A stretch of 64,000 bases of DNA. Source: Ignavibacteriota bacterium. Its GTDB lineage: Bacteria; Bacteroidota; Ignavibacteria; UBA10030. Positions within the stretch are counted from its first letter, which is position 1; every line of letters starts with the position of its first letter. A program made the position numbers and the translations under genes. The notes under the pieces were generated by a model. The model did not search any database and was not told where the DNA came from. It was given only the letters and a program-made list of their open reading frames with translations. Where the stretch lies: NCBI GenBank assembly GCA_963701295.1, contig OY969585.1, forward strand, positions 3,392,001 to 3,456,000, written 5' to 3'. Below are positions 1-64,000 of the stretch, piece after piece.

Positions 1-280
1 TGCCATTGAAGGCACCGCACATGCCCCTATCTCCCGATACAATCACAAGCAGCACACGCTTGACTTCACGTTCTTTTAGCAAGGGATGAATCGAGAGATC
101 AATTCTGGTTACCAAACGGCGAAGGAGATCGTTCATTTTGCGTGCATACGGACGTGTTGAAACGAGTGCCTCTTGAGCACGGCGAAGTTTTGCTGCTGCG
201 ACCATTTTCATCGCTTTGGTAATTTTCTGTGTGCTCTTAACGCTTGTGATCCGGCGCCGTATTTCTCGAAGTGTTGCCAC
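1..280 (-). CDS. atpG: ATP synthase F1 gamma subunit, 5' part (runs off the window edge)
   Basis: Manual translation from GTG at 280 gives MATLREIRRRITSVKSTQKITKAMKMVAAAKLRRAQE; lies directly downstream of atpA. Confidence 0.95.
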   Translation of the reverse strand, partial: MATLREIRRRITSVKSTQKITKAMKMVAAAKLRRAQEALVSTRPYARKMNDLLRRLVTRIDLSIHPLLKEREVKRVLLVIVSGDRGMCGAFNG

Positions 281-283
281 AGA

Positions 284-1837
284 TTACTTCACCGTTCCTT
301 TAAATTTCTGAACGAATTCTTTTGCAATCGAATGGAGTTTCGTTTCTATCTCTTTAGAAAGCTCTTTCGTCTCGGCGATTGTTTCAAGGACATCTGCATA
401 TTTCATGTCCATCATCTCAAGAAAGTCTTTTTCAAATCGCTGTACTTCTTCTAACGGGAGATCATCTAAATATCCATTCGTACCTGTGAACATACTCGCC
501 ACTTGTTTCTCGACCGGCATCAGAACATATTGACCTTGTTTAAGCAACTCAACAAGATGAGAACCACGGCGCAATGTTTGCTGAGTCGATTTATCAAGAT
601 CAGAACCGAATTTCGAAAACGCTTCCAACTCGCGATACTGGGCAAGATCCATGCGCAGACGTCCCGCTACTCGTTTCATCGCCTTGATCTGTGCGTATCC
701 ACCAACACGTGATACCGAGATACCGACATTGATTGCAGGACGAACGCCGGCGTTAAACAAGCCGGGTTCAAGATAAATCTGCCCATCAGTAATAGAAATG
801 ACATTGGTTGGTATATATGCAGAAACGTCACCTGCTTGCGTTTCGATAATCGGTAATGCAGTGAGGCTTCCGCCGCCGAGTTCGTCATTAAGCTTTGACG
901 CTCGTTCTAATAAACGTGAGTGCAGATAGAATACATCACCAGGATACGCTTCACGTCCCGGAGGTCTGCGCAACAGTAACGACATCTGACGATACGCTTG
1001 CGCATGCTTTGATAAATCATCGTAGATTACAAGTGCATGACGACTGGAATCGCGAAAATATTCTCCCAGCGTGGCACCTGCATAGGGAGCGATAAACTGC
1101 AACGGCGCAGAATCGCTCGCAGATGCATGAATCACCGTCGTATATTCTATTGCCCCATTTTCTTCTAGTGTTGCTACCACCTGCGCAACAGTCGATCCCT
1201 TTTGACCGATAGCGACATAAATGCAATACACCGGCTTGATGTCTTCTTTCTTCGCCTTCTCTGTGTGTGTATATTTTTGATTGATAATCGTATCAATCGC
1301 AATCGCGGTTTTCCCTGTTTGGCGGTCTCCAATAATCAACTCTCGCTGTCCGCGCCCAATCGGGATCATGCCATCCACCGGTTTGATGCCGGTCTGCAAA
1401 GGTTCTTTCACTGGACTTCGAGCAATAACACCGAGCGCCTTGCGTTCCAACGGAAGGAATGTATTAGTCTTGATAGGACCTTTTCCATCAAGCGGTTGAC
1501 CAAGTGGTGTCATCACACGCCCAAGCATCTGTTCACCCACGGGCATGGATGCGACACGACTCGTTCGCTTCACGGTGTCGCCTTCCTTGATATGCGTAGG
1601 ATCACCAAAAATCACGCATCCGACATTGTCTTCTTCGAGATTCAACGCCATACCGAATACGTTGCCTGGGAATTCCACTAACTCGCTCGCCATAACTTTC
1701 GAGAGACCATAAACGCGTGCGATGCCATCACCGACTTGCAGGACGGTTCCGACATCATATACATCTACTTCCTTTTCAAAACCTGAAAGTTGTTTTCGTA
1801 ATATTGCTGATACTTCATCTGGTCGTACTTCTGCCAT
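284..1837 (-). CDS. atpA: ATP synthase F1 alpha subunit
   Basis: GDRQTGKT Walker [24 protein letters not shown] motif. Confidence 0.99.
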
Positions 1838-1916
1838 TTTCTTCCTCTATGTATCTCCAGCACAAATCTACTGGATGATATTGAACAAATATTATTTAAT
1901 AATTATTATTTGAAAA

Positions 1917-2468
1917 TTATGCAACAGCAATCTCCTCCTCAAACCTCTTGCGAAGAAGTTCAAGCTGTCGCTTCACGCTGCCATCAAACATCGTATCTCC
2001 GATGCGAGCTATGAAGCCGCCAATTAATTTTGGATCCAAGCTTATGTCGACGCGAACTTTCTTCTTTGAGTACGCTTCAAATCTCTGCTCAAGTTGTACT
2101 GTTTGTTGTGCCGATAATTCTGCTGCTGCATTTACGTGCACATTGACGATTCCCAAAGCCTCATCCTGCAGACGAAAGAAAGCCTCAATGATGTTCAAAA
2201 GAATATCCTCCCGCCTCTTTTCAGCAAGAAGAAATAAGAATTTTAGCGTGAGCGGTTGAATCGCCTCGCCAAACGTCGCTTCAAACACCTGCTGTTTCTT
2301 CTCCTTTTTTATGATAGGGCTCTTCAAGAACAGCTGGAACTCGTGCGATTCATTGATACTCCGCCGGAGAACAGTGAAATCATCGCTCACACGTTTAAGT
2401 ACTTGGAGTTCTTCAGCGGTGGTCATCAACGCTTCGGCATAACGATTTGCTGTTCGCAGATTACTCAT
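1917..2468 (-). CDS. atpH: ATP synthase F1 delta subunit
   Basis: ANRYAEAL N-terminus, DPKLIGGFIARIGD..DGSVK C-terminus, operon position. Confidence 0.96.
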   Translation of the reverse strand: MSNLRTANRYAEALMTTAEELQVLKRVSDDFTVLRRSINESHEFQLFLKSPIIKKEKKQQVFEATFGEAIQPLTLKFLFLLAEKRREDILLNIIEAFFRLQDEALGIVNVHVNAAAELSAQQTVQLEQRFEAYSKKKVRVDISLDPKLIGGFIARIGDTMFDGSVKRQLELLRKRFEEEIAVA

Positions 2469-2474
2469 AATCTA

Positions 2475-2960
2475 TTAGTTCTTCGGAAGTTGATTCATTA
2501 CAGAATCTATGAGTTTCTTTTGCCTCTTCTCGTCTAGTGTTTCTTCGAGAATTTTTTCTGTCGCTTTGATTGCAAGATCGGCGACTTCTGCACGAAGCTG
2601 CAGTTTCGCTGCATCCACATTGCGTTGGATTTCTTCCGTCGCCAGTTTCAGTTCTTGCTGAGCTTGTTGTTTTGCCTTCGTTACAATATCTTCCTTTAAC
2701 TTTTCGGCAAGCGCCTTACCTTCGTGGATCATCTTTTGGTATTCTTCTTCCGCGCGGGCAAGATTCTTTTCATTTTGCTTCAGCATCTCCGCTGCTTCCG
2801 CTCGCGCACGATCCGCTTCTTCAAGCGCATTGCGAATCTTGCTCTCACGCTCCTCAAGCATTTTCAAAATCGGCTTCCAAGCGAATTTTTTCATCACCGA
2901 CAAGAGAACAAGAAACGTAATTATTGTCCAGACGATAAGTCCGGGGTTAATCTCAAACAT
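2475..2960 (-). CDS. atpF: ATP synthase F0 subunit b
   Basis: N-terminal TM helix then KFAWKPIL and a long coiled coil; operon position. Confidence 0.96.
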   Translation of the reverse strand: MFEINPGLIVWTIITFLVLLSVMKKFAWKPILKMLEERESKIRNALEEADRARAEAAEMLKQNEKNLARAEEEYQKMIHEGKALAEKLKEDIVTKAKQQAQQELKLATEEIQRNVDAAKLQLRAEVADLAIKATEKILEETLDEKRQKKLIDSVMNQLPKN

Positions 2961-2979
2961 TGATCAGCGTTCCTTTTCT

Positions 2980-3225
2980 TTATACTTTAAGTGCGAGAAT
3001 AATGCATATCGCAAGTGCAAAAAAAGTAGCACCTTCGATAAGCGCTGCAGCAATCAACATTGACACACGTACTTCTGCGGCAACTTCCGGTTGACGACCA
3101 CTAGCTTCCATTGCGGCGGCGGCAAGTTTACCGATACCGAATGCTGCACCAAGAACAACAATTCCTGCTCCAAATCCTGCGGCGAGATATGCTATTGCTG
3201 TTGCTGACATCGAAAAATCCTCCAA
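2980..3225 (-). CDS. atpE: ATP synthase F0 subunit c (true start possibly MSAT at 3210)
   Basis: GxGxGxG-like helix, RQPE loop, LIEG ion-binding glutamate. Confidence 0.97.
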   Translation of the reverse strand: MEDFSMSATAIAYLAAGFGAGIVVLGAAFGIGKLAAAAMEASGRQPEVAAEVRVSMLIAAALIEGATFFALAICIILALKV

Positions 3226-3255
3226 ATATGGTTAAAGTGATTTTGATTTTTTTAT

Positions 3256-4173
3256 TTAGTGTTTCAAACCTTCTTCATGACTGCTCGCTGGCATACCCAA
3301 ACCCATGAACAACGAAGTGAGCATAGTAAAAACGTACGCCTGCAAAAATGCTACAAATAATTCCAGCATATATATTCCAACAATAAACATCAAAGGTAAG
3401 GGTGCAACGATATACGATTGGAACATCAAAACCAATCCGAAAAGAGAAAGAATAACAATATGCCCACCTGTCATGTTTGCGAATAAACGCATACAGAGTG
3501 CAAATGGTTTTGTAAAGAGACTAAGAATTTCAATAGGGATCATTATGATCCAGAGATACCAAGGGGCTCCACCTGCGAGATGTGCTAAATAATGCTTAAG
3601 CCCTTGGGCACGTATGGCAGAAATCTGAATCATACAAAAAGCTATCAGCGCAAGACCGGCAGTAACCATAATATTACCGGTAGACGTGGCACCATAAGGG
3701 ATAAGTCCTGCTAAATTCATGATTAGGATATAAAAGAATGTTGTTAGTAAATACGGCATGTATCTCAAGCCGGCTGGTCCCATATTGGGAAGCACCACTT
3801 CATCACGAAGGAATACTATTACCATTTCTATTAAATTCACAAATCCTTGAGGTACAAAACTTTTCTTGTAAGACCTCGCAACATAGATCATAGCAATGAG
3901 GAGCAGAACTCCGCACAATAAAAGAAAAAAAACATGCTTGGTCATCGAAAGATCTATTGCGGTACCACCAAAATGAACCGGTGTAAACTGCGGTAAGGAG
4001 ATATGCCCAAACGGAATTTCGACGCTCCGTGAATCTTTCATATGGTCGAGGAGGTGTATAAAGTTAAAACCCTCACCATGCTCGCCAGAAGTATGGGCGA
4101 CTGCCGCAGTATCTGCCAGCGCATGAGCCGCATGCTGAAGAGTATCTTGCACTATTGGATTCTCGAAGATCAA
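3256..4173 (-). CDS. atpB: ATP synthase F0 subunit a
   Basis: KPFALCMRLFANMTGGH and LQAYVFTML motifs. Confidence 0.97.
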   Translation of the reverse strand: MIFENPIVQDTLQHAAHALADTAAVAHTSGEHGEGFNFIHLLDHMKDSRSVEIPFGHISLPQFTPVHFGGTAIDLSMTKHVFFLLLCGVLLLIAMIYVARSYKKSFVPQGFVNLIEMVIVFLRDEVVLPNMGPAGLRYMPYLLTTFFYILIMNLAGLIPYGATSTGNIMVTAGLALIAFCMIQISAIRAQGLKHYLAHLAGGAPWYLWIIMIPIEILSLFTKPFALCMRLFANMTGGHIVILSLFGLVLMFQSYIVAPLPLMFIVGIYMLELFVAFLQAYVFTMLTSLFMGLGMPASSHEEGLKH

Positions 4174-4185
4174 TACTTTCTCAAT

Positions 4186-4578
4186 CTATTTTTTTGTGGA
4201 GACTCTTTTTTGAAGATAATAAATTTCTAATCCCAAATTCATCACATAGAAAAATAACAATGTCAGCATTAACGATGCTGGATGGAAGCCGAATATTCGA
4301 ATGAGTAGTAAAAATGCTCCCCACATCAACATCAACCGTCCGACCATTCCACCTAACACATATTTCAAAAAAGTTGTATGTGATCGCTCGAAAGATGCTT
4401 CAATTGCCAAATATCCCAATAATAAATTCGCAAGACTCATGATGCTGCCCGCAATAATACTGTGCATCACTTCTCTTGTTGCAAACTCCGAAATCGGATA
4501 ATAGGTGAGTGCCGCCGTACAAGTGAAACAGAACAATACTAATCGCAGAAATGACCAATCAATTTTCACGCTTATCAC
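4186..4578 (-). CDS. ATP synthase subunit I-like membrane protein
   Basis: Four predicted TM helices, immediately upstream of atpB. Confidence 0.75.
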   Translation of the reverse strand: MISVKIDWSFLRLVLFCFTCTAALTYYPISEFATREVMHSIIAGSIMSLANLLLGYLAIEASFERSHTTFLKYVLGGMVGRLMLMWGAFLLLIRIFGFHPASLMLTLLFFYVMNLGLEIYYLQKRVSTKK

Positions 4579-4855
4579 TCATTCGATTTCGTTCTTCATC
4601 CGCAATCATTGAAGCAACCGATTTGAAAAATTTTACAAATCCTCCTACCATTCCTACCAACGTTCCTACTAATTTTCCGATCGGTGCAATTCCGTATCTT
4701 TTATCAATCCAATCACCAATAAAAAAGAAGACAACAACCGCTGCCGCCAATTGAAATCCTAGCGTCAGGTACGGTCCATATTGACGATACGTTCCTTGGA
4801 TTTCAACTTTTTTCTTTTTGTCTTGCGTTCCACTATTCGGAGATTCAGAGTTCAT
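4559..4855 (-). CDS. AtpZ/AtpI family protein
   Basis: LGFQLAAAVVVFFFIGDWIDKRYG..P two-TM pattern, first gene of the atp cluster. Confidence 0.85.
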   Translation of the reverse strand: MNSESPNSGTQDKKKKVEIQGTYRQYGPYLTLGFQLAAAVVVFFFIGDWIDKRYGIAPIGKLVGTLVGMVGGFVKFFKSVASMIADEERNRMSDKREN

Positions 4856-4886
4856 CCCGTATCCTTGGTCTCCGATTTTATTCCAA

Positions 4887-5252
4887 TCAGTGTTTCACTT
4901 CATACGTCGGAGCTCTATCAGTCATAGAAACTTTACCGTCGAAAATCGACCCCTCATCAATGACAAGGCGAGTGGCACGGATATCGGCACGTACGACCGA
5001 TTTTCCTTCAAACACAATTTTTTCTGCAACATTGATCGTACCGCGCACTTTTCCACCGATGGTAACATTTTTCGCGGTAACATTCCCATCGATCTCGCCG
5101 GTAACGCCTACGGCAAGCGATTCACTTGCTGTCACTTCACCGACTAATTTTCCATCCACACGTACGCTGCCTTGGCTTCGAATCTTACCTTCCACAACTG
5201 TCCCGGCGCCAATGATGTTCATTTCTTTGATGGGGTCAATTTTCGTAACCAC
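4887..5252 (-). CDS. Bactofilin (polymer-forming cytoskeletal protein)
   Basis: IIGAGTVVEGKI..VRVDGKLVGEV..IDEGSIFDG beta-helix pattern; adjacent to an M23 peptidase as is typical. Confidence 0.92.
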   Translation of the reverse strand: MVTKIDPIKEMNIIGAGTVVEGKIRSQGSVRVDGKLVGEVTASESLAVGVTGEIDGNVTAKNVTIGGKVRGTINVAEKIVFEGKSVVRADIRATRLVIDEGSIFDGKVSMTDRAPTYEVKH

Positions 5253-5261
5253 AGATCACCT

Positions 5262-6152
5262 CTAGAGATAATAATTAATCATATAAACGGATGGATCCAC
5301 CGAAACTCCATCTTTCCAAATTTCAAAATGCAGATGCGGACCAGAACTCGTGGCTCCAGAATTTCCCAAGGTTGCAATTGGTTCGCCTCGCCGAACGAAC
5401 GAACCGGCAGATTTCAACAACGTTTGATTGTGCTTGTAGAAACTCAAAAAACCGCCCGCGTGTGATATAATGACTATATATCCATCGTTGGATGTCCAAC
5501 CGGAAAAAACAACGTTTCCATCTGCGGCTGCATTAATGAGCGTGCCTATCTTTCCGGCAATATCCAGCCCATAATGGTTAGACTCAGGCTCGTATCCACG
5601 TGTCATATATCCTTCGGTCGGAAGAATTGCAGGAAATGATACTGCACTTCGCCCGTCTGTTTCAGACTTCGTAGTCTGGGTTGGAATCATCCGCTGTGCG
5701 GAATTCATCAATCGGACTGATCTAGCAGTTATTTGTCCTTCCTGTAACAAATCACTTTTTTCTGCCTGAGAAGTTCGCGAAGTTACTTTGACACTTCCGG
5801 AATCAGATAACGTAATATTCTCTCCAAATGCCCGTCGGAGTTTGATGTTATAACTTCGTAACTCGACAAGCTGCTCCATCAAACTCATCATTTGTTGGTT
5901 CAAAGAGACCAACTCTCTGCTATACCTATTTTCAAGTCCTTTATTCGACAATGGGAATACCTGACCTAATGGAGTATAGGTCAGAGCGAGCACCACGATC
6001 ATTACTGCCAATACAGCGAAAAGCACGAATCCTGTTACCAATTGCCAGAAAGCTAGTTGGAAGTTTTTAGTTTTGCTGGCATCTTCATCCGGCACCAGTA
6101 CAATCGTGTATCGGTTTTTTTTCGATTTATGGTGCTGACGATCTGCTGCCAA
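5262..6152 (-). CDS. M23 family metallopeptidase with N-terminal TM helix and coiled coil
   Basis: HYGLDIA (HxxxD) and GPHLHFEIW (HxH) motifs. Confidence 0.93.
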   Translation of the reverse strand: MAADRQHHKSKKNRYTIVLVPDEDASKTKNFQLAFWQLVTGFVLFAVLAVMIVVLALTYTPLGQVFPLSNKGLENRYSRELVSLNQQMMSLMEQLVELRSYNIKLRRAFGENITLSDSGSVKVTSRTSQAEKSDLLQEGQITARSVRLMNSAQRMIPTQTTKSETDGRSAVSFPAILPTEGYMTRGYEPESNHYGLDIAGKIGTLINAAADGNVVFSGWTSNDGYIVIISHAGGFLSFYKHNQTLLKSAGSFVRRGEPIATLGNSGATSSGPHLHFEIWKDGVSVDPSVYMINYYL

Positions 6153-6234
6153 ACGCTACTTTTCACCTCATTTGTGACTTATATTAGATATAAAGTATAA
6201 TAAAAAAAAGGTGAAAATCAAAATTATGCGTTGC

Positions 6235-6263
6235 TTGACTTCCCTGTCGATTTTGCGTATATT
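6235..6263 (+). promoter_or_regulatory. Sigma70-type promoter for the 6351 ORF and rpsU
   Basis: TTGACT-17 bp-TATATT. Confidence 0.55.
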
Positions 6264-6350
6264 TAAACAATTAGTTGGCTAACTTTTGTTTTCTCCATAT
6301 TGAATCAGCCAACCTCATGCAACCCAAAGAAGGGTTAATAGGGAATCAAA

Positions 6351-6749
6351 ATGGCAAAGACAAAATACATCATGCACCAATGTGCATACTGTCGGCGGGA
6401 AACAAAGATGGAATTCATAGGCGGCCAGCCATCTGAGGATACCAACACTGAGATTATAAAGGTTTGGTACCGCTGTGGTAAATGCAAACACAGTGCGTTA
6501 CTCACACTCTCTCCTGCAAGTCAGATGAAGAAGAAACGTGCTGTTGCCATTAACCGTGAACTCTGCACACCATACGCCAAAGAAAAGATATTCTCGGTTG
6601 GTGAAAACATTTATCACTCAGAATGGGATGATGTCGGAAAGGTCGTCCGAAAAGACAAAATGTCGAATGGAATTCATTCTATTGTCGTTACATTCGAAAA
6701 AATTGGTGAGCGAAAGCTGCTGGAAAACATCCAGGCATTATCAGAATAA
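6351..6749 (+). CDS. Hypothetical protein with two CxxC pairs (zinc ribbon-like)
   Basis: CAYC and CGKC motifs; ORF upstream of rpsU. Confidence 0.75.
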   Translation: MAKTKYIMHQCAYCRRETKMEFIGGQPSEDTNTEIIKVWYRCGKCKHSALLTLSPASQMKKKRAVAINRELCTPYAKEKIFSVGENIYHSEWDDVGKVVRKDKMSNGIHSIVVTFEKIGERKLLENIQALSE

Positions 6750-6802
6750 GTATTTAGAGACTAAGTTGTGTTGTTGTTACCCTGAGCGAAGGAGGTGATT
6801 TC

Positions 6803-6997
6803 TTGGTCGGCATTATTATAGGTGAAAATGAACCAATCGACCGTGCTATACGACGTTTTAAGAAGAAATATGAACGATCAGGCATTCTGAAAGAAGTAAA
6901 GAAGCGTGCATTCTTCACTAAACCTTCGGTCAAGAAACGCATGAAGCAAGCGAAAGCAATTCGCCGGTCTCAGCGTGCAGCATCAGAAGAATTGTGA
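6803..6997 (+). CDS. rpsU: 30S ribosomal protein S21
   Basis: ENEPIDRAIRRFKKK..GILKEVKKRAFFTKPS; AGGAGG SD upstream. Confidence 0.97.
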   Translation: MVGIIIGENEPIDRAIRRFKKKYERSGILKEVKKRAFFTKPSVKKRMKQAKAIRRSQRAASEEL

Positions 6998-7018
6998 TCG
7001 TATGCATGATAGTAAACG

Positions 7019-7053
7019 AAAAGCCTCTTCAACTTTCAGTTGATGGGGCTTTT
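7019..7053. terminator. Bidirectional intrinsic terminator
   Basis: aaaagcctcttcaac-tttca-gttgatggggctttt between convergent genes. Confidence 0.75.
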
Positions 7054-7073
7054 CTGATTTGAAGTGCGTTTTT

Positions 7074-7613
7074 TTACTTAATATTCTGTCCAGCCGATTC
7101 CTCACGTTGTCGTGCCACTTCCATCAGATGGTGAATAGTCTGAAAATCTGCTGAACGCTGAGAGTGCACTACCATCCATCGATTATCCCGTCGTTCAAGA
7201 ATAAAGGTAGTAGGCAGATATTCGTCCATCATAATTCCATTGAGTGAATATGTCTGCCGGAGAATAAAGAACGCATAGGCACCATCGTTATACACCTTGA
7301 CATTCATGCTTTCTAAACGGTTTTTATACTCTTTGATTCCAGACATTGCGCGGCGCATGCGCGATTTTGTAGTATCAATCGGCTCTGTCATCCCCCAATA
7401 CGTTACATAATAGACATCCTTATCAAAGAAATTGTCTATCAAGCTATCAGTGTTCACTGGAATGCCAGTATAAGCCCGTTTCAGCGCTTGATAGAAATCA
7501 GCAATTTCACGTTCGATGAGTGCAGCATCCTCAGATATATCATCCGATGATTTCTTTTTTTCTGAGGTACAGGAGATCACCAGCACTAAAAGTAACGATG
7601 CTATAATTCTCAT
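7074..7613 (-). CDS. NTF2/SnoaL-like lipoprotein
   Basis: Lipobox VISC; C-terminal TTFILERRDNRWMVVHSQRS typical of the NTF2-like fold. Confidence 0.75.
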   Translation of the reverse strand: MRIIASLLLVLVISCTSEKKKSSDDISEDAALIEREIADFYQALKRAYTGIPVNTDSLIDNFFDKDVYYVTYWGMTEPIDTTKSRMRRAMSGIKEYKNRLESMNVKVYNDGAYAFFILRQTYSLNGIMMDEYLPTTFILERRDNRWMVVHSQRSADFQTIHHLMEVARQREESAGQNIK

Positions 7614-7661
7614 GTATTGCCTCTTCTCAATATTTTCGGATACAAAATTTTTGTTGTTTCC

Positions 7662-8630
7662 TTACCGGTAAAAATTTCGTTCCCACTTATGCTTGCGAAT
7701 TTCTTCAATCATTCTATCGCTCAACTTTCTTCCATCGGAAAATCGACAATTCGCCTCGACGTTTGCAACACTGCGCATTCCCGGTATAACTGTTGATACA
7801 GCAGGATGATGTAAGCAAAAACGTAATGCTAACTCGGGTAATGTTGCCGCTTCCTTGCCAAGAAGCTGCGTGAGTGCATTTGTTCGTTCGACAATTTGTT
7901 GTTTCCGATCATCGCGGAAGTAATGATTGCGGAAATCTCCTGCAGGGAATTTTGTCTCCGTTGTAATCTTCCCTGTCAATCCGCCTTCGTCCAATGGCAC
8001 ACGGATGATAATTCCGATATTCTTTTCCTGGCAAAGCTGGAAAAGATTTTTCTCAGGAGTTTGATCAAAAATGTTATATATTACTTGAAACGAATCCACT
8101 AATCCCGTTGCAGCAACTTTCAATGCATTGTCCGGCTGGTGGTCATTAATAGAAATCCCGAAGAATCGTATTTTCCTTTGTTCCTTTAACTTGGCGATAG
8201 CATCTTGCCATTCAGCATCCGGCGTCCAATCATCATCCCACACATGGAATTGCTGAACATCAATGGTGTCAATGTTAAGGTTTTTCAAACTAGTTTCAGT
8301 GGATTTGATAATATGATCGTAAGGATATGCTTCACGCAGTTTTGTTCCCGATGGTGCCGGCCATTTTCCGTTTTTGGGAGGAATCTTCGATGCGATATAC
8401 AATCGTTCCTTCCGCTCCTTTATCACCTTTCCAACTAAATTCTCAGAGTGCCCATCGCCATACACCAAAGCCGTATCGATGAAGTTCAATCCAAGATCAA
8501 CGGCACGGTGTAAGGCACGAATTGATTCATCATCCTTTGCGCCATACCATAATGTCCCACCAATGCCCCATGCACCAAAACCAATTTCTGAAATCTTAAG
8601 ACTGGTTTTGCCAAGTTTTCTGAATTCCAT
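7662..8630 (-). CDS. Aldo/keto reductase
   Basis: LGKTSLKISEIGFGAW, NFIDTALVYGDGHSE, VSTVIPG motifs. Confidence 0.95.
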   Translation of the reverse strand: MEFRKLGKTSLKISEIGFGAWGIGGTLWYGAKDDESIRALHRAVDLGLNFIDTALVYGDGHSENLVGKVIKERKERLYIASKIPPKNGKWPAPSGTKLREAYPYDHIIKSTETSLKNLNIDTIDVQQFHVWDDDWTPDAEWQDAIAKLKEQRKIRFFGISINDHQPDNALKVAATGLVDSFQVIYNIFDQTPEKNLFQLCQEKNIGIIIRVPLDEGGLTGKITTETKFPAGDFRNHYFRDDRKQQIVERTNALTQLLGKEAATLPELALRFCLHHPAVSTVIPGMRSVANVEANCRFSDGRKLSDRMIEEIRKHKWERNFYR

Positions 8631-8645
8631 GACATTTTTCCTTTC

Positions 8646-8879
8646 TCAATTTTCTTCATCGGTCAGCTTCTTCCACTTTTCTTCAAGGGCTTGTTTGGAA
8701 TTCTTTGGGAAAAACTTTGCATGGAGTTGCTTCAACTTCGCCATGGTGAGAGAATCAAGTTCTTCGTCGTCACGATCTCTCTTGAGCATCATCTCAAACG
8801 ATTGTCGTTCATCCGAGCTCATTTTCGTCATCACTTGCTTCAGCCGCTGAGCCATCTTGCGTTGTTCAACCGATGTCAT
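8646..8879 (-). CDS. Hypothetical protein
   Basis: 77-aa ORF in operon, GAGGAA SD. Confidence 0.7.
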   Translation of the reverse strand: MTSVEQRKMAQRLKQVMTKMSSDERQSFEMMLKRDRDDEELDSLTMAKLKQLHAKFFPKNSKQALEEKWKKLTDEEN

Positions 8880-8903
8880 GTATGTTCCTCTGATGAATGA
8901 AAA

Positions 8904-9404
8904 TTATTTCGCCCACTTCTTCAGAAACGCAAAGACCTTTGTTTTATCGTGTCCTTTGTATGGATAATCTTTAGGAAATTCCAATTCTCCCGTGTCCTGT
9001 GAGTGTATCAGTTGACCGTTTTTATTAAGAATAAAGATATGCGGATACCCTGCAACTTTCGGATACGTCGAAAGAACTGCTTGGTTCTCATTCTCCTTGC
9101 TTACATTGATCTTAACAACAACGTAATTCTTGATGAGATAGTTTTCAAGGTCTTTATTCTGAATGAAAAGACTATCAAGACGATGACACCAGATACACCA
9201 CTCACCGCCAATATCAAGAAGAATGCGCTTGTTAGATTTCTTCGCCAGTACAATAGCATCTTGAATATCTTTCTGTGCATCGCGTGCGGGATCAAACTTC
9301 TGGTGTTGTTCAGATGCTGGTTTTGTGGAACCAATAGGTTGTGCAAGAATAAGCGAACTGGTTAGCACAATGAATATAAACAGTGTGAAAATCGTTATTT
9401 TCAT
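8904..9404 (-). CDS. Secreted thioredoxin-family protein
   Basis: Signal peptide and GGEWCIWCHRL CxxC motif. Confidence 0.9.
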   Translation of the reverse strand: MKITIFTLFIFIVLTSSLILAQPIGSTKPASEQHQKFDPARDAQKDIQDAIVLAKKSNKRILLDIGGEWCIWCHRLDSLFIQNKDLENYLIKNYVVVKINVSKENENQAVLSTYPKVAGYPHIFILNKNGQLIHSQDTGELEFPKDYPYKGHDKTKVFAFLKKWAK

Positions 9405-9788
9405 AAAAAAATCTCCCAGTCACTTTTTAACACATCTAAATAAAATCTACTATATCTACTTTCCAATAGCAAACAAAAAACCTTGACGCACTACATAATG
9501 CCGGAGTAATGGAGACAGCTCATAGTAGCGCCTGCAACTATGAACTTATAACTGATGTATCTTTTAGGAGGGAGGTACTGGTTTTCCCCTCGTTAAAACA
9601 TAGATAGTACACACATGAACAATGAAGTACAATCACGCTTCTTGTATTAACCACGGAAGTCAATATAATCTTAGAGCTGTGAGAAGATATTTATTTTCTC
9701 TCTCCCTCCCGAAGGTTCGCATAGAGAGGCTTATTACAACTAGCTCTGTCCTTCCCGCTTGCACCACTATCCTTCGTAATCAGGGATG

Positions 9789-11423
9789 TTATTCGTTTCC
9801 ATAGCCAATCTGGAATTCATACGACATCGGCTGATTCGTTCCAAAGCTTTCCGTACCGCTTCCTTTGACGAAACTTCCAACTTCCATCGTGATTGTCCCT
9901 TTTACATGCATAGCGATGAGCGATGAAACCAAATTTCCATAAATGGGAACATCTACGCTTGTTGGCGGGCCAGTTTGATATACACAGTACCACGTAAAAT
10001 CTATGGGTGCAAGTTGTGGGTTGAATTCGACATACAGCGATTTTCCGCTCTTTGTAACCGTTCCAGTCGGTGTGAAATCAGGCGCACTAAAACCGATGAC
10101 GGAACAATTATCCTCCTCTGAAGAACAGGAGGCGAAGTGGCTTCCCTCTCCGCTAGTGACAGTCACGTTTTCATCCTTGATTTTGATTTTCAGCGTCATT
10201 GTGACATCGTCATTGAATGTCCATATCTCTTTTACATCGGAGATTTTCACAGTCGCGTAGATATAGGGTATAACAGTATCGACCACGATAGTGGCAGTAG
10301 TGGAATTTTTTGTAGGTTTTAATTGACAGGTTTGCACTTCGGCCTGTATTGTCGATGTGCCTTTGGTGTCCACCGTGTACGTGCCCATTACTACTCCTGC
10401 GGCATCGGTCGGTGCTAAGGGAGGATCTACTTGACCCGGGCCGCTTGCCACGACGAGTTTAACCGATTGTCCGCTGAATGGTGTATTACCGCACGTCACT
10501 TTGACGTCCACACCTGCTGTTTTCCCCTGATCATCCGGAACAAAGAAATGACTCTGTGATACACTAAGGTTCAGATCCGGATCGCATACACTCCAGCATA
10601 CCTTAATTGCAATATATACATGATATCCATCATCAGGAGTTCCTTCGCTGTAATTCTGGTTTTCGGTCATATCACAACTTCCCTGATTTCCGATTCCCTC
10701 CGCATATACATCGTTGTATCCCGGGGAGGAATAAAAGAATTTGAATATGACATCTTGCAATGTAAAGCAGCAATCATTGACCTTTTTTTTCGTCCCGATA
10801 CCTCCAAGACTTTTCACGAAGCCGTACTCCCAATCATTTATTGCAGTTTGAAAACTGAGCCAATTATTGATACCACTGAAACTTTTTTCACCACCGTTGT
10901 ATCCTCCAGGTGTGCCGGATCCGAAGTTAGTGAAATGCGCTACTGAAGCCTGTAAGTGCAGACCGTCTGTAGTAACAATAGCGGGAGTCCTCATCATTTC
11001 CCAAGAGGAGCTGTCAGAATTATAAATATAGAGATTTGCCGTATCTCCAGCCCGGTAGGTAATACCCGACGTTACCGGAAGAACGATAGTGACGGGCTGT
11101 AGAAATGTGGCACCCTTCGGTAGACACTCGATGATATTTCCCACTACAGTGGATTGCAATTCTGAGGGGACCGAATCAGTGCGCAGGGTACGGACGCTGA
11201 TGGTGATACTTGATGAGAGAGCTCCAGCAGGGACATTGATAGAGGCGCCGTAGCTATCTTCCACTTTCCCACCGGATGAACCGATCGTCAGTTGAGAAGA
11301 AGAACCGGTCGGTTTAGTCTGGCTGGATTCGACAGGTCCAGGTTCTTTTTTGCATGTCACTACAAATAACATAACAGAAGAAAAAAGAAGTAAAAGAATT
11401 ATCGGATAATATCGAGTACGCAT
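9789..11423 (-). CDS. Cys-rich putative lipoprotein with ZU5-like and Ig-like (Big_1-like) domains
   Basis: Lipobox-like VVTC; GASINVPAGALSSSITISV..P.GATF.QPVTI..VAHFT ZU5-like pattern; TDAAG Ig motif. Confidence 0.7.
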   Translation of the reverse strand: MRTRYYPIILLLLFSSVMLFVVTCKKEPGPVESSQTKPTGSSSQLTIGSSGGKVEDSYGASINVPAGALSSSITISVRTLRTDSVPSELQSTVVGNIIECLPKGATFLQPVTIVLPVTSGITYRAGDTANLYIYNSDSSSWEMMRTPAIVTTDGLHLQASVAHFTNFGSGTPGGYNGGEKSFSGINNWLSFQTAINDWEYGFVKSLGGIGTKKKVNDCCFTLQDVIFKFFYSSPGYNDVYAEGIGNQGSCDMTENQNYSEGTPDDGYHVYIAIKVCWSVCDPDLNLSVSQSHFFVPDDQGKTAGVDVKVTCGNTPFSGQSVKLVVASGPGQVDPPLAPTDAAGVVMGTYTVDTKGTSTIQAEVQTCQLKPTKNSTTATIVVDTVIPYIYATVKISDVKEIWTFNDDVTMTLKIKIKDENVTVTSGEGSHFASCSSEEDNCSVIGFSAPDFTPTGTVTKSGKSLYVEFNPQLAPIDFTWYCVYQTGPPTSVDVPIYGNLVSSLIAMHVKGTITMEVGSFVKGSGTESFGTNQPMSYEFQIGYGNE

Positions 11424-11471
11424 ATGAATATTACCTCCTATCTATAGTATATAATTCTTCTAATGCTTTTC

Positions 11472-11745
11472 TTAATTTACTTTGTCATTCGACTCCATAT
11501 GATTGTGTTCTGCTTGTATCAGAAAATGCTGTTTTAAATTCTTGAGTGATTTCCATATTTTGTTCCATCGTGGTTTCATGAACAGGGAATCAAGCATAGA
11601 GCCAAAAAGAGGCACCAGCAAATCATATTCAAACGCATTGGTAAACTTCGAGCCGTCATCGAGTGGTTCAAAGATCCACTGCGTGCAATGCAGCATGCCT
11701 TTGGTTGCAACTCCCTTCCAACCGCGGTTCTGTGCAAGAACATGC
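11472..11745 (-). pseudogene. SRPBCC/polyketide cyclase-like gene remnant (probable degraded cassette)
   Basis: WIFEPLDDGSKFTNAFEYDL..LKNLK resembles an SRPBCC C-terminal half; preceded on the minus strand by a GTTAGTT core site near 11751-11757. Confidence 0.45.
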
Positions 11746-12046
11746 GTCTCAACTAACGGACATTGTCAGAACACACTTTTTCTGCTGTACATCATCATTC
11801 AACAGATCATTGTGTGTTCTGAAAAGTTTTAACGGGAATTCGTCGGCGTCGGAGCTGTTTTCTGGATTGTCCATCCGCTCATCAAGAGATAAGCCTGTTA
11901 ATATGGCGGACAAGCCGGCGTTCGTACACAACTGGCGAAAAAGTAAATACTTTCAATTTCAAATGCAAGAGATATTTTTTTTGCAGGCAGAGACTGTGCA
12001 ATAGCCTTTAAATGGAACATTTTATGACCTTTTTCTAAATCCAAAT

Positions 12047-12201
12047 AAAAATTTCAGAAATCGATCTGCCATAAGGGAATAAAAAAAATCCAGAAAAAAT
12101 AATAGCGAAACCACTTTGGCTTTCGGTTTAGATTGATTCCTCTCCTATATCGATGTAGAAGCAACTTGCTGGATCTTCTGTAACGCTTAAAAGCGGGTCC
12201 C
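12047..12201. repeat. Conserved non-coding backbone segment, copy 1 (copy 2 at 54778-54933)
   Basis: Shared blocks agaaatcgat.tgccata, aaccactttg.cttt.ggtttagattgattcct.tcctatatcga.gtagaagc, gcttaaaagcgggtccc. Confidence 0.9.
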
Positions 12202-12282
12202 AGCCGCCATCCGTTAGAACGTATGAATTATTTATTGCGTATTATACCAATTATATGCCATATGTGAACATGGAGGTTTTGT

Positions 12283-12837
12283 ATGAGATACCTTTCCATA
12301 ATGCAACTTTGTCTGACCATGATTGAATTTGGTTGCAAGGAATCGACAACGAGTCCATCACAAGCCGATGAAAACTTGTTGACCAATTCCACCTTCGAGT
12401 TAACCGGATCCCCATCATTGTACAGTTGGGTCGTCTCGGATTCGTCCAATGTCCGTTTCTCTACGGATACACCTTTTGATGGTTCGGGTCGTACGATTGC
12501 CCTTGACGCTCAGTGGTTTGCGCCGTGGCCCAACGGGTCGATTTATCAAATAGTGGTTCAACCTACAGGGACTCATCGTTATCGTCTTTCAATATTTGGC
12601 AAAAGTTCTGGTGTTGCAGGTTTTGTTGAGGTGAATCTTGCCCGTCCATCGAACAATGGTTCAATTCTCCGAATGTCACTCCAGATTTCCGACACTATTT
12701 GGACGTTCTACTCGCTCACCGATACCATTACTATGCATGTAAGTGACAGCCTCTTCATTACTATCAGCGGCGGTGGAACTGAGATTCTTCGGGGAACATC
12801 ATACTTCAACACATGCAAGTTTGAGAAGTTAGAATAG
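12283..12837 (+). CDS. Putative lipoprotein with a carbohydrate-binding-like beta-sandwich
   Basis: FGC lipobox, NLLTNSTFE motif, GGAGG SD; preceded by an attC right-half-like gccgccatccgttagaac. Confidence 0.7.
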   Translation: MRYLSIMQLCLTMIEFGCKESTTSPSQADENLLTNSTFELTGSPSLYSWVVSDSSNVRFSTDTPFDGSGRTIALDAQWFAPWPNGSIYQIVVQPTGTHRYRLSIFGKSSGVAGFVEVNLARPSNNGSILRMSLQISDTIWTFYSLTDTITMHVSDSLFITISGGGTEILRGTSYFNTCKFEKLE

Positions 12838-12997
12838 TGCTCACATTAACACATAACACCGGAAAAGACGCCACTACCTCTGTGATCAAAGTTCATTGTG
12901 CTCGTTAATTAAATATTCTACCGCGTGTGTTCTCCCCCGCCCGTTCTTTTAGACTATAAATGTAATCAAGCTCAATGGGCACCGATGTCTATCAAGC

Positions 12998-13130
12998 TTA
13001 CATATCGGTTTTCCCGTTCCACAACGACGATGTAAGGGCAATTTGTTCGAGCTTGTCCATTGCTCGAACGAGATGAAGTCAGAGAAGCGGCGATGTAGGT
13101 TGCCGTTTTCTTATAATTTGAAATTCAATG
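12998..13130. repeat. Backbone repeat shared with 57291-57378, plus a partial copy of the docking module
   Basis: gacgatgtaag.gcaatttgttcgag.ttgt.cattgctcgaac occurs at both loci. Confidence 0.8.
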
Positions 13131-13279
13131 GATTTTCATATGAGATTTTACAGAAAATTATTTTCTTATGATGGGCTTGATTCCTGAATGCCAATACATT
13201 AAACTTTAGTACATTAAGTCAAGATTTCAAAAAGTTTTCCTGCATACAATTATAACTATCAACAAAGAGGAGTTATAAG

Positions 13280-16156
13280 ATGGATCAGAGAAATATATTT
13301 TGCCATGCCAAGAAACACCAGCTGCTGGTAATGATAGCAGCAGTCATTATATCCTTCCCTATATATAAAAGCAATGCCCAGTTTTATTTGGATACGACGG
13401 CAACCATTGAAGCAAGGGTAGATTCACTGCTCAGCATAATGACGCTCGATGAAAAAATCGGCCAGATGGTCCAACAGGAATTTATTGGACTGGGAAACCT
13501 ATCAGACATACAAACTTACTGCCTCGGATCTGTACTCGCAGGGGCCAATGACTCTACTACTGATCACAGTCCAGAAACGTGGGCGAATTACTGTGATTCA
13601 CTGCAATCGTTTGCCTTAAAAACTCGTCTTGGAATTCCTCTTCTGATTGGCTTGGATGCGATTCATGGAACAGGATCGGTGTACGGTGCGACACTGTTTC
13701 CTCACAATATCGGAATGGGATGTACACGCAATCCTGAACTTCTTACACAGGCGACACAAATCACGGCACAGGAAGTAGCGGCAACCGGATTCAACTGGAC
13801 CTTTAGCCCTATTGTAGCGGTTGCCAGAAATGAGAATTGGGGACGGACATACGAGTCGTATAGCGAAGATCCAAATTTGGTTAAGGAAATGTCAGGAGCA
13901 GCTGTACTTGGATATCAGGGTGATACCTCAGCAAAAAATATAACCATATTGGCATGTGCAAAACACTTCATCGGAGACGGAGGGACGACGGGTGGAATAG
14001 ACGGCGGGAACACTCAGGTTGATGAAGCGACGCTGAGAGCAATCCATTTACCCGGATATCTTGCCGCACTTCAGCAAAAGGTCGGTTCGATCATGGTCTC
14101 TTTTAGTTCCTGGAATAGTGTTCCTTGTGTTGGGGATAAATATTTATTAACAACTCTTCTCAAAGAAGAATTACAATATAAAGGCTTGCTCATCACCGAT
14201 ATGGAAGGCATATTAGGAGCTCCTGGACCAATATATGGTGGAGAACAATTTAGCAATGCAATCAATGCCGGGATCGACATGGCGATGTTGGGTACATATC
14301 CGCCGCAGTTTTATTCCAGGTTTATCGATTCACTCCGAGCGAGTGTTGGACAAGGGAATATATCGTTAGATCGAATCAACGATGCTGTCAGGAGAATTCT
14401 CACACAAAAATTCCGGTTAGGATTGTTCGAGCATCCGTTTGCAAAACGATCTCTCCTCAGCCAGGTTGGTTCGCCGGCACGCCGTCAAGTAGCAAGAACA
14501 TGTGTCCGGCAATCATTGGTTTTGTTGAAAAAGAAAGACGGCATTCTGCCAATTTCAAAAAATATCAAACATATTTACATAACCGGCCGACTTGCAGACA
14601 ATATGGGATATCAATGCGGCGGCTGGACAATCACCTGGCAAGGAGGAAGCGGCCCTACCACCATCGGCACAACAATCATGCAAGCTGTCCAACAAGCTGC
14701 TCCAAGTGCGAGTGTCACCTATTCAGCAGACGGGTCTGGAGCAGATAACGCCGATATCGGTATAGCTGTCATTGGAGACTATCCTTACGCGGAAGGTAAT
14801 GGAATGCTGCCCCTCAACACTTTGGACATTGAGGCTGTTCGAAAATTAAAAAGTTACAATATTCCAGTTATCGTCATCCTCATTTCCGGCCGCCCTCCCA
14901 TTCTCGATCCAATTTTATCGTACAGCGATGCAGTAATAGCGGCATGGTTACCCGGGCCTGAAGGTGAAGGAATTACCGATGTGCTCTTTGGCGATTATCA
15001 GCCGACAGGTATTCTTTCGCGAAGGTGGCCAAAAGATGCTTCGCAATATGTGATGGACGTTGGTGATACGAATTATCATCCTCTCTTCCCGTTTGGATAT
15101 GGTATTACTTCTTTGAATAATTCTCCGGCAGGCTCTCCTCCCGAAGTGTATTCAGCAAGTGTCAGTGCATCCTCAAATTATAAAATGGAGATTTCTTTCA
15201 ATAAGAAAATGGCCGCCCCTTCAATTGCGCCCGGAGGATTTTTGGTATTAGTGAATGGAACAACTCCTATGAATATCACTAACCTGAGCCTGAAGAATAA
15301 TGATTCAACTATAATTCTAGTAACAGTAGATAGCGGTCTTGTCAAAGGAAGTACGTACGCCATTTCTTACTCCCCTGGAAGTATCCATTCTTATGACGGT
15401 GGAACATTAGCTGCCTTTGAGAACGCACAGATATACAACATTTTAAATGAATATTCTTACGTTCATGCTATCCCAAAAAAAATCGAAGCAGAAGAATGTT
15501 TTGCCCATCAAGGTTTAAATATATCGGCGTGTTACGATAATGGGTCAGGGAAATGTCTTGCTAGTATCAATAATGGATCGTGGGCTGACTACTATGTTGA
15601 GGTCTCTCAATCAGGTAAATATATATTGAATTATCGTATATCAAGTCCCGCGGACACCGGACAAATTCAATTAATTACTAACGGTATTGTCATATCTACT
15701 TCTCATGTGCCAATGACCGGATCTTATTCTGTCTGGCAAACCGACTCAACCACGATCGAGCTTTCTGCAGGGTCTCAAATCATAAGAATGTATGCTTCTC
15801 ATGGAGGGTTCTATCTCAATTGGATACAATTCTCTTTGTCGACTACTGGCGTGAAAGAACAGGCTGCCGCTCCGCAAAGTTTTCAATTGTTCCAAAATTA
15901 TCCCAATCCGTTTAATCCCAGCACGACTATCCAATATGCTTTGCCGACTCGAAGCAAAGTAAGGCTTCGGATTTATAACGTACTAGGACAAGTTGTTACT
16001 GATCTCATCAACACAGAACAATCAGAAGGATGGAATCAAGCCGTGTGGAATGCAAATGTCTCTTCGGGATTATATTTCTATCGGATCGAAGCCACATCAC
16101 TGGACAATCCAAGCAAGCGGTTTATCGAAACGAAGAAAATGCTATTACTCAGATAG
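13280..16156 (+). CDS. GH3 beta-glucosidase with SwmB-like, CBM6-like and T9SS C-terminal domains
   Basis: MTLDEKIGQM, DAIHG, ACAKHFIGDG, GLLITD (nucleophile), PLFPFGYG; IEAE..GSWADY CBM6-like; QNYPNPFNP CTD. Confidence 0.93.
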   Translation: MDQRNIFCHAKKHQLLVMIAAVIISFPIYKSNAQFYLDTTATIEARVDSLLSIMTLDEKIGQMVQQEFIGLGNLSDIQTYCLGSVLAGANDSTTDHSPETWANYCDSLQSFALKTRLGIPLLIGLDAIHGTGSVYGATLFPHNIGMGCTRNPELLTQATQITAQEVAATGFNWTFSPIVAVARNENWGRTYESYSEDPNLVKEMSGAAVLGYQGDTSAKNITILACAKHFIGDGGTTGGIDGGNTQVDEATLRAIHLPGYLAALQQKVGSIMVSFSSWNSVPCVGDKYLLTTLLKEELQYKGLLITDMEGILGAPGPIYGGEQFSNAINAGIDMAMLGTYPPQFYSRFIDSLRASVGQGNISLDRINDAVRRILTQKFRLGLFEHPFAKRSLLSQVGSPARRQVARTCVRQSLVLLKKKDGILPISKNIKHIYITGRLADNMGYQCGGWTITWQGGSGPTTIGTTIMQAVQQAAPSASVTYSADGSGADNADIGIAVIGDYPYAEGNGMLPLNTLDIEAVRKLKSYNIPVIVILISGRPPILDPILSYSDAVIAAWLPGPEGEGITDVLFGDYQPTGILSRRWPKDASQYVMDVGDTNYHPLFPFGYGITSLNNSPAGSPPEVYSASVSASSNYKMEISFNKKMAAPSIAPGGFLVLVNGTTPMNITNLSLKNNDSTIILVTVDSGLVKGSTYAISYSPGSIHSYDGGTLAAFENAQIYNILNEYSYVHAIPKKIEAEECFAHQGLNISACYDNGSGKCLASINNGSWADYYVEVSQSGKYILNYRISSPADTGQIQLITNGIVISTSHVPMTGSYSVWQTDSTTIELSAGSQIIRMYASHGGFYLNWIQFSLSTTGVKEQAAAPQSFQLFQNYPNPFNPSTTIQYALPTRSKVRLRIYNVLGQVVTDLINTEQSEGWNQAVWNANVSSGLYFYRIEATSLDNPSKRFIETKKMLLLR

Positions 16157-16183
16157 TATCACATTAAATTATGTGTAGTTTAA

Positions 16184-16280
16184 CAAGCCCCATCATCATC
16201 GGTGGGGCTTTTGTTTCATAGTTCGAACCAGAAGCGGCGATGATTGCCGCTTTTATTTACTGGTTGAGAGGTAGAGTTCT
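16184..16280 (+). repeat. Terminator-hairpin-promoter module, copy with deleted promoter spacer
   Basis: caagcccc..ggggctttt terminator, then tcgaaccagaagcggcgatg..gccgcttttatttac; matches 18632 and 56662. Confidence 0.85.
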
Positions 16281-16340
16281 TGTAGTCAGATCAATAAGTT
16301 ACTCACAATGCATCGGGATGAGTCTATAAACAATATAAAC

Positions 16341-16856
16341 TCACTTCATCAACACCAACTTCTTCAGAAGCGTCTTCTCATTATACTTCAGCCGGGAGAA
16401 GTACGCGCCGCTTGCTAACTGCGAAGCGTCAAATGTTGCCCTCTGGATGTAACCAGCTCTTGCCTCTCCATCAAACACTGTCGCCACCAATTGGCCTAGT
16501 GAGTTGTAGATCGTCAACGACACATGCCCATCTTTCGGCACAGTAAATTCAATCGTTGTCGTCGGATTAAATGGGTTGGGATAATTCTGCGCCAGTGACA
16601 ATACTCTGGGTGCGGTGAGCAAGGTCGTGGTCGTTTCCACGGAAAGCGGTGCTTGGCATTTTGTCCCACTGCCAGACCACGTGCCGTTGATGACTATATT
16701 ATCAGCACATATATCTGCTCCTGCCTGGACTGTTATATCAGTTCCGGCATCAAAAGTCATAGTGCTCTTGCTGATAGGCACTATCTGGCTGTAGACCAAT
16801 GAAGAAGCAAATACTATGGCTAAAGATATAATTGTTGTTTTCATTTTCGTACTCAT
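16341..16856 (-). CDS. Small secreted protein consisting mostly of a T9SS type-A CTD
   Basis: Signal peptide, ~55-aa Cys-pair segment, LAQNYPNPFNPTT..KKLVLMK. Confidence 0.88.
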   Translation of the reverse strand: MSTKMKTTIISLAIVFASSLVYSQIVPISKSTMTFDAGTDITVQAGADICADNIVINGTWSGSGTKCQAPLSVETTTTLLTAPRVLSLAQNYPNPFNPTTTIEFTVPKDGHVSLTIYNSLGQLVATVFDGEARAGYIQRATFDASQLASGAYFSRLKYNEKTLLKKLVLMK

Positions 16857-16910
16857 TATTTGTTATTAAAATATTTTTTTGCTGTCCGCTTAATGCGGGC
16901 ACGTGCATGT

Positions 16911-18245
16911 TCAATTGCCATTCCGAACCTGTTTGAATTCTGCGTCTTTCGATTTCAGTTGTTCAATCTCACTTACTAATACATTTTGCATCCGCTCAAA
17001 CTTATCGAGTTTATCTTTCAGTTCAATATTTTCCGCTTTAAGTTCTTGAATAGCTTTTACCATAACAGGCAGGAGATTGCCCGGTGTTGCTTCAAGTTTC
17101 TCGGGATTATTTTTAAGAACAAGATCAAGCCAGTCGGCATTCTCTTTGGTCTGGACTTCATCAAGCTCTTGTGCAATGAATCCCGCACTCGGCATTTTCT
17201 GCATCTTACTTCCATCTGATTTATTGTCTTTATACCACTCTCTTTTATCCCAGTTAAACAGTCGAGGTCTCAATTTCATTAAGAAATCAATTCCTAAGCT
17301 GAGATCGTGAATATTTTTCTTATCCCGCGCATCCGATAAGGTAGTAATTGTTGTAACTGCACATCGAAGAGAAGTAATATTGCCAGCGCCAAGCGTGATC
17401 TCATTAGATATGGTTGCCACGGACGGTTGAGCTTCGAAACCAATGAAAGTATTATTTGTGCCTGTGGTTATGGTTGCACCTGCATCTTTCCCAACTGCTG
17501 TGTTATAATCGCCAGTAGTGTTGTTTTGTAAAGATTGGAACCCCAGTGCTGTGTTACAATTGCCGATCGTGTTCTTATATAAAGAAGCAATTCCCTCTGC
17601 TGTGTTTTGAATTCCGGTCGTATTGGCATTTAAGGATGCATATCCCACTGCTGTGTTTTCACTGCCGGTCGTGTTGTCATATAAAGAAGAGAACCCTTCA
17701 GCTGTGTTCCAACCGCCGGTCGTGTTGGAACCTAAAGAAAACGTTCCTACTGCTGTGTTATGATAACCGGTCGTGTTGAAACCTAAAGATGACAACCCCA
17801 CTGCTGTGTTATAATAACCGGTCGTGTTGGAATATAAAGAAGACACTCCCACTGCTGTGTTATAATAGCCGGTCGTCAGGCTTTGAAGCGAGCTAAAGCC
17901 AATTCCGGTATTATCGCTTGACTGGCTACCGGTACCTGACATTGTGAAATTTCCTGAATTAATGCCAACAAATGTATTATAACCACTGGTTCCGGAAGGC
18001 GCAAAATCGTGTATGAATCTGTTTCCACCTTTCATAATAACCCCGAGTGATGAGCTGGTTGTATTCAGCAGGGATAGGTTCTTGTTCAAAGATAAAAGCC
18101 CGTTTGTCTGGCTTAATGTCAAGTAACTATTTGATGCATCCTTGATTATAAATATTCCGCCCGTACCAAGTGTATTGGTTATGTTTTGAGAATACGCCGA
18201 CAGGGCGCATACTGTCAAAACCAGGATGAATGTAATTGTTTTCAA
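16911..18245 (-). CDS. Secreted fibre-like repeat protein with C-terminal intramolecular chaperone (peptidase S74) and coiled coil
   Basis: Signal peptide; 14-aa NTTGxxNTAVGxxSL repeats; SDARDKKNI..LRP..GFIAQE..VKAIQEL S74 signature. Confidence 0.88.
   Translation of the reverse strand: MKTITFILVLTVCALSAYSQNITNTLGTGGIFIIKDASNSYLTLSQTNGLLSLNKNLSLLNTTSSSLGVIMKGGNRFIHDFAPSGTSGYNTFVGINSGNFTMSGTGSQSSDNTGIGFSSLQSLTTGYYNTAVGVSSLYSNTTGYYNTAVGLSSLGFNTTGYHNTAVGTFSLGSNTTGGWNTAEGFSSLYDNTTGSENTAVGYASLNANTTGIQNTAEGIASLYKNTIGNCNTALGFQSLQNNTTGDYNTAVGKDAGATITTGTNNTFIGFEAQPSVATISNEITLGAGNITSLRCAVTTITTLSDARDKKNIHDLSLGIDFLMKLRPRLFNWDKREWYKDNKSDGSKMQKMPSAGFIAQELDEVQTKENADWLDLVLKNNPEKLEATPGNLLPVMVKAIQELKAENIELKDKLDKFERMQNVLVSEIEQLKSKDAEFKQVRNGN
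17495..17880 (-). repeat. 42-bp coding tandem repeat (about 9 units)
   Basis: ctgctgtgtt..ccggtcgtgttg recurs every 42 bp; encodes the 14-aa repeat. Confidence 0.9.
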
Positions 18246-18631
18246 TTTTAATTCTCCTTCTGATTAATATGATTTATGTTTTTGTGATATTGCAACGATT
18301 TGATTGAGCGTTTTTATCTTGAACTATGAATATTCTCTCTCTTGTATAACGCTCTTCAGCGATTGGAGACATTTATGCCTGTTTACCTTGTAGTAGAAAT
18401 TATGCGATAAGAAATAATGAGGAGTGAATGAGTAGGTTTACAGATCGGATAGTAGCACCTTAGCAACACACCGACTCATTACTGCCCCATTGAACCTGAA
18501 TGATCGCTGCTTTAATGGAATTCCGTATATAACATACAACACTTCTTATGATGTGTCAATAAAAATATTCCAAAATTCTCGCCCAAATATTCTTACGCAG
18601 TATTAAAAGATTTCTCCATGTTGAAATAGCT

Positions 18632-18808
18632 ATCAAGCCCCGTCATCGATGGGGCTTTTTATTGCTCAAACCAGAAGCGGCGATGAGAGTGTTGCCGCTT
18701 TTATTTACTTGAGATTCAAAGAAATAAAATGTAAAGTTCTGCAGGTGCTCTGCCGATACGTCGTTCTACTGATATCCCACTATACGGCAGTAGAATTAAT
18801 AGTTAGGG
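18632..18808 (+). promoter_or_regulatory. Terminator + hairpin + sigma70-like promoter + GTT core site (cassette docking module)
   Basis: Terminator 18634-18660; TTGAGA(18709)-17-TAAAGT(18732); taatagttaggg core at 18802. Confidence 0.65.
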
Positions 18809-18821
18809 TGCATATTCAAGA

Positions 18822-19337
18822 ATGAGAAGGTTACTCATGATATTGAAACGATTTAAAAATAAATGTTTCTATCCAGTCGCTATTGATCGACAACAATTAT
18901 TAAAAGGCTTCCTATTAGCATCGTTTGGAAGAAGAGCCGCTGCTTTTGCAATCGATATGGGTATTGTTATCTTGTTTCTCGGTTTATTGTCTATACCTGA
19001 GGCTTTGCGATCCATAGCTGCAACGGGAAATTCTCATATAGAAATTAATCCTTATCACGGCTGGCAGCTCTTGAGTCTTCCGCTTTACTTTGGTTTGTGG
19101 ACATACTTTGGTCATGGCCAAACTCTGGGTAAGAAGTTGCTAAAGATACGTGTCGTTTCCGTTACACATGAACATTTGAGTCTTTGGCATTCTATAGAAC
19201 GTTCTTTGGGTTATGGTGCTTCAATTTTAGAGGGAGGTTTCGGTTTCCTGCAATACTTTATTCATCCGAATAGACAAACTGTTCATGATAGGATTGCTGA
19301 AACCATCGTTATCAAAGTCGAGAGACCCGCTGCCTAA
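18822..19337 (+). CDS. RDD family membrane protein (cassette-like)
   Basis: ASFGRRAAAFAID, GQTLGKKLLKIRVV, RQTVHDRIAETIV; stop lies in GCCTAAC. Confidence 0.92.
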   Translation: MRRLLMILKRFKNKCFYPVAIDRQQLLKGFLLASFGRRAAAFAIDMGIVILFLGLLSIPEALRSIAATGNSHIEINPYHGWQLLSLPLYFGLWTYFGHGQTLGKKLLKIRVVSVTHEHLSLWHSIERSLGYGASILEGGFGFLQYFIHPNRQTVHDRIAETIVIKVERPAA

Positions 19338-19350
19338 CCAGGCTCAAGCT
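19332..19350 (+). repeat. Truncated attC (left half)
   Basis: gcctaaccaggctcaagct matches the family left end GCCTAACCAGGCGCTCAAGCTGAC. Confidence 0.75.
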
Positions 19351-19373
19351 TTGCTGTATCTTTAAATTATTCT

Positions 19374-19577
19374 TTGGAGACTATAATGAGTGATGAATCA
19401 CAACAATCTAAAAACAAAAAGCCATTAGCGAGGGGAATTGCGCTTGGCATTGCACTTGGCGCAGGAATTGGTGTTGCTATGCACGACGTTGCACTCGGAG
19501 TGGGTGTTGGGCTTGCACTCGGAGCTGCGATTGGTGTTCTGATTAGCCGGAAGCAAAAAAATAAGAACGCCGCCTAA
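19374..19577 (+). CDS. Small glycine-zipper membrane protein (cassette-like)
   Basis: GIALGIALGAGIG..GVGVGLALGAAIG; stop lies in GCCTAAC. Confidence 0.75.
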   Translation: METIMSDESQQSKNKKPLARGIALGIALGAGIGVAMHDVALGVGVGLALGAAIGVLISRKQKNKNAA

Positions 19578-19595
19578 CCGGCAACTCAAACTGAC
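19572..19595 (+). repeat. Truncated attC (left half)
   Basis: gcctaaccggcaactcaaactgac. Confidence 0.7.
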
Positions 19596-19648
19596 CAAAG
19601 GAAGCGTGTGCAATTTAAAGGTTAGCACCATTAGCCAGCCAAACAAAG

Positions 19649-21010
19649 TTGAGACAGCTTATAAATATTATATTTGTTCTGATATGTAATTCAGTTGCGA
19701 GAACTTGTTATAGCATACAAACGATAAGAAAGTCAAACAATATGAAAACGGTAACATTAATTCTACTTACATTTTTGACATCATTAACTATGTTCGGGCA
19801 AGACATCACCGGACAATGGAATGGAATATTAAAAGTTCAAGGAATACAATTGAGGATTGTATTCAATATTATTAAAACGGACAATGGTTATAGGTCAACA
19901 ATGGATAGCCCAGACCAAGGGGCAAATGGAATTCCTGTAACTACCACAAGTTTTGAACATTCAATTTTAAAACTTGCGGTAATAAATGCAAAAATCGAAT
20001 ACGAAGGAACTTTAAAAGAAAATAATAATATTATTGGAAATTTTATGCAGGCAGGGCAATCTTTCACGATGAATTTAACAAGAGAACAGATTGAAACAGT
20101 AAAAGCAATAAGAGATTCAATAAATAAAGACACAAATTTTGTAGAAACACAACTTATCTTACAGACTAAAACAGGACAAATCTTTGGGACATTGACAACT
20201 CCAAAGGAGTTTACCAAAATTCCTTTGGCATTAATTATTGCAGGCTCTGGACCAACGGACAGGAATTGCAATGGTCCTATGATAAAATGTGATGCATACA
20301 AAAAACTTGCTTATAGGCTTGCTGAAAATAATATAGCTTCTTTACGCTACGACAAAAGAGGCATTGCAGAAAGCAAAGCAGCAATGAAAAATGAATCCGA
20401 TATTCGTTTTGATGACTATGTGAATGATGCAAAAGAGTGGATACGAACATTAAAGCAGGACAAGCGTTTTTCAAAAGTTATTGTAATAGGACATAGTGAG
20501 GGTTCACTAATTGGAATGATTGCTGCAACTACTGCGGATAAGTTTATTTCTATTGCTGGTGCAGGACAATCGGCAGATAAAATTATTAAAGAGCAATTGA
20601 GCGCTCAACCTAAAGAAGTTCAGGATTTATCTTATCCCATTATTGATAGTTTAACAAAAGGAAAAACAGTAGACAATGTGAATCCAATGCTTAATTCTCT
20701 TTTCAGATTAAGTGTGCAACCTTATTTGATTTCTTGGTTTAAGTATGACCCACAAATCGAAATACAGAAACTAATCATTCCAATTCTTATTATACAGGGA
20801 ACAAACGATATTCAAGTAACTGTCGCAGATGCAAAACGACTTTCAAAAGCAAGTCCTAAAGCCAATCTGATATTGATTAACAAAATGAATCATATTTTTA
20901 GAGTTGTAGATGGTGACAGACAAGCTAATATTGCTTCCTATAACGATGCTTCCCTACCATTGGCGGATGAATTGGTAAAAGACATAACAAGTTTTAGTTT
21001 GACAAAATAA
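19649..21010 (+). CDS. Secreted alpha/beta hydrolase (likely start MKTVTLILL at 19742)
   Basis: IIAGSGPTDRN, LRYDKRG, GHSEG nucleophile, QGTNDIQV, MNH. Confidence 0.9.
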   Translation: MRQLINIIFVLICNSVARTCYSIQTIRKSNNMKTVTLILLTFLTSLTMFGQDITGQWNGILKVQGIQLRIVFNIIKTDNGYRSTMDSPDQGANGIPVTTTSFEHSILKLAVINAKIEYEGTLKENNNIIGNFMQAGQSFTMNLTREQIETVKAIRDSINKDTNFVETQLILQTKTGQIFGTLTTPKEFTKIPLALIIAGSGPTDRNCNGPMIKCDAYKKLAYRLAENNIASLRYDKRGIAESKAAMKNESDIRFDDYVNDAKEWIRTLKQDKRFSKVIVIGHSEGSLIGMIAATTADKFISIAGAGQSADKIIKEQLSAQPKEVQDLSYPIIDSLTKGKTVDNVNPMLNSLFRLSVQPYLISWFKYDPQIEIQKLIIPILIIQGTNDIQVTVADAKRLSKASPKANLILINKMNHIFRVVDGDRQANIASYNDASLPLADELVKDITSFSLTK

Positions 21011-21055
21011 ATAAATGAAGAAAGCACTATAAAATATATTCATAACCGGTTGGCT

Positions 21056-21080
21056 GCCTAACCGAGCGGCTCAATCTGAC
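21056..21080 (+). repeat. Truncated attC (left half)
   Basis: gcctaaccgagcggctcaatctgac. Confidence 0.65.
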
Positions 21081-21204
21081 GCGATAAAGTCCTGCTTAGT
21101 TTTAATAATACTCACATCAGTATCTTTTTGGGTTGATTGAGCTCTTTACCAGGCCCCGGTATCTTTTTCCTTTCTTTTTCGATTGAAGGGTTTACTGTCG
21201 GGGA

Positions 21205-21493
21205 ACTGCAATTCGCCATTTCGACAACATCCTATATAGATTGTGGCGAGATGGCAAGATGTATATTGCCATATTGCCAAATGGCAAAACAGTATGGCAA
21301 GATGACAAGATGGCGAAATGTGTTTTGACATTGCCACGCTTTTCTTATAGGGATTGGCAAACTGGCAAATCATATTCCTACTTCGCCAGTTCGACACTTC
21401 GACACAAAACTTCGCCATTTGGCAAAGTGACAAAGTAGAGTTCGACATTGCCATCGATCTATAGGGGTTGTGGCAAAGTGGAAATGGCAAAGT
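21205..21493. repeat. TGGCAA/TTGCCA iteron-like array with CTATAG-like centres
   Basis: About 20 copies of TG(G/A)C(A/G)A in both orientations, grouped around cctatatag, cttatagg, ctataggg. Confidence 0.8.
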
Positions 21494-21574
21494 CCTGATA
21501 CTTGCTATCATCACTTTCCTTATCTCCTGCTCGCTTACAGGAACTGTGGTGCATGCTGGTGCGTGATATTATAA

Positions 21575-22582
21575 TCAGTTCATATTTAAAGTTATCCTAT
21601 CTACAGCGCTGTGCAATTCTCCACCAGAGAGATGAGAATATACTTGAGTAACGACAATCGATGTGTGCCCAAGAAGCTTCTGCACCTCATAAATCCCTAC
21701 CCCGTTCTGAACAAGCCAAGTTGCGAAGGTGTGACGTAAGCTGTGGAAATGTAATTTCTTATCCAATCCAGAAGCAATTACTGCTTGTTTAAAAAGGTGC
21801 GAGATTCTTGCCTAGTCCAGATTCCATCCTTTCTCACCTACAAATACAAATTCTGATCTATGTGGAAGTGATTCTAATATTCCAAGGGCAACTACGTTCA
21901 GAGGAACGACTCTTTCTTTACCGGTTTTCGTATGAAAGCTTTCTGAATTCATTATATAGATCTGCTTGTGTGAAAAATCGACCTGATCCTACTTGAGATT
22001 TGCTATCTCACCTCGGCGCAGACCTGTATTAACAGCAAACAACACGACATTCTTGAACCATTGTTTAGGAATAACAGTAAGGAGTTTATTCATCTCCTCC
22101 CTGTTTAAATAAATAGGACGTTGATGTGGAATAGTCAGAAGTCGAATAAACTTGAAAGGATTCTTTTCGAGAATCTGCCAACGAACAGCTAATCCGAATA
22201 TTGCTTTGACTGTTCGCAGATCAATATTCACTGAAATCGGTTTTAATCTTTTTAAGCGATCAGCTTTAAAGCATTCGATATCAAGGGGAGTAACTTTGTC
22301 GAGATGTTTGTCGCCAACTGACTTGATGAAGAATCTCATCGCATAAGTTGCCTTATCAGTAGTTCCTTTTGCATGATGAATCTTAGAATATTCAAGAAAC
22401 TTCTCGAAGAATTGTGATAAGGTTAGATGAGGATAGATCGAACTTTGTTGACCTTCAAACTCTTTTAAGAATTTCTTTGCATCAATTTTATTTTTAGTTT
22501 TTGTGGATATGCGCTGCCATTTGCAGGTGCTGTTAAGATAGCAAAGGTAATAGAATCCATTTGTTCGCTTGCTGAGATACAT
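21575..22582 (-). pseudogene. Tyrosine recombinase / phage-type integrase pseudogene
   Basis: NTGLRRGEI box I and HSLRHTFA..LLGH..TQVY box II; interrupted by TAG at 21989, a frameshift near 21915 and a second TAG near 21813. Confidence 0.9.
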
Positions 22583-22713
22583 TGCAACCTCCTCAAGAAG
22601 TGTGGATGAGGTGACTGCATAGGAACAAAATAGGAACACTATGGGGTTTTTAAGACAGGAGTTTTTGAAGTAAAAATTTCAATTCGATAACTTCAATTGT
22701 ATTATCAACTTTG

Positions 22714-22799
22714 TGCCGAGGGCGGGACTCGAACCCGCACGCCCTTTGCAGGACACAGGATTTTAAGTCCTGTGCGTCTACCAATTCCGCCACCCCGGC
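22714..22799 (-). tRNA. tRNA-Leu (TAA)
   Basis: GCCGGGGTGGCGGAATTGGTAGACGCACAGGACTTAAAATCCTG..GGTTCGAGTCCCGCCCTCGGCA, long variable arm. Confidence 0.97.
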
Positions 22800-22805
22800 A
22801 GGGTA

Positions 22806-22876
22806 AATGCCGATTTCTGATTCCGAATTGTGGATTACTTAAAAAATCCAAAATTGAAAATTCGCATTTCGCAATT
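22806..22876. repeat. Degenerate inverted heptamer repeats
   Basis: atttctg attccga attgtgg att ... aatccaa aattgaa aattcgc atttcgc aat. Confidence 0.6.
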
Positions 22877-22881
22877 TATTG

Positions 22882-22953
22882 AGGCGCCGGGCGGATTCGA
22901 ACCGTCGCATAAAGGTTTTGCAGACCTCTCCCTTACCACTTGGGTACGGCGCC
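22882..22953 (-). tRNA. tRNA-Cys (GCA)
   Basis: GGCGCCGTACCCAAGTGGTAAGGGAGAGGTCTGCAAAACCTT..GGTTCGAATCCGCCCGGCGCCT; one A-C mismatch in the T stem. Confidence 0.95.
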
Positions 22954-23190
22954 ATTCAACAACTTCTTTAGTTCTTCTCTTCCTTTTCCACTCTTCAAAA
23001 ACCTTTCACTTTTTTTTGCTTCATCTTCTGACTGAAATTGCTCTGAGTATATTAACTCAAATGGACGACGTCGTCTTGTGGATTCTGTTTTCCCACTATT
23101 ATGCTCAGCCAACCTCCGGTTAACATCTGAAGAATATCCTGTATAGTATTTTTTATCCTTTATACTTTTCAACACATAAACTTTGTTCAT
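22933..23190 (-). CDS. Small stand-alone GIY-YIG nuclease overlapping the 5' end of tRNA-Cys
   Basis: VYVLKS..YYTG..RRLAEHNSG..ST..RP..LIYSE..A...ERFLKSGKGRE. Confidence 0.93.
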   Translation of the reverse strand: MNKVYVLKSIKDKKYYTGYSSDVNRRLAEHNSGKTESTRRRRPFELIYSEQFQSEDEAKKSERFLKSGKGREELKKLLNGAVPKW

Positions 23191-23193
23191 TTT

Positions 23194-23243
23194 GACTCTC
23201 CCTTACCACACTTGCCCGCCGAAAGCGGGTGCGGTACGGCGCC
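23194..23243 (-). repeat. Duplicated 5' ~30 nt of tRNA-Cys with an 18-nt hairpin-containing insertion
   Basis: GGCGCCGTACC[GCACCCGCTTTCGGCGGG]CAAGTGTGGTAAGGGAGAGTC versus tRNA GGCGCCGTACCCAAGTGGTAAGGGAGAGGTC. Confidence 0.92.
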
Positions 23244-23328
23244 AGTATTTACATTATCAATGTTAGAACAAAAAACCCACTGCCTGAGAGGTAATGAAGC
23301 AGCGGGGCATATTCAAGCATTATACGCT

Positions 23329-23404
23329 TGGAGCGGGAAACGGGGCTCGGACCCGCGACCTCAACCTTGGCAAGGTTGCGCTCTACCAACTGAGCTATTC
23401 CCGC
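23329..23404 (-). tRNA. tRNA-Gly (GCC), CCA encoded
   Basis: GCGGGAATAGCTCAGTTGGTAGAGCGCAACCTTGCCAAGGTTG..CCCGCTCCA; T-loop reads TCCGAG. Confidence 0.95.
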
Positions 23405-23433
23405 ATTCATATTTCATTATCATCATTAATAAC

Positions 23434-23489
23434 GCAAGGAGTTACACTCTTCTCCGCTAAACGCGGATAGGCATCTGAGCTATTCCCGC
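23434..23489 (-). repeat. Degenerate duplicated 5' half of tRNA-Gly with a hairpin inserted in the D-loop
   Basis: GCGGGAATAGCTCAG (15/15 identical) ATGCCTA TCCGCGTTTAGCGGA GAAGAGTGTAACTCCTTGC versus tRNA GTAGAGCGCAACCTTGC. Confidence 0.85.
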
Positions 23490-23501
23490 TGAACTACCAC
23501 T

Positions 23502-23530
23502 AATATACCAAAAACGTCTGCACTCCGCAA
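23502..23530 (-). promoter_or_regulatory. Putative promoter of the tRNA Gly-Cys-Leu operon
   Basis: TTGCGG-17 bp-TATATT on the minus strand, 12 nt upstream of the degenerate tRNA-Gly copy. Confidence 0.5.
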
Positions 23531-23591
23531 GAGATTTTTCTTTAAACTAATTAATTTGGGCATCACTTGATGACAGGTTTCGCATCTTTTT

Positions 23592-24026
23592 TTATCTCGC
23601 ACGTAGAAGCAGATCGGAGTAAGAGACCGCCACTGTTGCTGAGCGCTTTATTTCAAATCGTGCTGAAAGAAATTTCAATAATGTCTGTGCTTGTCGTTTT
23701 CCATACTTCACCAGTACTTCAAACTCAATAAATGCTCCAAGTCCACGCACATCATCCAGACAGAATGCATTTGTTATTTTCGGATTGGAAACAGGAAGTA
23801 CGCAGTAATCGGAGTATCGATGACCTTTCTTGTCCGGCCGATTGTAGTAGATCAGTTCTGCTTCATAAGTATTGATGATCCGCAGCTTGAACCGCCCATG
23901 AGGGACATTCTAATACACATCACGTTGATGGAGAATTCCTTTTAAACGCGTATGAAGACTTCTCGCAGCACGAACGCCTTCGGATATTGATGAAATTCGA
24001 GCTTTCAATTCTAAATTCTGAGATAT
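23592..24026 (-). pseudogene. CYTH-domain / class IV adenylate cyclase-like pseudogene
   Basis: Manual translation: NLELKAR..DVY*NVPHGRFKLR..AELIYYNRPD..LDDVRGLGAFIEFEV..SYSDLL, with an in-frame stop and apparent internal deletion. Confidence 0.7.
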
Positions 24027-24115
24027 AACTAATTAAAAATGATAAAGCACGGATTGGATAAACGATGATGGTTGCGTGGGAGCATCTCGACAGCACATCA
24101 TCGGTACAAGTGCTA

Positions 24116-24601
24116 CTACCGACCAATTTCTATGATTTTATATTCCAATATGCCGGCGGGTACTTTTATTTGTACGGTCTCTCCCTCTTTCTTTCCAAGC
24201 AATCCTTTGCCTATTGGTGAGGTAACAGAAATTTTATTCTTCTCAAAGTCAGCTTCCTCAGGTGCGACGAGTCGGTACTCGATGGTTTGTTTGGTTCGCA
24301 GGTCCTGAATCTTGACAAGCGAGAGAATATAGATTTTATCTGTCGGTAAAGAAGCGATATCAATAATCTGTGTTCTCGAAAGGGTTTCTTCCAACTTGGC
24401 AATACGTAATTCAAGATGTTGCTGTGCCTCTTTCGCTGCATCATATTCAGCGTTTTCACTCAGATCGCCGTACCCGCGTGCCTCAGCTATTTTGGCAGCC
24501 ATATCAGCACGACCATTCGTCTTCATCTCACGAAGCTCATGTTCAAGCTCTGTGAGCTTTTCACGTGTCAGATATACCTTACCGTTATTATGATCATCCA
24601 T
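24116..24601 (-). CDS. greA: Transcription elongation factor GreA
   Basis: ARGYGDLSENAEYDAAKE, ISVTSPIGKGLLGK. Confidence 0.97.
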   Translation of the reverse strand: MDDHNNGKVYLTREKLTELEHELREMKTNGRADMAAKIAEARGYGDLSENAEYDAAKEAQQHLELRIAKLEETLSRTQIIDIASLPTDKIYILSLVKIQDLRTKQTIEYRLVAPEEADFEKNKISVTSPIGKGLLGKKEGETVQIKVPAGILEYKIIEIGR

Positions 24602-24665
24602 ATTAACTCCTTAGAACGAAAAAAATCCCCTCAGCAAAATGTCTCTGAAGGGTAAATGCAAAAAC

Positions 24666-24698
24666 AATAGCCACCATCCTGTGGATGATGGCTATTTT
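24666..24698. terminator. Hairpin between ribBA and greA (possible terminator)
   Basis: aatagccaccatcc-tgt-ggatgatggctatt. Confidence 0.55.
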
Positions 24699-24748
24699 AA
24701 AATTAAAGTAGGAGATAAATCAATGAGACGCAAGAATAATTTTGCCGC

Positions 24749-25990
24749 CTAACTTTTTTTTCCTTCCGCCGAGTTTTTTGCGTCTATCAGAATCAAATGG
24801 CCAAGTTTATCTCGTTTGGTCGTGAGATATCGCTCGTTATGCTGATTCGGATGAACCTCAAGAGGAACCCGCTCCACAACTTCAAGTCCATAACCGGTGA
24901 GGCCAATAATTTTTTTCGGATTGTTCGTCAGCAGGCGCATTTTACCGACACCAAGATCACGGAGAATTTGCGCACCTATTCCATAATCACGCAGGTCAGC
25001 GCGAAAACCGAGTTCCTCATTCGCTTCAACCGTGTCGAGTCCCTCATCCTGTAAATTGTAAGCTTTCAGCTTGTTTAATAATCCTATTCCGCGCCCTTCT
25101 TGCCGCATATAAAGGACTATTCCACATCCTTCCATTTCCACTCGTTCCATCGATGCAACTAGTTGTGCATTACAATCGCAGCGGAGAGAACCGAAGACGT
25201 CACCTGTTAAACATTCTGAATGGACACGAACAAGTGTCGGTTTCTCCGGTGAGATATCTCCTTTGACCAGCGCAATATGATCCTTGCTGTCCGTCTGACT
25301 TCTGAAAAGGTGCATTCGGAATTCTCCATACTGCGAAGGAAGCCTTGTTGAGACAATTCGCTGTACGAGTTTTTCACGGCGTATCCTGTACTCAATCAGC
25401 GCACGCACCGTGATGATTTTTAAATCAAATTGTTCTGCAATCTTCAACAACTCCGGAACACGCGCCATTGTACCATCCTCTGCAAGAATTTCGCATAAAA
25501 CTCCAGCCGGATACAAACCAGCAAGTTGACAGAGATCTACCACTGCCTCGGTGTGACCGGCACGGCGCAAGACGCCACCTTCCATGGCACGCAATGGAAA
25601 AATATGCCCCGGACGCGCAAAATCATTTGCTTGAGCTTTTGGGTCAACAAGTGCGCGCACAGTAGCGGAACGGTCTGCTACAGAAACACCAGTTGTTGTT
25701 CCGTGGAGATAATCAATTGAGACAGTAAAAGGCGTTTCGTGAAGTGAAGTATTTGCATCTACCATGAGATCAAGGTTTAATTCCTTTGCCCGAGGAGTCG
25801 TTATCGGTGCGCATACAACTCCGCGCCCTTCCTTCACAAAGAAATTAATCGCTTCCGGTGTTGTCTTCTCTGCTGAAAGGACAAAGTCGCCCTCATTCTC
25901 ACGATCTTCATCATCCACAACAATAAGAATTTTCCCCTGCTGGAAATCTTCAATTGCGGCTTCAATTGTATTAAATTTTTCTTGTGCCAT
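24749..25990 (-). CDS. ribBA: Bifunctional DHBP synthase / GTP cyclohydrolase II
   Basis: [44 protein letters not shown]. Confidence 0.98.
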
Positions 25991-26017
25991 GTGTATGCGA
26001 CTGCAGCTTATAATTTT

Positions 26018-26353
26018 TTATCCAATCTTTTTATCCGATTCAGGTTCCGAAATGATTGTTGCAATCGAACTTCTGTCCAATTTTACTTTTACATTGTCGG
26101 CAATCTGAACGAGAACAGTCTTCTCATCCAATCCAGCAACAGTACCATACATACCACCAGATGTGATAACCTTATCACCCTTCTTCACACTCTCCAATAA
26201 CTTCTGGCGTTCTTTCGCCCGCTTCTGTTGAGGACGAATAATCATAAAATAGAAAATAAGAATGATGGAACCAAAGAGAATGATATTTGACATTAGCCCT
26301 GGACCGCCGTCGTTTGTTGATTGAGCCATGAGAATTGTGAAGTGATGAAACAT
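26018..26353 (-). CDS. yajC: Preprotein translocase subunit YajC
   Basis: FYFMIIRPQQKR..KGDKVITSGGMYG; downstream of tgt. Confidence 0.96.
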   Translation of the reverse strand: MFHHFTILMAQSTNDGGPGLMSNIILFGSIILIFYFMIIRPQQKRAKERQKLLESVKKGDKVITSGGMYGTVAGLDEKTVLVQIADNVKVKLDRSSIATIISEPESDKKIG

Positions 26354-26372
26354 TGTATCCTCCTGTTTCTTT

Positions 26373-27961
<1,589 letters not shown>

Positions 27962-27964
<3 letters not shown>

Positions 27965-29542
27965 AGTAGTACCTCCTACTTCTATGCTTTGCAACGCGGA
28001 AGGTAAATATTCTATGATATCATTCGCTATAAGACTTCGTTCTCCTATTCTTTTTGCAATAATATCTCCGGATAATCCATGAAGGTACACACCAGTCCAA
28101 GCAGCTTGTAGATCAGACATTCCCTGCGCCCATAAACCTGCAATAATTCCAGAGAGCACATCGCCCGCGCCAGCAGTCGCCATGCCGGGATTTCCTGTAG
28201 AGTTGAGAATTGCAGAACCATCCTTTGAGGCAATAATCGTTGGAACGCCTTTAAGAACGATTGTGACACCAATCCTTTTCGCTAATTCACAAGCGACATT
28301 GACACGATGTTCTTCGACATTGTTCGTTGATATCTTGGAAAGACGAGAGAATTCTCCAACATGCGGTGTAAGGATAAGCTGTGCTCGTAATGAATGGAGT
28401 TTAGTTATTCCATGGACAGCAAGAGCATTCAATCCATCGGCATCAATAAGTGCCTTGCCACGATATTCAAGCAAAATTTTTAAAATCAATTGCTGGGTTT
28501 CAGAATTTTGCGATAAGCCTGGACCGATGACGAGCACATCCGCCCAAGAAAGTCTTTCACGAATTGTATCCAGCGCGGCAAGGCTCAGTGTTCCAGCACT
28601 TGTCGCCGATAACGGAAACACCATCGTCTCCGTCAACTTTCGAGCAAGAATTGGATACACTGACTCTGGTGTTCCTAGCACAACTGCACCAGCACCAATA
28701 CGAAGCGCAGACATACAACACAATGCCGCGGCACCGGTCAATCCTTTCGAGCCAGCTAACACCAACACTTTACCCACACTGTACTTGTGTGCGTGAATTG
28801 ATCTCTTCGGAAGAATTCGCAGAACATCTGATTTCTCAACAAGAAAAGTTTGCAACCGTTTATCTTCTGAGACCATAGGGGGAATGCCGATATCTACAAC
28901 ACGAACGGAACCAATCATCTCACGTCCATGATTGCAAAGCAGTCCGGACTTAAGACATCCAAATGTTACAGTCACGTTTGCATGAATGGCACAATTCTCC
29001 ATTACACCTGTTGTGCCATTGATACCTGACGGAATATCCACAGCTACTACCTTTACCTGCTGTTGATTCACCCATTTAATCATATCTGCAAATGGTTTGT
29101 GCACGGAACCTGTGAAGCCGGTGCCAAACATCGCGTCCACAATAATATCCGGTTCAGGAATTGTTGCGAGAAGTCGTTTTGAATATCGCCGAATAGTGAT
29201 CCGACCTGTCGATTTCTTAGCGAATGTCTGAAGAATCTTGAAATTTGTTTTCGCATCACCTTTCAATTCTGAAGGTGAAGCTACCAGCAGAACACTGATG
29301 TGCGTACAAGAATTCAAGAGCATTCTTGCAACAACGAATCCGTCACCGCCATTATTCCCTTTACCGCAAATAATAAGAATGTGTTTAGATTCGAGCGGGG
29401 AAAATTCTTGTTTAAGGATCTCGACAACACCGCGTCCGGCGTTTTCCATCAACAGCAATCCCGGAACGCTATATGTTTTGACGGTGGTTTCATCACACCA
29501 TTTCATTTCTTCAGCCGAAACTACATGCTTCATAGAAGTCAC
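27962..29542 (-). CDS. nnr: Bifunctional NAD(P)HX epimerase/dehydratase
   Basis: LMENAG, CGKGNNGGDG, DIPSG; HK..G..L..AGS, DADGL, LTPH.GEF, ATAGAGDVL. Confidence 0.96.
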
Positions 29543-29554
29543 TCATACTATAGT

Positions 29555-30979
29555 TTAGAAATAACGTTGAGCAGTCTGAATAATTATCGAAGGAAATAAT
29601 CCAAGCAATAGCACAAGAAAAGCAAAAATCACTATCATCATCAACACTATTTTCGACGGGGGGATTTCAACATTGGCGCGCCCTTCGCGGAAAAACATAA
29701 GCACGACAAGTCGCAAATAGTAATATGCAGACACAAGACTTGTGAGCACACCGATAATCGCCAGCCAAACCATCTTGGCTTTAATTGCTGCAAAGAAAAT
29801 ATAATACTTTCCAAAGAATCCAGCAAACGGCGGAATTCCAGCTAATGCGAACATGAAAATCGCCATCAATGCGGCAAGCAATGGTTGTGATTGACTCAAA
29901 CCTGCATAATCATCCACCAAAAGGTTTTGATCTTCTTTATATTCGACAAGACTGATAATAGCAAACGCACCAAGATTCATCATTGCATAGGCGACAAGAT
30001 AAAACATCACACCCACTTGGCCCTCAAGTATCCCAGTAGCAATGCCGGCAAGCATATATCCGGCGTGCGCTATGCTTGAATATGCAAGCATACGCTTAAT
30101 ATTCCTTTGGGCAATTGCGACAATATTGCCAAGAATCATTGAAGCTGCAGCAAGGATGGTGAGAAGTTCGTTCATATTTCCGCCAATGAAATCAAATGTT
30201 CGGATAAAGATTGTAATGAACGCTGCAAATGCTGCCGCCTTAGCTCCTGTTGACATAAATGCTGTCACTGGTGTCGGTGCACCTTCGTATACATCCGGCG
30301 CCCACATGTGGAACGGTACTGCAGCTGCTTTAAACCCTAATCCTATCAATAAAAATCCGGCTCCAATCACAAACAGAATGTTTGTCGATACAACAGCAAA
30401 GACATTCCTGATCATCGTTAAATTTGTAGTTCCAACGGTACCGTAGATCAGTGCAATGCCATACAGGAGAAATCCCGTTGCAAACGCACCAAGCAAAAAG
30501 TATTTGAGTGCTGCTTCATTTGCACGTTCCTTTGTACGGATAAATCCCGCGAGCACGTATAAGCAAACGGACATAAGTTCAACACCAAGGAAGACGATGA
30601 TGAGATCATTCGCAGATGCGATCAACATCATACCGATAGTAGCAAAGAGCAAGAGAATATAGAATTCACCGCGATGATATTTCTGCCGTTCAAAATAATT
30701 TCTTGAAAGGATAACTGTGGAAAAAGAAACAAAACAAAAGAGTGCTCCAAAGAAATTTGCATATCCGCCATGAAGCATCATCCCGCCAAAGCTCGGTCCT
30801 TCAACCGTGAGATTCGTAAAAGCAAACACCGCTGCAAAAGCTAATCCAGTCAAACTTACATAGTAAGTAGCAACTGGTCGTGTTTTGCGCACTGCTTCAA
30901 CAAGCATCGCTACTAAGACTGTAATGGTGATAATCATCACCGGTGCATTTGCCGCCAGATCGTTCAGATAAGAATTCAT
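29555..30979 (-). CDS. nuoN: NADH-quinone oxidoreductase subunit N
   Basis: EAALKYFLLG, FKAAAVPFHMWAPDVYEGAP, KRMLAYSSIAHAGY. Confidence 0.97.
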   Translation of the reverse strand: MNSYLNDLAANAPVMIITITVLVAMLVEAVRKTRPVATYYVSLTGLAFAAVFAFTNLTVEGPSFGGMMLHGGYANFFGALFCFVSFSTVILSRNYFERQKYHRGEFYILLLFATIGMMLIASANDLIIVFLGVELMSVCLYVLAGFIRTKERANEAALKYFLLGAFATGFLLYGIALIYGTVGTTNLTMIRNVFAVVSTNILFVIGAGFLLIGLGFKAAAVPFHMWAPDVYEGAPTPVTAFMSTGAKAAAFAAFITIFIRTFDFIGGNMNELLTILAAASMILGNIVAIAQRNIKRMLAYSSIAHAGYMLAGIATGILEGQVGVMFYLVAYAMMNLGAFAIISLVEYKEDQNLLVDDYAGLSQSQPLLAALMAIFMFALAGIPPFAGFFGKYYIFFAAIKAKMVWLAIIGVLTSLVSAYYYLRLVVLMFFREGRANVEIPPSKIVLMMIVIFAFLVLLLGLFPSIIIQTAQRYF

Positions 30980-31010
30980 CGTTCTCTGTTTAATTCATAA
31001 AGAGTAACAC

Positions 31011-32450
31011 TTACATCCTGAAAAAGAAAAACCAAACGATTGCAAAAATCGGAATCAAAATCGGCAGCGAGTACCGTATGATATAGCCGAAGAAACTGGG
31101 ACATTCAACTCCCCATTGTTCAGCAATCGACTTCACCATAAAATTCGGTACATTACCGATGTATGTAACAGCACCAAAGAATACCGAGCCGAGCGAAATT
31201 GCCTGTACATATCGCCATGTTTGAGCTGTAATCTCCATTGCTCCCGGATGCAAAGGGTTAGGCGAGCCAATTGTTGCAGGGGTTGTTAAACCAAGCATCA
31301 AGTTCATATCATGAATATTGTTCACATTTGCTCCGTGCAAGCCAAATGCGGCAGTCAAAAAATTAAGATATGTCGGTGCGTTATCAAGCACGCTTGACAG
31401 TATTCCCGATCCCCAGAAATATTGTCCCGGTGTTACTAAGCCGATACTCGCAGCATTCAGTTCTAACCAATCCTGTACAGGAATCATCGTTACAAAAATA
31501 CCGGCAAAGAGAATCGTAACTTCTTTGATCGGAATGAAGTTAAATTCGTTTTTTTCATAAATCTCTTTCTTCGTGGTAATAAACGATGCGATAGCCGCAC
31601 TCCACATAATTGCTTCCCTCATCATCAAAGGAGCTGGAGATTTGAAAAACACAGCCGATAGAATAATCATAAGAAATACGATATTATGTAATCCTGATAT
31701 TTCCGCTTCATCAATTTCTGAGGCCACCTTTTGTACCAATGATGATTCTTTTCGGAAGTAATAAATGTCCAACAGGTAGAATACAAGGAGCACCATTCCT
31801 ACGGTGAGTAACCATATTTGAGAGACTCGCGGGATGAGCCAGAAGAACGGAATACCTTTTAGAAATCCTAGAAACAAAGGCGGGCCACTAATCGGCATTA
31901 ATGCACCACCGATATTACTGACGATAAAAATGAAGAACACGGTATGGTATCCCTTGATACGGTACTTATTCATCCGCAGGAAGGGACGAATCAACAGCAT
32001 AGACGCACCAGTAGTTCCAAGAATATTCGAAATGACGGCGCCTGTCGTTAAGAGCGCTACATTCCCGATAGGAGTTGACTTACCGTGTATCCGGACATGA
32101 ATTCCTCCGGCAACGATATACAATGATCCGATGAGTGAAATAAAACTTATGTATTCGTAGGAAGTCAAGAACAGACGTGGAACATTGTGTAATGAAAATG
32201 CATAATAAATAACAACCATAAACCCCAATGTATACGCCACGAATGGATAATTCTTCTGCCACCAATATTTGTTAATAAACGGCATGACAGCGAAAGAAAG
32301 AAGCAAGAGAAGAAATGGAACGATAAACCATACATTCACCGGAACAATCTTTACCTCTTTGAGAAGGTAACCGAAGAAGTTATAGATCACGATGACTGAA
32401 ATGGCAACAGTAGTAAACTTCCAGAGGAGGCGTCGTGTGTGTTGTTTCAT
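31011..32450 (-). CDS. Putative sodium:proton antiporter (IT superfamily)
   Basis: GTTGASMLLIRP, FFIFIVSNIGG, EVTILFAGIF.TM.P, LSSVLDNAPTYL, GAVTYIGN.PNFMVK. Confidence 0.82.
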   Translation of the reverse strand: MKQHTRRLLWKFTTVAISVIVIYNFFGYLLKEVKIVPVNVWFIVPFLLLLLSFAVMPFINKYWWQKNYPFVAYTLGFMVVIYYAFSLHNVPRLFLTSYEYISFISLIGSLYIVAGGIHVRIHGKSTPIGNVALLTTGAVISNILGTTGASMLLIRPFLRMNKYRIKGYHTVFFIFIVSNIGGALMPISGPPLFLGFLKGIPFFWLIPRVSQIWLLTVGMVLLVFYLLDIYYFRKESSLVQKVASEIDEAEISGLHNIVFLMIILSAVFFKSPAPLMMREAIMWSAAIASFITTKKEIYEKNEFNFIPIKEVTILFAGIFVTMIPVQDWLELNAASIGLVTPGQYFWGSGILSSVLDNAPTYLNFLTAAFGLHGANVNNIHDMNLMLGLTTPATIGSPNPLHPGAMEITAQTWRYVQAISLGSVFFGAVTYIGNVPNFMVKSIAEQWGVECPSFFGYIIRYSLPILIPIFAIVWFFFFRM

Positions 32451-34040
32451 TTACTTTCCAGATTGCACTTGAAGTGCACCCGCAAATTTTATCGGCGATC
32501 CGTGCTTCACACTTTCCATTTGTTCAACAGTGTGTTTCACCAACGAAGCAGATTTACTTAAGAATGTTTTCGGAAATACGCCAATCCAGACAACAAAGAG
32601 CACAATTGGAACTAACACAGCAATTTCGCGTCTGGTCAAATCCGTAAGATGGTGTCCGCCATAAAGACCGTCTGAATGCACAGGTCCCATCATCACCCGT
32701 TGGTACATCCAAAGTATATACACGGCAGAAAATATGACACCGAGGCCTGCAACAACGACGAACCAACGATTATCAAGGAGAGTTGACTTGAACGACCCTA
32801 GCATCACAAGAAACTCTCCGACAAAGCCATTTAATCCGGGCAAGCCGATCGAGGAAAAGGAGATAATCATCAGGAATGTTGCATAGACCGGCATCAGCTT
32901 CGCCACCCCACCATAGTTGGCAATGGATCTTGTGTGGGTTCGGTCGTAGATCATCCCAACAAGCAAGAAGAGTGCACCAGTGGAAAGACCATGATTGATC
33001 ATTTGAATAATCGCACCTTGTAAGCCTTCTTCCGTCATCGAAAATATTCCGAGCATGACAAATCCCAGATGCGAGACAGAAGAGTATGCAACAAGTTTTT
33101 TCATATCGGTCTGAACCATAGCGACAAGCGCACCGTAGACGATACCGATGACAGCAAGTAAACACATAAATGGCATTGCGCGTAGTGATGCATCGGCAAA
33201 AAGCGGCAAATTGAAACGGATAAACCCATATGTTCCCATTTTCAGCAAAACACCTGCAAGAATAACGCTGCCTGCTGTCGGAGCCTCTACGTGCGCATCA
33301 GGCAGCCACGTATGCAATGGCCACACTGGTACTTTAATAGCAAAACTTAATCCAAATGCCGCAAACATCCACATCTGGAGATTAACAGGAAGCAGTGGTG
33401 CGATGCGGTAGAGGTCAAATAAATTCGTGGTAAACTGTCCGCCAGGAACAGTAGAAGCAAAGTAGCCGAGCCAAATAATCGCAACAAGCATTAAAACACT
33501 GCCGAAGAGTGTGAAGAGAAAGAATTTCACAGCCGCGTATATACGATTGGGCCCGCCCCAGACTCCAATGATGAAGTACATCGGAATCAACATTGCTTCC
33601 CAGAAAATGTAGAAGAGGAACAAATCGAGAGAAGCAAAAACACCGATCATCCCTACTTCCAACAACAATATCATCATGGAATATCCTTTGAGCTGCTTCT
33701 CGATGGAGTTCCATGTGCCCAAAAGCGCCAGAGGTGTAAGAAATGTCGTTAACATAATTAAAAGAAGAGACATTCCATCGATGCCAACAAAATAACTGAT
33801 ATTGAGATTGCCTATCCAAGTAAACTTATGTAGGAATTGGAACCCTCCAATTGCTGTGTCATAACCAAAAAAAAGAAAGAGTGAAATGAGAAACGTCGCT
33901 ATCGATCCACCCAAAGTCACCAGTTTTATTCCCCTGATATTTTCCTTTGGCAGAAAAAAAATGACAACCGTAAAAACAAGCGGAAGAAAGATAATCGTTG
34001 TAAGGATGAATCCGGATGCCATTGAATCAATTCCAGTCAA
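32451..34040 (-). CDS. nuoM: NADH-quinone oxidoreductase subunit M
   Basis: FWEAMLIPMY, KVPVWPLHTWLPDAHVEAPT, KKLVAYSSVSH. Confidence 0.97.
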   Translation of the reverse strand: MTGIDSMASGFILTTIIFLPLVFTVVIFFLPKENIRGIKLVTLGGSIATFLISLFLFFGYDTAIGGFQFLHKFTWIGNLNISYFVGIDGMSLLLIMLTTFLTPLALLGTWNSIEKQLKGYSMMILLLEVGMIGVFASLDLFLFYIFWEAMLIPMYFIIGVWGGPNRIYAAVKFFLFTLFGSVLMLVAIIWLGYFASTVPGGQFTTNLFDLYRIAPLLPVNLQMWMFAAFGLSFAIKVPVWPLHTWLPDAHVEAPTAGSVILAGVLLKMGTYGFIRFNLPLFADASLRAMPFMCLLAVIGIVYGALVAMVQTDMKKLVAYSSVSHLGFVMLGIFSMTEEGLQGAIIQMINHGLSTGALFLLVGMIYDRTHTRSIANYGGVAKLMPVYATFLMIISFSSIGLPGLNGFVGEFLVMLGSFKSTLLDNRWFVVVAGLGVIFSAVYILWMYQRVMMGPVHSDGLYGGHHLTDLTRREIAVLVPIVLFVVWIGVFPKTFLSKSASLVKHTVEQMESVKHGSPIKFAGALQVQSGK

Positions 34041-34041
34041 A

Positions 34042-35997
34042 TTATTTGAGTAACAGCCATGTAATCACAAAGAGAATACCACCGATAAATACGACTGCAT
34101 AAAATTGTGCCACACCGGTTTGAATTTTCCGCAAAGATTGCGCTATTGCACTGATAACCTTAGCCGATCCATTCACCATTCCATCAATCAAAGTGACATC
34201 GACGACCTTCCAAAGAATTTCTTCAGAAGTCTTCACCGCCGGTTCAACAATCACCGCACCGTATATTTCATCGACATAATACTTATTCAATAACAATCGA
34301 TAGACGCGAGGATACCGTTGTTGGAGTGAAGTAGCAATTTCGATACGTTGTAGATATACCCAACGCGCAGCATAAATTCCTGCGATTGCAATACCCACAG
34401 AAACAACCATCAGCAAATATTCCATTATCCCACCGGAATATTCACTTGACATCAATTTATATTGTGCATGAGAAAAAACAGGATCAAGCCAATGCTCAAT
34501 AGCGCTCCAATGTGGAATTCCAACGAATCCACCAACGATCGAAAGTCCTGCAAGAATTATAAGAGGCACCGTCATTGTTTTGGGTGCTTCATGCGGGTGA
34601 AGATGATGATCTCCGCCAGAGCCGGATCCGCCTTTAGCGGAGAAGCGACTTTTCCCTAGAAAAGTAAGTGTCACCAATCGGAACATGTAGAATGCTGTCA
34701 TCGCAGCGCCAAAGACACCGAGCAACCATAGAACCCAAGAACCTTGCTCGCTGTTGAATGTCTTCCAGAGAATTTCATCCTTGCTAAAAAATCCTGCGAA
34801 CGGGGGAATACCTGCAATTGCAATTGCGCCGATTAAAAATGTCTTGTAGGTGGTCGGAAGGTATTCTTTCAATCCACCCATTTTCTGTATATCCTGTTCA
34901 TCATGCATCGCATGGATCACTGCACCGGAGCCAAGAAAGAGGAGCGCTTTGAAAAATGCATGCGTCATCAAATGGAAGATACCAGCGCTAAAAGCCGCGA
35001 CACCCATTGCAAGAAACATATACCCAAGCTGGCTAATCGTCGAATAAGCAAGAACCTTTTTGATATCGTTCTGAACGAGACCAATGGTCGCTGCAAACAC
35101 TGCTGTGACTGCACCGATAACCGCCACAACTTCCATTGCAACCGGAGAAAGGGCATAAAGAATAGAACAACGTGCGACCATATAGACGCCAGCTGTCACC
35201 ATTGTCGCAGCATGGATAAGTGCGCTCACAGGAGTTGGACCTGCCATCGCATCCGGCAGCCAGACATACAATGGAATCTGCGCCGATTTACCAATTGCAC
35301 CAAAGAAGAGGAGCAATGTAATCCAGAGAATAGTTGTATTCCCCATTGATAATAGTGATGCACCGCTGAACACAGTACTGAAGTTGAGACTGCCAAAAGT
35401 AGAGAATATTAACAACATGCCAATAATGAATCCAAAGTCGCCGATGCGGTTAACCACAAACGCTTTCTTTGCGGCATCACCCGTAAATTTCTTCTCATAC
35501 CAAAATCCGATGAGGAGGTAAGAACAAAGTCCAACACCTTCCCATCCAAGAAATAGAAGAAGGAAGTTATCGGCAAGAACGAGATTGAGCATTGCAAAGA
35601 TAAAGAGATTCAAGTATGCAAAGAATCGCCAGAAACCACGATCGTCATGCATATATCCGATGGAATAGACATGAATCAGAAACCCGACGCCTGTGACAAT
35701 AAGCGCCATCAAAATGGAAATCTGATCAATTTGATAAGCAATGTCGACACTGAACGAACTTGGTGATCCGGTGAATGCTGAAAGCCATGTAAACAAGGTA
35801 ACAATCTGCTTTCTCTGCTCCGGCTCCACGCTCAGCATTTGGAAGAACACTAATAATGCAAAGAGGAATGACAATCCAACCGTGCCGCTTCCGAGAATAC
35901 CGATAAGCTTTTCGCTTTTCATCCGAGACCCGAAAAGACCAAGTATGAGGAACCCTAGCAACGGAAAAATAACGATGAGCGGCGTGTATATATTCAT
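34042..35997 (-). CDS. nuoL: NADH-quinone oxidoreductase subunit L (contains a 10-aa in-frame hairpin insertion)
   Basis: GWEGVGLCSYLLIGFW, GKSAQIPLYVWLPDAMAGPTPVSALIHAATMV, HAFFKALLFL. Confidence 0.97.
   Translation of the reverse strand: MNIYTPLIVIFPLLGFLILGLFGSRMKSEKLIGILGSGTVGLSFLFALLVFFQMLSVEPEQRKQIVTLFTWLSAFTGSPSSFSVDIAYQIDQISILMALIVTGVGFLIHVYSIGYMHDDRGFWRFFAYLNLFIFAMLNLVLADNFLLLFLGWEGVGLCSYLLIGFWYEKKFTGDAAKKAFVVNRIGDFGFIIGMLLIFSTFGSLNFSTVFSGASLLSMGNTTILWITLLLFFGAIGKSAQIPLYVWLPDAMAGPTPVSALIHAATMVTAGVYMVARCSILYALSPVAMEVVAVIGAVTAVFAATIGLVQNDIKKVLAYSTISQLGYMFLAMGVAAFSAGIFHLMTHAFFKALLFLGSGAVIHAMHDEQDIQKMGGLKEYLPTTYKTFLIGAIAIAGIPPFAGFFSKDEILWKTFNSEQGSWVLWLLGVFGAAMTAFYMFRLVTLTFLGKSRFSAKGGSGSGGDHHLHPHEAPKTMTVPLIILAGLSIVGGFVGIPHWSAIEHWLDPVFSHAQYKLMSSEYSGGIMEYLLMVVSVGIAIAGIYAARWVYLQRIEIATSLQQRYPRVYRLLLNKYYVDEIYGAVIVEPAVKTSEEILWKVVDVTLIDGMVNGSAKVISAIAQSLRKIQTGVAQFYAVVFIGGILFVITWLLLK
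34612..34641. repeat. Tandem pair of 15-nt hairpins inserted in frame in nuoL (SAKGGSGSGG)
   Basis: Minus strand TCCGCTAAAGGCGGA-TCCGGCTCTGGCGGA; the first unit is 14/15 identical to the hairpin at 23453-23467. Confidence 0.85.
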
Positions 35998-36115
35998 TTC
36001 TTCAGATTCTATCGTGTTTGTTTTTATGCAGATTGCAGATGACGCATTACCGATTATGTTTTTCCACCTACTGTCTACCTTTTACTTTCTACTTTTTTAC
36101 TTTCACACTTCCTTA

Positions 36116-36424
36116 TTACCATTTCATAATATTAATTTCATCAAGATTGACCGTTTGCTTTCGTCGAAAGAGCGCAATGACAATTGCTAAACCAACTGCT
36201 GCTTCTGCGGCCGCAACGGTCATAACGAAGAACACAAACACCTGTCCTGTAGCGTCACCCAGAAATGCAGAGAAAGCAACGAATGTCAGGTTAACGGAAT
36301 TCAACATCAACTCGATAGACATAAATACGATGATGGCATTCCGGCGTGTTACAACGCCAACGGCACCGATTATAAACATCATAGCGCTTAGGATCAGATA
36401 TGATTGCAGAGAAACCATAGTCAA
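36116..36424 (-). CDS. nuoK: NADH-quinone oxidoreductase subunit K
   Basis: [28 protein letters not shown]. Confidence 0.97.
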
Positions 36425-36457
36425 TTCATAAGATAAAAGAATAACGTGATTACTATT

Positions 36458-36967
36458 TCAATCGAGATTTTTTTTCGCTATAACAATCGCACCAACGATC
36501 GCTGCCGTGAGCAGCAACGAAGTTACTTCAAATGGAAACAGGAACTGAGTAAAGAGTATGCGTCCGATCGCTTCTACTGTTCCTATATTCGTAGCTCGTG
36601 TCATCTCAATGGTCTGCGTACCGCTAGGTGTGATAAAGATATAAACCAATTCCATCAACACACCGAAGCCGAAACCCCCAGCCACTACTTTTTTCCACGA
36701 AAAGCCATCCCGCAGGCTGCGTTCATCACCAAGATTGAGCAGCATAATCACAAAGACAAAGAGCACCATAATAGCGCCTGCGTAAACGAGAATCTGAACA
36801 ACTGCAATAAACTGAGCATGGAGTGTAAGATAAATACCGGCAAGACAGAAAAAATTGACGATTAGATATATCGCCGAGATAATTGGATTGCGTCGAGTAA
36901 TTACCAATAACGCAGAAACGATTCCACCAAGCGCAAATATGTAAAAAAGAATTTGTTCGAGAGTCAC
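36458..36967 (-). CDS. nuoJ: NADH-quinone oxidoreductase subunit J
   Basis: QILVYAGAIMVLFVFVIMLL, PFEVTSLLL. Confidence 0.97.
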   Translation of the reverse strand: MTLEQILFYIFALGGIVSALLVITRRNPIISAIYLIVNFFCLAGIYLTLHAQFIAVVQILVYAGAIMVLFVFVIMLLNLGDERSLRDGFSWKKVVAGGFGFGVLMELVYIFITPSGTQTIEMTRATNIGTVEAIGRILFTQFLFPFEVTSLLLTAAIVGAIVIAKKNLD

Positions 36968-37004
36968 GTTTTCAATCCAAAATATTTTTTAAATACAAAA
37001 AATG

Positions 37005-38252
37005 TCATTTTTCACGTACCCAGTGGAAAAGTTCTGCAAGTGTCGGCCTTTTTCCATACGATAAAATCGCAATACGAAAAATCTTTCCCGCCACCCACAT
37101 CATGAAAATAGAAGAAACAAGGAGAAGTCCTATCGTGCACAAAATTTCCCATGTTGCCGGCATTTGGATTGGGATGCGCAGCACCATCAACGTCGGTGTC
37201 AGTAATGGAACAAATGATAGTACCTTAATCCAAACCGAATTGGCGTTTTGCATCACAGGAATTGCAATCACCATTGGAAAAACGAGCAACAGACTTACAT
37301 ATGTCGTAATTTGCTGTGCCTCTTGTTCTGTGGTTACCGGAGATCCAGCAGCGACAAATATTGCTGAATAGAAAATGTAACCCAAAACAAAATAAATAAA
37401 CGAGAGCATCAAACTACCGGAGGTGAAAAGATTTGAGCCGGTTTTTAATGTCACTGCAAAACCAATCATTCCCCAAATAAGCATTTGTAAAATTCCGAGT
37501 CCGCTGAGCCCAAGAATTTTCCCTACCATTAAATCCTGTGCCGAGCACGAAGAAAGCAATACTTCTATAACACGATTCGATTTTTCTTCTACAACACTTC
37601 GGATAAGAAGCTGGCCCGACGTCATGACCAAAAAAAGTAACATCATAATGACAATGTATCCGCTGAAAAATGTTTCGAGAAACCCTGATTCCTTTTCTTC
37701 GCCTTTTTCAGAGATCTTGATGGATTTTACATCTACATCCGCAATGATTTTTTTTATGAGAGACGGATCAAGCCCCTGCTTTATAATTCGACTCTCGACA
37801 ATTACTTCTTCAATCGTACGGGAGAATCGTTCTTGAATTCTCAAATTACCCACATTTTCTGCACGGTATTCCACCTTCCCACTGTCAAAGATAGCCTGTG
37901 GAAAATAAAAATAACCGCTTAGATCTCCAGATGTCACCAGACGATTTGCTTCAGCCTTTTTCTTTTCAATATCACCTTGCATAGTTAAGTTTTTTATAAC
38001 ATAGTTCGGATTACTATCCGGTAATTTATATTTTTCATCAAGCTTTTTTGAAAGCGGACCGACAACGCTTTGAGATTCATCAATAATACCAATAATAGTT
38101 GAAGTAGTATCAGGCCGTGAGGCTAAAATTCCCGGCAATACTCCGAACAATATCATAATAACCGGCATAATGACGAGCGATATGATGAACGCTTTTGACT
38201 TAACCTTTTCACTGAATTCCCATATTGCAACTTCAAATGATTTCGATTTCAT
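37005..38252 (-). CDS. ABC-2 type permease (NatB/YhaP-like)
   Basis: SVVEEKSNRVIEVLLSS..LMVGKILG, large extracellular loop. Confidence 0.9.
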   Translation of the reverse strand: MKSKSFEVAIWEFSEKVKSKAFIISLVIMPVIMILFGVLPGILASRPDTTSTIIGIIDESQSVVGPLSKKLDEKYKLPDSNPNYVIKNLTMQGDIEKKKAEANRLVTSGDLSGYFYFPQAIFDSGKVEYRAENVGNLRIQERFSRTIEEVIVESRIIKQGLDPSLIKKIIADVDVKSIKISEKGEEKESGFLETFFSGYIVIMMLLFLVMTSGQLLIRSVVEEKSNRVIEVLLSSCSAQDLMVGKILGLSGLGILQMLIWGMIGFAVTLKTGSNLFTSGSLMLSFIYFVLGYIFYSAIFVAAGSPVTTEQEAQQITTYVSLLLVFPMVIAIPVMQNANSVWIKVLSFVPLLTPTLMVLRIPIQMPATWEILCTIGLLLVSSIFMMWVAGKIFRIAILSYGKRPTLAELFHWVREK

Positions 38253-39433
38253 GGCTGCACCTCTTGAGATATTTTTGCCATGAATTCTTGTTTCACTTTT
38301 TTCTTCATTAGTATGAACCTGACGCCGCTTATGACGACCAAGGCGTATGGGATTCCGATAGATAGAAGTTGTGGATTCGGCCGAAAAAAAGCAGAGACAG
38401 TGAAGACAATAGCAAGAATCCCCATTCCTATGAATGAAAATAATGCTTTCCGAACTCGCCCATCTTTCATAACAAGATCGTTAGTTGATTTTTGCTGAAT
38501 TTGAGGAACAGGAATCGGCTTTCCGCTTGCTTGTTCAATTTCTTGAGGGCCGCCAACAACATTAATAAAAATAGAATTCAGGGAGGGTTCGACAATTTCA
38601 AATTTTCTCAGCGATAATTTTCCATTGAGATTCGCAAGCAATTCGCTGCTCTTGGAAATATCGGTAAGCTCAAGTTCAGCATAATTCTGATAGATATCCG
38701 CTCGGCGAATAAAATTAAAACTTTTAAGAAATTCACCATCGCCTTCATATTCAAGATGAATAGAGTTGGTTCCATAGCGTTTCTTGATCTCATATAATTC
38801 TCCGCTGAGCACAGGTTTCCCTTTGTTGATCAAGCAAATGTTATCGCACATTTTTTCCACTTGTTCCATTTGATGCGTAGAGAAAACGATGGCGGTATTC
38901 TGCTGGCGAAGCTCAAGCAAAATATCTTTCAAAAGAACTTGGTTTACAGGGTCAAGACCTGTGAAAGGTTCATCAAGAATGAGTAATTGAGGACTGTGCA
39001 AAATAGATATGATAAGCTGGATTTTCTGTTGATTCCCTTTTGAGAGCTCCTCAATTTTCCGATGATACTCATCTTTCAACCCAAATCTTTCCAGCCAATA
39101 GATTGCTAAGGGTTTGGCTTGTTTTGGCGACAGACCTTTTAAAGCTGCAAAATAGAGAATCGCATTTATGATTTTACTTTTACGATACAGACCCCGTTCT
39201 TCCGGTAAGTACCCGATAGTATTCCATGTATTATCTGTAAACGGTTTTCCATCAAAATAAATCTCACCTCTATCCGGCTGGATAATATTAAGTATTGTTC
39301 GTATGGTAGTCGTTTTGCCAGCGCCGTTGGGGCCAAGCAAACCGAACAATTCTCCCCGTTTCACTTCCAACGATACGCCATCCACCGCAACGACGGTATC
39401 GTATTCTTTTCTAAGATTTGTTACTTTCAGCAT
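38249..39433 (-). CDS. ABC transporter ATP-binding protein (NatA/YhaQ-like) with a C-terminal two-TM extension
   Basis: GPNGAGKTT, IGYLPEERGLY, LSKGNQQK, LDEPF; extra ~95 aa with two hydrophobic helices. Confidence 0.92.
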   Translation of the reverse strand: MLKVTNLRKEYDTVVAVDGVSLEVKRGELFGLLGPNGAGKTTTIRTILNIIQPDRGEIYFDGKPFTDNTWNTIGYLPEERGLYRKSKIINAILYFAALKGLSPKQAKPLAIYWLERFGLKDEYHRKIEELSKGNQQKIQLIISILHSPQLLILDEPFTGLDPVNQVLLKDILLELRQQNTAIVFSTHQMEQVEKMCDNICLINKGKPVLSGELYEIKKRYGTNSIHLEYEGDGEFLKSFNFIRRADIYQNYAELELTDISKSSELLANLNGKLSLRKFEIVEPSLNSIFINVVGGPQEIEQASGKPIPVPQIQQKSTNDLVMKDGRVRKALFSFIGMGILAIVFTVSAFFRPNPQLLSIGIPYALVVISGVRFILMKKKVKQEFMAKISQEVQP

Positions 39434-39505
39434 ACGTTTTTATTATACTCTTTCGTCTTGAAGTCTTTTTCTCTATTGTACCAATCTTAAAGATTTTTTT
39501 TGGAT

Positions 39506-40813
39506 CTATGGCGTGTTACGATAAATCATACGTGGGAACGGAGATGTTTCGCGTACATGTTCGGTTCCGCAAATCCAACCAACCGTTCGTTCAACACCAA
39601 GGCCAAATCCAGCGTGAGGTACACTCCCGAAGCGGCGTAAATCAAGATACCATTCAAATGCTTCCTGCGGAAGTTTATGCTCCTTGATGCGCGCCAATAA
39701 TACATCCAAATCATCTTCACGCTGGCTGCCGCCGATGATTTCTCCATACCCTTCCGGGGCCAATACATCAACAGCAAGTGCAAGTTTAGGATTCTCCGGA
39801 TCGCGTTTCATATAAAAAGCCTTCACGTCAGAAGGATAGCGATGCACCATGACCGGACGATCAAACTGTTCAGAGACAACCGTCTCATCCGTTCCGCCTA
39901 AGTCATTTCCCCACTCAAATGGCAATCCTTTATCGTGGAGAATCTTGACTGCTTCATCGTATGTAATACGCGGCAGCGGTTTTTTCACATTTTGCAGTTT
40001 TGTTATATCTCGTTCCAACACTTTCAATTCCGCGACGCAATCCTTCAAAACGCTTTGCACAATGTACTCCAGGAAATCTTCCGCCAGATCCATATCATCG
40101 TTCAGATCATTAAATGCAACTTCCGGCTCAACCATCCAGAACTCTGTTAGGTGTCGTCGTGTCTTCGATTTTTCCGCGCGAAACGTCGGTCCGAAGCAAT
40201 ACACTTTGCCGAACGCCATCGCGCTCGCTTCAGCATAGAGTTGCCCAGACTGAGTCAGGTATGCTTTTCCAAGGTCGAAGTAATCCGTTTCGAACAATGT
40301 CGAAGTACCTTCGCATGCTGCCGGCGTTAAAATTGGCGAATCAACAAGTGTAAAACCGCGCTTGTCGAAAAAATCGCGGATGGCCTTAACAACCCTATGC
40401 CTTATCCGCATAATAGCATGCTGTCGCGAAGACCGTAGCCAAAGGTGCCTCCGATCGGCAAGAAATTCGATACCGTGCTCTTTTGGAGTAATTGGATAGT
40501 CATGTGCAATCTGATACACATGAGGAATATCGGAAAGCTCCATTTCGAAACCACCTGGTGCACGTGGTTCCTTTTTAATCTTTCCTTTAATCGAGAAAGA
40601 AGATTCCTGTGTGAGTGCATCGAACTTGTCAAAAACCTCATCCGGCACTCCGCCCTTTACCATGACAGATTGAATTACTCCGGTTCCATCCCTCAGGAGC
40701 AAGAAACGGACCTTTCCGCTTGATCGCTTATTATACAGCCATCCGTGCAGCTGAACTTCTTCACCTACATACTGGTCTAATTGGTCAATATAGATACGTG
40801 CCATTGTTCCCAT
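39506..40813 (-). CDS. asnS: Asparagine--tRNA ligase
   Basis: [48 protein letters not shown]. Confidence 0.97.
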
Positions 40814-40897
40814 TCAATTTATGAGAAATAATGTTTGAAGAATATAGCGAACTAATCAGACTTGTTCAATTGGAATGAAAAATTATGGAGAGTAAAC

Positions 40898-41140
40898 TTA
40901 TGTATTTGACTCCGGTTTGCTTTCCTTTTGTTTGTCAGGTAGTTCAACAAACTTCGCATCTTGAACATCTTTATAGTTTTCTTTCGGCTTCGAGGGTGTT
41001 TCTGGCTGAACGGAGCGTGAAAACGGGCGGGACGATCCCATTAATACTCTTATAATTCCTTTTACGAGCGTCAGCACAAAATAAATCACAAACGCTGCAA
41101 TAAAAAAACGAACAAGAGAAAATATTAATATCCTGATCAT
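40898..41140 (-). CDS. Small membrane protein
   Basis: N-terminal TM helix, C-terminal DVQDAKFVE motif. Confidence 0.7.
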   Translation of the reverse strand: MIRILIFSLVRFFIAAFVIYFVLTLVKGIIRVLMGSSRPFSRSVQPETPSKPKENYKDVQDAKFVELPDKQKESKPESNT

Positions 41141-41147
41141 ACTATTT

Positions 41148-41795
41148 CTACACCAGCGGATTGTAATACTCGACCGGCGCCTTATTCGGTCGAAGGATCT
41201 GAGTCAGAAGATCTTCAAAATGATCCGGATTGCCGACAAAATCGATGTCTGTAGCTTTCACGATCAACAACGGTGTTGACTTGTAACGAAAGAAGAAATA
41301 ATTATACGCTTCGTTGAGTTCCTTAATATATTCCTCTGACATATTCCTTTCCATCTCCCGCCCACGTTTCCTGATGTTCTCCATCAAGCGATCGACACTC
41401 GACTGAAGATAGATCACAAGATCCGGCGGTGGGATGGCTCTCTCGATCGCGGTCAATAAATTCTCATACAGCTTCAGTTCGTCATCGCGCAGTGTGAGGT
41501 ACGCAAAAATCTTGTCTTTCTCAAAAATGTAATCAGAAACAATGTGTGAGTGAAAAAGATCTGCTTGGAACAATTCCTGCTGCTGTCTGTACCGGCTCAG
41601 AAGAAAGAATATTTGTGTTTGAAAAGCGTAGTGTTCGGGGTCCTCATAAAACCTGGGCAAAAATGGATTCTCTTCAAATTTTTCCAGCACGAAGCGTGCA
41701 CCCAAACGCTCCGACAACATACGTGCAAGTGATGTTTTGCCTGCACCAATAACACCTTCAATGGCAATATAATGAATTTCAGAAGGGAGCTGCAC
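41148..41795 (-). CDS. Deoxynucleoside kinase
   Basis: IAIEGVIGAGKTS, ENPFL..FY, PDLVIYLQ; follows folK. Confidence 0.95.
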   Translation of the reverse strand: MQLPSEIHYIAIEGVIGAGKTSLARMLSERLGARFVLEKFEENPFLPRFYEDPEHYAFQTQIFFLLSRYRQQQELFQADLFHSHIVSDYIFEKDKIFAYLTLRDDELKLYENLLTAIERAIPPPDLVIYLQSSVDRLMENIRKRGREMERNMSEEYIKELNEAYNYFFFRYKSTPLLIVKATDIDFVGNPDHFEDLLTQILRPNKAPVEYYNPLV

Positions 41796-41798
41796 CGC

Positions 41799-42320
41799 TT
41801 ACACCTTTGCCTGAAGATCCATAGGGAGAGAAATCTTACGTACCGTTCTTGTATCCGAGCAGCGCCGTAAAAGCTCCTTCATACTCAGACATTGCATGGG
41901 ATCAAGAAATTCTCCAGCAATTTCTTTCATCGGCACAAGAACAAACCTTCGGTTAGCAATTTCAGGATGAGGTAATTGCAATCTTTCATCGTTGAATACT
42001 TCGCTGCCATAGTAGAGCATGTCCAGATCAATCTCCCTTGGCCCCCAATGTTCAGTGTGTGTTCTGCCTAGAGTATCTTCTATTTCTTTCAGTCTCCATA
42101 ATAAATCTTGTGGAAGCAATGTTGATTCCAACTCGGCTACCATATTGAGAAATTGCGGTTGTTCTTTTTTCCCAACCGGTTCTGTTTCATACACCGAGGA
42201 ATATTTCTTTATAATTATTTGCGGCGACTTTGCTATCTCGCCAAGTGCTTGAAATAAATAGTTCACCCGGTCGCCGAGATTTGAACCCAATCCAATAAAT
42301 ACCTGAACCATCTCTCTCAC
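41799..42320 (-). CDS. folK: HPPK (6-hydroxymethyl-7,8-dihydropterin pyrophosphokinase)
   Basis: IGLGSNLGDR, SSVYETEP, WGPREIDLD, LPHP. Confidence 0.97.
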   Translation of the reverse strand: MREMVQVFIGLGSNLGDRVNYLFQALGEIAKSPQIIIKKYSSVYETEPVGKKEQPQFLNMVAELESTLLPQDLLWRLKEIEDTLGRTHTEHWGPREIDLDMLYYGSEVFNDERLQLPHPEIANRRFVLVPMKEIAGEFLDPMQCLSMKELLRRCSDTRTVRKISLPMDLQAKV

Positions 42321-42707
42321 CTACCTTCGCGTTTCTGTGAGTTCTACTTCAACATGATCGATCACACCCCTCACAGGAGCACCCGGTTTGCGTACTCGTA
42401 TCGTTACGGAGTCTACCTTAGAAAAATTCTTCAGGATCCCTTTCCCGATGGAACTTGCAAGCGATTCGAGGAGTAAGTGCTTCTTATCCAACACCAATGA
42501 GCGTATACAATCGTATACACGTTCATAATTGACTGTATCCTGAAGGTGATCGCTCTTTGCTCCTCGTGCGAGGTCACAATGTAAATCGACATCCACATCG
42601 AATTTGCCACCAAGACTCTGTTCATCCGTCAATACTCCATGATATGCATAAAATACTGCGTTATGAATGCGGATGATACCGAGTTTTTTTTTCTTTTTGG
42701 TCGACAT
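42321..42707 (-). CDS. folB: Dihydroneopterin aldolase
   Basis: FYAYHGVLTDE, SDHLQDTVNY, LLESLA, VRKP. Confidence 0.96.
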   Translation of the reverse strand: MSTKKKKKLGIIRIHNAVFYAYHGVLTDEQSLGGKFDVDVDLHCDLARGAKSDHLQDTVNYERVYDCIRSLVLDKKHLLLESLASSIGKGILKNFSKVDSVTIRVRKPGAPVRGVIDHVEVELTETRR

Positions 42708-42762
42708 ATATAATTCTTTTCAATGATAGAAGAATATAGAGAACCAATACCCGAAAGGCAAT

Positions 42763-44219
42763 TTACTCTGTCTTGAACTTGTTTGCTGCGTAAAGCAGTC
42801 GTCGAATGACGGTTCCTTTTCCAAGTAACTCCATCATCTCGAAAAGACCAGGACCAATCGTTCGCCCGGAAAGCGCCAACCGTGCCGGGTGAATAAGTTT
42901 GTTTGGTTTAATCAAAAGCTCTTCTGATAATTGCCGCAGAGCAGTTTCGATGGATGCATGAGAAACTCATGTAATACTTCAAGACGGTCGGCAAGCAACT
43001 TCAGGCGTTCGCTCGATTCCGGTTCCCAGTTCTTTTTGAAACCTGCTTCATCGAATGATTCCGGATCGGCAAAAAAATACCCGCTCATTTCAATAAAATC
43101 CTGAGGAAAGGTGAGGCGTTCTTTCATCAATCCGATGACCTTGAGAAGATACTGTTCCTCAATGTTTTTCCACTTTTCTTTTTGAATGTACGGCGCGATA
43201 AGCCGTGCAAGCTCTTCATTGGATTTGAGTTTTATGTGCTGCTGATTCAGCCAATTTAATTTATCAACGTTGAACACTGCACCTGATTTACCAACACGCT
43301 CCAGAGAAAATTCCTGAATTAGTTGATCCATAAAAAAGATTTCCCGTTCATCACCCGGATTCCAACCAAGAAATGCGATAAAATTGACAATCGCTTCCTT
43401 CAGATATCCCTTCGCGCGATAATCTTCGACAGCAATATCACCCTGACGTTTGCTCAACTTGGACCTGTCTGGATTGAGCAATAATGGAAGATGAACAAGC
43501 ACCGGCACTTCCCAACCAAAGTATTGATAGAGCAAAATATGTTTCGGAACGCTCGATAACCATTCTTCACCGCGAATAATATGTGTGACTCCCATAAGGT
43601 GATCATCCACTACCATCGCAAGATGATATGTAGGGAATCCATCCGATTTGATAAGCACCTGATCATCCAGCATTTTATGGGCAATGGTTACTCTTCCTCG
43701 TATAACATCTTCAAACGTTATCTCTCCATCTAATGGTACTTTCATGCGGATAACGTAACGTTCACCAGCAGCAACACGATGTTCAGCTTCTGCAAACGAT
43801 AAGTTCCTGCAATAACGATCGTAAGATGGTGATTGCTTCAGCGCTATCTGCTTCTGCCGAACTTCATCTAATCGCTCAGAAGAGCAAAAGCAGTAATATG
43901 CTTTATCGAAGCCGACCAATTCCTTCGCATGTTGACAATACAATTCCAACCGTTGAGATTGGATGTACGGACCAAAGCCGCCATCTCGATCCGGACCTTC
44001 ATCGTATATCACACCGGCCCACTTCAATGTTTCAATCAGATTTTCGATAGCACCTTCAACTTTACGTGCCTGATCGGTATCTTCGATGCGGAGAATAAAT
44101 TTGCCGCCATGATGTTTTGCGAAAAGAAAGTTATAGAGCGCTGTACGCAATCCACCAATATGCAGGTATCCGGTTGGACTCGGGGCAAAGCGAACACGAA
44201 CCTGTTTTCCCATAAACAT
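42763..44219 (-). CDS. gltX: Glutamate--tRNA ligase (1-nt frameshift near 42962, probably an assembly error)
   Basis: RFAPSPTGYLHIGG, KLSKR; adding one T to a T-run restores HPARLALSG..GPGLFEMMELLGK to the stop at 42763. Confidence 0.95.
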
Positions 44220-44329
44220 TCACCTTTTTGATACAAAAAAAGCGTCCCGAAGAATCGAGACGCTTGTCCACCTTTCAGGACTACCTACTGAACGAATTCC
44301 CGATGTTATTTTATCAGGACTCCGCTTAG

Positions 44330-44418
44330 CGGAGAGAGAGGGATTCGAACCCTCGATAGCAGTTACCCACTATGCAGGTTTAGCAAACCTGTGCCTTCAG
44401 CCACTCGGCCATCTCTCC
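44330..44418 (-). tRNA. tRNA-Ser (GCT)
   Basis: GGAGAGATGGCCGAGTGGCTGAAGGCACAGGTTTGCTAAACCTG..GGTTCGAATCCCTCTCTCTCCG. Confidence 0.96.
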
Positions 44419-44483
44419 GAGCTGAATTTCTTGCTTCAATTAAACGAAAAGAACCGCTAAATGCAATGCGATTCTATTGATTG

Positions 44484-44566
44484 CGGAGAGCGAGGGATTC
44501 GAACCCCCAAGGGCTTACGCCCGCCAGTTTTCAAGACTGGTGCAATAGCCGTTCTGCCAGCTCTCC
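44484..44566 (-). tRNA. tRNA-Ser (TGA)
   Basis: GGAGAGCTGGCAGAACGGCTATTGCACCAGTCTTGAAAACTGG..GGTTCGAATCCCTCGCTCTCCG. Confidence 0.95.
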
Positions 44567-44999
44567 ATGCAAATTTCGCCACTTATTTTTCCTACACAAG
44601 ACTTTTGCTAACTTTTTTGTTAGCAAATTAGTTAGCAAATTTTTTAAGTCTTTGTCTACGATTCACTGCTATGGAACAACCCTTCACGCTCATTCGCGCA
44701 TTTTGCGATGCTTTGCAATGCGAAAAGGGCAAATGATAATTTTTTAATTGTGGAAGTTTCGAATGATTTCATTTGCACTCTAAAGATAACCAAGAAAGGA
44801 AGTGAATGCAATAGTTTAGACTCACAGTTTTTCTTACTTCTCCATAGGCAATTCGTATGCAGAAGTCAGGATTGAATTACCACAGTGACATAAATGTCGA
44901 AAAACATTTTCCTCTCTAAAAATAAAAATCCCCCATAGTTTTCACCACGAGGGATATTTCATTTTGCCAAGTCTCTTAAGCTGCAAGTGGCAATGGCAA

Positions 45000-45680
45000 A
45001 GCATAGATGCCATGCAAAACAACAACCATCTGTCCAATGTCCGGTTGGACCGCCTTTGCTATCAGCCTATCTGCCGTTCGTGCGGAAATATTCGGACACC
45101 GTTTAATAAGCTGTTTCCGTGTTAATTGTTTATCACTGCCAAACACTGTAGGCCAATCGATTTTTTGTTCTGCAGTTTCTTGGCCGGAGGATTGATCCTG
45201 TCAGGCGATGTGCGCCGATTCATCTGCTTCCCCTAAGTCGTTAAACCAGAGTGTGGATGGATTTAATTCTAATAATCGAGCTGCCCGCATCTTATCATCC
45301 CCGTGTCGGAGTTTTGTGGGTTTCAGCAATCGTTTACTTTCATCGGTTGAGGATCGACGAAACATCAGCACAGTATCCGTTGCACCAGCGAAGACGCTTG
45401 AACCGCGCATATTATCATTATGCATAGTCTCGTATCGCACTCCTTTTTTAGTGTGGTGAACGACAAGCACTGCAACCTTATAAGCGTCACGTATTTCTAC
45501 CAACTGCCGCATCAGCTCTTTCATCTCAAAACTGTCGTTCTCCTTTTTATCGTGCGACCAATACAAGCAATCAAGCACTATAAGAACAGACTGATGCACC
45601 TCTATTAACTTCTGTAGTGTCACTAGAATCGCAGAGTCACTTGGTTTTAATGTTAGCTTTGGTGGGAAAGACAAAGTATT
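45000..45680 (-). pseudogene. AAA_25/RepA-like helicase C-terminal remnant
   Basis: LIVLD (Walker B), VLVVHHTKK, MRGSS..GATDTVL typical of RecA-like MGE helicases; Walker A half absent. Confidence 0.75.
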
Positions 45681-45850
45681 CATCGAGCGACGGAACAAAT
45701 CAGAAAGTGCTGCACTAACCGAACGACAGAAGGAGAAAATACTCCGGGAAGTCACAGATGCACTGCGGAAAGCGTTGGCCGAGCTCTGACGTTTTGCCAT
45801 TTCGTCAAAAGCACTATAGAGTGTTTAACAAGATGGCAAGATGCGACTTT

Positions 45851-46510
45851 TTAAAAATCATTCAAGTCAAACGGTTTTCCATGCCCCGGATAAAATCTCC
45901 TGATTTTTAGAATTTTTATTAATTCAAAGCTTTTATTTATTTCCTGCAAGTCGTCGATGAATGCCGAAAGTTCGACTGTTCCCTTCTTTGTTAATCCTAT
46001 TGTATCTCCACTAAACAAATCACCGTCGCTTGTCAAGATGGCAATCGAACCTTTCGTATGTCCTGGAGTGTGGATGACCTTTGCATCAAAGCTGTAGTCA
46101 TTTAACCTTTGACCGTCTGTCAGTACTATATCCGGTTTGAATGTCTCGAACTTAGATTTTCTATTCCGTAATCTCGACAAAACTCCGATGATCTTGCCAG
46201 AGAATGTCCTTATTTGACGTTTGAGCCGTATGCCGTTTGCAACCATAGAGGAATCAGCCGGGTGCATTGCAATTTTCACTTTATATTTCTTTTGAAGTGC
46301 GGCACAATTTCCGGTATGATCAAAATCCCCATGAGTGATGACCACGAGTTTAAGCTTGCCCGGTAAACAGCCCTCCGCCAACAATTTCCTTTCGAGCTGC
46401 AGCCACGAAGCATTCAATCCCGTATCGATAAGAATATAGCCGTCCTCGAGCTTCACCAAATATGAATTCACAAAGCCAAGCTGCACAAGTTCAATATTTT
46501 TAATTTCCAT
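45851..46510 (-). CDS. MBL-fold metallo-hydrolase
   Basis: LIDTG, THGDFDHTG, HTPGHTKGS, FSGD, YPGHG. Confidence 0.93.
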   Translation of the reverse strand: MEIKNIELVQLGFVNSYLVKLEDGYILIDTGLNASWLQLERKLLAEGCLPGKLKLVVITHGDFDHTGNCAALQKKYKVKIAMHPADSSMVANGIRLKRQIRTFSGKIIGVLSRLRNRKSKFETFKPDIVLTDGQRLNDYSFDAKVIHTPGHTKGSIAILTSDGDLFSGDTIGLTKKGTVELSAFIDDLQEINKSFELIKILKIRRFYPGHGKPFDLNDF

Positions 46511-46796
46511 CTAGCACCCTTCTAGTATTTTCTTTCGTGAAATAGTTTATTTCCCTTGTTCAAAAAATTCGTTCAATAACCTAAATATTTCTCTGTCTCT
46601 TCGATATAGGGACAATGCCCGCTTTTCATTATTGCCATTACATAATTTTATCTAAGAATACTTCCCCTATTTTGTTTTCTTTCATCTCCTACACTTCTTA
46701 AAAAAATATGTTCCATTTTTTGAATTCTCTTTGGAATGTGCGTGAACTGGAGACAATTTACGTTGATAATGTAACGATTGATGATAGAAAATCAAA

Positions 46797-46970
46797 TTTG
46801 TAGTGATGGCTTGGAATAAAGTTTGATTTGCACTGCTGACTTCGAGCTAACTTTCAATTTGGTAAGCCGAGTCGCAATAAAAATTCATTTTGCACGTCCG
46901 ACTTCGACATAATTTTCGATTTGTACATCTGAGTCCGCATAAATTTTCATTTTGGCAAGCTCAATCGAGG
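46797..46970. repeat. Degenerate ~31-bp tandem repeat (5-6 units)
   Basis: tttg at 46827, 46858, 46889, 46920, 46951; unit resembles ataa.tttc.atttg.a..c.gacttcg. Confidence 0.65.
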
Positions 46971-47202
46971 ATCCAAATCGTTCAACTATCATAAAACAAT
47001 GAACTTGCAGAGTGACTGTTTTTGTTATCCTTTTGTCACTATCTTCGCAGGCTTTTGCCATCGTTTGTCATCCCTTTGCGATCTCTTAACGATCGTTTCC
47101 AATCCTTTTGCCATACCGTCACGACCCTTAAAGTATCTGGCGAGATGGCAAGATCACCTATGGTCTATATGCGTGATGTGTCCCACTATCATTTTGAATA
47201 TG

Positions 47203-47676
47203 TCAGCTTGAGCGCCTGGTAAGGCCGCTGACATCAATGATCTTATCAAATACTTCTTGAGTTTTCTTTGATTGAAAGCCAACCTGTTTATAAAACATTC
47301 TTGTTTTTTCTCGTAAGATATTTGTACGAACACGAAGATGATAACACTTTTTCTCACGTGCCCAATTTTCGGCAATTGTGATAAGTCGTCTACCAATTCC
47401 TGATCCGCGAGATGATTCCGCTACAACAAGTCCGCATATTTCTACAAAAGCATTACTTTCTAATGTCTGAATAAGGGCAATGTGAATCCAACCGACGATA
47501 GAATCAAGTTCCGCAACATAAATTCCATTGTCGGATGCAGAGGATACTTTGTAAAAGCGATTTTCCATCTCTTCCGTTGTTGTTGGATAGCCGAGTTCTC
47601 CAGAAAGTTTTGCAAGAGCGACAACATCTCTTTTCTTTGCTTCACGAATAATTAGATCTTTATTCATTTGTATCAA
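47203..47676 (-). CDS. GNAT acetyltransferase (cassette); reads through a mutated attC stop
   Basis: LVVAESSRGSGIGRRL, FYKQVGF; C-terminal GLTRRSS derives from attC GCCTTACC. Confidence 0.92.
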   Translation of the reverse strand: MIQMNKDLIIREAKKRDVVALAKLSGELGYPTTTEEMENRFYKVSSASDNGIYVAELDSIVGWIHIALIQTLESNAFVEICGLVVAESSRGSGIGRRLITIAENWAREKKCYHLRVRTNILREKTRMFYKQVGFQSKKTQEVFDKIIDVSGLTRRSS

Positions 47677-47689
47677 ATATTTTGTTGCG

Positions 47690-47845
47690 GCCTAACGGAC
47701 CGGTGCTAAGCTGCGGCGCTGATAATTATCAATGTACACAAAACGAAACAAGTTCATTCACTTTACTTTAAAATCTGCACTGAACCTATGAGCGCAATGA
47801 CTTTTGCACTCCGCTCATTCCGTCAGCTTGAGCGCCTGGTTAGGC
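47690..47845 (-). repeat. attC site (156 bp)
   Basis: gcctaacggaccggtgctaagctgcggc ... gtcagcttgagcgcctggttaggc. Confidence 0.92.
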
Positions 47846-47893
47846 GCGATGTATTTTATAAGATGATAGCGTACAGTAACATAATTAACAAAT

Positions 47894-49060
47894 TTACTTT
47901 CCTTTCTTCTCCGTAACAGCAAACGGAAGAGGATCGTAGAGGGCACGACATAGTCCTTCCGTATAGTTCCCCTTGACTGCAAGATAAGAAGATACATTCG
48001 TCAGGAGAACTACACCGACATGCGTATTCCGCTCAAAAATTACTCCAGATGTATAGCCTGGGGTGGCTCCGAACGCTCCTTGATGATTTTTGCCGCGCTC
48101 ACTGTAGGGCGCCCAACCAAGCGCTCCCGAAAAGTGCTCGTTGAATTGTTTTGTTGGTTTCTGGGCGAGGTAGAAATAAGTCGTATCAGTTATGTTCGCT
48201 TTGAGATATTTCACAAGATCTTTGGCCGAGGATTTTATTCCGCCGCAGCCGGTAAGCGCACCACAATCACCATTTCCAAAAGGGAGCAAATCGCCGTTTG
48301 GATGTCTTCCCTGAACCATTCGATGTATGCGCTCTAGTGTAAGGTCAACAAATGTGTTCTTCATTCTCAAAGGTTTACACACCATTTCAAATAATATTTC
48401 TTCGTACGATTTTTTAAATACTAATGTCAGAATGTGGCCTAACAGACCACCGCCGAGATTGGAGTATGTACGCTTTTCTCCTGGCGTAGATTGTAACACC
48501 AGTTGATGTGACAGGTAATCATAGAGTCGTTCTATACTATAGTCTTTATATGGAGCATATGGATCAAAGGGATGTTTGTCATCATTCTTTACATTGATTG
48601 GCTCAAATGGCAGACCTGATGTATGTTCGGCAAGTTGAACGAGTGTTATCTCCTTCCCATTAAGGGCAGATTGATTCAAAGTGATAGGAAGATAATTCTT
48701 TATAGGATCGTTGAGGTGAACCTTCTTGTCATACACGAGCTTAGCAAGCATGGTACCAGTAAATGTCTTAGTAATGGATCCTATTTCAAAAACGCTGTCG
48801 CTGTTCTCGACGTACACTAGGGAATCGTTGCGACGCTCAATGCCAACATACTTTTCTGAATCTCCTTTGATGATACAAATAGATAGTTGCGTTCCGTTGG
48901 GGAAATACTGAGCGCGGTCATAAACGGCCTGTGCTTGCAACGAATCTAACGAATTAGGATTACTTGTAATTGGTAACTTCGCCAGTTCTCTTGCCTTAAA
49001 AGGTGAACAGGATGTAATTACCAAAATTAGAATTATGGATAAAGTTCTAATAAGACTCAT
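47894..49060 (-). CDS. Serine hydrolase lipoprotein of the beta-lactamase-related family (cassette)
   Basis: FEIGSITK (SxxK), HTSGL, YSN; lipobox ITSC. Confidence 0.9.
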   Translation of the reverse strand: MSLIRTLSIILILVITSCSPFKARELAKLPITSNPNSLDSLQAQAVYDRAQYFPNGTQLSICIIKGDSEKYVGIERRNDSLVYVENSDSVFEIGSITKTFTGTMLAKLVYDKKVHLNDPIKNYLPITLNQSALNGKEITLVQLAEHTSGLPFEPINVKNDDKHPFDPYAPYKDYSIERLYDYLSHQLVLQSTPGEKRTYSNLGGGLLGHILTLVFKKSYEEILFEMVCKPLRMKNTFVDLTLERIHRMVQGRHPNGDLLPFGNGDCGALTGCGGIKSSAKDLVKYLKANITDTTYFYLAQKPTKQFNEHFSGALGWAPYSERGKNHQGAFGATPGYTSGVIFERNTHVGVVLLTNVSSYLAVKGNYTEGLCRALYDPLPFAVTEKKGK

Positions 49061-49112
49061 ATTTCAATATTCTCTAATCTCAGTGGACATCAAAATTGCA
49101 TTGGCACAGCGC

Positions 49113-49307
49113 GCCTAACGGTACGGCGCTAAGCTGCGGCGCTGATAATTATCAATGTACACAAAACGAAACAAGTTCATGCTGAGAACCAAATTAATAA
49201 ATATAAAAGTTATAGGTACTAAAAACTGAATAATAAAAACGAAAATCCACCACAAGCCATGCTATTTGCAGTGAGCTCATTCCGCCAGCTTGAGCGCCTG
49301 GTTAGGC
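49113..49307 (-). repeat. attC site (195 bp)
   Basis: gcctaacggtacggcgctaagctgcggc ... ccagcttgagcgcctggttaggc. Confidence 0.92.
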
Positions 49308-49397
49308 GGCAATATTAATAATAAAAAAACAGATTAAATTTCATGCCAACAAAGTTAGCGCGCCGCCTTAATTCGCTTTTTTACGGCAAATTATTCT

Positions 49398-49766
49398 CTA
49401 TTTCTTTAGATATCCAAAGCCGATTGTAATAATAGGAATACTTAAATATTTAATTCCAATCTGGCTCATATATAAGGATAATGGCATCTGCATCGGGCTT
49501 TTGGGTAGAAATAATATCAAGTCAATAACTAAATTAATTATAAGCCAAAGCAATCCCAATAAAACTCCTTCGCGAACAAAGTTTGATTCTACTTTTTTGA
49601 AGTAACGAGTCGCAAACCACACCACCGTAAAGACAATCACAACTGCCATCAAAGATTCAAACAAATAGTAATTGTAATCCTTCAATGGAAAAATAACAAA
49701 TGAAACGGCAAACGGTAGTAGCCAATCGAAGAACCCAAGCAATAAAGCTGATTTAATAGATTTCAT
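49398..49766 (-). CDS. Four-TM hypothetical protein (cassette)
   Basis: Hydrophobic 122-aa ORF with GGAG SD, bounded by attC sites. Confidence 0.85.
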   Translation of the reverse strand: MKSIKSALLLGFFDWLLPFAVSFVIFPLKDYNYYLFESLMAVVIVFTVVWFATRYFKKVESNFVREGVLLGLLWLIINLVIDLILFLPKSPMQMPLSLYMSQIGIKYLSIPIITIGFGYLKK

Positions 49767-49852
49767 AATTACTCCAAATTATTAAATATTTTCTTTAAGA
49801 TAATTATAGATTTCCCTTCAACGTCAGCAAATTCACTAAATGAAAGATTGCC

Positions 49853-50041
49853 GGCTAACGGATGGCAACTAAGCTGCGGCAACGACAATCCGCAAGTTGC
49901 TGAAAACGAACCAAGTTCATTCTGAAAAATTTATTATTAAACATTCGAACCTCTATGCGCCATGCATAACGTACCCATTTACCCGCCATGCTTTATCTTT
50001 GGGCGGGCGCTCATCCCGTCAGCTTGAGCGCCTGGTTAGGG
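49853..50041 (-). repeat. attC site (189 bp)
   Basis: ggctaacggatggcaactaagctgcggc ... gtcagcttgagcgcctggttaggg. Confidence 0.92.
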
Positions 50042-50089
50042 CGCAAGCGGACTTTTAACAGAACACCAATCGATTGCATATATTGTGAT

Positions 50090-50596
50090 TCAATCATCAA
50101 AAGCCTTAAGAAGAATCTTTTGTTTCACACTCAAGATTTTTTCAGACCTGAGGTCATAGATCTCGTAATGACCAGATGAAGTGCCGATAATTCCACCAAT
50201 GAGAAAACCGCCTGTACCTCCAAGAATCCCTCCACCTAAAGCAACAGGCCCAGGACCAAGATCGATTGCAAAGGGTTTTGGCTCTGGTTTGTGGTAGGAT
50301 TCAAAACCGATGAATGCACCTATTGCTGCACCGAACAAAAATCCTTTCCCAGCCCCATTCCAGAAAGATCCTTCCTTGAAACGTGTTAATACTGCAATAG
50401 AGTCAATAGGAATGGATATTGTTCTACAAATACATGTGGCAAAGAGAACCATATCTGGAAGGGAATCAAGCTTGCAAACACTTATTGTATCACCCGAGAA
50501 GCAGATCAACTTCCAAGCATTCTCTTGAGCCGATGAGAGTGAAACGGAAATACAAAGGATTATTATAATCACTAAGAGTGTTTTAGTTGTTTGCAT
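50090..50596 (-). CDS. Secreted glycine-zipper hypothetical protein (cassette)
   Basis: Signal peptide, GAAIGAFIG..GGFLIGGIIG; bounded by attC sites. Confidence 0.82.
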   Translation of the reverse strand: MQTTKTLLVIIIILCISVSLSSAQENAWKLICFSGDTISVCKLDSLPDMVLFATCICRTISIPIDSIAVLTRFKEGSFWNGAGKGFLFGAAIGAFIGFESYHKPEPKPFAIDLGPGPVALGGGILGGTGGFLIGGIIGTSSGHYEIYDLRSEKILSVKQKILLKAFDD

Positions 50597-50612
50597 AAAA
50601 CCTCTCTTTGTG

Positions 50613-50801
50613 CCCTAACGGACCGGCGCTAAGCTGCCGCACTGATAACTTTCAAATTGTACTAAACGAAACAAGTTCATGCTGAAAAATCTATTATTAA
50701 GAACCGAAACCTCTACGCGCAATGCTAAACGTACGCATTTACCCGTCATGCTTTATCTTTGGGCGGGCGCTCATTCCGTCAGCTTGAGCGCCTGGTTATG
50801 T
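50613..50801 (-). repeat. attC site (189 bp)
   Basis: ccctaacggaccggcgctaagctgccgc ... gtcagcttgagcgcctggttatgt. Confidence 0.92.
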
Positions 50802-50809
50802 TGCAATTG

Positions 50810-53800
50810 CTACTTAAGCAAAATAAGCTTCTTAGTTTGGGTAAACGCACCAGTCTGCAATATGTAAAAGTAAATTCCGCTCGATATATTTGCTGCATTC
50901 CATTGTTTAGAATAACTTCCTGCAGGCATTTCTTCAGAGACGATGGTAGCTACTTCTCTTCCAAGTATATCAAAAATCTTTAGTGATACAAATGACTTTG
51001 AAGGAATAGCAAAAGAGATTGTTGTTGTCGGATTAAAAGGGTTTGGATAATTTTGTGCAAGCGCAAACTCTTTCGGAACGATTCCAACTTGCCTTTCTAC
51101 AGGCAACGCTGGATTAATATTTGTTCTTAAATCAGGATAATTAGTTCCTGTCATTTGCCAGACAGTGGTAAAATCCCAACCGGCATTTATAAAAGTGGAT
51201 CTCGTTTTCATTTCCGCAGTGGTTTTGCCTGTACCGGCATCGCTCGTGGATTGCATGGAGGTTACTGTATCCCAAAAGGAACTGTCTACGGAACCACCAT
51301 TATTATATCCCACCAGACCGCCAATATAAGAACCCTTGCTGCTAACACTTCCGATAGAATAGCAATTGGTTACACCGCCAACATAATTTTCTCCCACCAA
51401 ACCGCCAACAGAAGAATTACCGTTAACACTTCCGGAGGAATAGCAGTTGCTCACTATGGAATAAGAATAATTTTCTCCCACCAGACCGCCAACATAAGAA
51501 TTATTACCGTTAACACTTCCGGTAGAATAGCTGTTGCTCACTGTGGAAATAGAAAAATTATCTCCCACCAAACCGCCAACAGAATAAGTTCCATTAACAC
51601 TTCCGGAGGAGTAGCAGTTGAGCACTGTGGAAGAATCATCATTATCTCCCACCAAACCACCAACATAACTATATCCGCTAACACTTCCGGAGGAGTAGCA
51701 GTAGGCCACTTCAGAATAATCATTAGCTCCCACCAAACCGCCAACATAATTTCGACCGGTTATACGTGCATTTGTAATCCCAAGAAACACAACCGCTCCA
51801 TATCTGTATCTTGTGTATCCAAATAAACCAATGAAATCAGTTGATGGACGATTAATAAATAAACTATCGATAGTATGTCCATTACCATTGTAGTGACCGG
51901 TAAAATTCGTTATATCATTCCCTATTGGCGTCCAACCGGCACCATTAAACCAACTTGAAGTTACTGATGCGTTAATATTTGCGGTTTGTATGTAGAATTT
52001 ATCCCAATTTTCCGTGTTTAATGCTATCCAGTATAGATTATTTAAAGACGCTATTTGATAAGCATTTCCGCTTGTGCCATTACCCACTGAAGGTGCTGTT
52101 GCAGTTTTTGGCAATGGAGTACCACCTGGGTTTTGCCAGGATAAGTAAGGGTATCCATTATTAAATCCAGCATCCATATACCATATTGAACTGTTCCAAC
52201 CGGCTAATGAAAAAGTTAATTTTGTTTTCATTTCCGCAGTGGTTTCACCAGTACCGCCATTACTTGTGGACTTACCGGATGTTTCAATATTCCAAAAGGA
52301 ATAGTTTACTGTGCCAAAATAATTATATCCCACCAAACCGCCAACATAAGAACCCGTCCCGCTAACACTTCCGGTAGAGTAACAATTGTTTACTGTGGCA
52401 GAATTATATCCAACTAGACCGCTGGTATATTCAGCTCCGCTAACACTTCCGGTAGAGTAACAATTGTTTACTGTGCCACTATTAGATCCTACCAGACTGC
52501 CAACAGAAGAACCCGTTCCGCTAACACTTCCGGTAGAGTAACAGTTGCTCACTGTGGAATAAAAATTCCATCCCACCAGACCGCCAACTTCACCATTACC
52601 GGTTATGTTTGCATTTGTAATCCCAATGCTGTCGATAACTCCACCATTTGTAGCTCCAAATAAACCAATGAAACTAGTTGATGGACGATTGATGAATAAA
52701 CCATCAATAGTATGTCCATTACCATTATAGGAACCGGTGAATTTCGTCGCACCATTCCCTATCGGCGTCCAACCGGCACCGCCGAACCAACTTGATGTTA
52801 CTGATGCGTTAATATTTGCAGTTTGTTCAAAATAGACTCCGGTAAAATTAGTTCCAGAATTAGCTTGAAATGCTATCCAGTACAAATTTTCTAAAGATGC
52901 TATTTGATATGGATTTCCACTTGTACCATCGCTTGCTGAGGGAGCTATTATAGTTTTTTGCAATGGAGTACCACCTGTGTTTTGCCAGGATAAGAAGGGA
53001 TATCCATTGTTTATTGATCCGTCTATTTTCCAAATAGTACCCGTATCATCCCAACCGACTAATGAAAAAGTGATTGGATTTTTCATATACACAGTAGTTA
53101 TACCTGTGCCGCCATCGCTTGTTCCACATCCAGAAGTTTGAGTATCCCAAAAGGAATTACTCACTGTGGATGAAGAATTATCCCCTATCAGACCACCTGT
53201 AGAATAACTAACTCCGCTAACACTCCCAGCAGAGTAACAATTATTTACTGCGGAATAATCATTTAATCCCATTAAACCGCCAATAGTACTATTTCCGATA
53301 ACACTTCCTGTAGAATAGCTGTTGCTTACCGGGGAATATTCATTCCTCCCCACTAGTCCACCGACACACTGCTTTCCATTAACACTTCCAGAGGAGTAAC
53401 ATTTGCTTACTGTGGAATAAAACCAATTAACTCCCACAAGACCGCCAACACAAGTGTCACCGGTTATGTTTGCATTTGTAATCCCAATGCTGTCAATAAC
53501 TGCTCCACTTGTGATTCCGAATAAACCAATGTAACCAGTTGATGGACGATTGATAAATAAACCATCAATAGTATGTCCATTACCATTATAGGAACCGGTG
53601 AATTTCGTCGCACCATTCCCTATCGGCGTCCAACCGGCACCGCTGAACCAACTTGATGTTATTGATGCATTAATGTCTGAGGTTTGTAAGTAGTATTTAT
53701 TCCAATTTGCCGTGCTTGATGCTATCCAGTACAAATTTTCTAAAGACGCTATTTGATAAGGATTTCCGCTTGTGCCAGCACCCGCTGAAGGTGGGGTAGC

Positions 53801-53863
53801 CGTTTGAGCAAACAATGTGCCTGCAAAAAGAATAAGAACTGAAACGAATAAAAAGTTTTTCAT
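50810..53863 (-). CDS. GLUG-repeat surface protein with T9SS CTD (3-kb cassette)
   Basis: Three ~280-aa units (GTSGNPYQIASLENL..WTPIG..FTGSYNGNGHTI..GLFG..VGGLVG repeats); LAQNYPNPFNP CTD. Confidence 0.92.
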   Translation of the reverse strand: MKNFLFVSVLILFAGTLFAQTATPPSAGAGTSGNPYQIASLENLYWIASSTANWNKYYLQTSDINASITSSWFSGAGWTPIGNGATKFTGSYNGNGHTIDGLFINRPSTGYIGLFGITSGAVIDSIGITNANITGDTCVGGLVGVNWFYSTVSKCYSSGSVNGKQCVGGLVGRNEYSPVSNSYSTGSVIGNSTIGGLMGLNDYSAVNNCYSAGSVSGVSYSTGGLIGDNSSSTVSNSFWDTQTSGCGTSDGGTGITTVYMKNPITFSLVGWDDTGTIWKIDGSINNGYPFLSWQNTGGTPLQKTIIAPSASDGTSGNPYQIASLENLYWIAFQANSGTNFTGVYFEQTANINASVTSSWFGGAGWTPIGNGATKFTGSYNGNGHTIDGLFINRPSTSFIGLFGATNGGVIDSIGITNANITGNGEVGGLVGWNFYSTVSNCYSTGSVSGTGSSVGSLVGSNSGTVNNCYSTGSVSGAEYTSGLVGYNSATVNNCYSTGSVSGTGSYVGGLVGYNYFGTVNYSFWNIETSGKSTSNGGTGETTAEMKTKLTFSLAGWNSSIWYMDAGFNNGYPYLSWQNPGGTPLPKTATAPSVGNGTSGNAYQIASLNNLYWIALNTENWDKFYIQTANINASVTSSWFNGAGWTPIGNDITNFTGHYNGNGHTIDSLFINRPSTDFIGLFGYTRYRYGAVVFLGITNARITGRNYVGGLVGANDYSEVAYCYSSGSVSGYSYVGGLVGDNDDSSTVLNCYSSGSVNGTYSVGGLVGDNFSISTVSNSYSTGSVNGNNSYVGGLVGENYSYSIVSNCYSSGSVNGNSSVGGLVGENYVGGVTNCYSIGSVSSKGSYIGGLVGYNNGGSVDSSFWDTVTSMQSTSDAGTGKTTAEMKTRSTFINAGWDFTTVWQMTGTNYPDLRTNINPALPVERQVGIVPKEFALAQNYPNPFNPTTTISFAIPSKSFVSLKIFDILGREVATIVSEEMPAGSYSKQWNAANISSGIYFYILQTGAFTQTKKLILLK

Positions 53864-53902
53864 AGGTAATTCCCTTTCATTCTATCATTAAGGGTAATTG
53901 CA

Positions 53903-54060
53903 ACCTAACGGACCGGCGCTAAGCTGCGGCGCTGATAATTTTCAAAATACACAAAACGAAATGAGTTCATGCTGAATAATTTATTATTAAGAACAAAACC
54001 TCTGCACGCCATGCGTAACGTACCCAGCTGGCAACCGTCAGCTTGAGCGCCTGGTTAGGC
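53903..54060 (-). repeat. attC site (158 bp)
   Basis: acctaacggaccggcgctaagctgcggc ... gtcagcttgagcgcctggttaggc. Confidence 0.92.
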
Positions 54061-54528
54061 AGCCTGTACGTTCTTAGTAATAAATGTGACTAGTTGATCA
54101 CTTGTCGCATTACCAATCCATTGTGCTACACCAACCTCAATTACTGGTAACGCTCGGATACCTTTGTTAATAAGTGTTTCTGGTTTCAAAGTAACATCTA
54201 TTTCTTTCAGCTCGAACCCCATTTTATGTTGTAGTTCGGTAAGTCGACGTTTGACAATTGGACAGAAAGGACAACCGACACCTGTATAAAGGATGACTCT
54301 TGTGTTAACGTGTGGAATATTTTTCGGTGGAGTGTCTTCGACTGAACCATACCCCATCAATTGAGAAAGCGACGGAAAATACCGAATGTAGAGCCTGAGA
54401 AAAAGAGCGATAAATAATATCCAAAAACAAGCTTGAAGATAATCGCCTTTGATAACATAAAATATTAAGCCACATAGAAGTATAAACCAACTGCCATAGA
54501 TAAAAGAAATGTGACATTGTTGTTTCAT
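54055..54528 (-). CDS. Membrane-anchored glutaredoxin-like protein (first cassette)
   Basis: Two TM helices then LYTGVGCPFCP..ALPVI; stop lies in GCCTAAC. Confidence 0.85.
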   Translation of the reverse strand: MKQQCHISFIYGSWFILLCGLIFYVIKGDYLQACFWILFIALFLRLYIRYFPSLSQLMGYGSVEDTPPKNIPHVNTRVILYTGVGCPFCPIVKRRLTELQHKMGFELKEIDVTLKPETLINKGIRALPVIEVGVAQWIGNATSDQLVTFITKNVQAA

Positions 54529-54558
54529 ATAAATATCCTCAAATAATAATCACAGGCT

Positions 54559-54600
54559 GCCTAACAATGATTAGACTGCATATTGCAGCCTAACTATTTC
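54559..54600 (-). other. attI-like site heading the cassette array
   Basis: Minus strand GTTAGGCtgcaatatgcaGTCTAATcattGTTAGGC: compact L/R boxes plus an upstream GTTAGGC repeat, no attC hairpin. Confidence 0.6.
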
Positions 54601-54777
54601 TCACTTCCCTTGTCAATTCAGCGCTCTTCACCTTGTCTGGATAAAAAAGATTCGTCCTGTCGGCGTCTGGTGAAAACGAGATAAGTTAACTCTCCTCTCT
54701 TATCTTGTACAGTGCAAATATGCGGCATCCTCAACTCAAAATCAAGTGTTAATCGCTGCTATTTTTCTTCTGAAAAC

Positions 54778-54933
54778 AAAAATTTTAGAAATCGATTTGC
54801 CATAGGTGACTGAAAAAAAATATCCCAAAAAATTCTGGCAGAACCACTTTGCCTTTAGGTTTAGATTGATTCCTATCCTATATCGAAGTAGAAGCTATTC
54901 CTGAAACTCTTGTAAGGCTTAAAAGCGGGTCCC
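54778..54933. repeat. Conserved non-coding backbone segment, copy 2
   Basis: Homologous to 12047-12201. Confidence 0.9.
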
Positions 54934-55150
54934 ATATTCGACATTTCGCCATATTGACAATGTCAATTGGCAAGATCGATCTTGTCATTTGTCATTTTGC
55001 AATTCCCCTATAGATTTTGACAAGATGACAATATCATAATTTGCCATTTTGCCATTTCGCCAATCACCTATAGAACGTGGCAAAACTTCATGACAATATG
55101 ATATTGACATCGCCGTCAATTCTCTAAGGTGCTGGCAAGATGACAAGATG
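54934..55150. repeat. TGGCAA/TGACAA iteron-like array with CTATAG centres
   Basis: ttgccattttgccatttcgcca..ctatag..tggcaa; tggcaagatgacaagatg shared with 21295. Confidence 0.8.
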
Positions 55151-55188
55151 CTAAAGAAAAGCGCAGCACGTCGCGCTCTTCTCTGTCG

Positions 55189-55655
55189 TCATAGATAGAC
55201 GACAGCTTTTTGTTGGAGGGATTGTCGGAGGGATGGAATGTTGCGGGTGTGTCTTGAAATGTCTTTCATCGAATACCCAGCGGTTATGTCATCGAGAAAT
55301 AATCGTTCCTCGGCAGTTAGAGATTCCAGAAAGTTATTTGTGATCGCATAATCTAACGGATTGATCTTGACCGGAAGCTGAAACTCTCCGAGTGTCATTG
55401 GCCTGTCGATGTAAACACGGTCGTGATTCCAAGCATCAAGTTCACTTTTGCCAACTTCTTTTGCGGAAAATGCTGATCTACGATTTAATTCTTTCGAACG
55501 AAAATGCATCATTGACTTCATAAGTCCTAGTGTGCAGCATTTGCCAAGCCTCTCTCCTTCTTTCCAAGCTATAGTAACAAGCTCTGATCTCTGGAATTTG
55601 TCTCGCGTAAACTGTTCGCTATAATGCCACAATCTTCGTATTCTTGTTCGCTCAT
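55189..55655 (-). pseudogene. Sigma-factor-like / HTH protein with 5' frameshift
   Basis: C-terminal FLESLTAEER..GYSMKDISR resembles sigma region 4; SD-backed ATG at 55655 is out of frame with the main ORF. Confidence 0.45.
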
Positions 55656-56016
55656 AGGTATTCTCCTTTCATATATTCTTATTCCATAATAAAAACGGTA
55701 TAAGAGAAAGCGGATCAGCCGCTACCATGTGGCAAAAAGACTGCACGAAAATTTGAAAAAGTATTCCTTTTACTTCCAATTTGTAGTTGATTGAGGACAG
55801 GAGTGTCTTACTTTCTCTACGTAAAGAGGATGCTTCTCGTGAAATTGTCACAAAAGATCTTATCTCAAACCAATAAATACTGGCAAGGAGTTTGTGAATT
55901 CACGACACAGCATCACTATCAAATAACACAATGGGGAAATAAAAAAAGCTTCTAATTTGTAGCTTATGTGCCAGTCATGAACTGGTCATTTCCAAATAAA
56001 TCATAATGGAGGATTT

Positions 56017-56568
56017 ATGAAAGCCATATCTGTTATCGTTATTGTCTTTTTATCATTTATAGAAATTCAAGCTCAAGATCAAATCAAAAAAGGTGTATAT
56101 ACACTTAGTGGAACACTAAGCTACTATTCAACAAGCGTTAAGGACGACGGTTCTGGCTTTGACGAAACGGATGTTATGCTTGCACCAACCGATTCATATT
56201 TTATTATTGACCAGGTCGAATTGTCATTCGGAGTAGAGTATGAAAGATCTATATCAAAAATCAACAATTCTTCACAGGAATGGAAGTACACGCGTCCTGG
56301 GTTAGAATTGGGAGCAAGGTTCTATCTTCCATGCGGAAAGGTAGCTCCTTTTATCGGAGCTGATGGACAAGTAAGTTGGACTTCTTTTAATGGACAATCC
56401 TACTCATCACCATCGACTTCTTATGGTTTTACCGGCGGGTTAGAAGTATTTATTTCCGGAGCTGCGGCAATAGAACCTTCTATGAGTTATAATATTTATC
56501 ATTCTATGGATCAACACTCCGAAAATCAATTTCGTATCGGTATTGGTGTGAAATATTTTATATTATAA
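56017..56568 (+). CDS. Outer-membrane beta-barrel protein
   Basis: Signal peptide, alternating beta strands, terminal FRIGIGVKYF. Confidence 0.85.
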   Translation: MKAISVIVIVFLSFIEIQAQDQIKKGVYTLSGTLSYYSTSVKDDGSGFDETDVMLAPTDSYFIIDQVELSFGVEYERSISKINNSSQEWKYTRPGLELGARFYLPCGKVAPFIGADGQVSWTSFNGQSYSSPSTSYGFTGGLEVFISGAAAIEPSMSYNIYHSMDQHSENQFRIGIGVKYFIL

Positions 56569-56661
56569 TATATCACGATGGTCAGTTAATCAGTGAAGTC
56601 TGTAGTAGAAATAAATTTAAAGAACACGACAAATTAGTTATATCTTTTGCAAAATTGCAAC

Positions 56662-56790
56662 ATCAAGCCCCGTCATCGATGGGGCTTTTTTATTGCTCGA
56701 ACCAGAAGCGGTGATGGTTGCCGCGTTTTTTTATCTTGAAATTCAAACAAATAAAGTGTAGAGTTCCGGTATCCAATATATGAGTTAGCA
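56662..56790 (+). promoter_or_regulatory. Terminator + hairpin + promoter + GTT core site (docking module copy)
   Basis: Terminator identical to 18634; TTGAAA(56736)-17-TAGAGT(56759); GTTAGCA at 56784. Confidence 0.65.
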
Positions 56791-56805
56791 GACGAAAGGA
56801 TATTT

Positions 56806-57237
56806 ATGGACAGAATCATAGTATTTATCTTGACGTGTAGTCTTGGTAGTATAATTGGATTGATATGGTCTGTAAGAAATCTTTGGCTAGGTATACGAAG
56901 TCAGTATTGGGACCGATTTGACTGTGAAATTATTGAGTCTCGATTAAGCCTGTTCCCTTTTAAGTTTTATCCGTTCATTTCCTATCAATACAAAATTGAT
57001 GGTATACCCTGCAAAGGGAAGAGAATAAAATATGGAGGCGTAAGGCAAGGTTATTTCAGAGCAGGTGCTTATTGTGATCAATATATTAAAGGGGAAACAT
57101 ATCAGGTAAGTGTTGACCCAAATAATTTCAAAAGAAGTGTCTTAGAACCCGGTCCTTCTTCGCAAATCTATGGGGCGATTATCCTTTGTATACTTATCGG
57201 ATTAATAGGTTTAAATGGATTATTAACTTACCGATAG
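56806..57237 (+). CDS. DUF3592-like membrane protein (cassette-like)
   Basis: TM..S..W....IIESR..YP.I.YQY..DG..V..DPNN..RSVL..TM. Confidence 0.75.
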   Translation: MDRIIVFILTCSLGSIIGLIWSVRNLWLGIRSQYWDRFDCEIIESRLSLFPFKFYPFISYQYKIDGIPCKGKRIKYGGVRQGYFRAGAYCDQYIKGETYQVSVDPNNFKRSVLEPGPSSQIYGAIILCILIGLIGLNGLLTYR

Positions 57238-57264
57238 ACTAGTTTATCAATTCAATCTGCTGCC

Positions 57265-57378
57265 GCCTAACTACCGCTCAATCGGCAAGATTACACATCG
57301 GATGTGTCGTTCCAGAATGACGATGTAAGAGCAATTTGTTCGAGTTTGTTCATTGCTCGAACCAGAAGTGGTGATAGT
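57265..57378. repeat. Truncated attC left half fused to the backbone repeat shared with 12998-13070
   Basis: gcctaactaccgctcaa followed by cgttcca.aa.gacgatgtaag.gcaatttgttcgag. Confidence 0.7.
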
Positions 57379-57599
57379 TAAATCAAGGGGAAGAGTTCTT
57401 GCTTTTGTGTTGAAGAAGAAACATATTAGCTTTTTAGTTTTCACCCATCGCCAACGGAAACCTTTTTGTGAAACATTCAATTGGTTGAAATGTTTAGACG
57501 GGCGTCTTCATGCACAATGAAGTGTATAGTAAATTATACGAAATAATTACAAATTGTCGACCTTTTATGCCTAATAGTCATGAATTGTCGACTCAGTCG

Positions 57600-57618
57600 A
57601 CCTAATCAGTAGTTAGGC
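57600..57618 (+). other. attI-like site
   Basis: aCCTAATcagtaGTTAGGC; same layout as the 54559 site and as the class 1 attI simple site (ccctaaaacaaagtt). Confidence 0.55.
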
Positions 57619-57650
57619 GGGCAACGAATAACATAACAAGGACAACCTCA

Positions 57651-58235
57651 ATGAAGAATATCGAAACCCTAAAGCAAGCGATAATTCGTTGTTTTACCAT
57701 CTCTGGATTGATAATCGCAATCGCTTTTTTAATTTATCGGGCTGAAGTTTTTACTCCAACAATGTGGCCATTCCAATTTCTTGTTTCAGGCATTACGATA
57801 GGGATAGCATTTACTACATTTCGAGAAAAGAATTATTGAGGAGGTCTTGCATTATTATTACTTTGGTACCTTGTTCTTACCATCCCAACTTCGCAAGGCA
57901 ATTCTTGGATATTCATTCTAGAAGGTGTGTATACAGTCATCATATCTGCAGCAGTCTATTTATACATTCATATTGCTGGGAAATCATTCATAAAAAATGA
58001 AATATCCCGAATTGTCACTTCTACTTTAGTCATCGGGATATTCAACTCTCTGAATATTCTTGTCTTAAGTCTATATACTCTTCAATCGCTATTTAGCCAT
58101 TTTCCAAGCATAGTAGATGCAATGTTTCTGAATTTGAAGATTGGAGCAATGCTCGGTTTGTTTATGGGAGTAGGGATTGAGTTGGCAGATTATCTAATCG
58201 ATGCATTGTACAAGGGCAAGGACGTTGCCAGCTAA
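57651..58235 (+). pseudogene. Multi-TM membrane protein cassette with one in-frame TGA at 57837
   Basis: Frame continues REKNY*GGLALLLLW..EGVYTVIIS into the 57927 ORF; ends in attC. Confidence 0.75.
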
Positions 58236-58416
58236 CCAGCAACTCAAGCTGACAGAATGAGCGCCCGCCCAAAGATAAAGCATGGCGGGTAAATGGGTAC
58301 GTTAAGCATGGCGTGCAAAGGTTTTGTTTAATTTGAAAGTTGGGTATAATGAACTTGTTTCGTTGGGTACATTTTGAAACTTATCAACGCCGCAGCTTAG
58401 TTGCCGTCCGTTAGTT
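58230..58416 (+). repeat. attC site (187 bp), inverted relative to the 47-54 kb array
   Basis: agctaaccagcaactcaagctgac ... cgcagcttagttgccgtccgttagtt; interior matches the 49853 and 50613 sites. Confidence 0.92.
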
Positions 58417-58539
58417 GCAATTGCCCGTTCTCAGGAGGAACAAGTATGACCGTCACGTATCATTGCTTTCGAATTCTCTACTCTATTGGCTGCCATCGTT
58501 GTTCTTTGGAGCAGCGTACCCACCACGCAGACCAAGAAT

Positions 58540-58814
58540 GGAGGGATAAGCCCAAGAAAGTCAAGACAGTATTAACAGTTGTTCTGCTTCTGGTTGTATG
58601 GAATAATCAATCAAACTCCCAAGCTAAGAATTGCTATGTAGATGCCACCGGCGGATCGGATGCAAACAACGGCTTATCACCTTCATCAGCATGGAAGACC
58701 ATTGATAGGGTCAACGCGCCAACGTTTGCACCGGGGGATTCCATTCTGTTTAAAAGAGGAGAAACATTCAAAGGTGACGGCGTTTCGGGCCACAGGGGGG
58801 GCAACTACAACTAG
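58540..58814 (+). pseudogene. 5' fragment of a secreted parallel beta-helix protein
   Basis: YVDATGGSDANNGLSPSSAWKTI..PGDSILFKRGETF, then abrupt truncation. Confidence 0.7.
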
Positions 58815-59027
58815 CAAACGGCAACACGACGCTCTAGTGTTTGAAAGGATATTAAAGATATTGCTCGATCCCGCTTAGCTCCACAAAGTACCTCTTTGAT
58901 ATATTTTTTTAAAGGAGGCTTTTTTATAACTTGATATGTTCTTATCAATTCCGAGAACTAATAAAGAGCTTCCATATCGAATAAAATGAACACATCCTCA
59001 CTCGCGAGTGCAGGCTGTACCCGAATG

Positions 59028-60770
59028 TTATTTCATTAAAATTATCTTGCACGATTTTGTTTCGTATGGCGCTGTTAGTCGGCAAATATATATTCCACTC
59101 GAAAGTGCCCGACTGTTTTCATCCCGGCAATTCCATCGCGCGATATGTTCTCCATTTTTTTCGACGTTGTTGATCAATCCGCACACCTTTTGTCCGATTA
59201 CATTATAGATGTCTATCTCAACTTGTTCAGTTACTGGAAGTGTATAACGTATGATTATATCCGAAGTGCTGGCCGGATAGGGATTCGGTCCAGATGATAA
59301 ACTCAGGCGTTGATTGTTTTCATGCGAATTCGACACTGAGACAGCATGTACAAATTCACCATCAATCTGAATCTCCCAGAGAGCATATCCATATGATGTA
59401 CCCCGTCTGTTTCCGTGCCACCGTACATATCGTGCTTCGGTAGGCGGGACAGAAAGAAATTCAGTACCACCGTTGCCGCTTGTTGTCGTATAGATTGTCG
59501 TCCATGTCTGCTTATCGGAAGAAACATCAATGGTATAAGCCAATCCATAGGATGTTCCCCAGAAAAGAGTAATATGTTTGATCCGATAAATTCCCTGTAA
59601 ATCAACCGAAATCCACTGCGGATCGCTAGAGGGGGTTGTCCATCTGGTTGAAAAATCTCCGTCGAAAACATTCGACGCCTTTAGTGAATTGTCGGCGAGT
59701 GCTGAATATTCGCATGGCTTGTTAAGAGCGATATTTGGCAGCAGTACATCGATCTTTTTAAAGTTCGAAGAAATTTCCGTTGTTCCGTCTTCGAAGAATG
59801 CTTTCGCGTGGATGAGATACTCGTTTTGAGTCAGATTGTTCACAGTAATTGTATAAGGAGGTGTAGATGATTCTCCAATTTTTATTGAGTCGGAAAAATA
59901 TTCAATCCTTGTCACGGGAGTATCCGATACGACGCTTGCGTTTAATTGAATAGTTGCAGGAGTTTCGTAAAATAAATTCACTGGCGAAGTTAATAGTACC
60001 TTCTTCTCCCGTTGGGGATGGTTATAGAAAAAATCGACTACGAGATCTGTGCAATTGATCGGATAATTCAACCATGTATGACCGCCGTGAGCATACGTGA
60101 CGAACTCAACATCTGCGCCGGTTTCAACGGCCGGCCATAGTTGAGCGATTGTCCCACCATAGTTGTACACTGTGTCTGGTGTGGCCGAACATTGGTTTTT
60201 TTGCCGCCAGGCAGCCAATCCGGCTTGATCCGGGCTGTAGGGAACAGTGGCATCATCCACGGCATGAATTGCAAGAACTGGTTTTGGTGAAGGAATTGCC
60301 TGACTGGATCCTGTCCAGTATCCCGCTACCGGCGCGATTGCCGCAATTATTTCCGGTAATTGAGCTCCCAGCGTGTAACAAAAAAATGCTCCATCCGAAT
60401 GTCCGGTTACATAGACACGTTTTGAGTCGATATGAAACTTTTTCTGGAGAGTATCCAGGAGAACAGAGACGAAATCAATGTCATTGTCGTGGGAGTTCCA
60501 TCCTCCGCCAACGACAGCACTGGGATAAACAACGAAATAGTTCATAACTTCCGATCGTTCATTGAATCCGCTTTTAAACAATGCGCTGTCCGTGCCGCTC
60601 AATCCGTGAAAAACAAAAATTAATGGATACGATGTAGAACCGTCGTATGACGCGGGCACATGGACGAGATATGCTCTATTGTATCCGTTGTGCATCATGA
60701 ATTGTTCCTGGGCTGCCAGATGGTAGAAGGAGAGACATAAAACCAAACAACTCAAAATTATTTTCATCAC
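59028..60770 (-). CDS. PHB-depolymerase/LpqC-like esterase + Ig + F5/8 type C domain + T9SS CTD
   Basis: PLIFVFHG, VYVTGHSDG, IHAVDD, GGHTW; NIALNKP..FDGD..TRW..WISVDL; SSGIYICRL CTD. Confidence 0.88.
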   Translation of the reverse strand: MMKIILSCLVLCLSFYHLAAQEQFMMHNGYNRAYLVHVPASYDGSTSYPLIFVFHGLSGTDSALFKSGFNERSEVMNYFVVYPSAVVGGGWNSHDNDIDFVSVLLDTLQKKFHIDSKRVYVTGHSDGAFFCYTLGAQLPEIIAAIAPVAGYWTGSSQAIPSPKPVLAIHAVDDATVPYSPDQAGLAAWRQKNQCSATPDTVYNYGGTIAQLWPAVETGADVEFVTYAHGGHTWLNYPINCTDLVVDFFYNHPQREKKVLLTSPVNLFYETPATIQLNASVVSDTPVTRIEYFSDSIKIGESSTPPYTITVNNLTQNEYLIHAKAFFEDGTTEISSNFKKIDVLLPNIALNKPCEYSALADNSLKASNVFDGDFSTRWTTPSSDPQWISVDLQGIYRIKHITLFWGTSYGLAYTIDVSSDKQTWTTIYTTTSGNGGTEFLSVPPTEARYVRWHGNRRGTSYGYALWEIQIDGEFVHAVSVSNSHENNQRLSLSSGPNPYPASTSDIIIRYTLPVTEQVEIDIYNVIGQKVCGLINNVEKNGEHIARWNCRDENSRALSSGIYICRLTAPYETKSCKIILMK

Positions 60771-60890
60771 TTTTCCTTTTGTTCTTCGTATTAACTTTTC
60801 TATAATTTACTATATTTTTTAAATGATTTTTATAGCAGCACTTAATTTTATCCTCACATTTCTAACATTCCAAATCCTCATTAGCTCCAC

Positions 60891-60917
60891 AAAAAAGGCG
60901 CTCAATGAGCGCCTTTT
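60891..60917. terminator. Intrinsic terminator-like hairpin
   Basis: aaaaaaggcgctca-a-tgagcgcctttt. Confidence 0.7.
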
Positions 60918-61103
60918 GCTTTTCGTCCCCAGATACAATCTACTATATTATTGTGACTTCGATACGTCCAAATCTATAAAACGATTTGGACTATTCAGTC
61001 ATCGGCTTTTAGGTAAGATCAGTGAGTAGTGCCTATTTTATCGGCAAATATCGAACCGATAACTTTGCTCTGAATATTCATAATACCAATTCTTCCCAAT
61101 TTT

Positions 61104-61565
61104 TCATTTCATCAAGCACATCTTCATTGCTTGCGAATGATTGCCGGTTTTAATCCTGCAGAGATACATACCGCAGATAAGTCCGGAGCCGTTGAATTCT
61201 TGATTAATAGGTAGAGTTTTAATTTTGCCACCTTCATAAATTCGACTTGGCGGATGCAAGGCATCTAATCGATATACCTTTACAAGAAGTGTTTCATTTG
61301 CCGACCATTTGAATCCTTTCAAATCAACCGTGAGAGTATCTTTGATAGGTTGCTCAATGACCATTCGAGCTTTTTTAGTCTCAATGTCATATATCCATAA
61401 AAGACGATGATTATCTGAGTATAACCATACTGGAATTGCTAAATAGCGACCGTTAGGAGAAAAAAAAAGCATCATAAAGGACTTCTCGAATTCGATCCTT
61501 GCCGTAAATATTAGCATAGAAATCGCACATAAGTTCAGAAACTGGTTCGGCATGTGCACAACCAT
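61104..61565 (-). pseudogene. Degraded chimeric ORF: beta-propeller fragment plus T9SS CTD tail
   Basis: FSPNGRYLA..WIYDIET, and GMYLCRIKTG..KMCLMK. Confidence 0.45.
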
Positions 61566-61669
61566 CGTAACGTGTAATTATTGAATCCTGAGATTTTGCG
61601 CAAGAAAATAAAAAAAGATTATTACAAATAATAATTCATTGTGCATTAATAGATTTCCTTATAAATGCC

Positions 61670-61725
61670 AACTAACGGATGACGGCTAAGCTGCCGCCTT
61701 GATAATTTTCATATTATAAGTTCAT
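61670..61725 (-). repeat. attC right half fused directly to the stop codon of the upstream gene
   Basis: aactaacggatgacggctaagctgccgccttgataattttca..aagttcat. Confidence 0.75.
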
Positions 61726-64000
61726 TTCATCAAAATCAGTTTCTTTGTTTCTGCATAGGAACCAGCTTGCAGTCGATAGAAATATATTCCACTTGCTAAA
61801 TTATTTGTATTCCATTGTTTTGTGTAATTTCCTGCCGACATTTCTTCAGAGACAATGGTTGCCATTTCTCTACCTAACAGATCAAATATTTTCAATGATA
61901 CAAACGATCTCAATGGAAGAGTAAATGAAATAGTTGTGGCTGGATTAATCGGGTTGGGGTAGTTTTGCCCGAGGTTGAATGTTTTCGGTATTATGATTGA
62001 TGCGTTTTCAATTCCGGTGCGTGTGTAATCGGACCCATCATACGGAATCAGATCCGTTACCCCAGTCATATTATTTCTCGGAATGAACTGTAGTTTGTTG
62101 TTCGCCAGGAATTTGACCGTACCAAGATATTTTGGTGTATTATAAACGGAATCTCGTAAAACCGCGGCCCATTGCACCGTTGCCCGCCTGCCATTGCCAT
62201 CGTTGTCGCTCTGATTAATTGCCATACCGAAAATATTATTGACTGAAGGTATTATTGCCTCATTGCCACTATTGATGGCTGACCAGTTGACTGCTAGTTC
62301 TAATGCATATCCTCCAGGAATGATTCTTCGTGCCCACTGCTTCAGTGAATCGGGTACGCTATTCAGATTGTCCGCAGCAACTACTCCTGGCGTAGACATG
62401 CCCAGTGCTGTTAAACGTGTACTCCATATCGAATTTGTCATACTATCTGTCGGCTGTGGATCGATTTTGAGTTCGAGGCAATCATTGAACCATACAGTAG
62501 CGGAATTTCCAGAAAGAATGTTGTCCTTGACCTCTTCGTAGAGATAGAACCATTGGTCGTCCCATGCCGTCCATATCTTTGCCGAAAGATCGGCATCGTT
62601 TACCGGGGCGCCATTGTTGTTGTATGCATAAGAACGGATCTGAAGATAGCCGTCGTTAGGACCGGTTAATGCATTATAGAATGTATCTTTCAATCCATCG
62701 ATCACAATGGGGGCACTGTTCATGCTTTCAAAATTACCATGAACCAGAAACTCCCACAATGAATATTGATATGTTGTCCCCCGTTTAGTTCCGTGCATTC
62801 TCACGTAATGAGCATCAACCGGAGGGAAAGATATATATTCAGTGCCTCCATTTCCCGAAGTAGTGCCGTAAACTGTTGTCCAATTATTATTATCTTCCGA
62901 GACGTCGATGGTATAGGCAAGTGCATACGATGTTTCCCAGAAGAGCGTAACGCCGGTGATTTTATAAATTCCCTGAAGGTCTATGGAAATCCACTGAGGA
63001 TCAGAGCCCTCACTTGACCAACGCGATGTGAAATCACCGTCAAAGGCATATTGTGCAAAAAGGTTAGGAATAATAGAAAAAATGCTGGAACTGTTGGTTG
63101 GTTTATGAAGAGCAACACTCGGCAGAATAACATGGACTTTTTTCAGATTTGATGATACCATGCTCGTTCCATCGGCAAAAGAAGCTTTTGCAAAGAGTAT
63201 GTAATCGTTGGGCTGAACTTTATTCCAGAGAAATGTATAAGGCGCAATAGAGCTTTCGGATAGTTTATCCGCGTTTGCATAAAACTCAACTTTTGTTACT
63301 GCTGTATCCGACTCGATTTCTGCGCTCAATTGGATGTCTGGATTAGCATTATAAAATGTGATTACCGGTGAGGTTAACGTTACTTTCGATTTTTGTTTAG
63401 GGTGTGTCAAGAAAAAATCGACGATAAGATCGGTGCAATGTAGAGGGTAAATAAACCACGCATGCCCCCCGTGACTATAAACGTACAGCACAACATCAGC
63501 GCCAGTTCCCGGGGCCGTCCATTCTCGACCAACAACTCCGTTTGAATTATAAAGTGTATCTGCTTTATTCGAACATTTATTCTCGTTTCTCCAATGAGTC
63601 AGGATTGTATCAACACCCGATGTACCCCCGTACGCAACCATAGGATCATCTATGGCATGAATATGGATGATGGGCATCGGTGAAGAAATACTACTTATCA
63701 GACTGCTTTTTAATAATCCTGCAACGGGAGCTATTGCACAAATTTTTGTCGGCAATTTAACAGCCAGGGTATAGCATAAGAATGCACCCAACGAATGACC
63801 GGTAGCATAAACCCTCGTGGTATCGATATTATAATTCGCTTTTAGGGTATCAATTAATTCGGAAATAAAATTAACGTCCACATTGCCCTCGAGATCCCAT
63901 ACTCCACCGGATCCTCTCGGATAAACTGCAATGTAACCCATGATTTCAGCCCGTTCATTGAATCCATTTTTGTAAAGTGTGCTGTCGTTTCCTCCGCTTC
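61722..64000 (-). CDS. Esterase + Ig + F5/8 C + CBM9-like + T9SS CTD; paralog of 59028-60770, 5' end outside the window
   Basis: GHSLG, IHAIDD, GGHAW; WDDQWFYL..V.D..DCLEL..D CBM9-like; QNYPNPINP; frame open to the window edge. Confidence 0.88.
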   Translation of the reverse strand, partial: SGGNDSTLYKNGFNERAEIMGYIAVYPRGSGGVWDLEGNVDVNFISELIDTLKANYNIDTTRVYATGHSLGAFLCYTLAVKLPTKICAIAPVAGLLKSSLISSISSPMPIIHIHAIDDPMVAYGGTSGVDTILTHWRNENKCSNKADTLYNSNGVVGREWTAPGTGADVVLYVYSHGGHAWFIYPLHCTDLIVDFFLTHPKQKSKVTLTSPVITFYNANPDIQLSAEIESDTAVTKVEFYANADKLSESSIAPYTFLWNKVQPNDYILFAKASFADGTSMVSSNLKKVHVILPSVALHKPTNSSSIFSIIPNLFAQYAFDGDFTSRWSSEGSDPQWISIDLQGIYKITGVTLFWETSYALAYTIDVSEDNNNWTTVYGTTSGNGGTEYISFPPVDAHYVRMHGTKRGTTYQYSLWEFLVHGNFESMNSAPIVIDGLKDTFYNALTGPNDGYLQIRSYAYNNNGAPVNDADLSAKIWTAWDDQWFYLYEEVKDNILSGNSATVWFNDCLELKIDPQPTDSMTNSIWSTRLTALGMSTPGVVAADNLNSVPDSLKQWARRIIPGGYALELAVNWSAINSGNEAIIPSVNNIFGMAINQSDNDGNGRRATVQWAAVLRDSVYNTPKYLGTVKFLANNKLQFIPRNNMTGVTDLIPYDGSDYTRTGIENASIIIPKTFNLGQNYPNPINPATTISFTLPLRSFVSLKIFDLLGREMATIVSEEMSAGNYTKQWNTNNLASGIYFYRLQAGSYAETKKLILMK

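Follow-up and report, generated by a model that had tools for sequence, protein, structure and literature searches.

Probable decayed tRNA-targeting elements of an Ignavibacteriota bacterium carrying integron front ends with truncated integrase genes

Integrase-less cassette arrays and related systems

Cassette arrays that hold a minimum of two attC sites but no intI nearby are known as CALINs, and exchange with an IntI encoded elsewhere has been proposed (PMC4889954; Neron et al. 2022, PMC9024848). In the cited passages of these reports, 95% of CALINs have no recognisable intI pseudogene, as judged by a C-terminal domain search, and CALINs are defined without attI (the tools find attI only in classes 1-3). 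The origin and activity of CALINs are open because attI is detectable only in few classes. The arrays described here differ in keeping an attI and a 5' intI stub trimmed to a predicted promoter.

Other described systems share parts of this arrangement (positions below refer to the window, the whole analysed stretch of 64,000 nucleotides of contig OY969585.1). In104 of Salmonella genomic island 1 (PMC3285670) is an integrative element in which a functional second attI1 follows a truncated intI1 (a groEL-intI1 fusion); as the cited passages describe it, an intact intI1 remains a few kb away within In104, whose two sites are of one class, whereas here the element has no intI and the genome holds 13 orphan sites of three lineages. 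Insertions at attG, or SALIN, are outlined in the cited part of Loot et al. (bioRxiv 10.1101/2022.09.11.507474) as single cassettes near a resident promoter, which fits the junctions at 18802 and 56784; unlike them, 54565 and 57612 are attI homologues. The Delta-attI cassettes of class 1 and 2 integrons (PMC12901181) indicate that attI pieces are movable by IntI recombination, as is proposed here, but in the passages cited the attI piece replaces attC, whereas in the present arrangement an array is headed by a resident-type attI that lies behind a foreign platform. For the chromosomal integrons of Xanthomonas, in which intI is inactivated and CALINs are unlinked (bioRxiv 10.1101/2025.06.18.660453), deletion loss of intI, several conserved array loci and mobilisation in trans are stated; the cited sections describe no orphan attI copies or island carriage, unlike the present case. 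Among the main texts of the open-access literature, no prior print description of integrase-less attI docks in tRNA islands was found.

Organisation of the two tRNA islands

Both islands have a tyrosine integrase beside a tRNA gene, as expected of tRNA-targeting integrative elements, and both integrases are broken here. At the tRNA of island A, relative G003 has an intact integrase 89% identical to the island A pseudogene. A tRNA-Leu/Cys/Gly duplication was searched for in island A and not found, and the same island has no recognisable attI. Its features are as follows.

9407..22707, island A, inserted at the tRNA-Leu(taa) 3' end; relative G009 joins 9406 to 22708
11750..12042, minus strand, segment common to one other genome copy, carrying TTGCAT-17-TACTTT (11968-11940)
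12043..12202, plus strand, 155-bp backbone end module, copy A
12993..13100, plus strand, 70-bp repeat entering a terminator hairpin, belongs to the terminator-promoter module of the backbone
16184..16267, plus strand, terminator part of the terminator-promoter module
16947..18664, minus strand, block with a peptidase-S74 gene, 85.6% match to the part of island B beyond the window
18632..18739, plus strand, terminator-promoter module, in relatives directed away from the sigma-like gene
18802..21100, plus strand, decayed cassette run after a GTT junction, with an RDD gene, a hydrolase and truncated attC left arms; putatively either an insertion at a secondary site or an attI that has degenerated
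21126..21560, array of TGGCAA/CTATAG words behind the integrase, containing inverted dyads (21331, 21448)
21590..22582, minus strand, tyrosine integrase pseudogene with two in-frame TAG, not IntI
22713..22799, minus strand, tRNA-Leu(taa), target of island A

Relative G009 joins 44567 to 70775, and island B therefore extends 6.8 kb past the window; its site is empty in G002, G006 and G009. Judged by its sequence, island B carries two integron front ends, each with an intI stub, a predicted cassette promoter (Pc) and an attI.

44483..44566, minus strand, tRNA-Ser(tga), target of island B
44568..64000 in the window and on to 70775, island B, carrying a frameshifted integrase of its own and closing with a copy of the 5' part of tRNA-Ser
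44997..45800, minus strand, AAA_25 (DnaB-like) helicase gene, C-terminal half, matching residues 237-447 of a relative of 447 aa at 49%
47200..54562, minus strand, main cassette array, five full attC (47688, 49111, 49851, 50611, 53901) and a truncated one at 47200
54563..54594, minus strand, attI of resident type, one palindromic repeat of two and then the core, crossover G|TT at 54565
54662..54779, plus strand, decayed 5' intI stub of a foreign lineage (nt 132-246), divergent from the attI
54717..54745, minus strand, predicted Pc within the stub, TTGATT-17-CATATT, consensus match only
54774..54934, plus strand, 155-bp backbone end module, copy B, joined to the intI stub
54960..55190, TGGCAA/CTATAG array, dyads at 54997 and 55057
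55189..55632, minus strand, weakly sigma-70-like backbone marker gene, start lost, 65% to an intact relative
56662..56766, plus strand, terminator-promoter module
56784..57290, plus strand, single DUF3592 cassette after a GTT junction, truncated attC, same insertion in G012
57286..57379, plus strand, 70-bp repeat, copy B
57394..57436, minus strand, second intI stub, 85-88% over 34-39 nt, E 1e-4; predicted Pc at 57399-57427 on the plus strand
57567..57614, plus strand, attI of foreign lineage, oppositely facing, crossover G|TT at 57612
57615..58418, plus strand, one cassette ended by a full attC (58230-58418)

An initial annotation of the window had proposed two sister islands on one backbone, and the shared modules that it named are confirmed. 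The 155-bp segment (12043-12202 vs 54774-54934) is 82.7% identical over 162 nt, has five further copies in the genome and occurs in 9 of 15 same-genus genomes, while the TGGCAA/CTATAG words form only three 300-nt hot spots in 3.64 Mb: 21100-21600, 54800-55300 and, in the part of island B outside the window, 69300-69800. The terminator-promoter module stands in both islands (16184-16267, 18632-18739 and 56662-56766, 86%), and the 70-bp repeat (12993-13073 vs 57286-57366) is 85% identical over 81 nt. Of the 13301 nt of island A, 2511 align to island B, but the integrases are 31.6% identical. Of the decayed backbone genes proposed (integrase, AAA helicase and sigma-like protein), the integrases are indeed broken, but the AAA fragment and the sigma-like gene are confined to island B of the pair, and the former is present in only 4 of 40 relatives. 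The leftward promoter-like hexamer pairs exist at 11968-11940 and 54745-54717, but the latter belongs to the integron, lying in its intI stub, and not to the backbone. Likewise, a common attC family holds for island B, with 6 full attC within the window, but island A has truncated left arms only (19332, 19572). The sigma-like gene scores 20 bits against TIGR02937 (cut-off 42.9), has no Pfam match and a best Foldseek E of 0.058; its Atlas neighbours carry sigma domains at 0.95. In an Rfam search only tRNAs reached gathering level, and the backbone modules had no near-cut-off match. A TGGCAA/CTATAG dyad as a conserved backbone origin was rejected, since it occurred downstream in 5 of 71 loci versus upstream in 3.

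Phage satellites of the PICI or P4-like type combine a primase-helicase replicon with packaging or capsid-hijack genes. The satellite-like nature suggested for the islands was not borne out. A Pfam scan of 61 window and 60 relative proteins found no terminase, capsid or relaxase, and island B has half an AAA_25 gene.

Orphan attI docks and the single intI

It had been suggested that intI is unlinked to the islands, and the only intI of the genome indeed lies 110 kb to the right of the window. It is the one match among 21 above the TIGR02249 cut-off, its frame is open, and its catalytic columns are invariant with seven relatives. Against this one intI stand 13 orphan attI genome-wide. A broad attI-core pattern was unspecific (20 genome-wide matches vs 10-29 in shuffles), and the census was therefore based on homology to intI-linked platforms: 12 sites were found by BLAST against 16 such platforms, and one by motif and stub. 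The BLAST census did not recover 57567..57614 to its end. A type-1 pattern match inside a gene (G008:C7), a core without attI context (L320) and a doubtful core (L226) were left out before counting. A minimum of three intI lineages, with 60-62% aa identity to the resident one, are represented among the orphans. In 9 of 13, upstream homology reaches the predicted -35 and ends 0-38 nt past it. The stub ends fall between intI nt 210 and 257 in 21 of 21 rows, and the sequences flanking them are unlike. The stub end points are possibly biased by loss of BLAST signal. Two origins of the stubs were rejected: for a deleted intI leaving its 3' end at a breakpoint common to two docks, the match was not returned; for formation at one secondary GTT inside intI, an attC arm lay at the junction in 1 of 21 rows and 20 nt off in one, so that this is not general.

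The island B site 54563-54594 copies the attI belonging to the sole intI, whose linked array begins with this motif too. The copy has lost one repeat of the two; the intI-linked site of G009 is likewise one-repeat. The adjoining stub is 76% identical in nucleotides to intI of another lineage (G010:C11, E 2e-15) and stops 32 nt past the predicted Pc. All six intact intI of that lineage contain the predicted Pc, and no other intact intI does. The predicted promoters are consensus matches, none of them listed by the promoter scan tool, and conservation of the -10 box exceeds that of the spacer only modestly (0.85 vs 0.73, with mis-anchoring in three of the 21 rows). For the foreign attI at 57567..57614, similar sites are the intI-linked one of G002 and orphans in G003, G013 and L275.

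The six intact resident-type orphans head 21, 9, 28, 10, 30 and 6 attC sites, versus 0, 1, 2, 1, 0 and 1 for six foreign orphans (contrast p 0.002), and 104 of the 174 attC sites of the genome lie behind the six resident-type docks. Two relatives show the same contrast and one does not: attI type predicts array length in G000, G002 and G012, but in G009 foreign docks head 0, 5, 8, 2 and 3 attC and cognate ones 2, 9 and at least 2. In G006, one foreign dock heads at least 6 attC. An IntI strict for its cognate attI would fit long cognate and short foreign arrays, as far as the cited passage goes (PMC2095811).

Among the relatives' sigma-like loci, an attI core lies downstream in 11 of 88 (9 distinct, with the doubtful L226 left out and L188 and L231 being one element; three attI lineages; none on the opposite strand), and a complete intI in 0 of 88; the link between backbone and attI is therefore real but a minority feature. 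The suggested family of tRNA-targeting elements with attI sites and promoter-like elements at one end exists, but the attI sites are not backbone modules, as was also claimed: they belong to integrons, as the intI stubs indicate, and only 7 of 27 backbone copies have an adjacent core. In G002, a stub 98.4% identical to that genome's own intI lies behind the same backbone end. Orphan attI outside islands are many, for example downstream of the same housekeeping gene in five species.

With five full attC in 47688-54060 and no integron integrase nearby, the main array is a CALIN. It encodes a glutaredoxin-like protein, a GLUG/T9SS protein, two unknown proteins, a beta-lactamase-fold protein and a GNAT protein. 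Genome-wide, attC arm duplexes pair better than shuffles at 106 of 112 sites; attC status rests on this arm-duplex test rather than on the IntegronFinder covariance model, and in the whole-attC minimum-energy fold the arms are unpaired (z -1.0). The expectation that cargo changes exactly at GTT junctions was confirmed: the island B dock and a dock at genome 1,796,9xx have the same broken stub (94% over 199 nt), yet their first cassettes differ from G|TT on, and in three docks with one common breakpoint the first cassette is a different one each time. Two orphan arrays share a whole cassette of 499 nt (99.2%), and two share one of 2044 nt (99.3%), with ends within a few nt of G|TT. Rather than at attI, such copies might have been gained at attC or through homologous exchange where attC arms are similar. 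No near-identical copy of the window's own cassettes was found in other arrays of the genome.

A possible history and its alternatives

It is rather probable that the islands are decayed tRNA-targeting integrative elements, that island B carries two integron front ends, and that its resident-type attI is still loaded by the unlinked IntI. An integron front end would have been copied or brought in beside the sigma-like/155-bp end of the element, and a deletion would then have removed intI and stopped at the promoter, possibly because cassette expression is selected. The element's integrase may have moved dock and array among tRNA sites and hosts until it decayed. Resident IntI would recombine cassettes into orphan attI of its own type, for which reason long arrays would arise there and foreign attI would mostly stall, and now and then a foreign dock would be refitted with an attI of the resident type, island B being an example. 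Loading in trans is likely. More tentatively, one IntI could serve a distributed integron of promoter-attI docks, whose intI is trimmed to Pc and which are ferried by tRNA-island backbones and refitted by IntI, and many CALINs would then be live, expressed satellites. If loading in trans and expression hold, the number of expressed first-cassette positions per genome would be set by orphan docks and not by intI count; if one IntI serves the docks, the integron would be a genome-wide network rather than a single locus. The genus offers a closed genome in which three attI types are readable and one integrase faces both cognate and foreign docks, and its relatives have other resident integrases, so that loading in trans and expression of integrase-less arrays are directly testable.

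The docks might instead be inert relics of loaded complete integrons that arrived and later lost intI, with orphan attI unused and cassettes shared by attC x attC or homologous recombination. Decay throughout the window, the G009 foreign docks with 5 and 8 attC, a decayed dock without array at genome 1,210,4xx and the proposal, in the cited part of PMC4889954, that CALINs arise by intI loss all favour this. It is nevertheless judged unlikely, as docks of one broken stub differ in their first cassettes at G|TT, none of 21 complete-intI loci has backbone or tRNA within the 2-18 kb examined, and array length tracks attI type in three genomes. That the backbone modules themselves (155-bp, terminator-promoter) act as capture sites with five independent entries, a strong form of what the initial annotation held, is quite improbable. 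The single GTT junctions at 18802 and 56784 do lie 20-65 nt behind a backbone promoter, and attI recurs beside the 155-bp module; however, copies of the promoter module mostly lead into a conserved leader with no GTT cassette junction, an attI core is lacking in 20 of the 27 segments next to the module, and the true sites, 54565 and 57612, are homologous to intI-linked attI. The remaining proposed start, the GTT at 11757-11755 in island A, has no attI core, intI stub or junction ORF, no attC after it and no cassette, and is not an attI.

It is highly improbable that a single chromosomal integron was shattered into these arrays, an outcome that the initial annotation had named as part of its own refutation. 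One attC family prevails genome-wide, the nearest-neighbour attC lies in the same array for 17 of 112 sites, near the 14 expected at random, IS110 copies lie inside arrays, four arrays end in the same tRNA-Met fragment, and some arrays are headless, all of which would suit such a break-up. A shattered array would have one attI, whereas here 13 orphans of several lineages head their own arrays, and both islands are clean insertions relative to G009. The shattered origin is thus refuted for attI-headed arrays, and headless arrays (genome 1,156,000; window 61668-64960) remain compatible with it. Among public runs no RNA run was listed; the three DNA runs hold less than 1/10 of the words, and their joints derive from attC repeats of other organisms; two cassettes of the main array are covered nearly end to end by contigs from other samples.

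Orphan attI sites and their promoters

The integron-integrase cut-off is passed by 1 of the 21 matches in the genome, a gene lying 110 kb to the right of the window at the head of its own array, and in its linked attI the core comes after two palindromic repeats. With 16 intI-linked platforms as queries, 12 orphan attI, i.e., integron front ends (docks) with a predicted promoter and without an intact intI, were found in the genome, and a thirteenth lies in the window. The main sites are as follows:

Genome 3,566,721-3,567,662: the single (resident) intI
54563-54594: attI of island B with a single repeat, one of six further genome places carrying the resident-type motif
57567-57614: the thirteenth orphan attI, with its own small intI remnant (stub) upstream

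The 180 nt separating attI 54563-54594 from the 155-bp backbone module are a decayed 5' piece of intI that matches the relative G010's second intI at 76% identity, and this stub and attI are divergent, in the same layout as in a normal integron. The leftward promoter at 54745, which the initial annotation assigned to the island backbone, is present but is the integron's own -35/-10 pair inside the stub, its promoter role being predicted. In 9 of the 13 orphan attI, upstream homology extends to a pair of this kind and ends no more than 38 nt past it. The 21 stub rows all stop within intI nt 210-257 and differ in their flanks; two of them probably do not represent platform stubs, and one belongs to a complete integron as a partial repeat. 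At least three intI lineages exist in the genus, every one with an attI of its own, the others being 73-85% and 60-62% identical in amino acids to the resident one; among 15 same-genus genomes, 12 carry intI and 10 the resident-type motif. The predicted pair lies within intI in 6/6 genes of the short-intergenic lineage, which recalls the Pc inside intI1 as described in extracts of PMC8876359, and is intergenic in the other two lineages.

Some docks are mosaic. In the window dock, a foreign stub runs into a resident-type attI, and the two meet at the first repeat's G|TT; in both G004 and G013, a foreign attI gives way to a resident-type one at its crossover point, and at locus L237 the stub is fused to a third attI type. 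Refitting by IntI is one reading of these docks, and attI pieces moving as cassettes are already known for class 1 (extracts of PMC12901181); an origin by microhomology is also allowed, with short words common to both sides at two of the junctions.

The island backbone as a carrier of attI

The genome is a single contig of 3.64 Mb, 99% complete, in which window positions 1-9406 and 22713-44566 are core genes. Since G009, with flanks at 92% nucleotide identity, is empty at both places, island A spans 9407-22707 and island B 44568-70775, the latter overshooting the window by 6.8 kb and closing with a copy of the tRNA-Ser 5' part and a frameshifted integrase. The islands have 2511 nt of A's 13,301 nt in common, including a 1.78-kb block, and all the shared modules first described were found in place, while the two integrases are 31.6% identical. 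Relatives of the backbone gene are from records of Ignavibacteriota or Bacteroidota. The identification of the sigma-like protein is weak yet consistent, with no Pfam domain in the 120 listed of its 380 homologues. The proposed AAA helicase exists in island B as half of a DnaB-like AAA_25 gene, but with a presence in 4 of 40 relatives it hardly stands as a backbone gene. A fuller element in G007 (L153:10460-16705) contains an integrase and the sigma-like gene, followed by a ThiS-like gene, two unknown ones, and genes similar to ThiF and Gam, a block that resembles a ubiquitin system and scores under the PRTRC cut-off. No packaging or conjugation genes were seen among the 61 window and 60 relative proteins scanned with Pfam. 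A 70-bp repeat, terminator, promoter, and conserved downstream leader, which run divergently from the sigma-like gene, have the look of a single structured regulatory unit (12993-13100, 56662-56766, and 57286-57379), which has no Rfam match.

In G002, G003, G013, and G014, the same arrangement is found, running from the sigma-like gene through repeats, 155-bp module, stub, and attI to the array. Among 115 sigma-like gene loci, 88 with at least 500 nt downstream were counted: 11 have a same-strand attI core within 2.5 kb downstream (9 distinct loci once one doubtful and one duplicate are removed), and none of the 88 has an opposite-strand core or a full intI there. Four more loci have a core upstream, facing away, as at 57612. 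Three attI lineages occur among these cores, and capture therefore took place repeatedly; the G002 stub is 98.4% identical to that genome's own intI. The DNA fetched around 21 complete-intI loci shows neither the 155-bp module nor the sigma-like gene nor a tRNA at any of them. Conversely, 77 of the 88 loci have no core, as is also the case for island A, and orphan docks also occur behind ordinary genes (one such locus is common to five species). The capture platform initially proposed thus holds insofar as attI recurs beside the backbone, but the sites are not its own: the backbone is a carrier and hot spot of attI sites, not their source. A two-gene locus near L010 12170 (counterparts L132 and L142) is a recurrent landing place: G010 has an entire integron of a foreign lineage there, G008 a pair of orphan docks, and the window's genome an orphan dock of the resident type.

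Of the other proposed cassette starts, nothing supports 11755. Those at 18802 and 56784 do lead, behind a backbone promoter, into genes with truncated attC, but most promoter copies in relatives have no such junction; they fit either a decayed attI or secondary-site insertion near a promoter, resembling the case in extracts of bioRxiv 10.1101/2022.09.11.507474.

Proposed loading in trans

From the sequence, we infer that the resident-type orphan attI would be loaded in trans by the chromosome's single unlinked IntI. Between docks with one common broken stub, first cassettes differ exactly from G|TT onward, the variation expected of cargo at this junction, and whole cassettes ending at G|TT are 99.2% and 99.3% identical in separate orphan arrays. 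Behind each intact orphan of the resident type lie 6-30 attC sites, against 0-2 behind the foreign ones, and IntI has been reported to be strict for cognate attI (extracts of PMC2095811). G002, where cognate docks head 11 and at least 4 (the array runs to the contig end), and G012, where foreign docks head 1, 1, and at least 1, agree with this contrast. Against loading in trans, G009 does not separate the classes (foreign 0, 5, 8, 2, and 3; cognate 2, 9, and at least 2), at least 6 attC sites follow one foreign dock in G006, and the window cassettes have no near-identical twins elsewhere in the genome; cassettes may instead have entered at attC or through homologous exchange. The window arrays fall under the CALIN definition (extracts of PMC4889954 and PMC9024848), and In104 is a known island case in which a truncated intI is followed by a second attI (extracts of PMC3285670). 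No chromosome that combines one IntI with a dozen promoter-trimmed attI from several lineages was found in the open-access literature searched.

attC sites, cargo, and genome setting

A profile scan of the whole genome detected 174 attC sites or arms, of which 112 are full, and gave zero matches on one shuffled genome; six full sites fall in the window part of island B, and island A has truncated arms only. With box definitions set by the analysis itself, the R box and the paired L segment lie 5 nt apart on the left in 99/112 and 8 nt apart on the right in 108/112 (e.g., 53901-54060); the VCR right spacer is 5 nt (PMC2727003), so that the family may be unusually asymmetric. IS110-family elements (L010:14348-15403 and about ten further copies, many >99% identical) are inserted at attC sites across most of the genome's arrays but not in the window's own. 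Cargo and other genes include the following:

16911-18245: peptidase-S74 protein with 51-nt coding repeats
45851-46510: metallo-beta-lactamase-fold gene
47894-49060: serine beta-lactamase-fold cassette
50810-53863: GLUG protein with 81-87-nt coding repeats and a secretion tail

Both beta-lactamase-fold genes are under the NCBIfam resistance-family cut-offs. The same terminator and tRNA-Met 3' fragment close four arrays of this genome (1,811,400; 2,419,850; 2,819,460; 3,133,100), of which one alone adjoins the real tRNA-Met and two begin at tRNA-Arg 5' fragments, suggesting that islands were shuffled across the chromosome. GC skew places the origin near 976 kb and the terminus near 2,712 kb, and 10 of 14 attI follow the leading-strand direction.

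Follow-up and report, generated by a model that had tools for sequence, protein, structure and literature searches.

A very probable selfish, tRNA-targeted cassette built around an 85-amino-acid GIY-YIG nuclease gene in an Ignavibacteriota bacterium

The tRNA-Cys insert and its empty alleles

On the minus strand of the window (the whole stretch of DNA that was analysed, 64,000 nucleotides in length), a gene for a small GIY-YIG nuclease was found between the first part of a tRNA-Cys gene and an intact copy of the same tRNA. This raises the question of whether the arrangement was produced by an element that moves into tRNA genes or is a leftover of tRNA duplication. It is considered very likely that the nuclease gene and the sequences duplicated around it form a selfish element targeted to tRNA genes (hereafter, the cassette). 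The features of the locus, in window coordinates and in order of transcription, are as follows.

23502..23531, minus strand: weak promoter-like sequence TTGCGG-17-TATATT, a host feature
23434..23489, minus strand: dead 5' copy of tRNA-Gly without an ORF, consisting of nt 1-15 (23489-23475), a 22-nt hairpin insert (23474-23453) and a decayed D-arm/anticodon-arm remainder to 23434
23329..23404, minus strand: intact tRNA-Gly(gcc) (ARAGORN, Rfam)
23233..23243, minus strand: tRNA-Cys nt 1-11, left copy of an 11-nt direct repeat in its original host position, its 5' flank continuous with the empty alleles of genomes G009, G001 and G004
23215..23232, minus strand: 18-nt oriented hairpin that forms the left junction of the insert, with CAAG as its tail
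23196..23214, minus strand: D-arm piece of tRNA-Cys, nt 12-28 plus two extra bases, retained and with its spacing to the ORF kept in the Cys cassettes compared
22933..23190, minus strand: gene for an 85-aa single-domain GIY-YIG nuclease (Pfam)
22943..23232, minus strand: complete 290-nt insert of hairpin, D-arm piece, ORF and new tRNA nt 1-11 (from comparison of filled and empty alleles and from a public contig)
22881..22953, minus strand: intact, regenerated tRNA-Cys(gca) (ARAGORN, Rfam)
22713..22799, minus strand: intact tRNA-Leu(taa), end of the cluster, a host feature (ARAGORN, Rfam)

An earlier description made from the letters alone (the sequence-only reading) had listed a tRNA-Gly half, tRNA-Gly, a tRNA-Cys piece, the ORF and tRNA-Cys in this order, and every one of these parts was found. 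Its promoter stands in part: the TTGCGG-17-TATATT element is recognizable by eye and conserved in relatives, but its consensus is weak and the element at 23531-23502 was not among the predictions of a promoter scanner run on the region. An Rfam scan of the locus returned the three tRNAs and nothing else.

The insert is situated between nt 11 and 12 of tRNA-Cys, and as the first 11 bases of the tRNA are duplicated, the gene remains intact despite the insertion. The regenerated copy is the only tRNA-Cys gene that ARAGORN identified in the genome. The last 21 nt of the ORF overlap it, with the stop codon lying within the D-loop, while the purine-rich end of the D-arm piece, a few bases before the start codon, forms a putative ribosome-binding site. 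The nuclease ORF is the sole gene in the 290 nt, no integrase being present. Directly downstream of tRNA-Leu(taa), a broken tyrosine-integrase gene was observed as two ORFs (21575-22639, minus strand), which is likely to be an island remnant unconnected to the cassette.

Comparison was made with 15 other genomes of the same genus, in four of which the locus was not seen. Genomes G009, G001 and G004 possess a near-identical 5' flank that runs straight into an intact tRNA-Cys, constituting an exact empty site. The difference between filled and empty alleles amounts to 290 nt exactly, the direct repeat measuring 11 nt, and a public contig that joins 22942 to 23233, skipping the 290 nt, likewise represents the empty allele. 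The claim that a minimal unit entered a tRNA gene and regenerated that gene, for which empty sites in close relatives had been proposed as a check, is borne out by these alleles. It had further been claimed that the intact tRNA is regenerated downstream, which is the case at this Cys locus but not throughout the family, where it can be found upstream or downstream. Empty alleles can also be explained by precise loss of a cassette through the 11-nt repeat. Six genomes (G008, G011, G007, G015, G005 and G002) are without the cassette but differ in their flanks, and G010 and G006 contain old, decayed Cys footprints without an ORF.

The spread of the cassette was found to be patchy. Its Cys junction motif occurs in nine of 277 genomes of the order, belonging to three families (reversed-pattern controls gave 0), and in none of the 15 other same-genus genomes. 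In those of the nine that were checked, the cassette locus is the same ribBA-linked tRNA cluster, and the same Cys cassette was identified in metagenome loci L329, L330, L331 and L333, with L332 having the mirror layout. An assembly artefact is an unlikely source of the layout, since the junction motif recurs in eight other genomes and in metagenome contigs, and a public contig spans the Gly footprint. None of the public sequencing runs aligned to the locus (best share 0.25) spanned the ORF of this strain; shares were below 0.1 for RNA runs.

Identities of the nuclease were compared to those of RibBA, with G044 omitted as its 48% match looks like a paralogue. Genomes G142 and G161, from different families, share 79% identity in the nuclease against 75% in RibBA, while the values are 64% against 83% for G161 and G165 of one genus, and 64% against 79% for G142 and the genome under study (G000). 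These values suggest transfer of the cassette between hosts; because a tree of eight Cys-clade ORFs was unresolved, with no starred branch, this suggestion is based on identity contrasts with a single marker. Turnover of cassettes is visible at tRNA-Leu(caa), which bears an upstream-type cassette in this genome and a different, downstream-type cassette in five genomes of the genus; the simpler reading is that this genome has lost the downstream one.

The dead tRNA-Gly copy had been described as a second instance of the same architecture within 600 bp, without the nuclease. The Gly and Cys hairpins belong to different families. The Gly hairpin takes the place of three tRNA bases, as is clear in G010, and the dead copy containing it is common to this genome, G009 and G010, with an exact empty site in G004. 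Among 86 genomes of the family the hairpin was identified in four, never with an ORF and once at tRNA-Gly(tcc) (in G124), and one search pattern recovered no nuclease-bearing Gly cassette among the 86. That the copy is a footprint of gene loss is plausible by analogy to G094, in which the second unit of a tandem has lost the interior of its ORF.

The nuclease and its homologues beside tRNA genes

The 85-aa protein was found to match the GIY-YIG domain (PF01541, E=1.1e-16) and no other Pfam domain, and as a one-domain protein it has no separate C-terminal DNA-binding domain. In an alignment of 24 homologues, Y5, Y16, G18, R26 and E62 are invariant and H30 nearly so; we take these conserved Tyr, Tyr, Gly, Arg, His and Glu residues to be the GIY-YIG catalytic positions. 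The structure predicted for the protein (pLDDT 88.9) is closest in a fold search to UPF0213, HIGLE and Slx1, and small proteins of this type are presumably those labelled SLX1-like (cd10449) in CDD, where cd10448 is the assignment used for the Ssn family. An NCBIfam scan of the protein gave nothing over cut-off, with the group I intron endonuclease model far below it, and an ESM Atlas search returned generic GIY-YIG clusters and nothing more specific. Eight Cys-type ORFs (one of them broken) share 55-80% identity and are under purifying selection (pN 0.13-0.29, pS 0.69-1.12, saturated).

All four recognisable copies of the nuclease in this genome adjoin tRNAs. The three copies outside the window locus are given below, and a further nuclease remnant was observed near tRNA-Asn (G000:C1 40457-40579).

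G000:C1 3297422-3297830: copy linked to tRNA-Leu(caa), upstream type
G000:C1 2356095-2356520: copy linked to tRNA-Ala(ggc), downstream type
G000:C1 2067150-2067541: copy linked to tRNA-Ser(cga), broken

A search of 61 relatives gave matches in 53 genomes (266 matches, of which 150 were listed), with named relatives that carry homologues including Acidobacteriaceae and Bacteroidota MAGs. In total 123 loci were examined (30 returned, 80 regions fetched from the list, 10 from named genomes and three from the genome itself); these homologue samples are biased to best matches and kin are not independent. A tRNA gene lies within 600 nt of the ORF at 101 of the 123 loci, in no case on the opposite strand. 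Partial tRNA duplications, which the sequence-only reading had proposed to look for in the flanks of homologues, proved to be common, with a dead tRNA copy scoring at least 33 at 83 of the 123 loci. Among the best 80 of 534 metagenome matches, 55 were beside a tRNA, all 55 on the same strand, and 38 had a scored dead copy; the chance rate in the genome under study is 1.5%. When flanks were reversed as a control, the dead-copy score was reached at 0 of the 55 metagenome loci, so that dead copies beside the nuclease exceed chance. A phylum-wide profile search matched 77 of 121 genomes, a number that may include other small GIY-YIG types; of 23 new loci examined from it (30 having been returned), 16 had a scored dead copy, two a nearby tRNA without a copy and five no tRNA.

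Tandem arrays were also identified, two or more ORF copies being present at 19 of the 123 loci, with a maximum of 14 in tandem. This maximum is that of locus L140 (G002:C2 364200-369156), where 14 units of 298 nt, each composed of a nuclease gene and a dead 3' part of tRNA-Pro, run to the end of the contig. Small indels in this array concentrate in the hairpin, where sequencing errors may account for them.

The nuclease was found to be faithful to tRNA type. A quick tree was built with 127 non-identical ORFs of at least 85 bits (from 162 matches) and six NTS-flanked proteins, in which nuclease clades follow the type of tRNA, while upstream and downstream layouts are mixed within clades. In 87 of 94 cases, the nearest homologue in another genome was located at a tRNA for the same amino acid, where shuffling gave a mean of 15; kin among these are not independent. 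The possibility that the two layouts are strand mirrors of one another was rejected, as hairpin orientation is identical in both.

The constant strand of the ORF (that of the tRNA in 101 of 101 and 55 of 55 cases) would be consistent with copying through RNA, in which a joint transcript of cassette and tRNA would be the template that a reverse transcriptase, acting in trans, copies into DNA at a nuclease nick. GIY-YIG domains prime target DNA in this manner in Penelope-like elements. Such a route is nonetheless highly improbable: the 290-nt cassette encodes no reverse transcriptase, the borrowing of a promoter and ribosome site explains the orientation equally, and the duplications also take in terminators and untranslated host flanks, on either side. 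Furthermore, SsnA, a GIY-YIG nuclease that cuts single-stranded DNA beside its hairpin, does not bind RNA (PMC11893778).

No tRNA is nearby at 22 of the 123 loci and 25 of the 80 metagenome loci, which include a clade that has terminal inverted repeats, so tRNA homology appears to be dispensable for some relatives. This sister clade (a branch of 14 rows, for example L030, L046, L047, L049, L307, L308 and L310) was observed away from tRNAs as units of approximately 285-370 nt. Some of its copies interrupt, as judged by eye, integrase-like and four-helix-bundle-like coding sequences, and the clade has the appearance of a small insertion sequence that encodes a GIY-YIG protein. Among viral contigs, none of 16 homologue loci was beside a tRNA, and thus no phage vehicle was found with this query.

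Hairpins in dead tRNA copies and attC-like repeats

The dead tRNA copies (n=94) were found to contain 131 inserts of at least 14 nt, of which 98 possess a perfect stem of at least five pairs, against 36 expected by shuffling. These 98 are distributed among the T-loop (27), the D-arm region (29), the surroundings of the anticodon arm (35) and elsewhere (7), and the proposal that D-arms are the target is therefore not upheld. Seven hand-defined hairpin families account for 83 of the 131 inserts, each family inserting preferentially where a particular short motif lies on the 3' side, and in eight dead copies one family occupies two sites. A figure of 130 of 131 inserts without deletion was discarded, since the aligner splits anticodon-arm replacements into small blocks.

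Hairpins were also identified without the nuclease gene, which supports the suggestion of the sequence-only reading that the hairpin may be a non-autonomous passenger. In G142, a full-length second copy of tRNA-Cys downstream of the ORF bears the Cys hairpin twice, each time before CAA, with another intact tRNA-Cys upstream of the ORF. A leftover half tRNA with the Cys hairpin and no ORF is present in G122. Hairpin-only insertions extend to integron attC-like repeats in the genome under study, where 16 of about 93 such repeats, arranged in several arrays, carry an inserted oriented hairpin. The 17 hairpin copies in these repeats share one orientation (reversed 0), have the tail CAAG/CAGG in nine cases and TAAA in eight, and occupy about three positions beside empty repeats (for example G000:C1 2392813 with the hairpin and 2399269 without). 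They may go back to a small number of insertions whose copies multiplied along with integron cassettes. An integron integrase scoring over cut-off is encoded at G000:C1 3566721-3567662.

The mark put forward by the sequence-only reading, YCCGC-N5-GCGGR, does occur genome-wide, but its 15 matches against five, eight and nine in three Markov simulations make it barely enriched, and a REP-like expansion under this motif was rejected (15 against 5-9 expected). A longer oriented hairpin with a CAAG/CAGG/CAAA tail is the informative motif, and it too is of low copy number, with 17 matches of hairpin plus tail across this genome. Footprints in the form of ORF-less tRNA fragments or hairpins were observed near G000:C1 857689, 2036554, 2549696 and 2067125, beside tRNA-Leu(tag), Thr(cgt), Gln(ttg) and Ser(gga). 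Away from tRNAs, a hairpin of the TCCCGAC type was observed in nine near-identical copies of another repeat (G000:C1 226328, 234902, 2413185 and six more). A GIY-YIG gene of the Ssn type, with its own and different repeat array, was observed at G000:C1 2938878-2939195; this gene and other enzymes of the genome could have moved the attC hairpins.

That hairpins exist without the gene, in a genome that has an Ssn-type gene, is in line with a passive origin of the locus, in which the nuclease gene would be mostly vertically inherited or serve a host role, dead tRNA halves would be remnants of ordinary tandem duplication, and hairpins mobilised by a different enzyme would gather in unselected DNA. 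Purifying selection fits a host role equally, and direct repeats expand and contract unaided. Against this stand the occurrence of the hairpin at an identical junction in every Cys cassette across three families, the fidelity of clades to tRNA type, the patchy presence with exact empty sites and the discordance with hosts. In addition, the repeat of the Ssn-type gene differs from the Cys hairpin, and the published SRM pattern flanks none of 143 ORFs within 500 nt and is absent at this locus, although this pattern seems to miss divergent Ssn repeats. A passive origin is accordingly held to be improbable, and a selfish element remains the preferred reading.

Possible mechanism and relation to known systems

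For movement of the cassette, nick-initiated and homology-guided copying into a tRNA gene is moderately favoured. The nuclease would nick single-stranded, folded tRNA-gene DNA at the place where the hairpin sits, with a short sequence preference such as that of SsnA. The nicked end would then invade a donor (incoming DNA, a circle or the sister chromosome) by means of the tRNA sequence that flanks the cassette on both sides, and copying over the hairpin, ORF and second tRNA copy would result in a filled allele with one live tRNA, situated upstream or downstream depending on where repair begins and stops. Copying of the hairpin by itself would plug the target. In a sole tRNA gene this would be lethal, whereas tRNA copies that are dead or redundant, and attC stem-loops, would tolerate it. 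The regenerated tRNA would remain a target, giving rise to tandem arrays, while recombination between direct repeats would lead to precise loss of the cassette. Expression is expected to be low, with the gene carried on the tRNA transcript and its stop codon removed by tRNA 5' processing.

The sequence fits a cut in the target and a cut in a hairpin-bearing donor alike and cannot tell them apart. In the latter case, following the geometry of Ssn, the nuclease would bind its own hairpin in single-stranded cassette DNA, either incoming or displaced, and cut this DNA a few bases to the 5' side of the hairpin, after which host recombination would anchor the trimmed fragment in the conserved tRNA gene, with the intact tRNA gene left uncut. 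This would account for the sparing of the live tRNA and has a parallel in SsnA, which cuts a few nucleotides upstream of its hairpin and needs a C right after the palindrome (PMC11893778); the junction described here lies 3 nt 5' of the stem, and the stem is followed by a C-led tail. However, the Cys, Arg, Ser and Pro clades each have both layouts with the same hairpin orientation, which one fixed donor cut would not give, and shared target-side motifs at insertion sites, together with hairpins in second sites, argue for recognition of the target. The protein also falls outside the sampled Ssn clade. Donor cutting is for these reasons regarded as unlikely.

The likeness to the Ssn family consists of a small (<150 aa) single-domain GIY-YIG gene, a short oriented hairpin and the presence of hairpin copies elsewhere in the genome (PMC11893778). 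The analogy to RAYT/REP systems drawn by the sequence-only reading is already in print for Ssn/NTS, a different clade, for which an IS200/REP-like origin was proposed (PMC11893778, Chenal et al. 2025). In contrast to that family, the cassette gene lies within a tRNA gene that has been duplicated, its site also exists as empty alleles, and tandem arrays occur. Six NTS-flanked proteins of viral contigs, used as stand-ins for SsnA, branch apart from the cassette proteins in the quick tree (SH-aLRT 100), and the nuclease scores 117 bits on its own profile against 31 on an Ssn-type profile. The term 'tRNA' does not occur in the main text of PMC11893778, and in 12 of its 14 supplement files it occurs in a Neisseria gene table only.

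A second likeness is to SegB of phage T4, a free-standing GIY-YIG homing endonuclease that is tied to and co-transcribed with tRNA genes and cuts them; its stop codon is possibly lost by tRNA processing, which may curb it (PMC2330249). The SegB recognition motif spans the T-loop, a frequent hairpin site in the cassette family. Unlike the cassette, SegB is phage-borne, makes double-strand breaks, has NUMOD3 as a binding part at its C-terminus and takes flanking genes along when it moves, and the passages of PMC2330249 compared describe neither tRNA duplication nor a hairpin passenger. Traits shared with Seg-type homing endonucleases in general are the retention of catalytic residues and the existence of filled and empty alleles at one locus. 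REP/RAYT systems (REPtrons) resemble the cassette in that short tagged hairpins (GTAG/CGTC-tagged palindromes) are spread in trans by an adjacent small enzyme, some entering other palindromes (PMC3733652), and in that a cognate hairpin is dispersed in the genome without the gene. They differ in that RAYT is an HUH tyrosine transposase, whereas the cassette enzyme is a GIY-YIG protein by Pfam and fold, and the Cys hairpin is without a GTAG or CGTC tag and has copies in the tens rather than the hundreds.

The cassette thus works like Ssn/NTS and like SegB homing and is a member of neither. No description of a tRNA-gene nuclease cassette was found in the open PMC and bioRxiv literature, and the cassette is real, widespread and apparently undescribed in print. 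A bolder and tentative proposal is that it represents a new class of ultra-small mobile element, in which an 85-aa GIY-YIG nuclease alone would mobilise its own gene and hairpin passengers of 20-60 nt into folded single-stranded DNA (tRNA genes and integron attC sites), the tRNA gene serving as portable homology arm, promoter and ribosome site, with the sister clade moving as an insertion sequence using the same type of enzyme. If true, it would be among the smallest autonomous selfish elements known (<300 nt) and a parasite of the most conserved genes of bacteria. Small 'hypothetical' GIY-YIG proteins, which form a very abundant class, would gain a role. Many of the pseudo-tRNAs, and of the GC-rich palindromes located close to tRNA genes or within attC sites, would be accounted for, and clades that differ in target motif would offer a range of very small nucleases with specificity for a structure or a sequence. 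The open idea of the Ssn paper, that hairpin-nuclease pairs are mobile elements, would also become directly testable, because filled and empty alleles give a predicted cut site to the base.

Islands and prophages that integrate into tRNA genes use a tyrosine integrase and an attP site that restores the tRNA. The cassette shares with them an insertion within a tRNA gene that is regenerated by a carried fragment, and is distinguished by the lack of an integrase, a total size of 290 nt, a hairpin-plugged dead copy and tandem arrays. Larger insertions that split tRNA-Cys in the anticodon arm, as expected of integrative elements, were observed at loci L003 (G010) and L275 (G122).

Follow-up and report, generated by a model that had tools for sequence, protein, structure and literature searches.

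Insertion in nuoL

How does a 30-nt stretch predicted to fold into hairpins come to lie within the reading frame of nuoL, a core gene of respiratory complex I, and what could have placed it there? We addressed this question in a 64,000-nt stretch of an Ignavibacteriota genome (contig OY969585.1, positions 3,392,001 to 3,456,000), hereafter called the window; its genome, a single contig of 3.64 Mb, is referred to as G000. The minus-strand letters of 34612-34641 are TCCGCTAAAGGCGGA TCCGGCTCTGGCGGA, and we confirmed that they encode SAKGGSGSGG in a NuoL loop, as proposed in the initial annotation (Table 1). The frame of the host gene has no internal stop and its product scores above the curated NuoL cut-offs (TIGR01974, 785 bits against 407.5; NF005141, 775 against 556). 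The AlphaFold model places the insert in the loop listed in Table 1, with pLDDT below 50 at residues 455-464. The length of this loop differs among solved NuoL chains, and extra residues are found there in 6hum_F.

In an alignment of 30 NuoL orthologues, the ten residues form an exact 10-codon indel with one possible breakpoint, TTC^GAT, in agreement with the clean indel that had been predicted. The site is empty in the four closest species, which read TTC^GAT or TTC^AAT, and the insert has no similarity to the nuoL flanks. The 30 nt in NuoL are a clean in-frame insertion. A segment conserved across orthologues with its hairpin broken by synonymous changes was not what we found in NuoL; such a pattern instead fits the later fate of an older copy in NuoC (see below). 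Just upstream of the insert (window 34645-34656, minus strand) there are two residue changes specific to G000 (EGKRRF to LGKSRF), and the local identity to close relatives upstream of the insert drops to about 80 % from more than 90 %.

Table 1. Coordinates of the features discussed; positions refer to the window unless a locus or genome position is given.
Feature	Position	Strand	Remarks
30-nt double-hairpin element, in frame in nuoL	34612..34641	-	SAKGGSGSGG, residues 453-462; two substitutions relative to the family consensus
Unit 1, purine loop AAA	34627..34641	-	position 6 C>T, synonymous, C-G pair changed to T-G
Unit 2, pyrimidine loop TCT	34612..34626	-	element position 20 C>G, one pair broken, Ala to Gly
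Split target TTC^GAT	34609..34644	-	TTC 34642-34644, GAT 34609-34611; no target duplication; matches family consensus TTY^RA
Host gene nuoL	34042..35997	-	intact, 651 aa; insert in predicted loop between helices 421-447 and 473-491
Single decayed unit of the hairpin family in dead tRNA-Gly copy	23453..23467	+	perfect consensus unit in G010
Dead 5' copy of tRNA-Gly(GCC), hairpin insert in D-loop	23438..23489	-	in G000, G009 and G010; absent from G004 and G006
85-aa single-domain GIY-YIG gene, candidate mobiliser	22933..23190	-	
290-bp cassette in tRNA-Cys	22954..23243	-	dead 5' tRNA copy, CCCGC-type hairpin (23215-23229), GIY-YIG gene; absent from G001, G004 and G009
Small GIY-YIG genes in partial duplicates of tRNA-Ala(GGC) and tRNA-Leu(CAA)	L031, L034 = G000:C1:2356210, 3297553		own hairpin type each
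GIY-YIG gene between arrays of nested hairpin repeats	L033 = G000:C1:2938956		
Older in-frame element copy in NuoC, second nuo-type operon	L270:675-704 = G000:C1:434574-434603	-	outside the window
Secretion-tail loci with recurrent insertion	L061, L063, L065, L066, L134, L164; L060, L096, L132, L140, L141, L148, L180, L267		

Structure and copies of the element

The insert belongs to a family of 30-nt doublets. The consensus consists of two units, TCCGCC-AAA-GGCGGA followed by TCCGCC-TCT-GGCGGA, from which the nuoL copy differs by one substitution in each stem. The sequence had initially been described as a tandem of two 15-nt hairpins. Two hairpins are indeed present, but the units stand head to head, each with a 6-bp stem and a 3-nt loop, and the mobile unit is the 30-nt doublet and not the single 15-nt hairpin. 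We counted covariation in 45 distinct sites, chosen by fixed positions only and with the 120 exact-pattern loci excluded; these sites are not phylogenetically independent. Inside the units, 83 of 90 pairs (47.7 expected) and 81 of 90 pairs (60.6 expected) were retained, and the cross-unit pairs were near chance. Because the pairs covary within the units while those between units stay near chance, two hairpins represent the conserved fold. A single long hairpin is favoured by energy for the consensus and is ruled out by the covariation.

A two-unit profile recovered 15 copies in G000 at a score of at least 16 and none in each of five Markov controls. For four of them the insertion point is GGTTC^RA in a decayed 3' copy of a tRNA, and two of the copies are in long reading frames. 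For unit 1 taken separately there were three sites within one mismatch, against none in each of three Markov controls. The looser motif suggested for a genome scan, YCCGC-N5-GCGGR, did not prove diagnostic, as TCCGC-N5-GCGGA occurs six times and other spacings one to six times, so there is no enrichment. At three positions (G000:C1:151625, 410758 and 411818) a single unit of the family adjoins another type of hairpin with a longer loop, suggesting that hairpins are combined as modules. Rfam contained no match for the element at gathering level, only one chance match (E 4.2).

Distribution, target site and reading frame

Allowing up to three mismatches, we detected the element in 38 of 86 genomes of the family, with no hits for a reversed-pattern control. 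The exact element occurs at at least 120 sites, counting one genome per species. The 80 matches listed come from Patescibacteria, Omnitrophota, Verrucomicrobiota, Planctomycetota, Ignavibacteria, Chloroflexota and others, with no cyanobacterium among these 80. The carriers among the exact matches listed are nearly all metagenome assemblies. As for possible vehicles, viral contigs contained no exact match, and the plasmid matches were at chance level (best E 2).

The flanks of the 120 exact sites listed are far from random: T is found at -2 in 93 and a pyrimidine at -1 in 97, followed by a purine at +1 in 108 and A at +2 in 107, which gives the target consensus TTY^RA. Target duplications of 2, 3, 4 and 5 nt were seen at 2, 1, 0 and 0 of these 120 sites. 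Under the target profile, the nuoL site TTC^GAT ranks 52nd among 4096 hexamers. A preference for targets in hairpin loops was considered and rejected, since 29 of the 119 target sites that were reconstructed lie in such loops, as do 89 of the 314 controls matched to them (p 0.47).

The frame scan comprised 136 frames of at least 100 codons spanning the element, up to two per locus, 65 of them with a Pfam match. The element lies inside the Pfam-matched span in 46 frames and is in phase 0 in 45 of them, where it reads SAKGGSASGG or SARGGSAFGG; the target preference alone would give 45 % (p 6e-15). As the element is stop-free in all six frames, this bias is due to the peptide and not to stop avoidance. 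The readings in the other phases are Arg- or Pro-rich, and selection on the peptide is the likely cause of the phase bias. The in-gene copies favour one orientation (38 of 46). Among the host proteins are RpoC, GyrB, TopA, SecA, L4, AtpG and several tRNA synthetases. The indel, the spread of the family and the frame data together support the initial idea of a micro-element that looks mobile and persists in core genes as a Gly/Ser loop. We also noticed two recurrent insertion points in the C-terminal tails of secretion systems, one after NYPNPF and one after YxVxF, which are filled both ways round; the secretion-tail proteins of G000 themselves point to a host of Bacteroidota or Ignavibacteria type.

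Candidate mobilising enzymes

A very small selfish element is the likely source of the nuoL insert, because the in-frame site is clean, the same spot is filled in some unrelated relatives, and the element occurs in many uncultured bacteria. Whether the insert is, more specifically, a copy of a non-autonomous two-hairpin element mobilised in trans by a small GIY-YIG nuclease appears to us evenly balanced. The initial annotation had pointed to the GIY-YIG protein encoded in the window itself, but mobilisation by this protein did not gain support. Its cassette carries a different hairpin type (CCCGC), and the expected correlation did not appear. Small GIY-YIG genes are present in 35 of the 38 genomes with the element and in 43 of the 48 without it (Fisher p = 1), and the counts of the element do not follow those of the gene (rho 0.21, p 0.057; within genera r 0.08).

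The window's GIY-YIG protein matches only PF01541 in Pfam and nothing in NCBIfam, its closest structures are UPF0213, and it is 27 % identical to the repeat-flanked GIY-YIG protein of G000. The closest homologues of its cassette are in other genera; because of this and its absence from three related genomes (Table 1), the cassette is, like the nuoL insert, a recent arrival. Of the four small GIY-YIG genes found in G000, three lie within partial duplicates of tRNAs into which hairpins are inserted; the fourth belongs to an array of another repeat. The reported 14/15 identity of unit 1 to the hairpin in the dead tRNA-Gly copy is real, and kinship of the two is supported. The C>T change that they have in common is derived in G000, which fits a local template; the same change in two other genomes weighs against it. 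In G010:C2 (L320, L325), about 76 kb, probably belonging to an integrated element, separate the two parts of tRNA-Cys at the place where G000 has the GIY-YIG cassette. At window 21575-22639, adjoining tRNA-Leu(TAA), there is an integrase-like gene in two frames, apparently split, which we named from motifs by eye.

Across genomes, the association of the element with tRNA-nested GIY-YIG genes is seen at particular loci. GIY-YIG loci adjoin a tRNA in 21 of 30 cases. In G060, G004, G080, G074, G023 and two Patescibacteria genomes, dead tRNA copies that adjoin small GIY-YIG genes contain the element. It sits in the T-loop of dead tRNA-Leu copies next to the GIY-YIG gene at L203 and L315, and in three genera it occupies the D-loop of a dead copy of tRNA-Ser, 25-36 nt ahead of the GIY-YIG gene. 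It flanks the gene on both sides at L203 and L371, one such case being in a Patescibacteria genome, and on one side at L315, L341, L346, L353 and L382. At the same time, the element is near only 1 of 30, 2 of 18 and 2 of 21 GIY-YIG loci, many of which carry other hairpins. Out of 153 unselected element sites, two are within 500 nt of a small GIY-YIG gene, against 0.19 expected, and in G000 none of the 15 copies is closer than 11.6 kb to one. One GIY-YIG clade occurs in 13 of the 38 genomes with the element and in 5 of the 48 without it (p 0.015). This comparison was made post hoc and includes kin, which do not count as independent; at the cut-off, G000 itself does not match the clade.

It is possible, though unlikely, that the element is moved instead by an HUH Y1 transposase (IS200/IS605 TnpA or RAYT), as proposed for REPINs, and that the dead tRNA copies may be merely neutral TTY^RA targets. 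Such an enzyme would agree with the lack of target duplication at element sites and with the doublet of hairpins, which resembles the 'clover' fold of REPINs. Element counts also track Y1 transposases (PF01797; rho 0.42, p 6e-5; within genera r 0.25) better than GIY-YIG genes, and the relation persists after genome size is taken into account (rho 0.38) and on 33 genus means (rho 0.43). However, the counts of Y1 and of GIY-YIG genes also correlate with each other (rho 0.41), and both may reflect mobile-element load. One element copy lies 125 nt from a Y1 gene (L389:901-930, G074:C302), but inside the loop of that gene's own different repeat. Moreover, G000 has a single weak Y1 match (E 8e-4), and in five incomplete Patescibacteria assemblies with 4-28 copies, three are without a Y1 match while all five contain GIY-YIG genes.

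Repeated filling of the nuoL site

Whichever enzyme is involved, the same codon boundary of nuoL is occupied in several lineages. The site is filled in G000, G006, G012 and G014, that is in 4 of 15 congener rows of the alignment and in none of the 15 rows from other genera. It is also filled in G186, a member of another family chosen from 251 genomes by match length, and all eight of its fetched genus mates are empty. Among 60 distinct nuoL alleles, five from two families are filled, all at TTY^GAT; of the remaining alleles, 35 have TTY^RA and 20 lack it. Trees inferred after removal of the insert reject a single clade of carriers (p-AU 5e-5 for four carriers, 7e-86 for five), and the five-carrier tree needs four changes, three of them forced by well-supported branches. 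The flanks of nuoL in G000 group with those of its empty relatives on both sides, so that the G000 copy is most simply a separate recent gain.

Empty nuoL junctions appeared in all four sequencing runs examined, whose contigs come from relatives and are thus uninformative about habitat or expression; neither movement at the level of reads nor expression of a filled allele was observed in them. Among the runs screened, none contained half of the sampled words. Searching 401 genomes of the phylum for the pattern of the filled site returned G000, G006 and one secretion-tail gene, with no further nuoL. The substitutions in the nuoL copies are mostly amino-acid-changing, and peptide conservation of the kind seen in NuoC is lacking. 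Shortened or diverged loops stand at the nuoL site in L246, L226 and L229 (NTKGSS, STKK and SIKQ), and these may be old remnants of the element. The nuoL loops of G050 and G049 are possible old remnants as well and were excluded from the filled count.

Position 4 of the element is A in four of the five filled alleles (G006, G012, G014 and G186), in an 18-nt remnant in G228 and in one environmental contig that carries a compensating change. This A is rare among otherwise exact copies and hints at a shared origin. It would be accounted for if the recurrence in nuoL went back to one or two old insertions, spread by very short homing-like gene-conversion tracts and lost by recombination with empty alleles, with no dedicated enzyme. 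The common orientation of all filled nuoL alleles would agree with this as well, as would a weakly supported NuoC tree in which the empty alleles of G001, G004 and G009 are nested among filled ones. We nevertheless find gene conversion distinctly unlikely. Position 4 is the consensus G in G000, and the loop differs in G186, while the flanks of G000 and the downstream flank of G186 follow their own clades. The secretion-tail sites are filled in both orientations and therefore by separate insertions, and the at least 120 unrelated sites would be left unexplained.

An older copy in NuoC

The copy in NuoC shows what may follow an insertion. Nine of the 14 congener rows carry it, and none of the 16 from other genera does; the empty alleles named above read TTC^GAT. 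For eight of the nine filled alleles (G012, in which one codon is deleted, was dropped), the insert has a pS of 0.50 and a pN of 0.12; pN/pS is thus 0.25 in the insert, compared with 0.13 in the remainder of the gene. The stems of the NuoC copies have been lost by synonymous change. In this copy the DNA fold is decaying and the peptide is largely kept.

This decay also bears on the idea that the element is a host-selected signal, a protein-binding or RNA-structure motif placed in genes and spacers. Strong covariation does mean selection on the fold, the orientation bias inside genes would suit a signal, and the related pair of Ssn nuclease and NTS repeat has a host role (PMC11893778). A signal of this kind is very improbable, however, given the patchy presence among close species, at least one broken stem pair in each of the five nuoL genome copies, the synonymous loss of the NuoC stems and the absence of an Rfam match at gathering level. 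The metagenomic origin of nearly all carriers among the matches listed might bring to mind local slippage or an artefact of assembly or library preparation. Such an origin is refuted by the pattern of inheritance and decay along the lineage, with covariation, frame bias and the lack of similarity to the nuoL flanks also against it.

Comparison with known repeats

We compared the element with several known families of small repeats. As in the RPEs of Rickettsia, a palindromic repeat sits in frame in unrelated working housekeeping genes and adds a peptide, and RPEs likewise are not known to have a proven mobiliser (PMC10969869). The element differs in being 30 nt long and not about 150 bp, in consisting of two tiny hairpins, and in having the defined target TTY^RA. 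The RPEs are described from one genus (PMC10969869), whereas the element is found in many phyla, and no kinship in sequence is shown.

The cyanobacterial SDRs (Elhai et al. 2008; PMC4390886) are very small repeats inserted precisely at a fixed point of a short palindromic target, such as SDR5 in HIP1. The element likewise inserts precisely at a fixed point of a short target, TTY^RA, without duplication. The lengths of SDRs are reportedly multiples of three, and SDRs are said to occur in genes. The element probably has a different sequence and different hosts, and unlike the SDRs it has a doublet structure and a possible link to tRNA-nested GIY-YIG cassettes.

With REPs and REPINs the element shares an inverted doublet of short palindromes as the mobile unit, its head-to-head units covarying separately (for REPINs see PMC3116915), and some REPs also lie inside genes (PMC3116915, PMC3733652). 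It lacks the GTAG/CGTC end tag that defines REPs (PMC3733652) and ends in TNN...NNA. Unlike REPINs (PMC3116915, PMC3733652), it has no spacer, is low in copy number (15 in G000) and is often intragenic; it also appears not to form an array flanking a RAYT gene. Unlike MITEs, it shows no target-site duplication at its sites.

Ssn nucleases cut single-stranded DNA near their repeat, and, somewhat as in Ssn with its SRM/NTS repeats, some loci here have a small single-domain GIY-YIG gene flanked by a hairpin repeat (for Ssn see PMC11893778). The GIY-YIG protein of the window differs from the Ssn enzymes in being closest to UPF0213 structures and in sitting in tRNA genes. NTS is in genes in only 2 % of cases (PMC11893778), whereas the element is often in genes. 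The flanking hairpin is a feature of Ssn, and at most GIY-YIG loci our element is absent. The DHEs of fungal mitochondria are the last case, being short, GC-rich, composed of two adjacent hairpins, near-identical across species and presumed mobile (PMC10085805). The element is bacterial and routinely translated in frame, and the likeness to DHEs is drawn from their description and not from sequences. Taken together, the element works like RPEs, SDRs, REPINs and DHEs, and misses a defining feature of RPEs, REPs, MITEs and DHEs. In the full-text literature covered, that is main texts with few subscription papers among them, we found no description of the element or of a tRNA-nested GIY-YIG cassette.

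Proposed mechanism and meaning

For the way the element enters and stays in genes, one course of events is very probable. The element would insert at TTY^RA in either orientation, and copies inside genes would survive only at the codon boundaries of tolerant loops. Because survival in genes is limited in this way, the same few sites, such as the nuoL loop and the secretion-tail domains, would be hit again. Afterwards the hairpins would erode, and the peptide could stay, as in NuoC.

The enzymatic part is less certain, and we put it slightly below an even chance. In the preferred reading, the small tRNA-nested GIY-YIG nuclease, encoded behind dead, hairpin-bearing tRNA copies, would nick DNA at sites of the TTY^RA type and beside hairpins, and host repair would join a copy of the element into the nick. 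GIY-YIG nucleases are hydrolytic and cannot ligate by themselves. By occupying the D- or T-loop of the dead tRNA copy, the element would spoil the cassette's own target.

In its widest form the proposal is a tentative one, which we hold with some doubt. It would be a kind of mobile DNA run by a plain nuclease, in which mini GIY-YIG genes nested in tRNA genes distribute a twin hairpin of 30 nt among phyla by nick and repair at TTY^RA, a motif of tRNA D- and T-loops, with neither transposase nor target duplication. The same Gly/Ser loop would be added again and again, at one and the same codon of complex I and in other core proteins, and some copies would be kept by selection.

At the nuoL locus, the novelty lies in one codon boundary being filled repeatedly across families and in a gene target that matches the sites in tRNA loops. 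In G000, nuoL and nuoC represent two stages on the way from selfish DNA to a loop of a protein. The insertion in nuoL is recent and has recurred at one codon; that in nuoC is older, its fold decaying while the peptide is kept. Shared 10-residue indels of this type are unsafe phylogenetic markers. The route of very small palindromic repeats such as RPEs, SDRs and DHEs into genes has no proven enzyme. In the family described here, the substrate is a defined stretch of 30 nt with a consensus for its target, empty and filled alleles exist in nature, and there are two candidate enzymes, which makes the question directly assayable.

Follow-up and report, generated by a model that had tools for sequence, protein, structure and literature searches.

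The window, which is the whole 64,000-nucleotide stretch of an Ignavibacteriota chromosome analysed here, carries an integron cassette array headed by a copy of the attI site of an integron integrase (IntI) encoded 120 kb away, and comparison of the sequences leads us to propose that the array likely still gains and loses cassettes through this distant enzyme, and that the same enzyme likely acts on every one of the chromosome's seven near-identical attI. The initial annotation had postulated an IntI encoded elsewhere, and one intact gene is indeed present at C1:3566721-3567662. It scores 453 bits against TIGR02249, where no other match reaches the cut-off of 265, and its alignment spans positions 1-313 of the 315 in the model, with the catalytic motifs present. 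A scan of named genomes with this IntI gave distant relatives only (52-63%). Taken by itself the window array would pass for an ordinary six-cassette CALIN; its interest lies in the genome-wide arrangement to which it belongs.

The array, at 47201-54594, is confirmed as an integron cassette array of six cassettes, each a single gene and all in one orientation, with joints at G|TT and circle-type complementarity of the flanks. The count of six cassettes given in the annotation stands, as do attC lengths of 156-195 bp for five full sites, all on the minus strand, recovered by a scripted sequence search, but of the sixth attC no more than a left end of 25 bp remains. The sites share their ends and much of their interior, as had been claimed (pairwise identity among the five is 70-85% of the shorter site), and each full site pairs the boxes R''/R' (RYYYAAC ... 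GTTRRRY) with the inverted L''/L'.

All cassette features lie on the minus strand. Cassette 1 (gene 54055..54528, 157 aa) encodes a protein with a glutaredoxin-like domain (PF05768) whose homologues in 4 of 15 relatives adjoin attC ends; its attC (53903..54060) is 158 bp long, with a constrained fold probability of 0.30. Cassette 2 (50810..53863) encodes 1017 aa with GLUG repeats (PF07581) and a T9SS-type C-terminal sorting domain (PF18962, TIGR04183), and is followed by a 189-bp attC (50613..50801; fold probability 3e-4). The 168-aa product of cassette 3 (50090..50596; attC 49853..50041, 189 bp, 8e-6) and the hydrophobic 122-aa product of cassette 4 (49398..49766; attC 49113..49307, 195 bp, 0.80) match no family in Pfam or NCBIfam. 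Cassette 5 (47894..49060; attC 47690..47845, 156 bp, 0.33) encodes a 388-aa serine hydrolase of the beta-lactamase/AmpH fold (PF00144) that falls far under the class C beta-lactamase cut-offs (NF033085, 107 bits vs 415). Cassette 6 (47203..47676) encodes a 157-aa GNAT acetyltransferase (PF00583), under every named-family cut-off, whose frame extends into the attC remnant (47201..47225), which retains R'' and L'' only. About 500 bp of non-coding DNA follow this truncated site, and the same DNA follows a truncated attC at C1:2492435.

The five flank matches listed in the annotation proved right (14/14, for the cassette 1 gene, then 13/14, 11/12, 12/13 and 10/10), and the sixth cassette matches at 9/10. 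This signature of integration as circles, which the annotation had read from the window, holds across the genome: RRRY positions matched 4/4 in 77 of 123 junction pairs, against a permuted mean of 24.9 and maximum of 38 (2000 permutations), and positions 8-12 gave 434 matches out of 615, against a permuted mean of 244 and maximum of 277, with the seven attI rows among the 123 pairs aligned one base off and scored as misses.

At the head of the array, the attI (54559..54594, minus strand) comprises an R box, in which the G|TT crossover falls at 54565, a single 24-bp palindrome and an L box; it is a 36-bp match to the intI-linked attI, relative to which 39 bp are deleted. The upstream part of attI copies consists of tandem 39-40-bp units, one to three per copy, each a palindrome of back-to-back boxes. 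Allowing up to five mismatches, the 24-bp palindrome occurs in the genome at attI sites only, and 0-1 times in each of three shuffles. A reading of the palindromes as operator boxes, of the SOS system or otherwise, was rejected, since they are confined to attI sites and give no sign of a genome-wide regulon; they may have a local operator role. A one-palindrome attI like that of the window adjoins the intact intI of a relative (G009:C10), where it heads at least 14 cassettes.

The annotation's statement that the array has no IntI stands as far as an intact gene is concerned but overlooks a decayed intI fragment behind the attI (54605..54779, plus strand). This N-terminal part, spanning approximately codons 25-85 and interrupted by indels, is fused directly to the attI, the two diverging in the usual way. 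It matches the intI of G010:C11 (76% of nucleotides over 118 bp), and the IntI lineage of that gene has 62% protein identity to the resident IntI; by sequence similarity, the fragment is from a second IntI lineage, other than the resident one. We infer that the window head is a chimera, in which the stub of one lineage's intI is joined to the attI of the resident lineage. The intI-attI intergenic region (Pc/Pint) is deleted, and a promoter consensus scan of the head returned five weak sites, against 2.1 expected, with nothing convincing among them. Seeding of the attI at a secondary genomic site was considered, since homology to the intI platform begins exactly at the upstream G|TT, and was rejected, as the flank is an intI remnant.

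The window attI is one of seven near-identical sites in the chromosome, six of them without intI, each heading 6-28 attC sites; three orphan arrays (24, 28 and 28 sites) exceed the intI-linked array (17). In all seven the joint to the first cassette falls at G|TT, and the flanks there are complementary over 8-15 bases. Five attI-like sites of other lineages, which have no intact intI here, head 0-2 attC each. These findings go beyond the annotation, which had recorded neither the attI, the intI remnant and the six sister sites nor the island and the attC spacer asymmetry described below.

Four observations argue for service in trans by the resident IntI. The cores of the five full-length orphan attI differ from the intI-linked core at 0, 1, 2, 2 and 6 of 69 positions (91-100% identity), whereas the 190 bp next to the cores are only 73-75% identical in the four homologous orphans. 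Identical cassettes with identical attC of their own occur in different orphan arrays beside different neighbours (234183/2473891, 2478234/3166196 and 230792/2485959), and their identity ends at the G|TT crossovers. The window junction that breaks intI has a twin at C1:1796905, 94% identical over 199 bp, which leads into an array of wholly different cassettes, so that cassette content would have changed after intI was destroyed. Finally, an orthologous intI-less attI behind the same gene is followed by a different first cassette in each of three relatives, G001, G008 and G009 (the site is decayed in G000); the G009 genome combines a single intI with four attI loci.

Some of these observations can also be read otherwise. 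The identical cassettes are internal to their arrays, so that attC rather than attI could have been their point of entry, and the high identity of the attI cores could stem from a recent exchange or conversion between attI sites instead of selection. Because the spacer upstream of the orthologous orphan platform differs between species, intI might also have been lost independently at that site. Against trans service at the window array stand the missing Pc/Pint region and the two of five attC that are predicted to fold poorly (3e-4 and 8e-6). No window cassette (0/6) has a copy in another array or elsewhere in the genome, and recent traffic at this locus is therefore not directly visible. In public sequencing runs the best share of words was 0.10, so that none came from the same strain, and neither an excised circle nor an alternative first cassette turned up at this locus. 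The four runs examined were from other strains or species; their joints were not counted as evidence of excision or habitat.

In the mechanism that we propose from established integron chemistry, IntI would bind the folded bottom strand of attC, excise cassettes as circles and insert these into any cognate attI at its G|TT, with or without an intI next to it. Copies of the intI-Pc-attI platform would have spread by duplication or on integrative islands, then lost intI and kept attI. The outcome would be a distributed sedentary integron, combining a single recombinase and a single shared cassette pool with several points of insertion and expression. That a single IntI supplies seven or more attI docking sites under selection, scattered over the chromosome and integrative islands, is, in our judgement, slightly on the probable side; the same judgement covers the grafting of an attI onto another lineage's wrecked integron, which it would thereby take over, and the suggestion that many "dead" CALINs may be live platforms whose attI was never sought.

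The main alternative is that the array was built beside a donor intI, arrived on an integrative island at tRNA-Ser and now at most loses cassettes, its attI being a passenger. By sequence, the array lies in a 26-kb integrative island bounded by 82-bp direct repeats, the left one part of tRNA-Ser-TGA (44495..44576) and the right one beyond the window (C1:3462775-3462856). An Rfam scan of 44-64 kb returned only two tRNA-Ser genes over cut-offs, and the same island also contains a second, different attI-like site with a single cassette, whose 187-bp attC belongs to the same family (57587..58416, plus strand). Among relatives, 8 of 13 loci examined pass from the tRNA straight to the far flank, so the array may have come assembled from another host, and the island's own integrase is frameshifted near its end. 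The adjoining intI pseudogene, the shortened attI without Pc, the truncated last attC and the absence of cassettes in common with other arrays all agree with such a history, and intI loss is a listed origin of CALINs in the available part of PMC4889954. Against it, the twin head shares the intI-breaking junction and has entirely different cassettes, the attI is of the same lineage as the intact resident IntI and not as the adjacent stub, the first junction is perfect (14/14) and the five attC are intact. We consider a frozen array of this kind rather unlikely and continue to prefer trans service by the resident IntI.

That the array is a fragment detached by rearrangement from the main integron, or a set of cassettes inserted at a secondary attG, without a platform of its own, appears improbable and is largely refuted already: the first cassette adjoins 36 bp that match the intI-linked attI, L and R boxes included, and behind these there is an intI remnant. 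Both routes are described (available part of PMC4889954; bioRxiv 2022.09.11.507474), and many small attC clusters in the genome lack a detected attI (26 clusters at 10-kb linkage, 12 of them single sites). As in attG insertion and SALINs, cassettes here lie far from intI, and such insertion may explain the genome's single sites; unlike them, the window array begins at a true attI copy and not at a GWT-only site.

The attC sites form the lineage-specific long family that the annotation had suspected. The genome holds 116 full sites with a median length of 159 bp, 113 of them longer than 141 bp, and the end profiles gave no matches over score 13 in a shuffled genome. Sites of 150-240 bp with an 8-nt spacer, as the proposed system would use, lie outside the lengths on which standard attC models were trained. 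Of 15 same-genus genomes 11 show the long pattern, as do 21 of 85 genomes from the same family. The same attC family occurs in records L082 and L109, titled Bacteroidota, which together with the T9SS-type sorting domains point to an origin in that group. Central spacers measure 5/8 nt in all 94 scored sites (of 116, 22 having been dropped by the anchor filter), a departure from the usual 5-6 nt (PMC5027507) within the 10 nt allowed (PMC7370490). In a control set, 21 of 99 intI loci gave 31 attC matches with spacers of 5 (13), 6 (9), 7 (2) and 8 nt (7), the 8-nt spacers all coming from family relatives or Bacteroidota records.

In predicted folds the R/L stem forms, and both extrahelical bases, G and T, are present for 88 of 94 sites. 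The predicted constrained fold probability exceeds 0.1 for 69 of 94 genome sites and 3 of 5 window sites, but whole-site bottom-strand folding of two window attC was no better than shuffles (z of -1.69 and -0.54). Fold probability favours the bottom over the top strand in 44 of 94 sites, which is no preference, and top strands are slightly more stable (+1.96 kcal/mol). Of 174 sites or ends, 142 have their bottom strand on the leading-strand template. Service of the sites by a non-IntI, Xer-like integron-like system of Bacteroidota or another tyrosine recombinase, to which the atypical length, the 5/8 spacers and the 14 tyrosine-recombinase matches in the genome might point, is very improbable, as the same attC family fills the array of 17 sites linked to the canonical intI here and arrays beside intI in G009, G010 and G033, and the boxes and extrahelical bases are canonical.

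With at least two attC and no intact intI nearby, as judged by the scripted attC search and an intI profile, the window array resembles the CALINs of published surveys (PMC4889954, in its available part; Neron et al. 2022, PMC9024848), which occur about as often as complete integrons (2961 vs 2760; PMC9024848). Of the features of a complete integron it has a putative attI at its head and lacks an adjacent intact intI; it is chromosomal with a homogeneous attC family, like a sedentary chromosomal integron, yet sits inside a tRNA-integrated island. In the available part of PMC4889954, IntI is elsewhere in the replicon for half of CALINs, and an adjacent intI pseudogene accompanies 15 of 279. These surveys, as far as their available text goes, could not search for unknown attI, regard CALINs as degraded and expect them to hold fewer cassettes, and describe action in trans as excision followed by recapture at the integron's own attI. 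Here, six orphan arrays keep a cognate attI and three exceed the intI-linked array.

Homogeneous attC and more than 100 cassettes recall sedentary chromosomal integrons of the Vibrio cholerae type (Loot et al. 2017, PMC5371416), as do the leading-strand-template bias and the top-strand stability (+1.96 vs +1.71 kcal/mol), but the cassettes here are distributed among 14 clusters, each with two or more attC sites, and not gathered in one array. The median attC of 159 bp compares with 56-141 bp for mobile and mostly 120-129 bp for sedentary integrons (PMC5371416), although the length tables in published supplements could include sites equally long. The attI1 of class 1 integrons is 65 bp, with L and R boxes and DR1 and DR2 (PMC12901181, PMC4792948). 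The full-length attI here is similar in size (~69 bp), L/R boxes, G|TT crossover and repeated upstream box-like sites, and differs in that its upstream part is built of the tandem palindromic units; multiple attI1 in a cell normally each accompany an intI1, whereas six attI here have none.

CALINs and Ignavibacteriae integrons are already known; for several orphan attI platforms under one IntI we found no description in the titles and abstract openings of the literature. The long attC with 5/8 spacers would widen the known range of IntI substrates, and such sites may be under-counted by tools trained on sites of 55-141 bp. The origin and activity of CALINs are hard to judge because a known attI is confined to a minority of lineages, and one intI together with several cognate orphan attI in a complete chromosome makes insertion in trans directly testable. 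If the orphan sites work, each cell would have several first positions for expressing new cassettes, and islands could pass from host to host with a docking site ready for use and no integrase.

The initial annotation had described an integron-type array of six cassettes at 47202..54600, and this is borne out: six single genes, all on the minus strand, alternate with attC sites and encode, in order, a glutaredoxin-like protein, a 1017-aa GLUG-repeat T9SS cargo, two unknown proteins, a serine hydrolase (beta-lactamase fold) and a GNAT protein. The five full attC sites measure 158, 189, 189, 195 and 156 bp, and the last attC, a 25-bp left end, closes the array. Its observation that the 5′ flank of each cassette is complementary to the end of its own attC also holds, and genome-wide lies far above permutation (77 of 123 pairs versus a permuted mean of 24.9 and maximum of 38). 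Behind this truncated attC, at window 46700-47225, lies a non-coding sequence of ~500 bp that recurs at C1:2492433-2492878 on the genome's single contig (72%) and in another species (G007:C39, locus L193; 68%), each time after an attC truncated at the same point (after L'') and with a different gene in front; it could represent an element that targets attC or else an aberrant end of a cassette.

Profiles of both site ends, run on the 3.64-Mb single-contig genome, returned 174 attC entries (116 full sites plus 30 left and 28 right ends), while a shuffled genome gave zero at the same score. Full sites have a median length of 159 bp, and 113 of the 116 are longer than 141 bp, whereas the available text of PMC5027507 and PMC7370490 gives ranges of 57-141 bp and 55-141, respectively, and that of PMC5371416 places sedentary-integron sites mostly at 120-129. 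Of 94 sites passing the anchor filter, 88 show the canonical extrahelical G and T, and all have central spacers of 5 and 8 nt. Applied to 99 control intI loci, this measure yielded 31 attC matches spread over 21 of them; spacer lengths were 5 (13), 6 (9), 7 (2) and 8 (7), the last all from family relatives or records titled Bacteroidota. The predicted probability of a recombinogenic fold exceeds 0.1 for 69 of the 94 sites and three of the five window sites, the two 189-bp sites scoring 3e-4 and 8e-6, respectively; whole-site folding energies were no better than those of shuffles, with no energetic preference for bottom over top strand. Bottom strands lie on the leading-strand template for 142 of 174 entries, window array included, in compliance with the sedentary-integron orientation rule. 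The only large array on the lagging-strand template, C1:224104-261266, has 24 sites and equals or exceeds the largest reported in that orientation in the consulted portion of PMC5371416 (22). The long attC family is lineage-wide: all 15 same-genus genomes contain left ends, and 21 of 85 genomes from the same family show the long pattern. Integrons have been reported from Ignavibacteriae (PMC9024848, in part); the accessible portion of PMC8352920 adds nothing further on this lineage.

A single gene genome-wide exceeds the integron-integrase cut-off, the intact intI at C1:3566721-3567662, ~120 kb from the window array; its product has the catalytic motifs and its linked array 17 sites. Searching the DNA with two IntI lineages revealed just three other fragments, at C1:581.7 kb, C1:1796.7 kb and window 54662-54779. 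The first window cassette is joined at 54565 to a site matching the attI of the intact intI, and further orphan attI sites head arrays at C1:224104 (24 sites or ends), C1:1796905 (8), C1:2464753 (28), C1:2834172 (10) and C1:3172114 (28), with a decayed copy near C1:1210.4 kb. In its full form the site has L and R boxes and a pair of 24-bp palindromes spaced by 39 bp; some copies carry a third, degenerate unit upstream (attI1 anatomy is described in PMC12901181). The window attI has 39 bp deleted between the palindromes, and the intact intI of a relative (G009:C10) is likewise accompanied by an attI with a single palindrome. Four orphan copies keep the intI-attI intergenic region wholly or partly, with no intI. 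The copies in the window and at C1:1796905 instead share a fusion to one decayed fragment of an other-lineage intI (76-81% nt to that of G010:C11, which encodes a protein with 62% identity to the resident IntI). The attI of that other lineage has, in G004:C29, a palindrome unit placed precisely at its G|TT, which argues that attI grafts recur. More distant intI genes (72-75% aa; L043, L044 and L045 in G012, G011 and G007) keep the three-unit palindromic layout with changed palindrome centres, indicating that the layout is old. Seven of 15 same-genus genomes contain the attI pattern, against none of 45 others; G009 carries four attI loci and one intI.

Several arrays also hold gene-less cassette families of 191-306 bp (C1:230358-232391, 1799387, 2478234-2486394 and 3166196-3172047), one such cassette being first at the 3172-kb attI. 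A 1365-bp insertion sequence occurs in nine identical copies (C1:226045-227409, 234619, 2412902, 2474327, 2479704, 2829287, 3164986, 3557727 and 3564134), each just inside an attC left end (R'') with the transposase on the opposite strand, and diverged relatives of it lie at two positions, C1:2396 and 2409 kb; from a reading of its protein rather than a profile search, it resembles the IS1111-attC group (PMC11187229).

The window array lies in a 26-kb island bounded by an 82-bp direct repeat from tRNA-Ser(TGA) (window 44495-44576 and C1:3462775-3462856); a tyrosine integrase disrupted by a frameshift lies at the island's far end. Of 16 relative loci fetched, 13 were examined, excluding the genome's own and two at contig ends; in eight the tRNA runs straight into the far flank, and five were uninformative. 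The array therefore probably arrived with the island or was built inside it. Within the same island, window 61662-63941 and C1:3456-3457 kb hold additional attC ends along with cassettes whose genes encode T9SS-type cargo; attI was not detected there. Genome-wide, many cassettes share a common sorting-domain sequence at their ends. A repeated non-coding family that contains short GGCAAGAT-like repeats (window 54775-55130, 12044-12202, 21232, 45814 and 47126; C1:2378, 2387, 2433, 2503 and 2834 kb) adjoins an AAA_25 fragment (45201-45800) and an unknown ORF of 147 aa at 55189-55632, which has a paralogue at C1:2433 kb (75% aa), and is probably the backbone of small integrative elements. A broken tyrosine integrase at 21626-22639, adjoining tRNA-Leu(TAA), marks a second island in the window.

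Sequence comparisons make it probable that the resident IntI serves the orphan attI sites in trans. Their cores show 0-6 differences from the linked attI across 69 positions, against just 73-75% identity in the 190 bp next to them, which argues that the sites are used. The junction that breaks intI is common to the window head and its C1:1796905 twin (94% over 199 bp), yet they have no cassette in common, so cassette content changed after intI loss, again arguing for use. Use is likewise suggested by three cassettes, identical including their own attC, in different orphan arrays with dissimilar neighbours, identity ending at G|TT; by three different first cassettes at an orthologous intI-less attI in G001, G008 and G009; and by the mere 0-2 attC headed by each of five attI-like sites of other integron lineages (C1:1046726, 98958, 3339651 and 1406899; window 57587-57620), all without intI within 1.5 kb upstream. 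Against trans service, the indexed public reads included none from this strain, the window cassettes have no copy elsewhere in the genome, and Pc appears to be missing at the window attI. Identical internal cassettes could, moreover, have entered at attC sites, and attI identity could stem from exchange between attI sites, which is known to occur at low frequency (PMC4792948). That the window holds a frozen imported array seems unlikely.

In the available text, Cury et al. trace CALINs, attC clusters without a nearby intact integrase, to intI loss, rearrangement or secondary-site insertion, state that searching for unknown attI was not possible in their survey, and refer to cassettes being excised in trans and put back at the attI of the integron itself. 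Similar statements appear in the accessible parts of PMC9668308, PMC8618304 and a Xanthomonas preprint, and attG insertion is described in that of bioRxiv 2022.09.11.507474; our literature searches listed none describing multiple orphan attI sites that are cognate to a single IntI. By definition the window array is a CALIN. It is also a real integron array, attI-headed and integrase-less with an unusually long attC family, and it probably forms one node in a multi-site integron.
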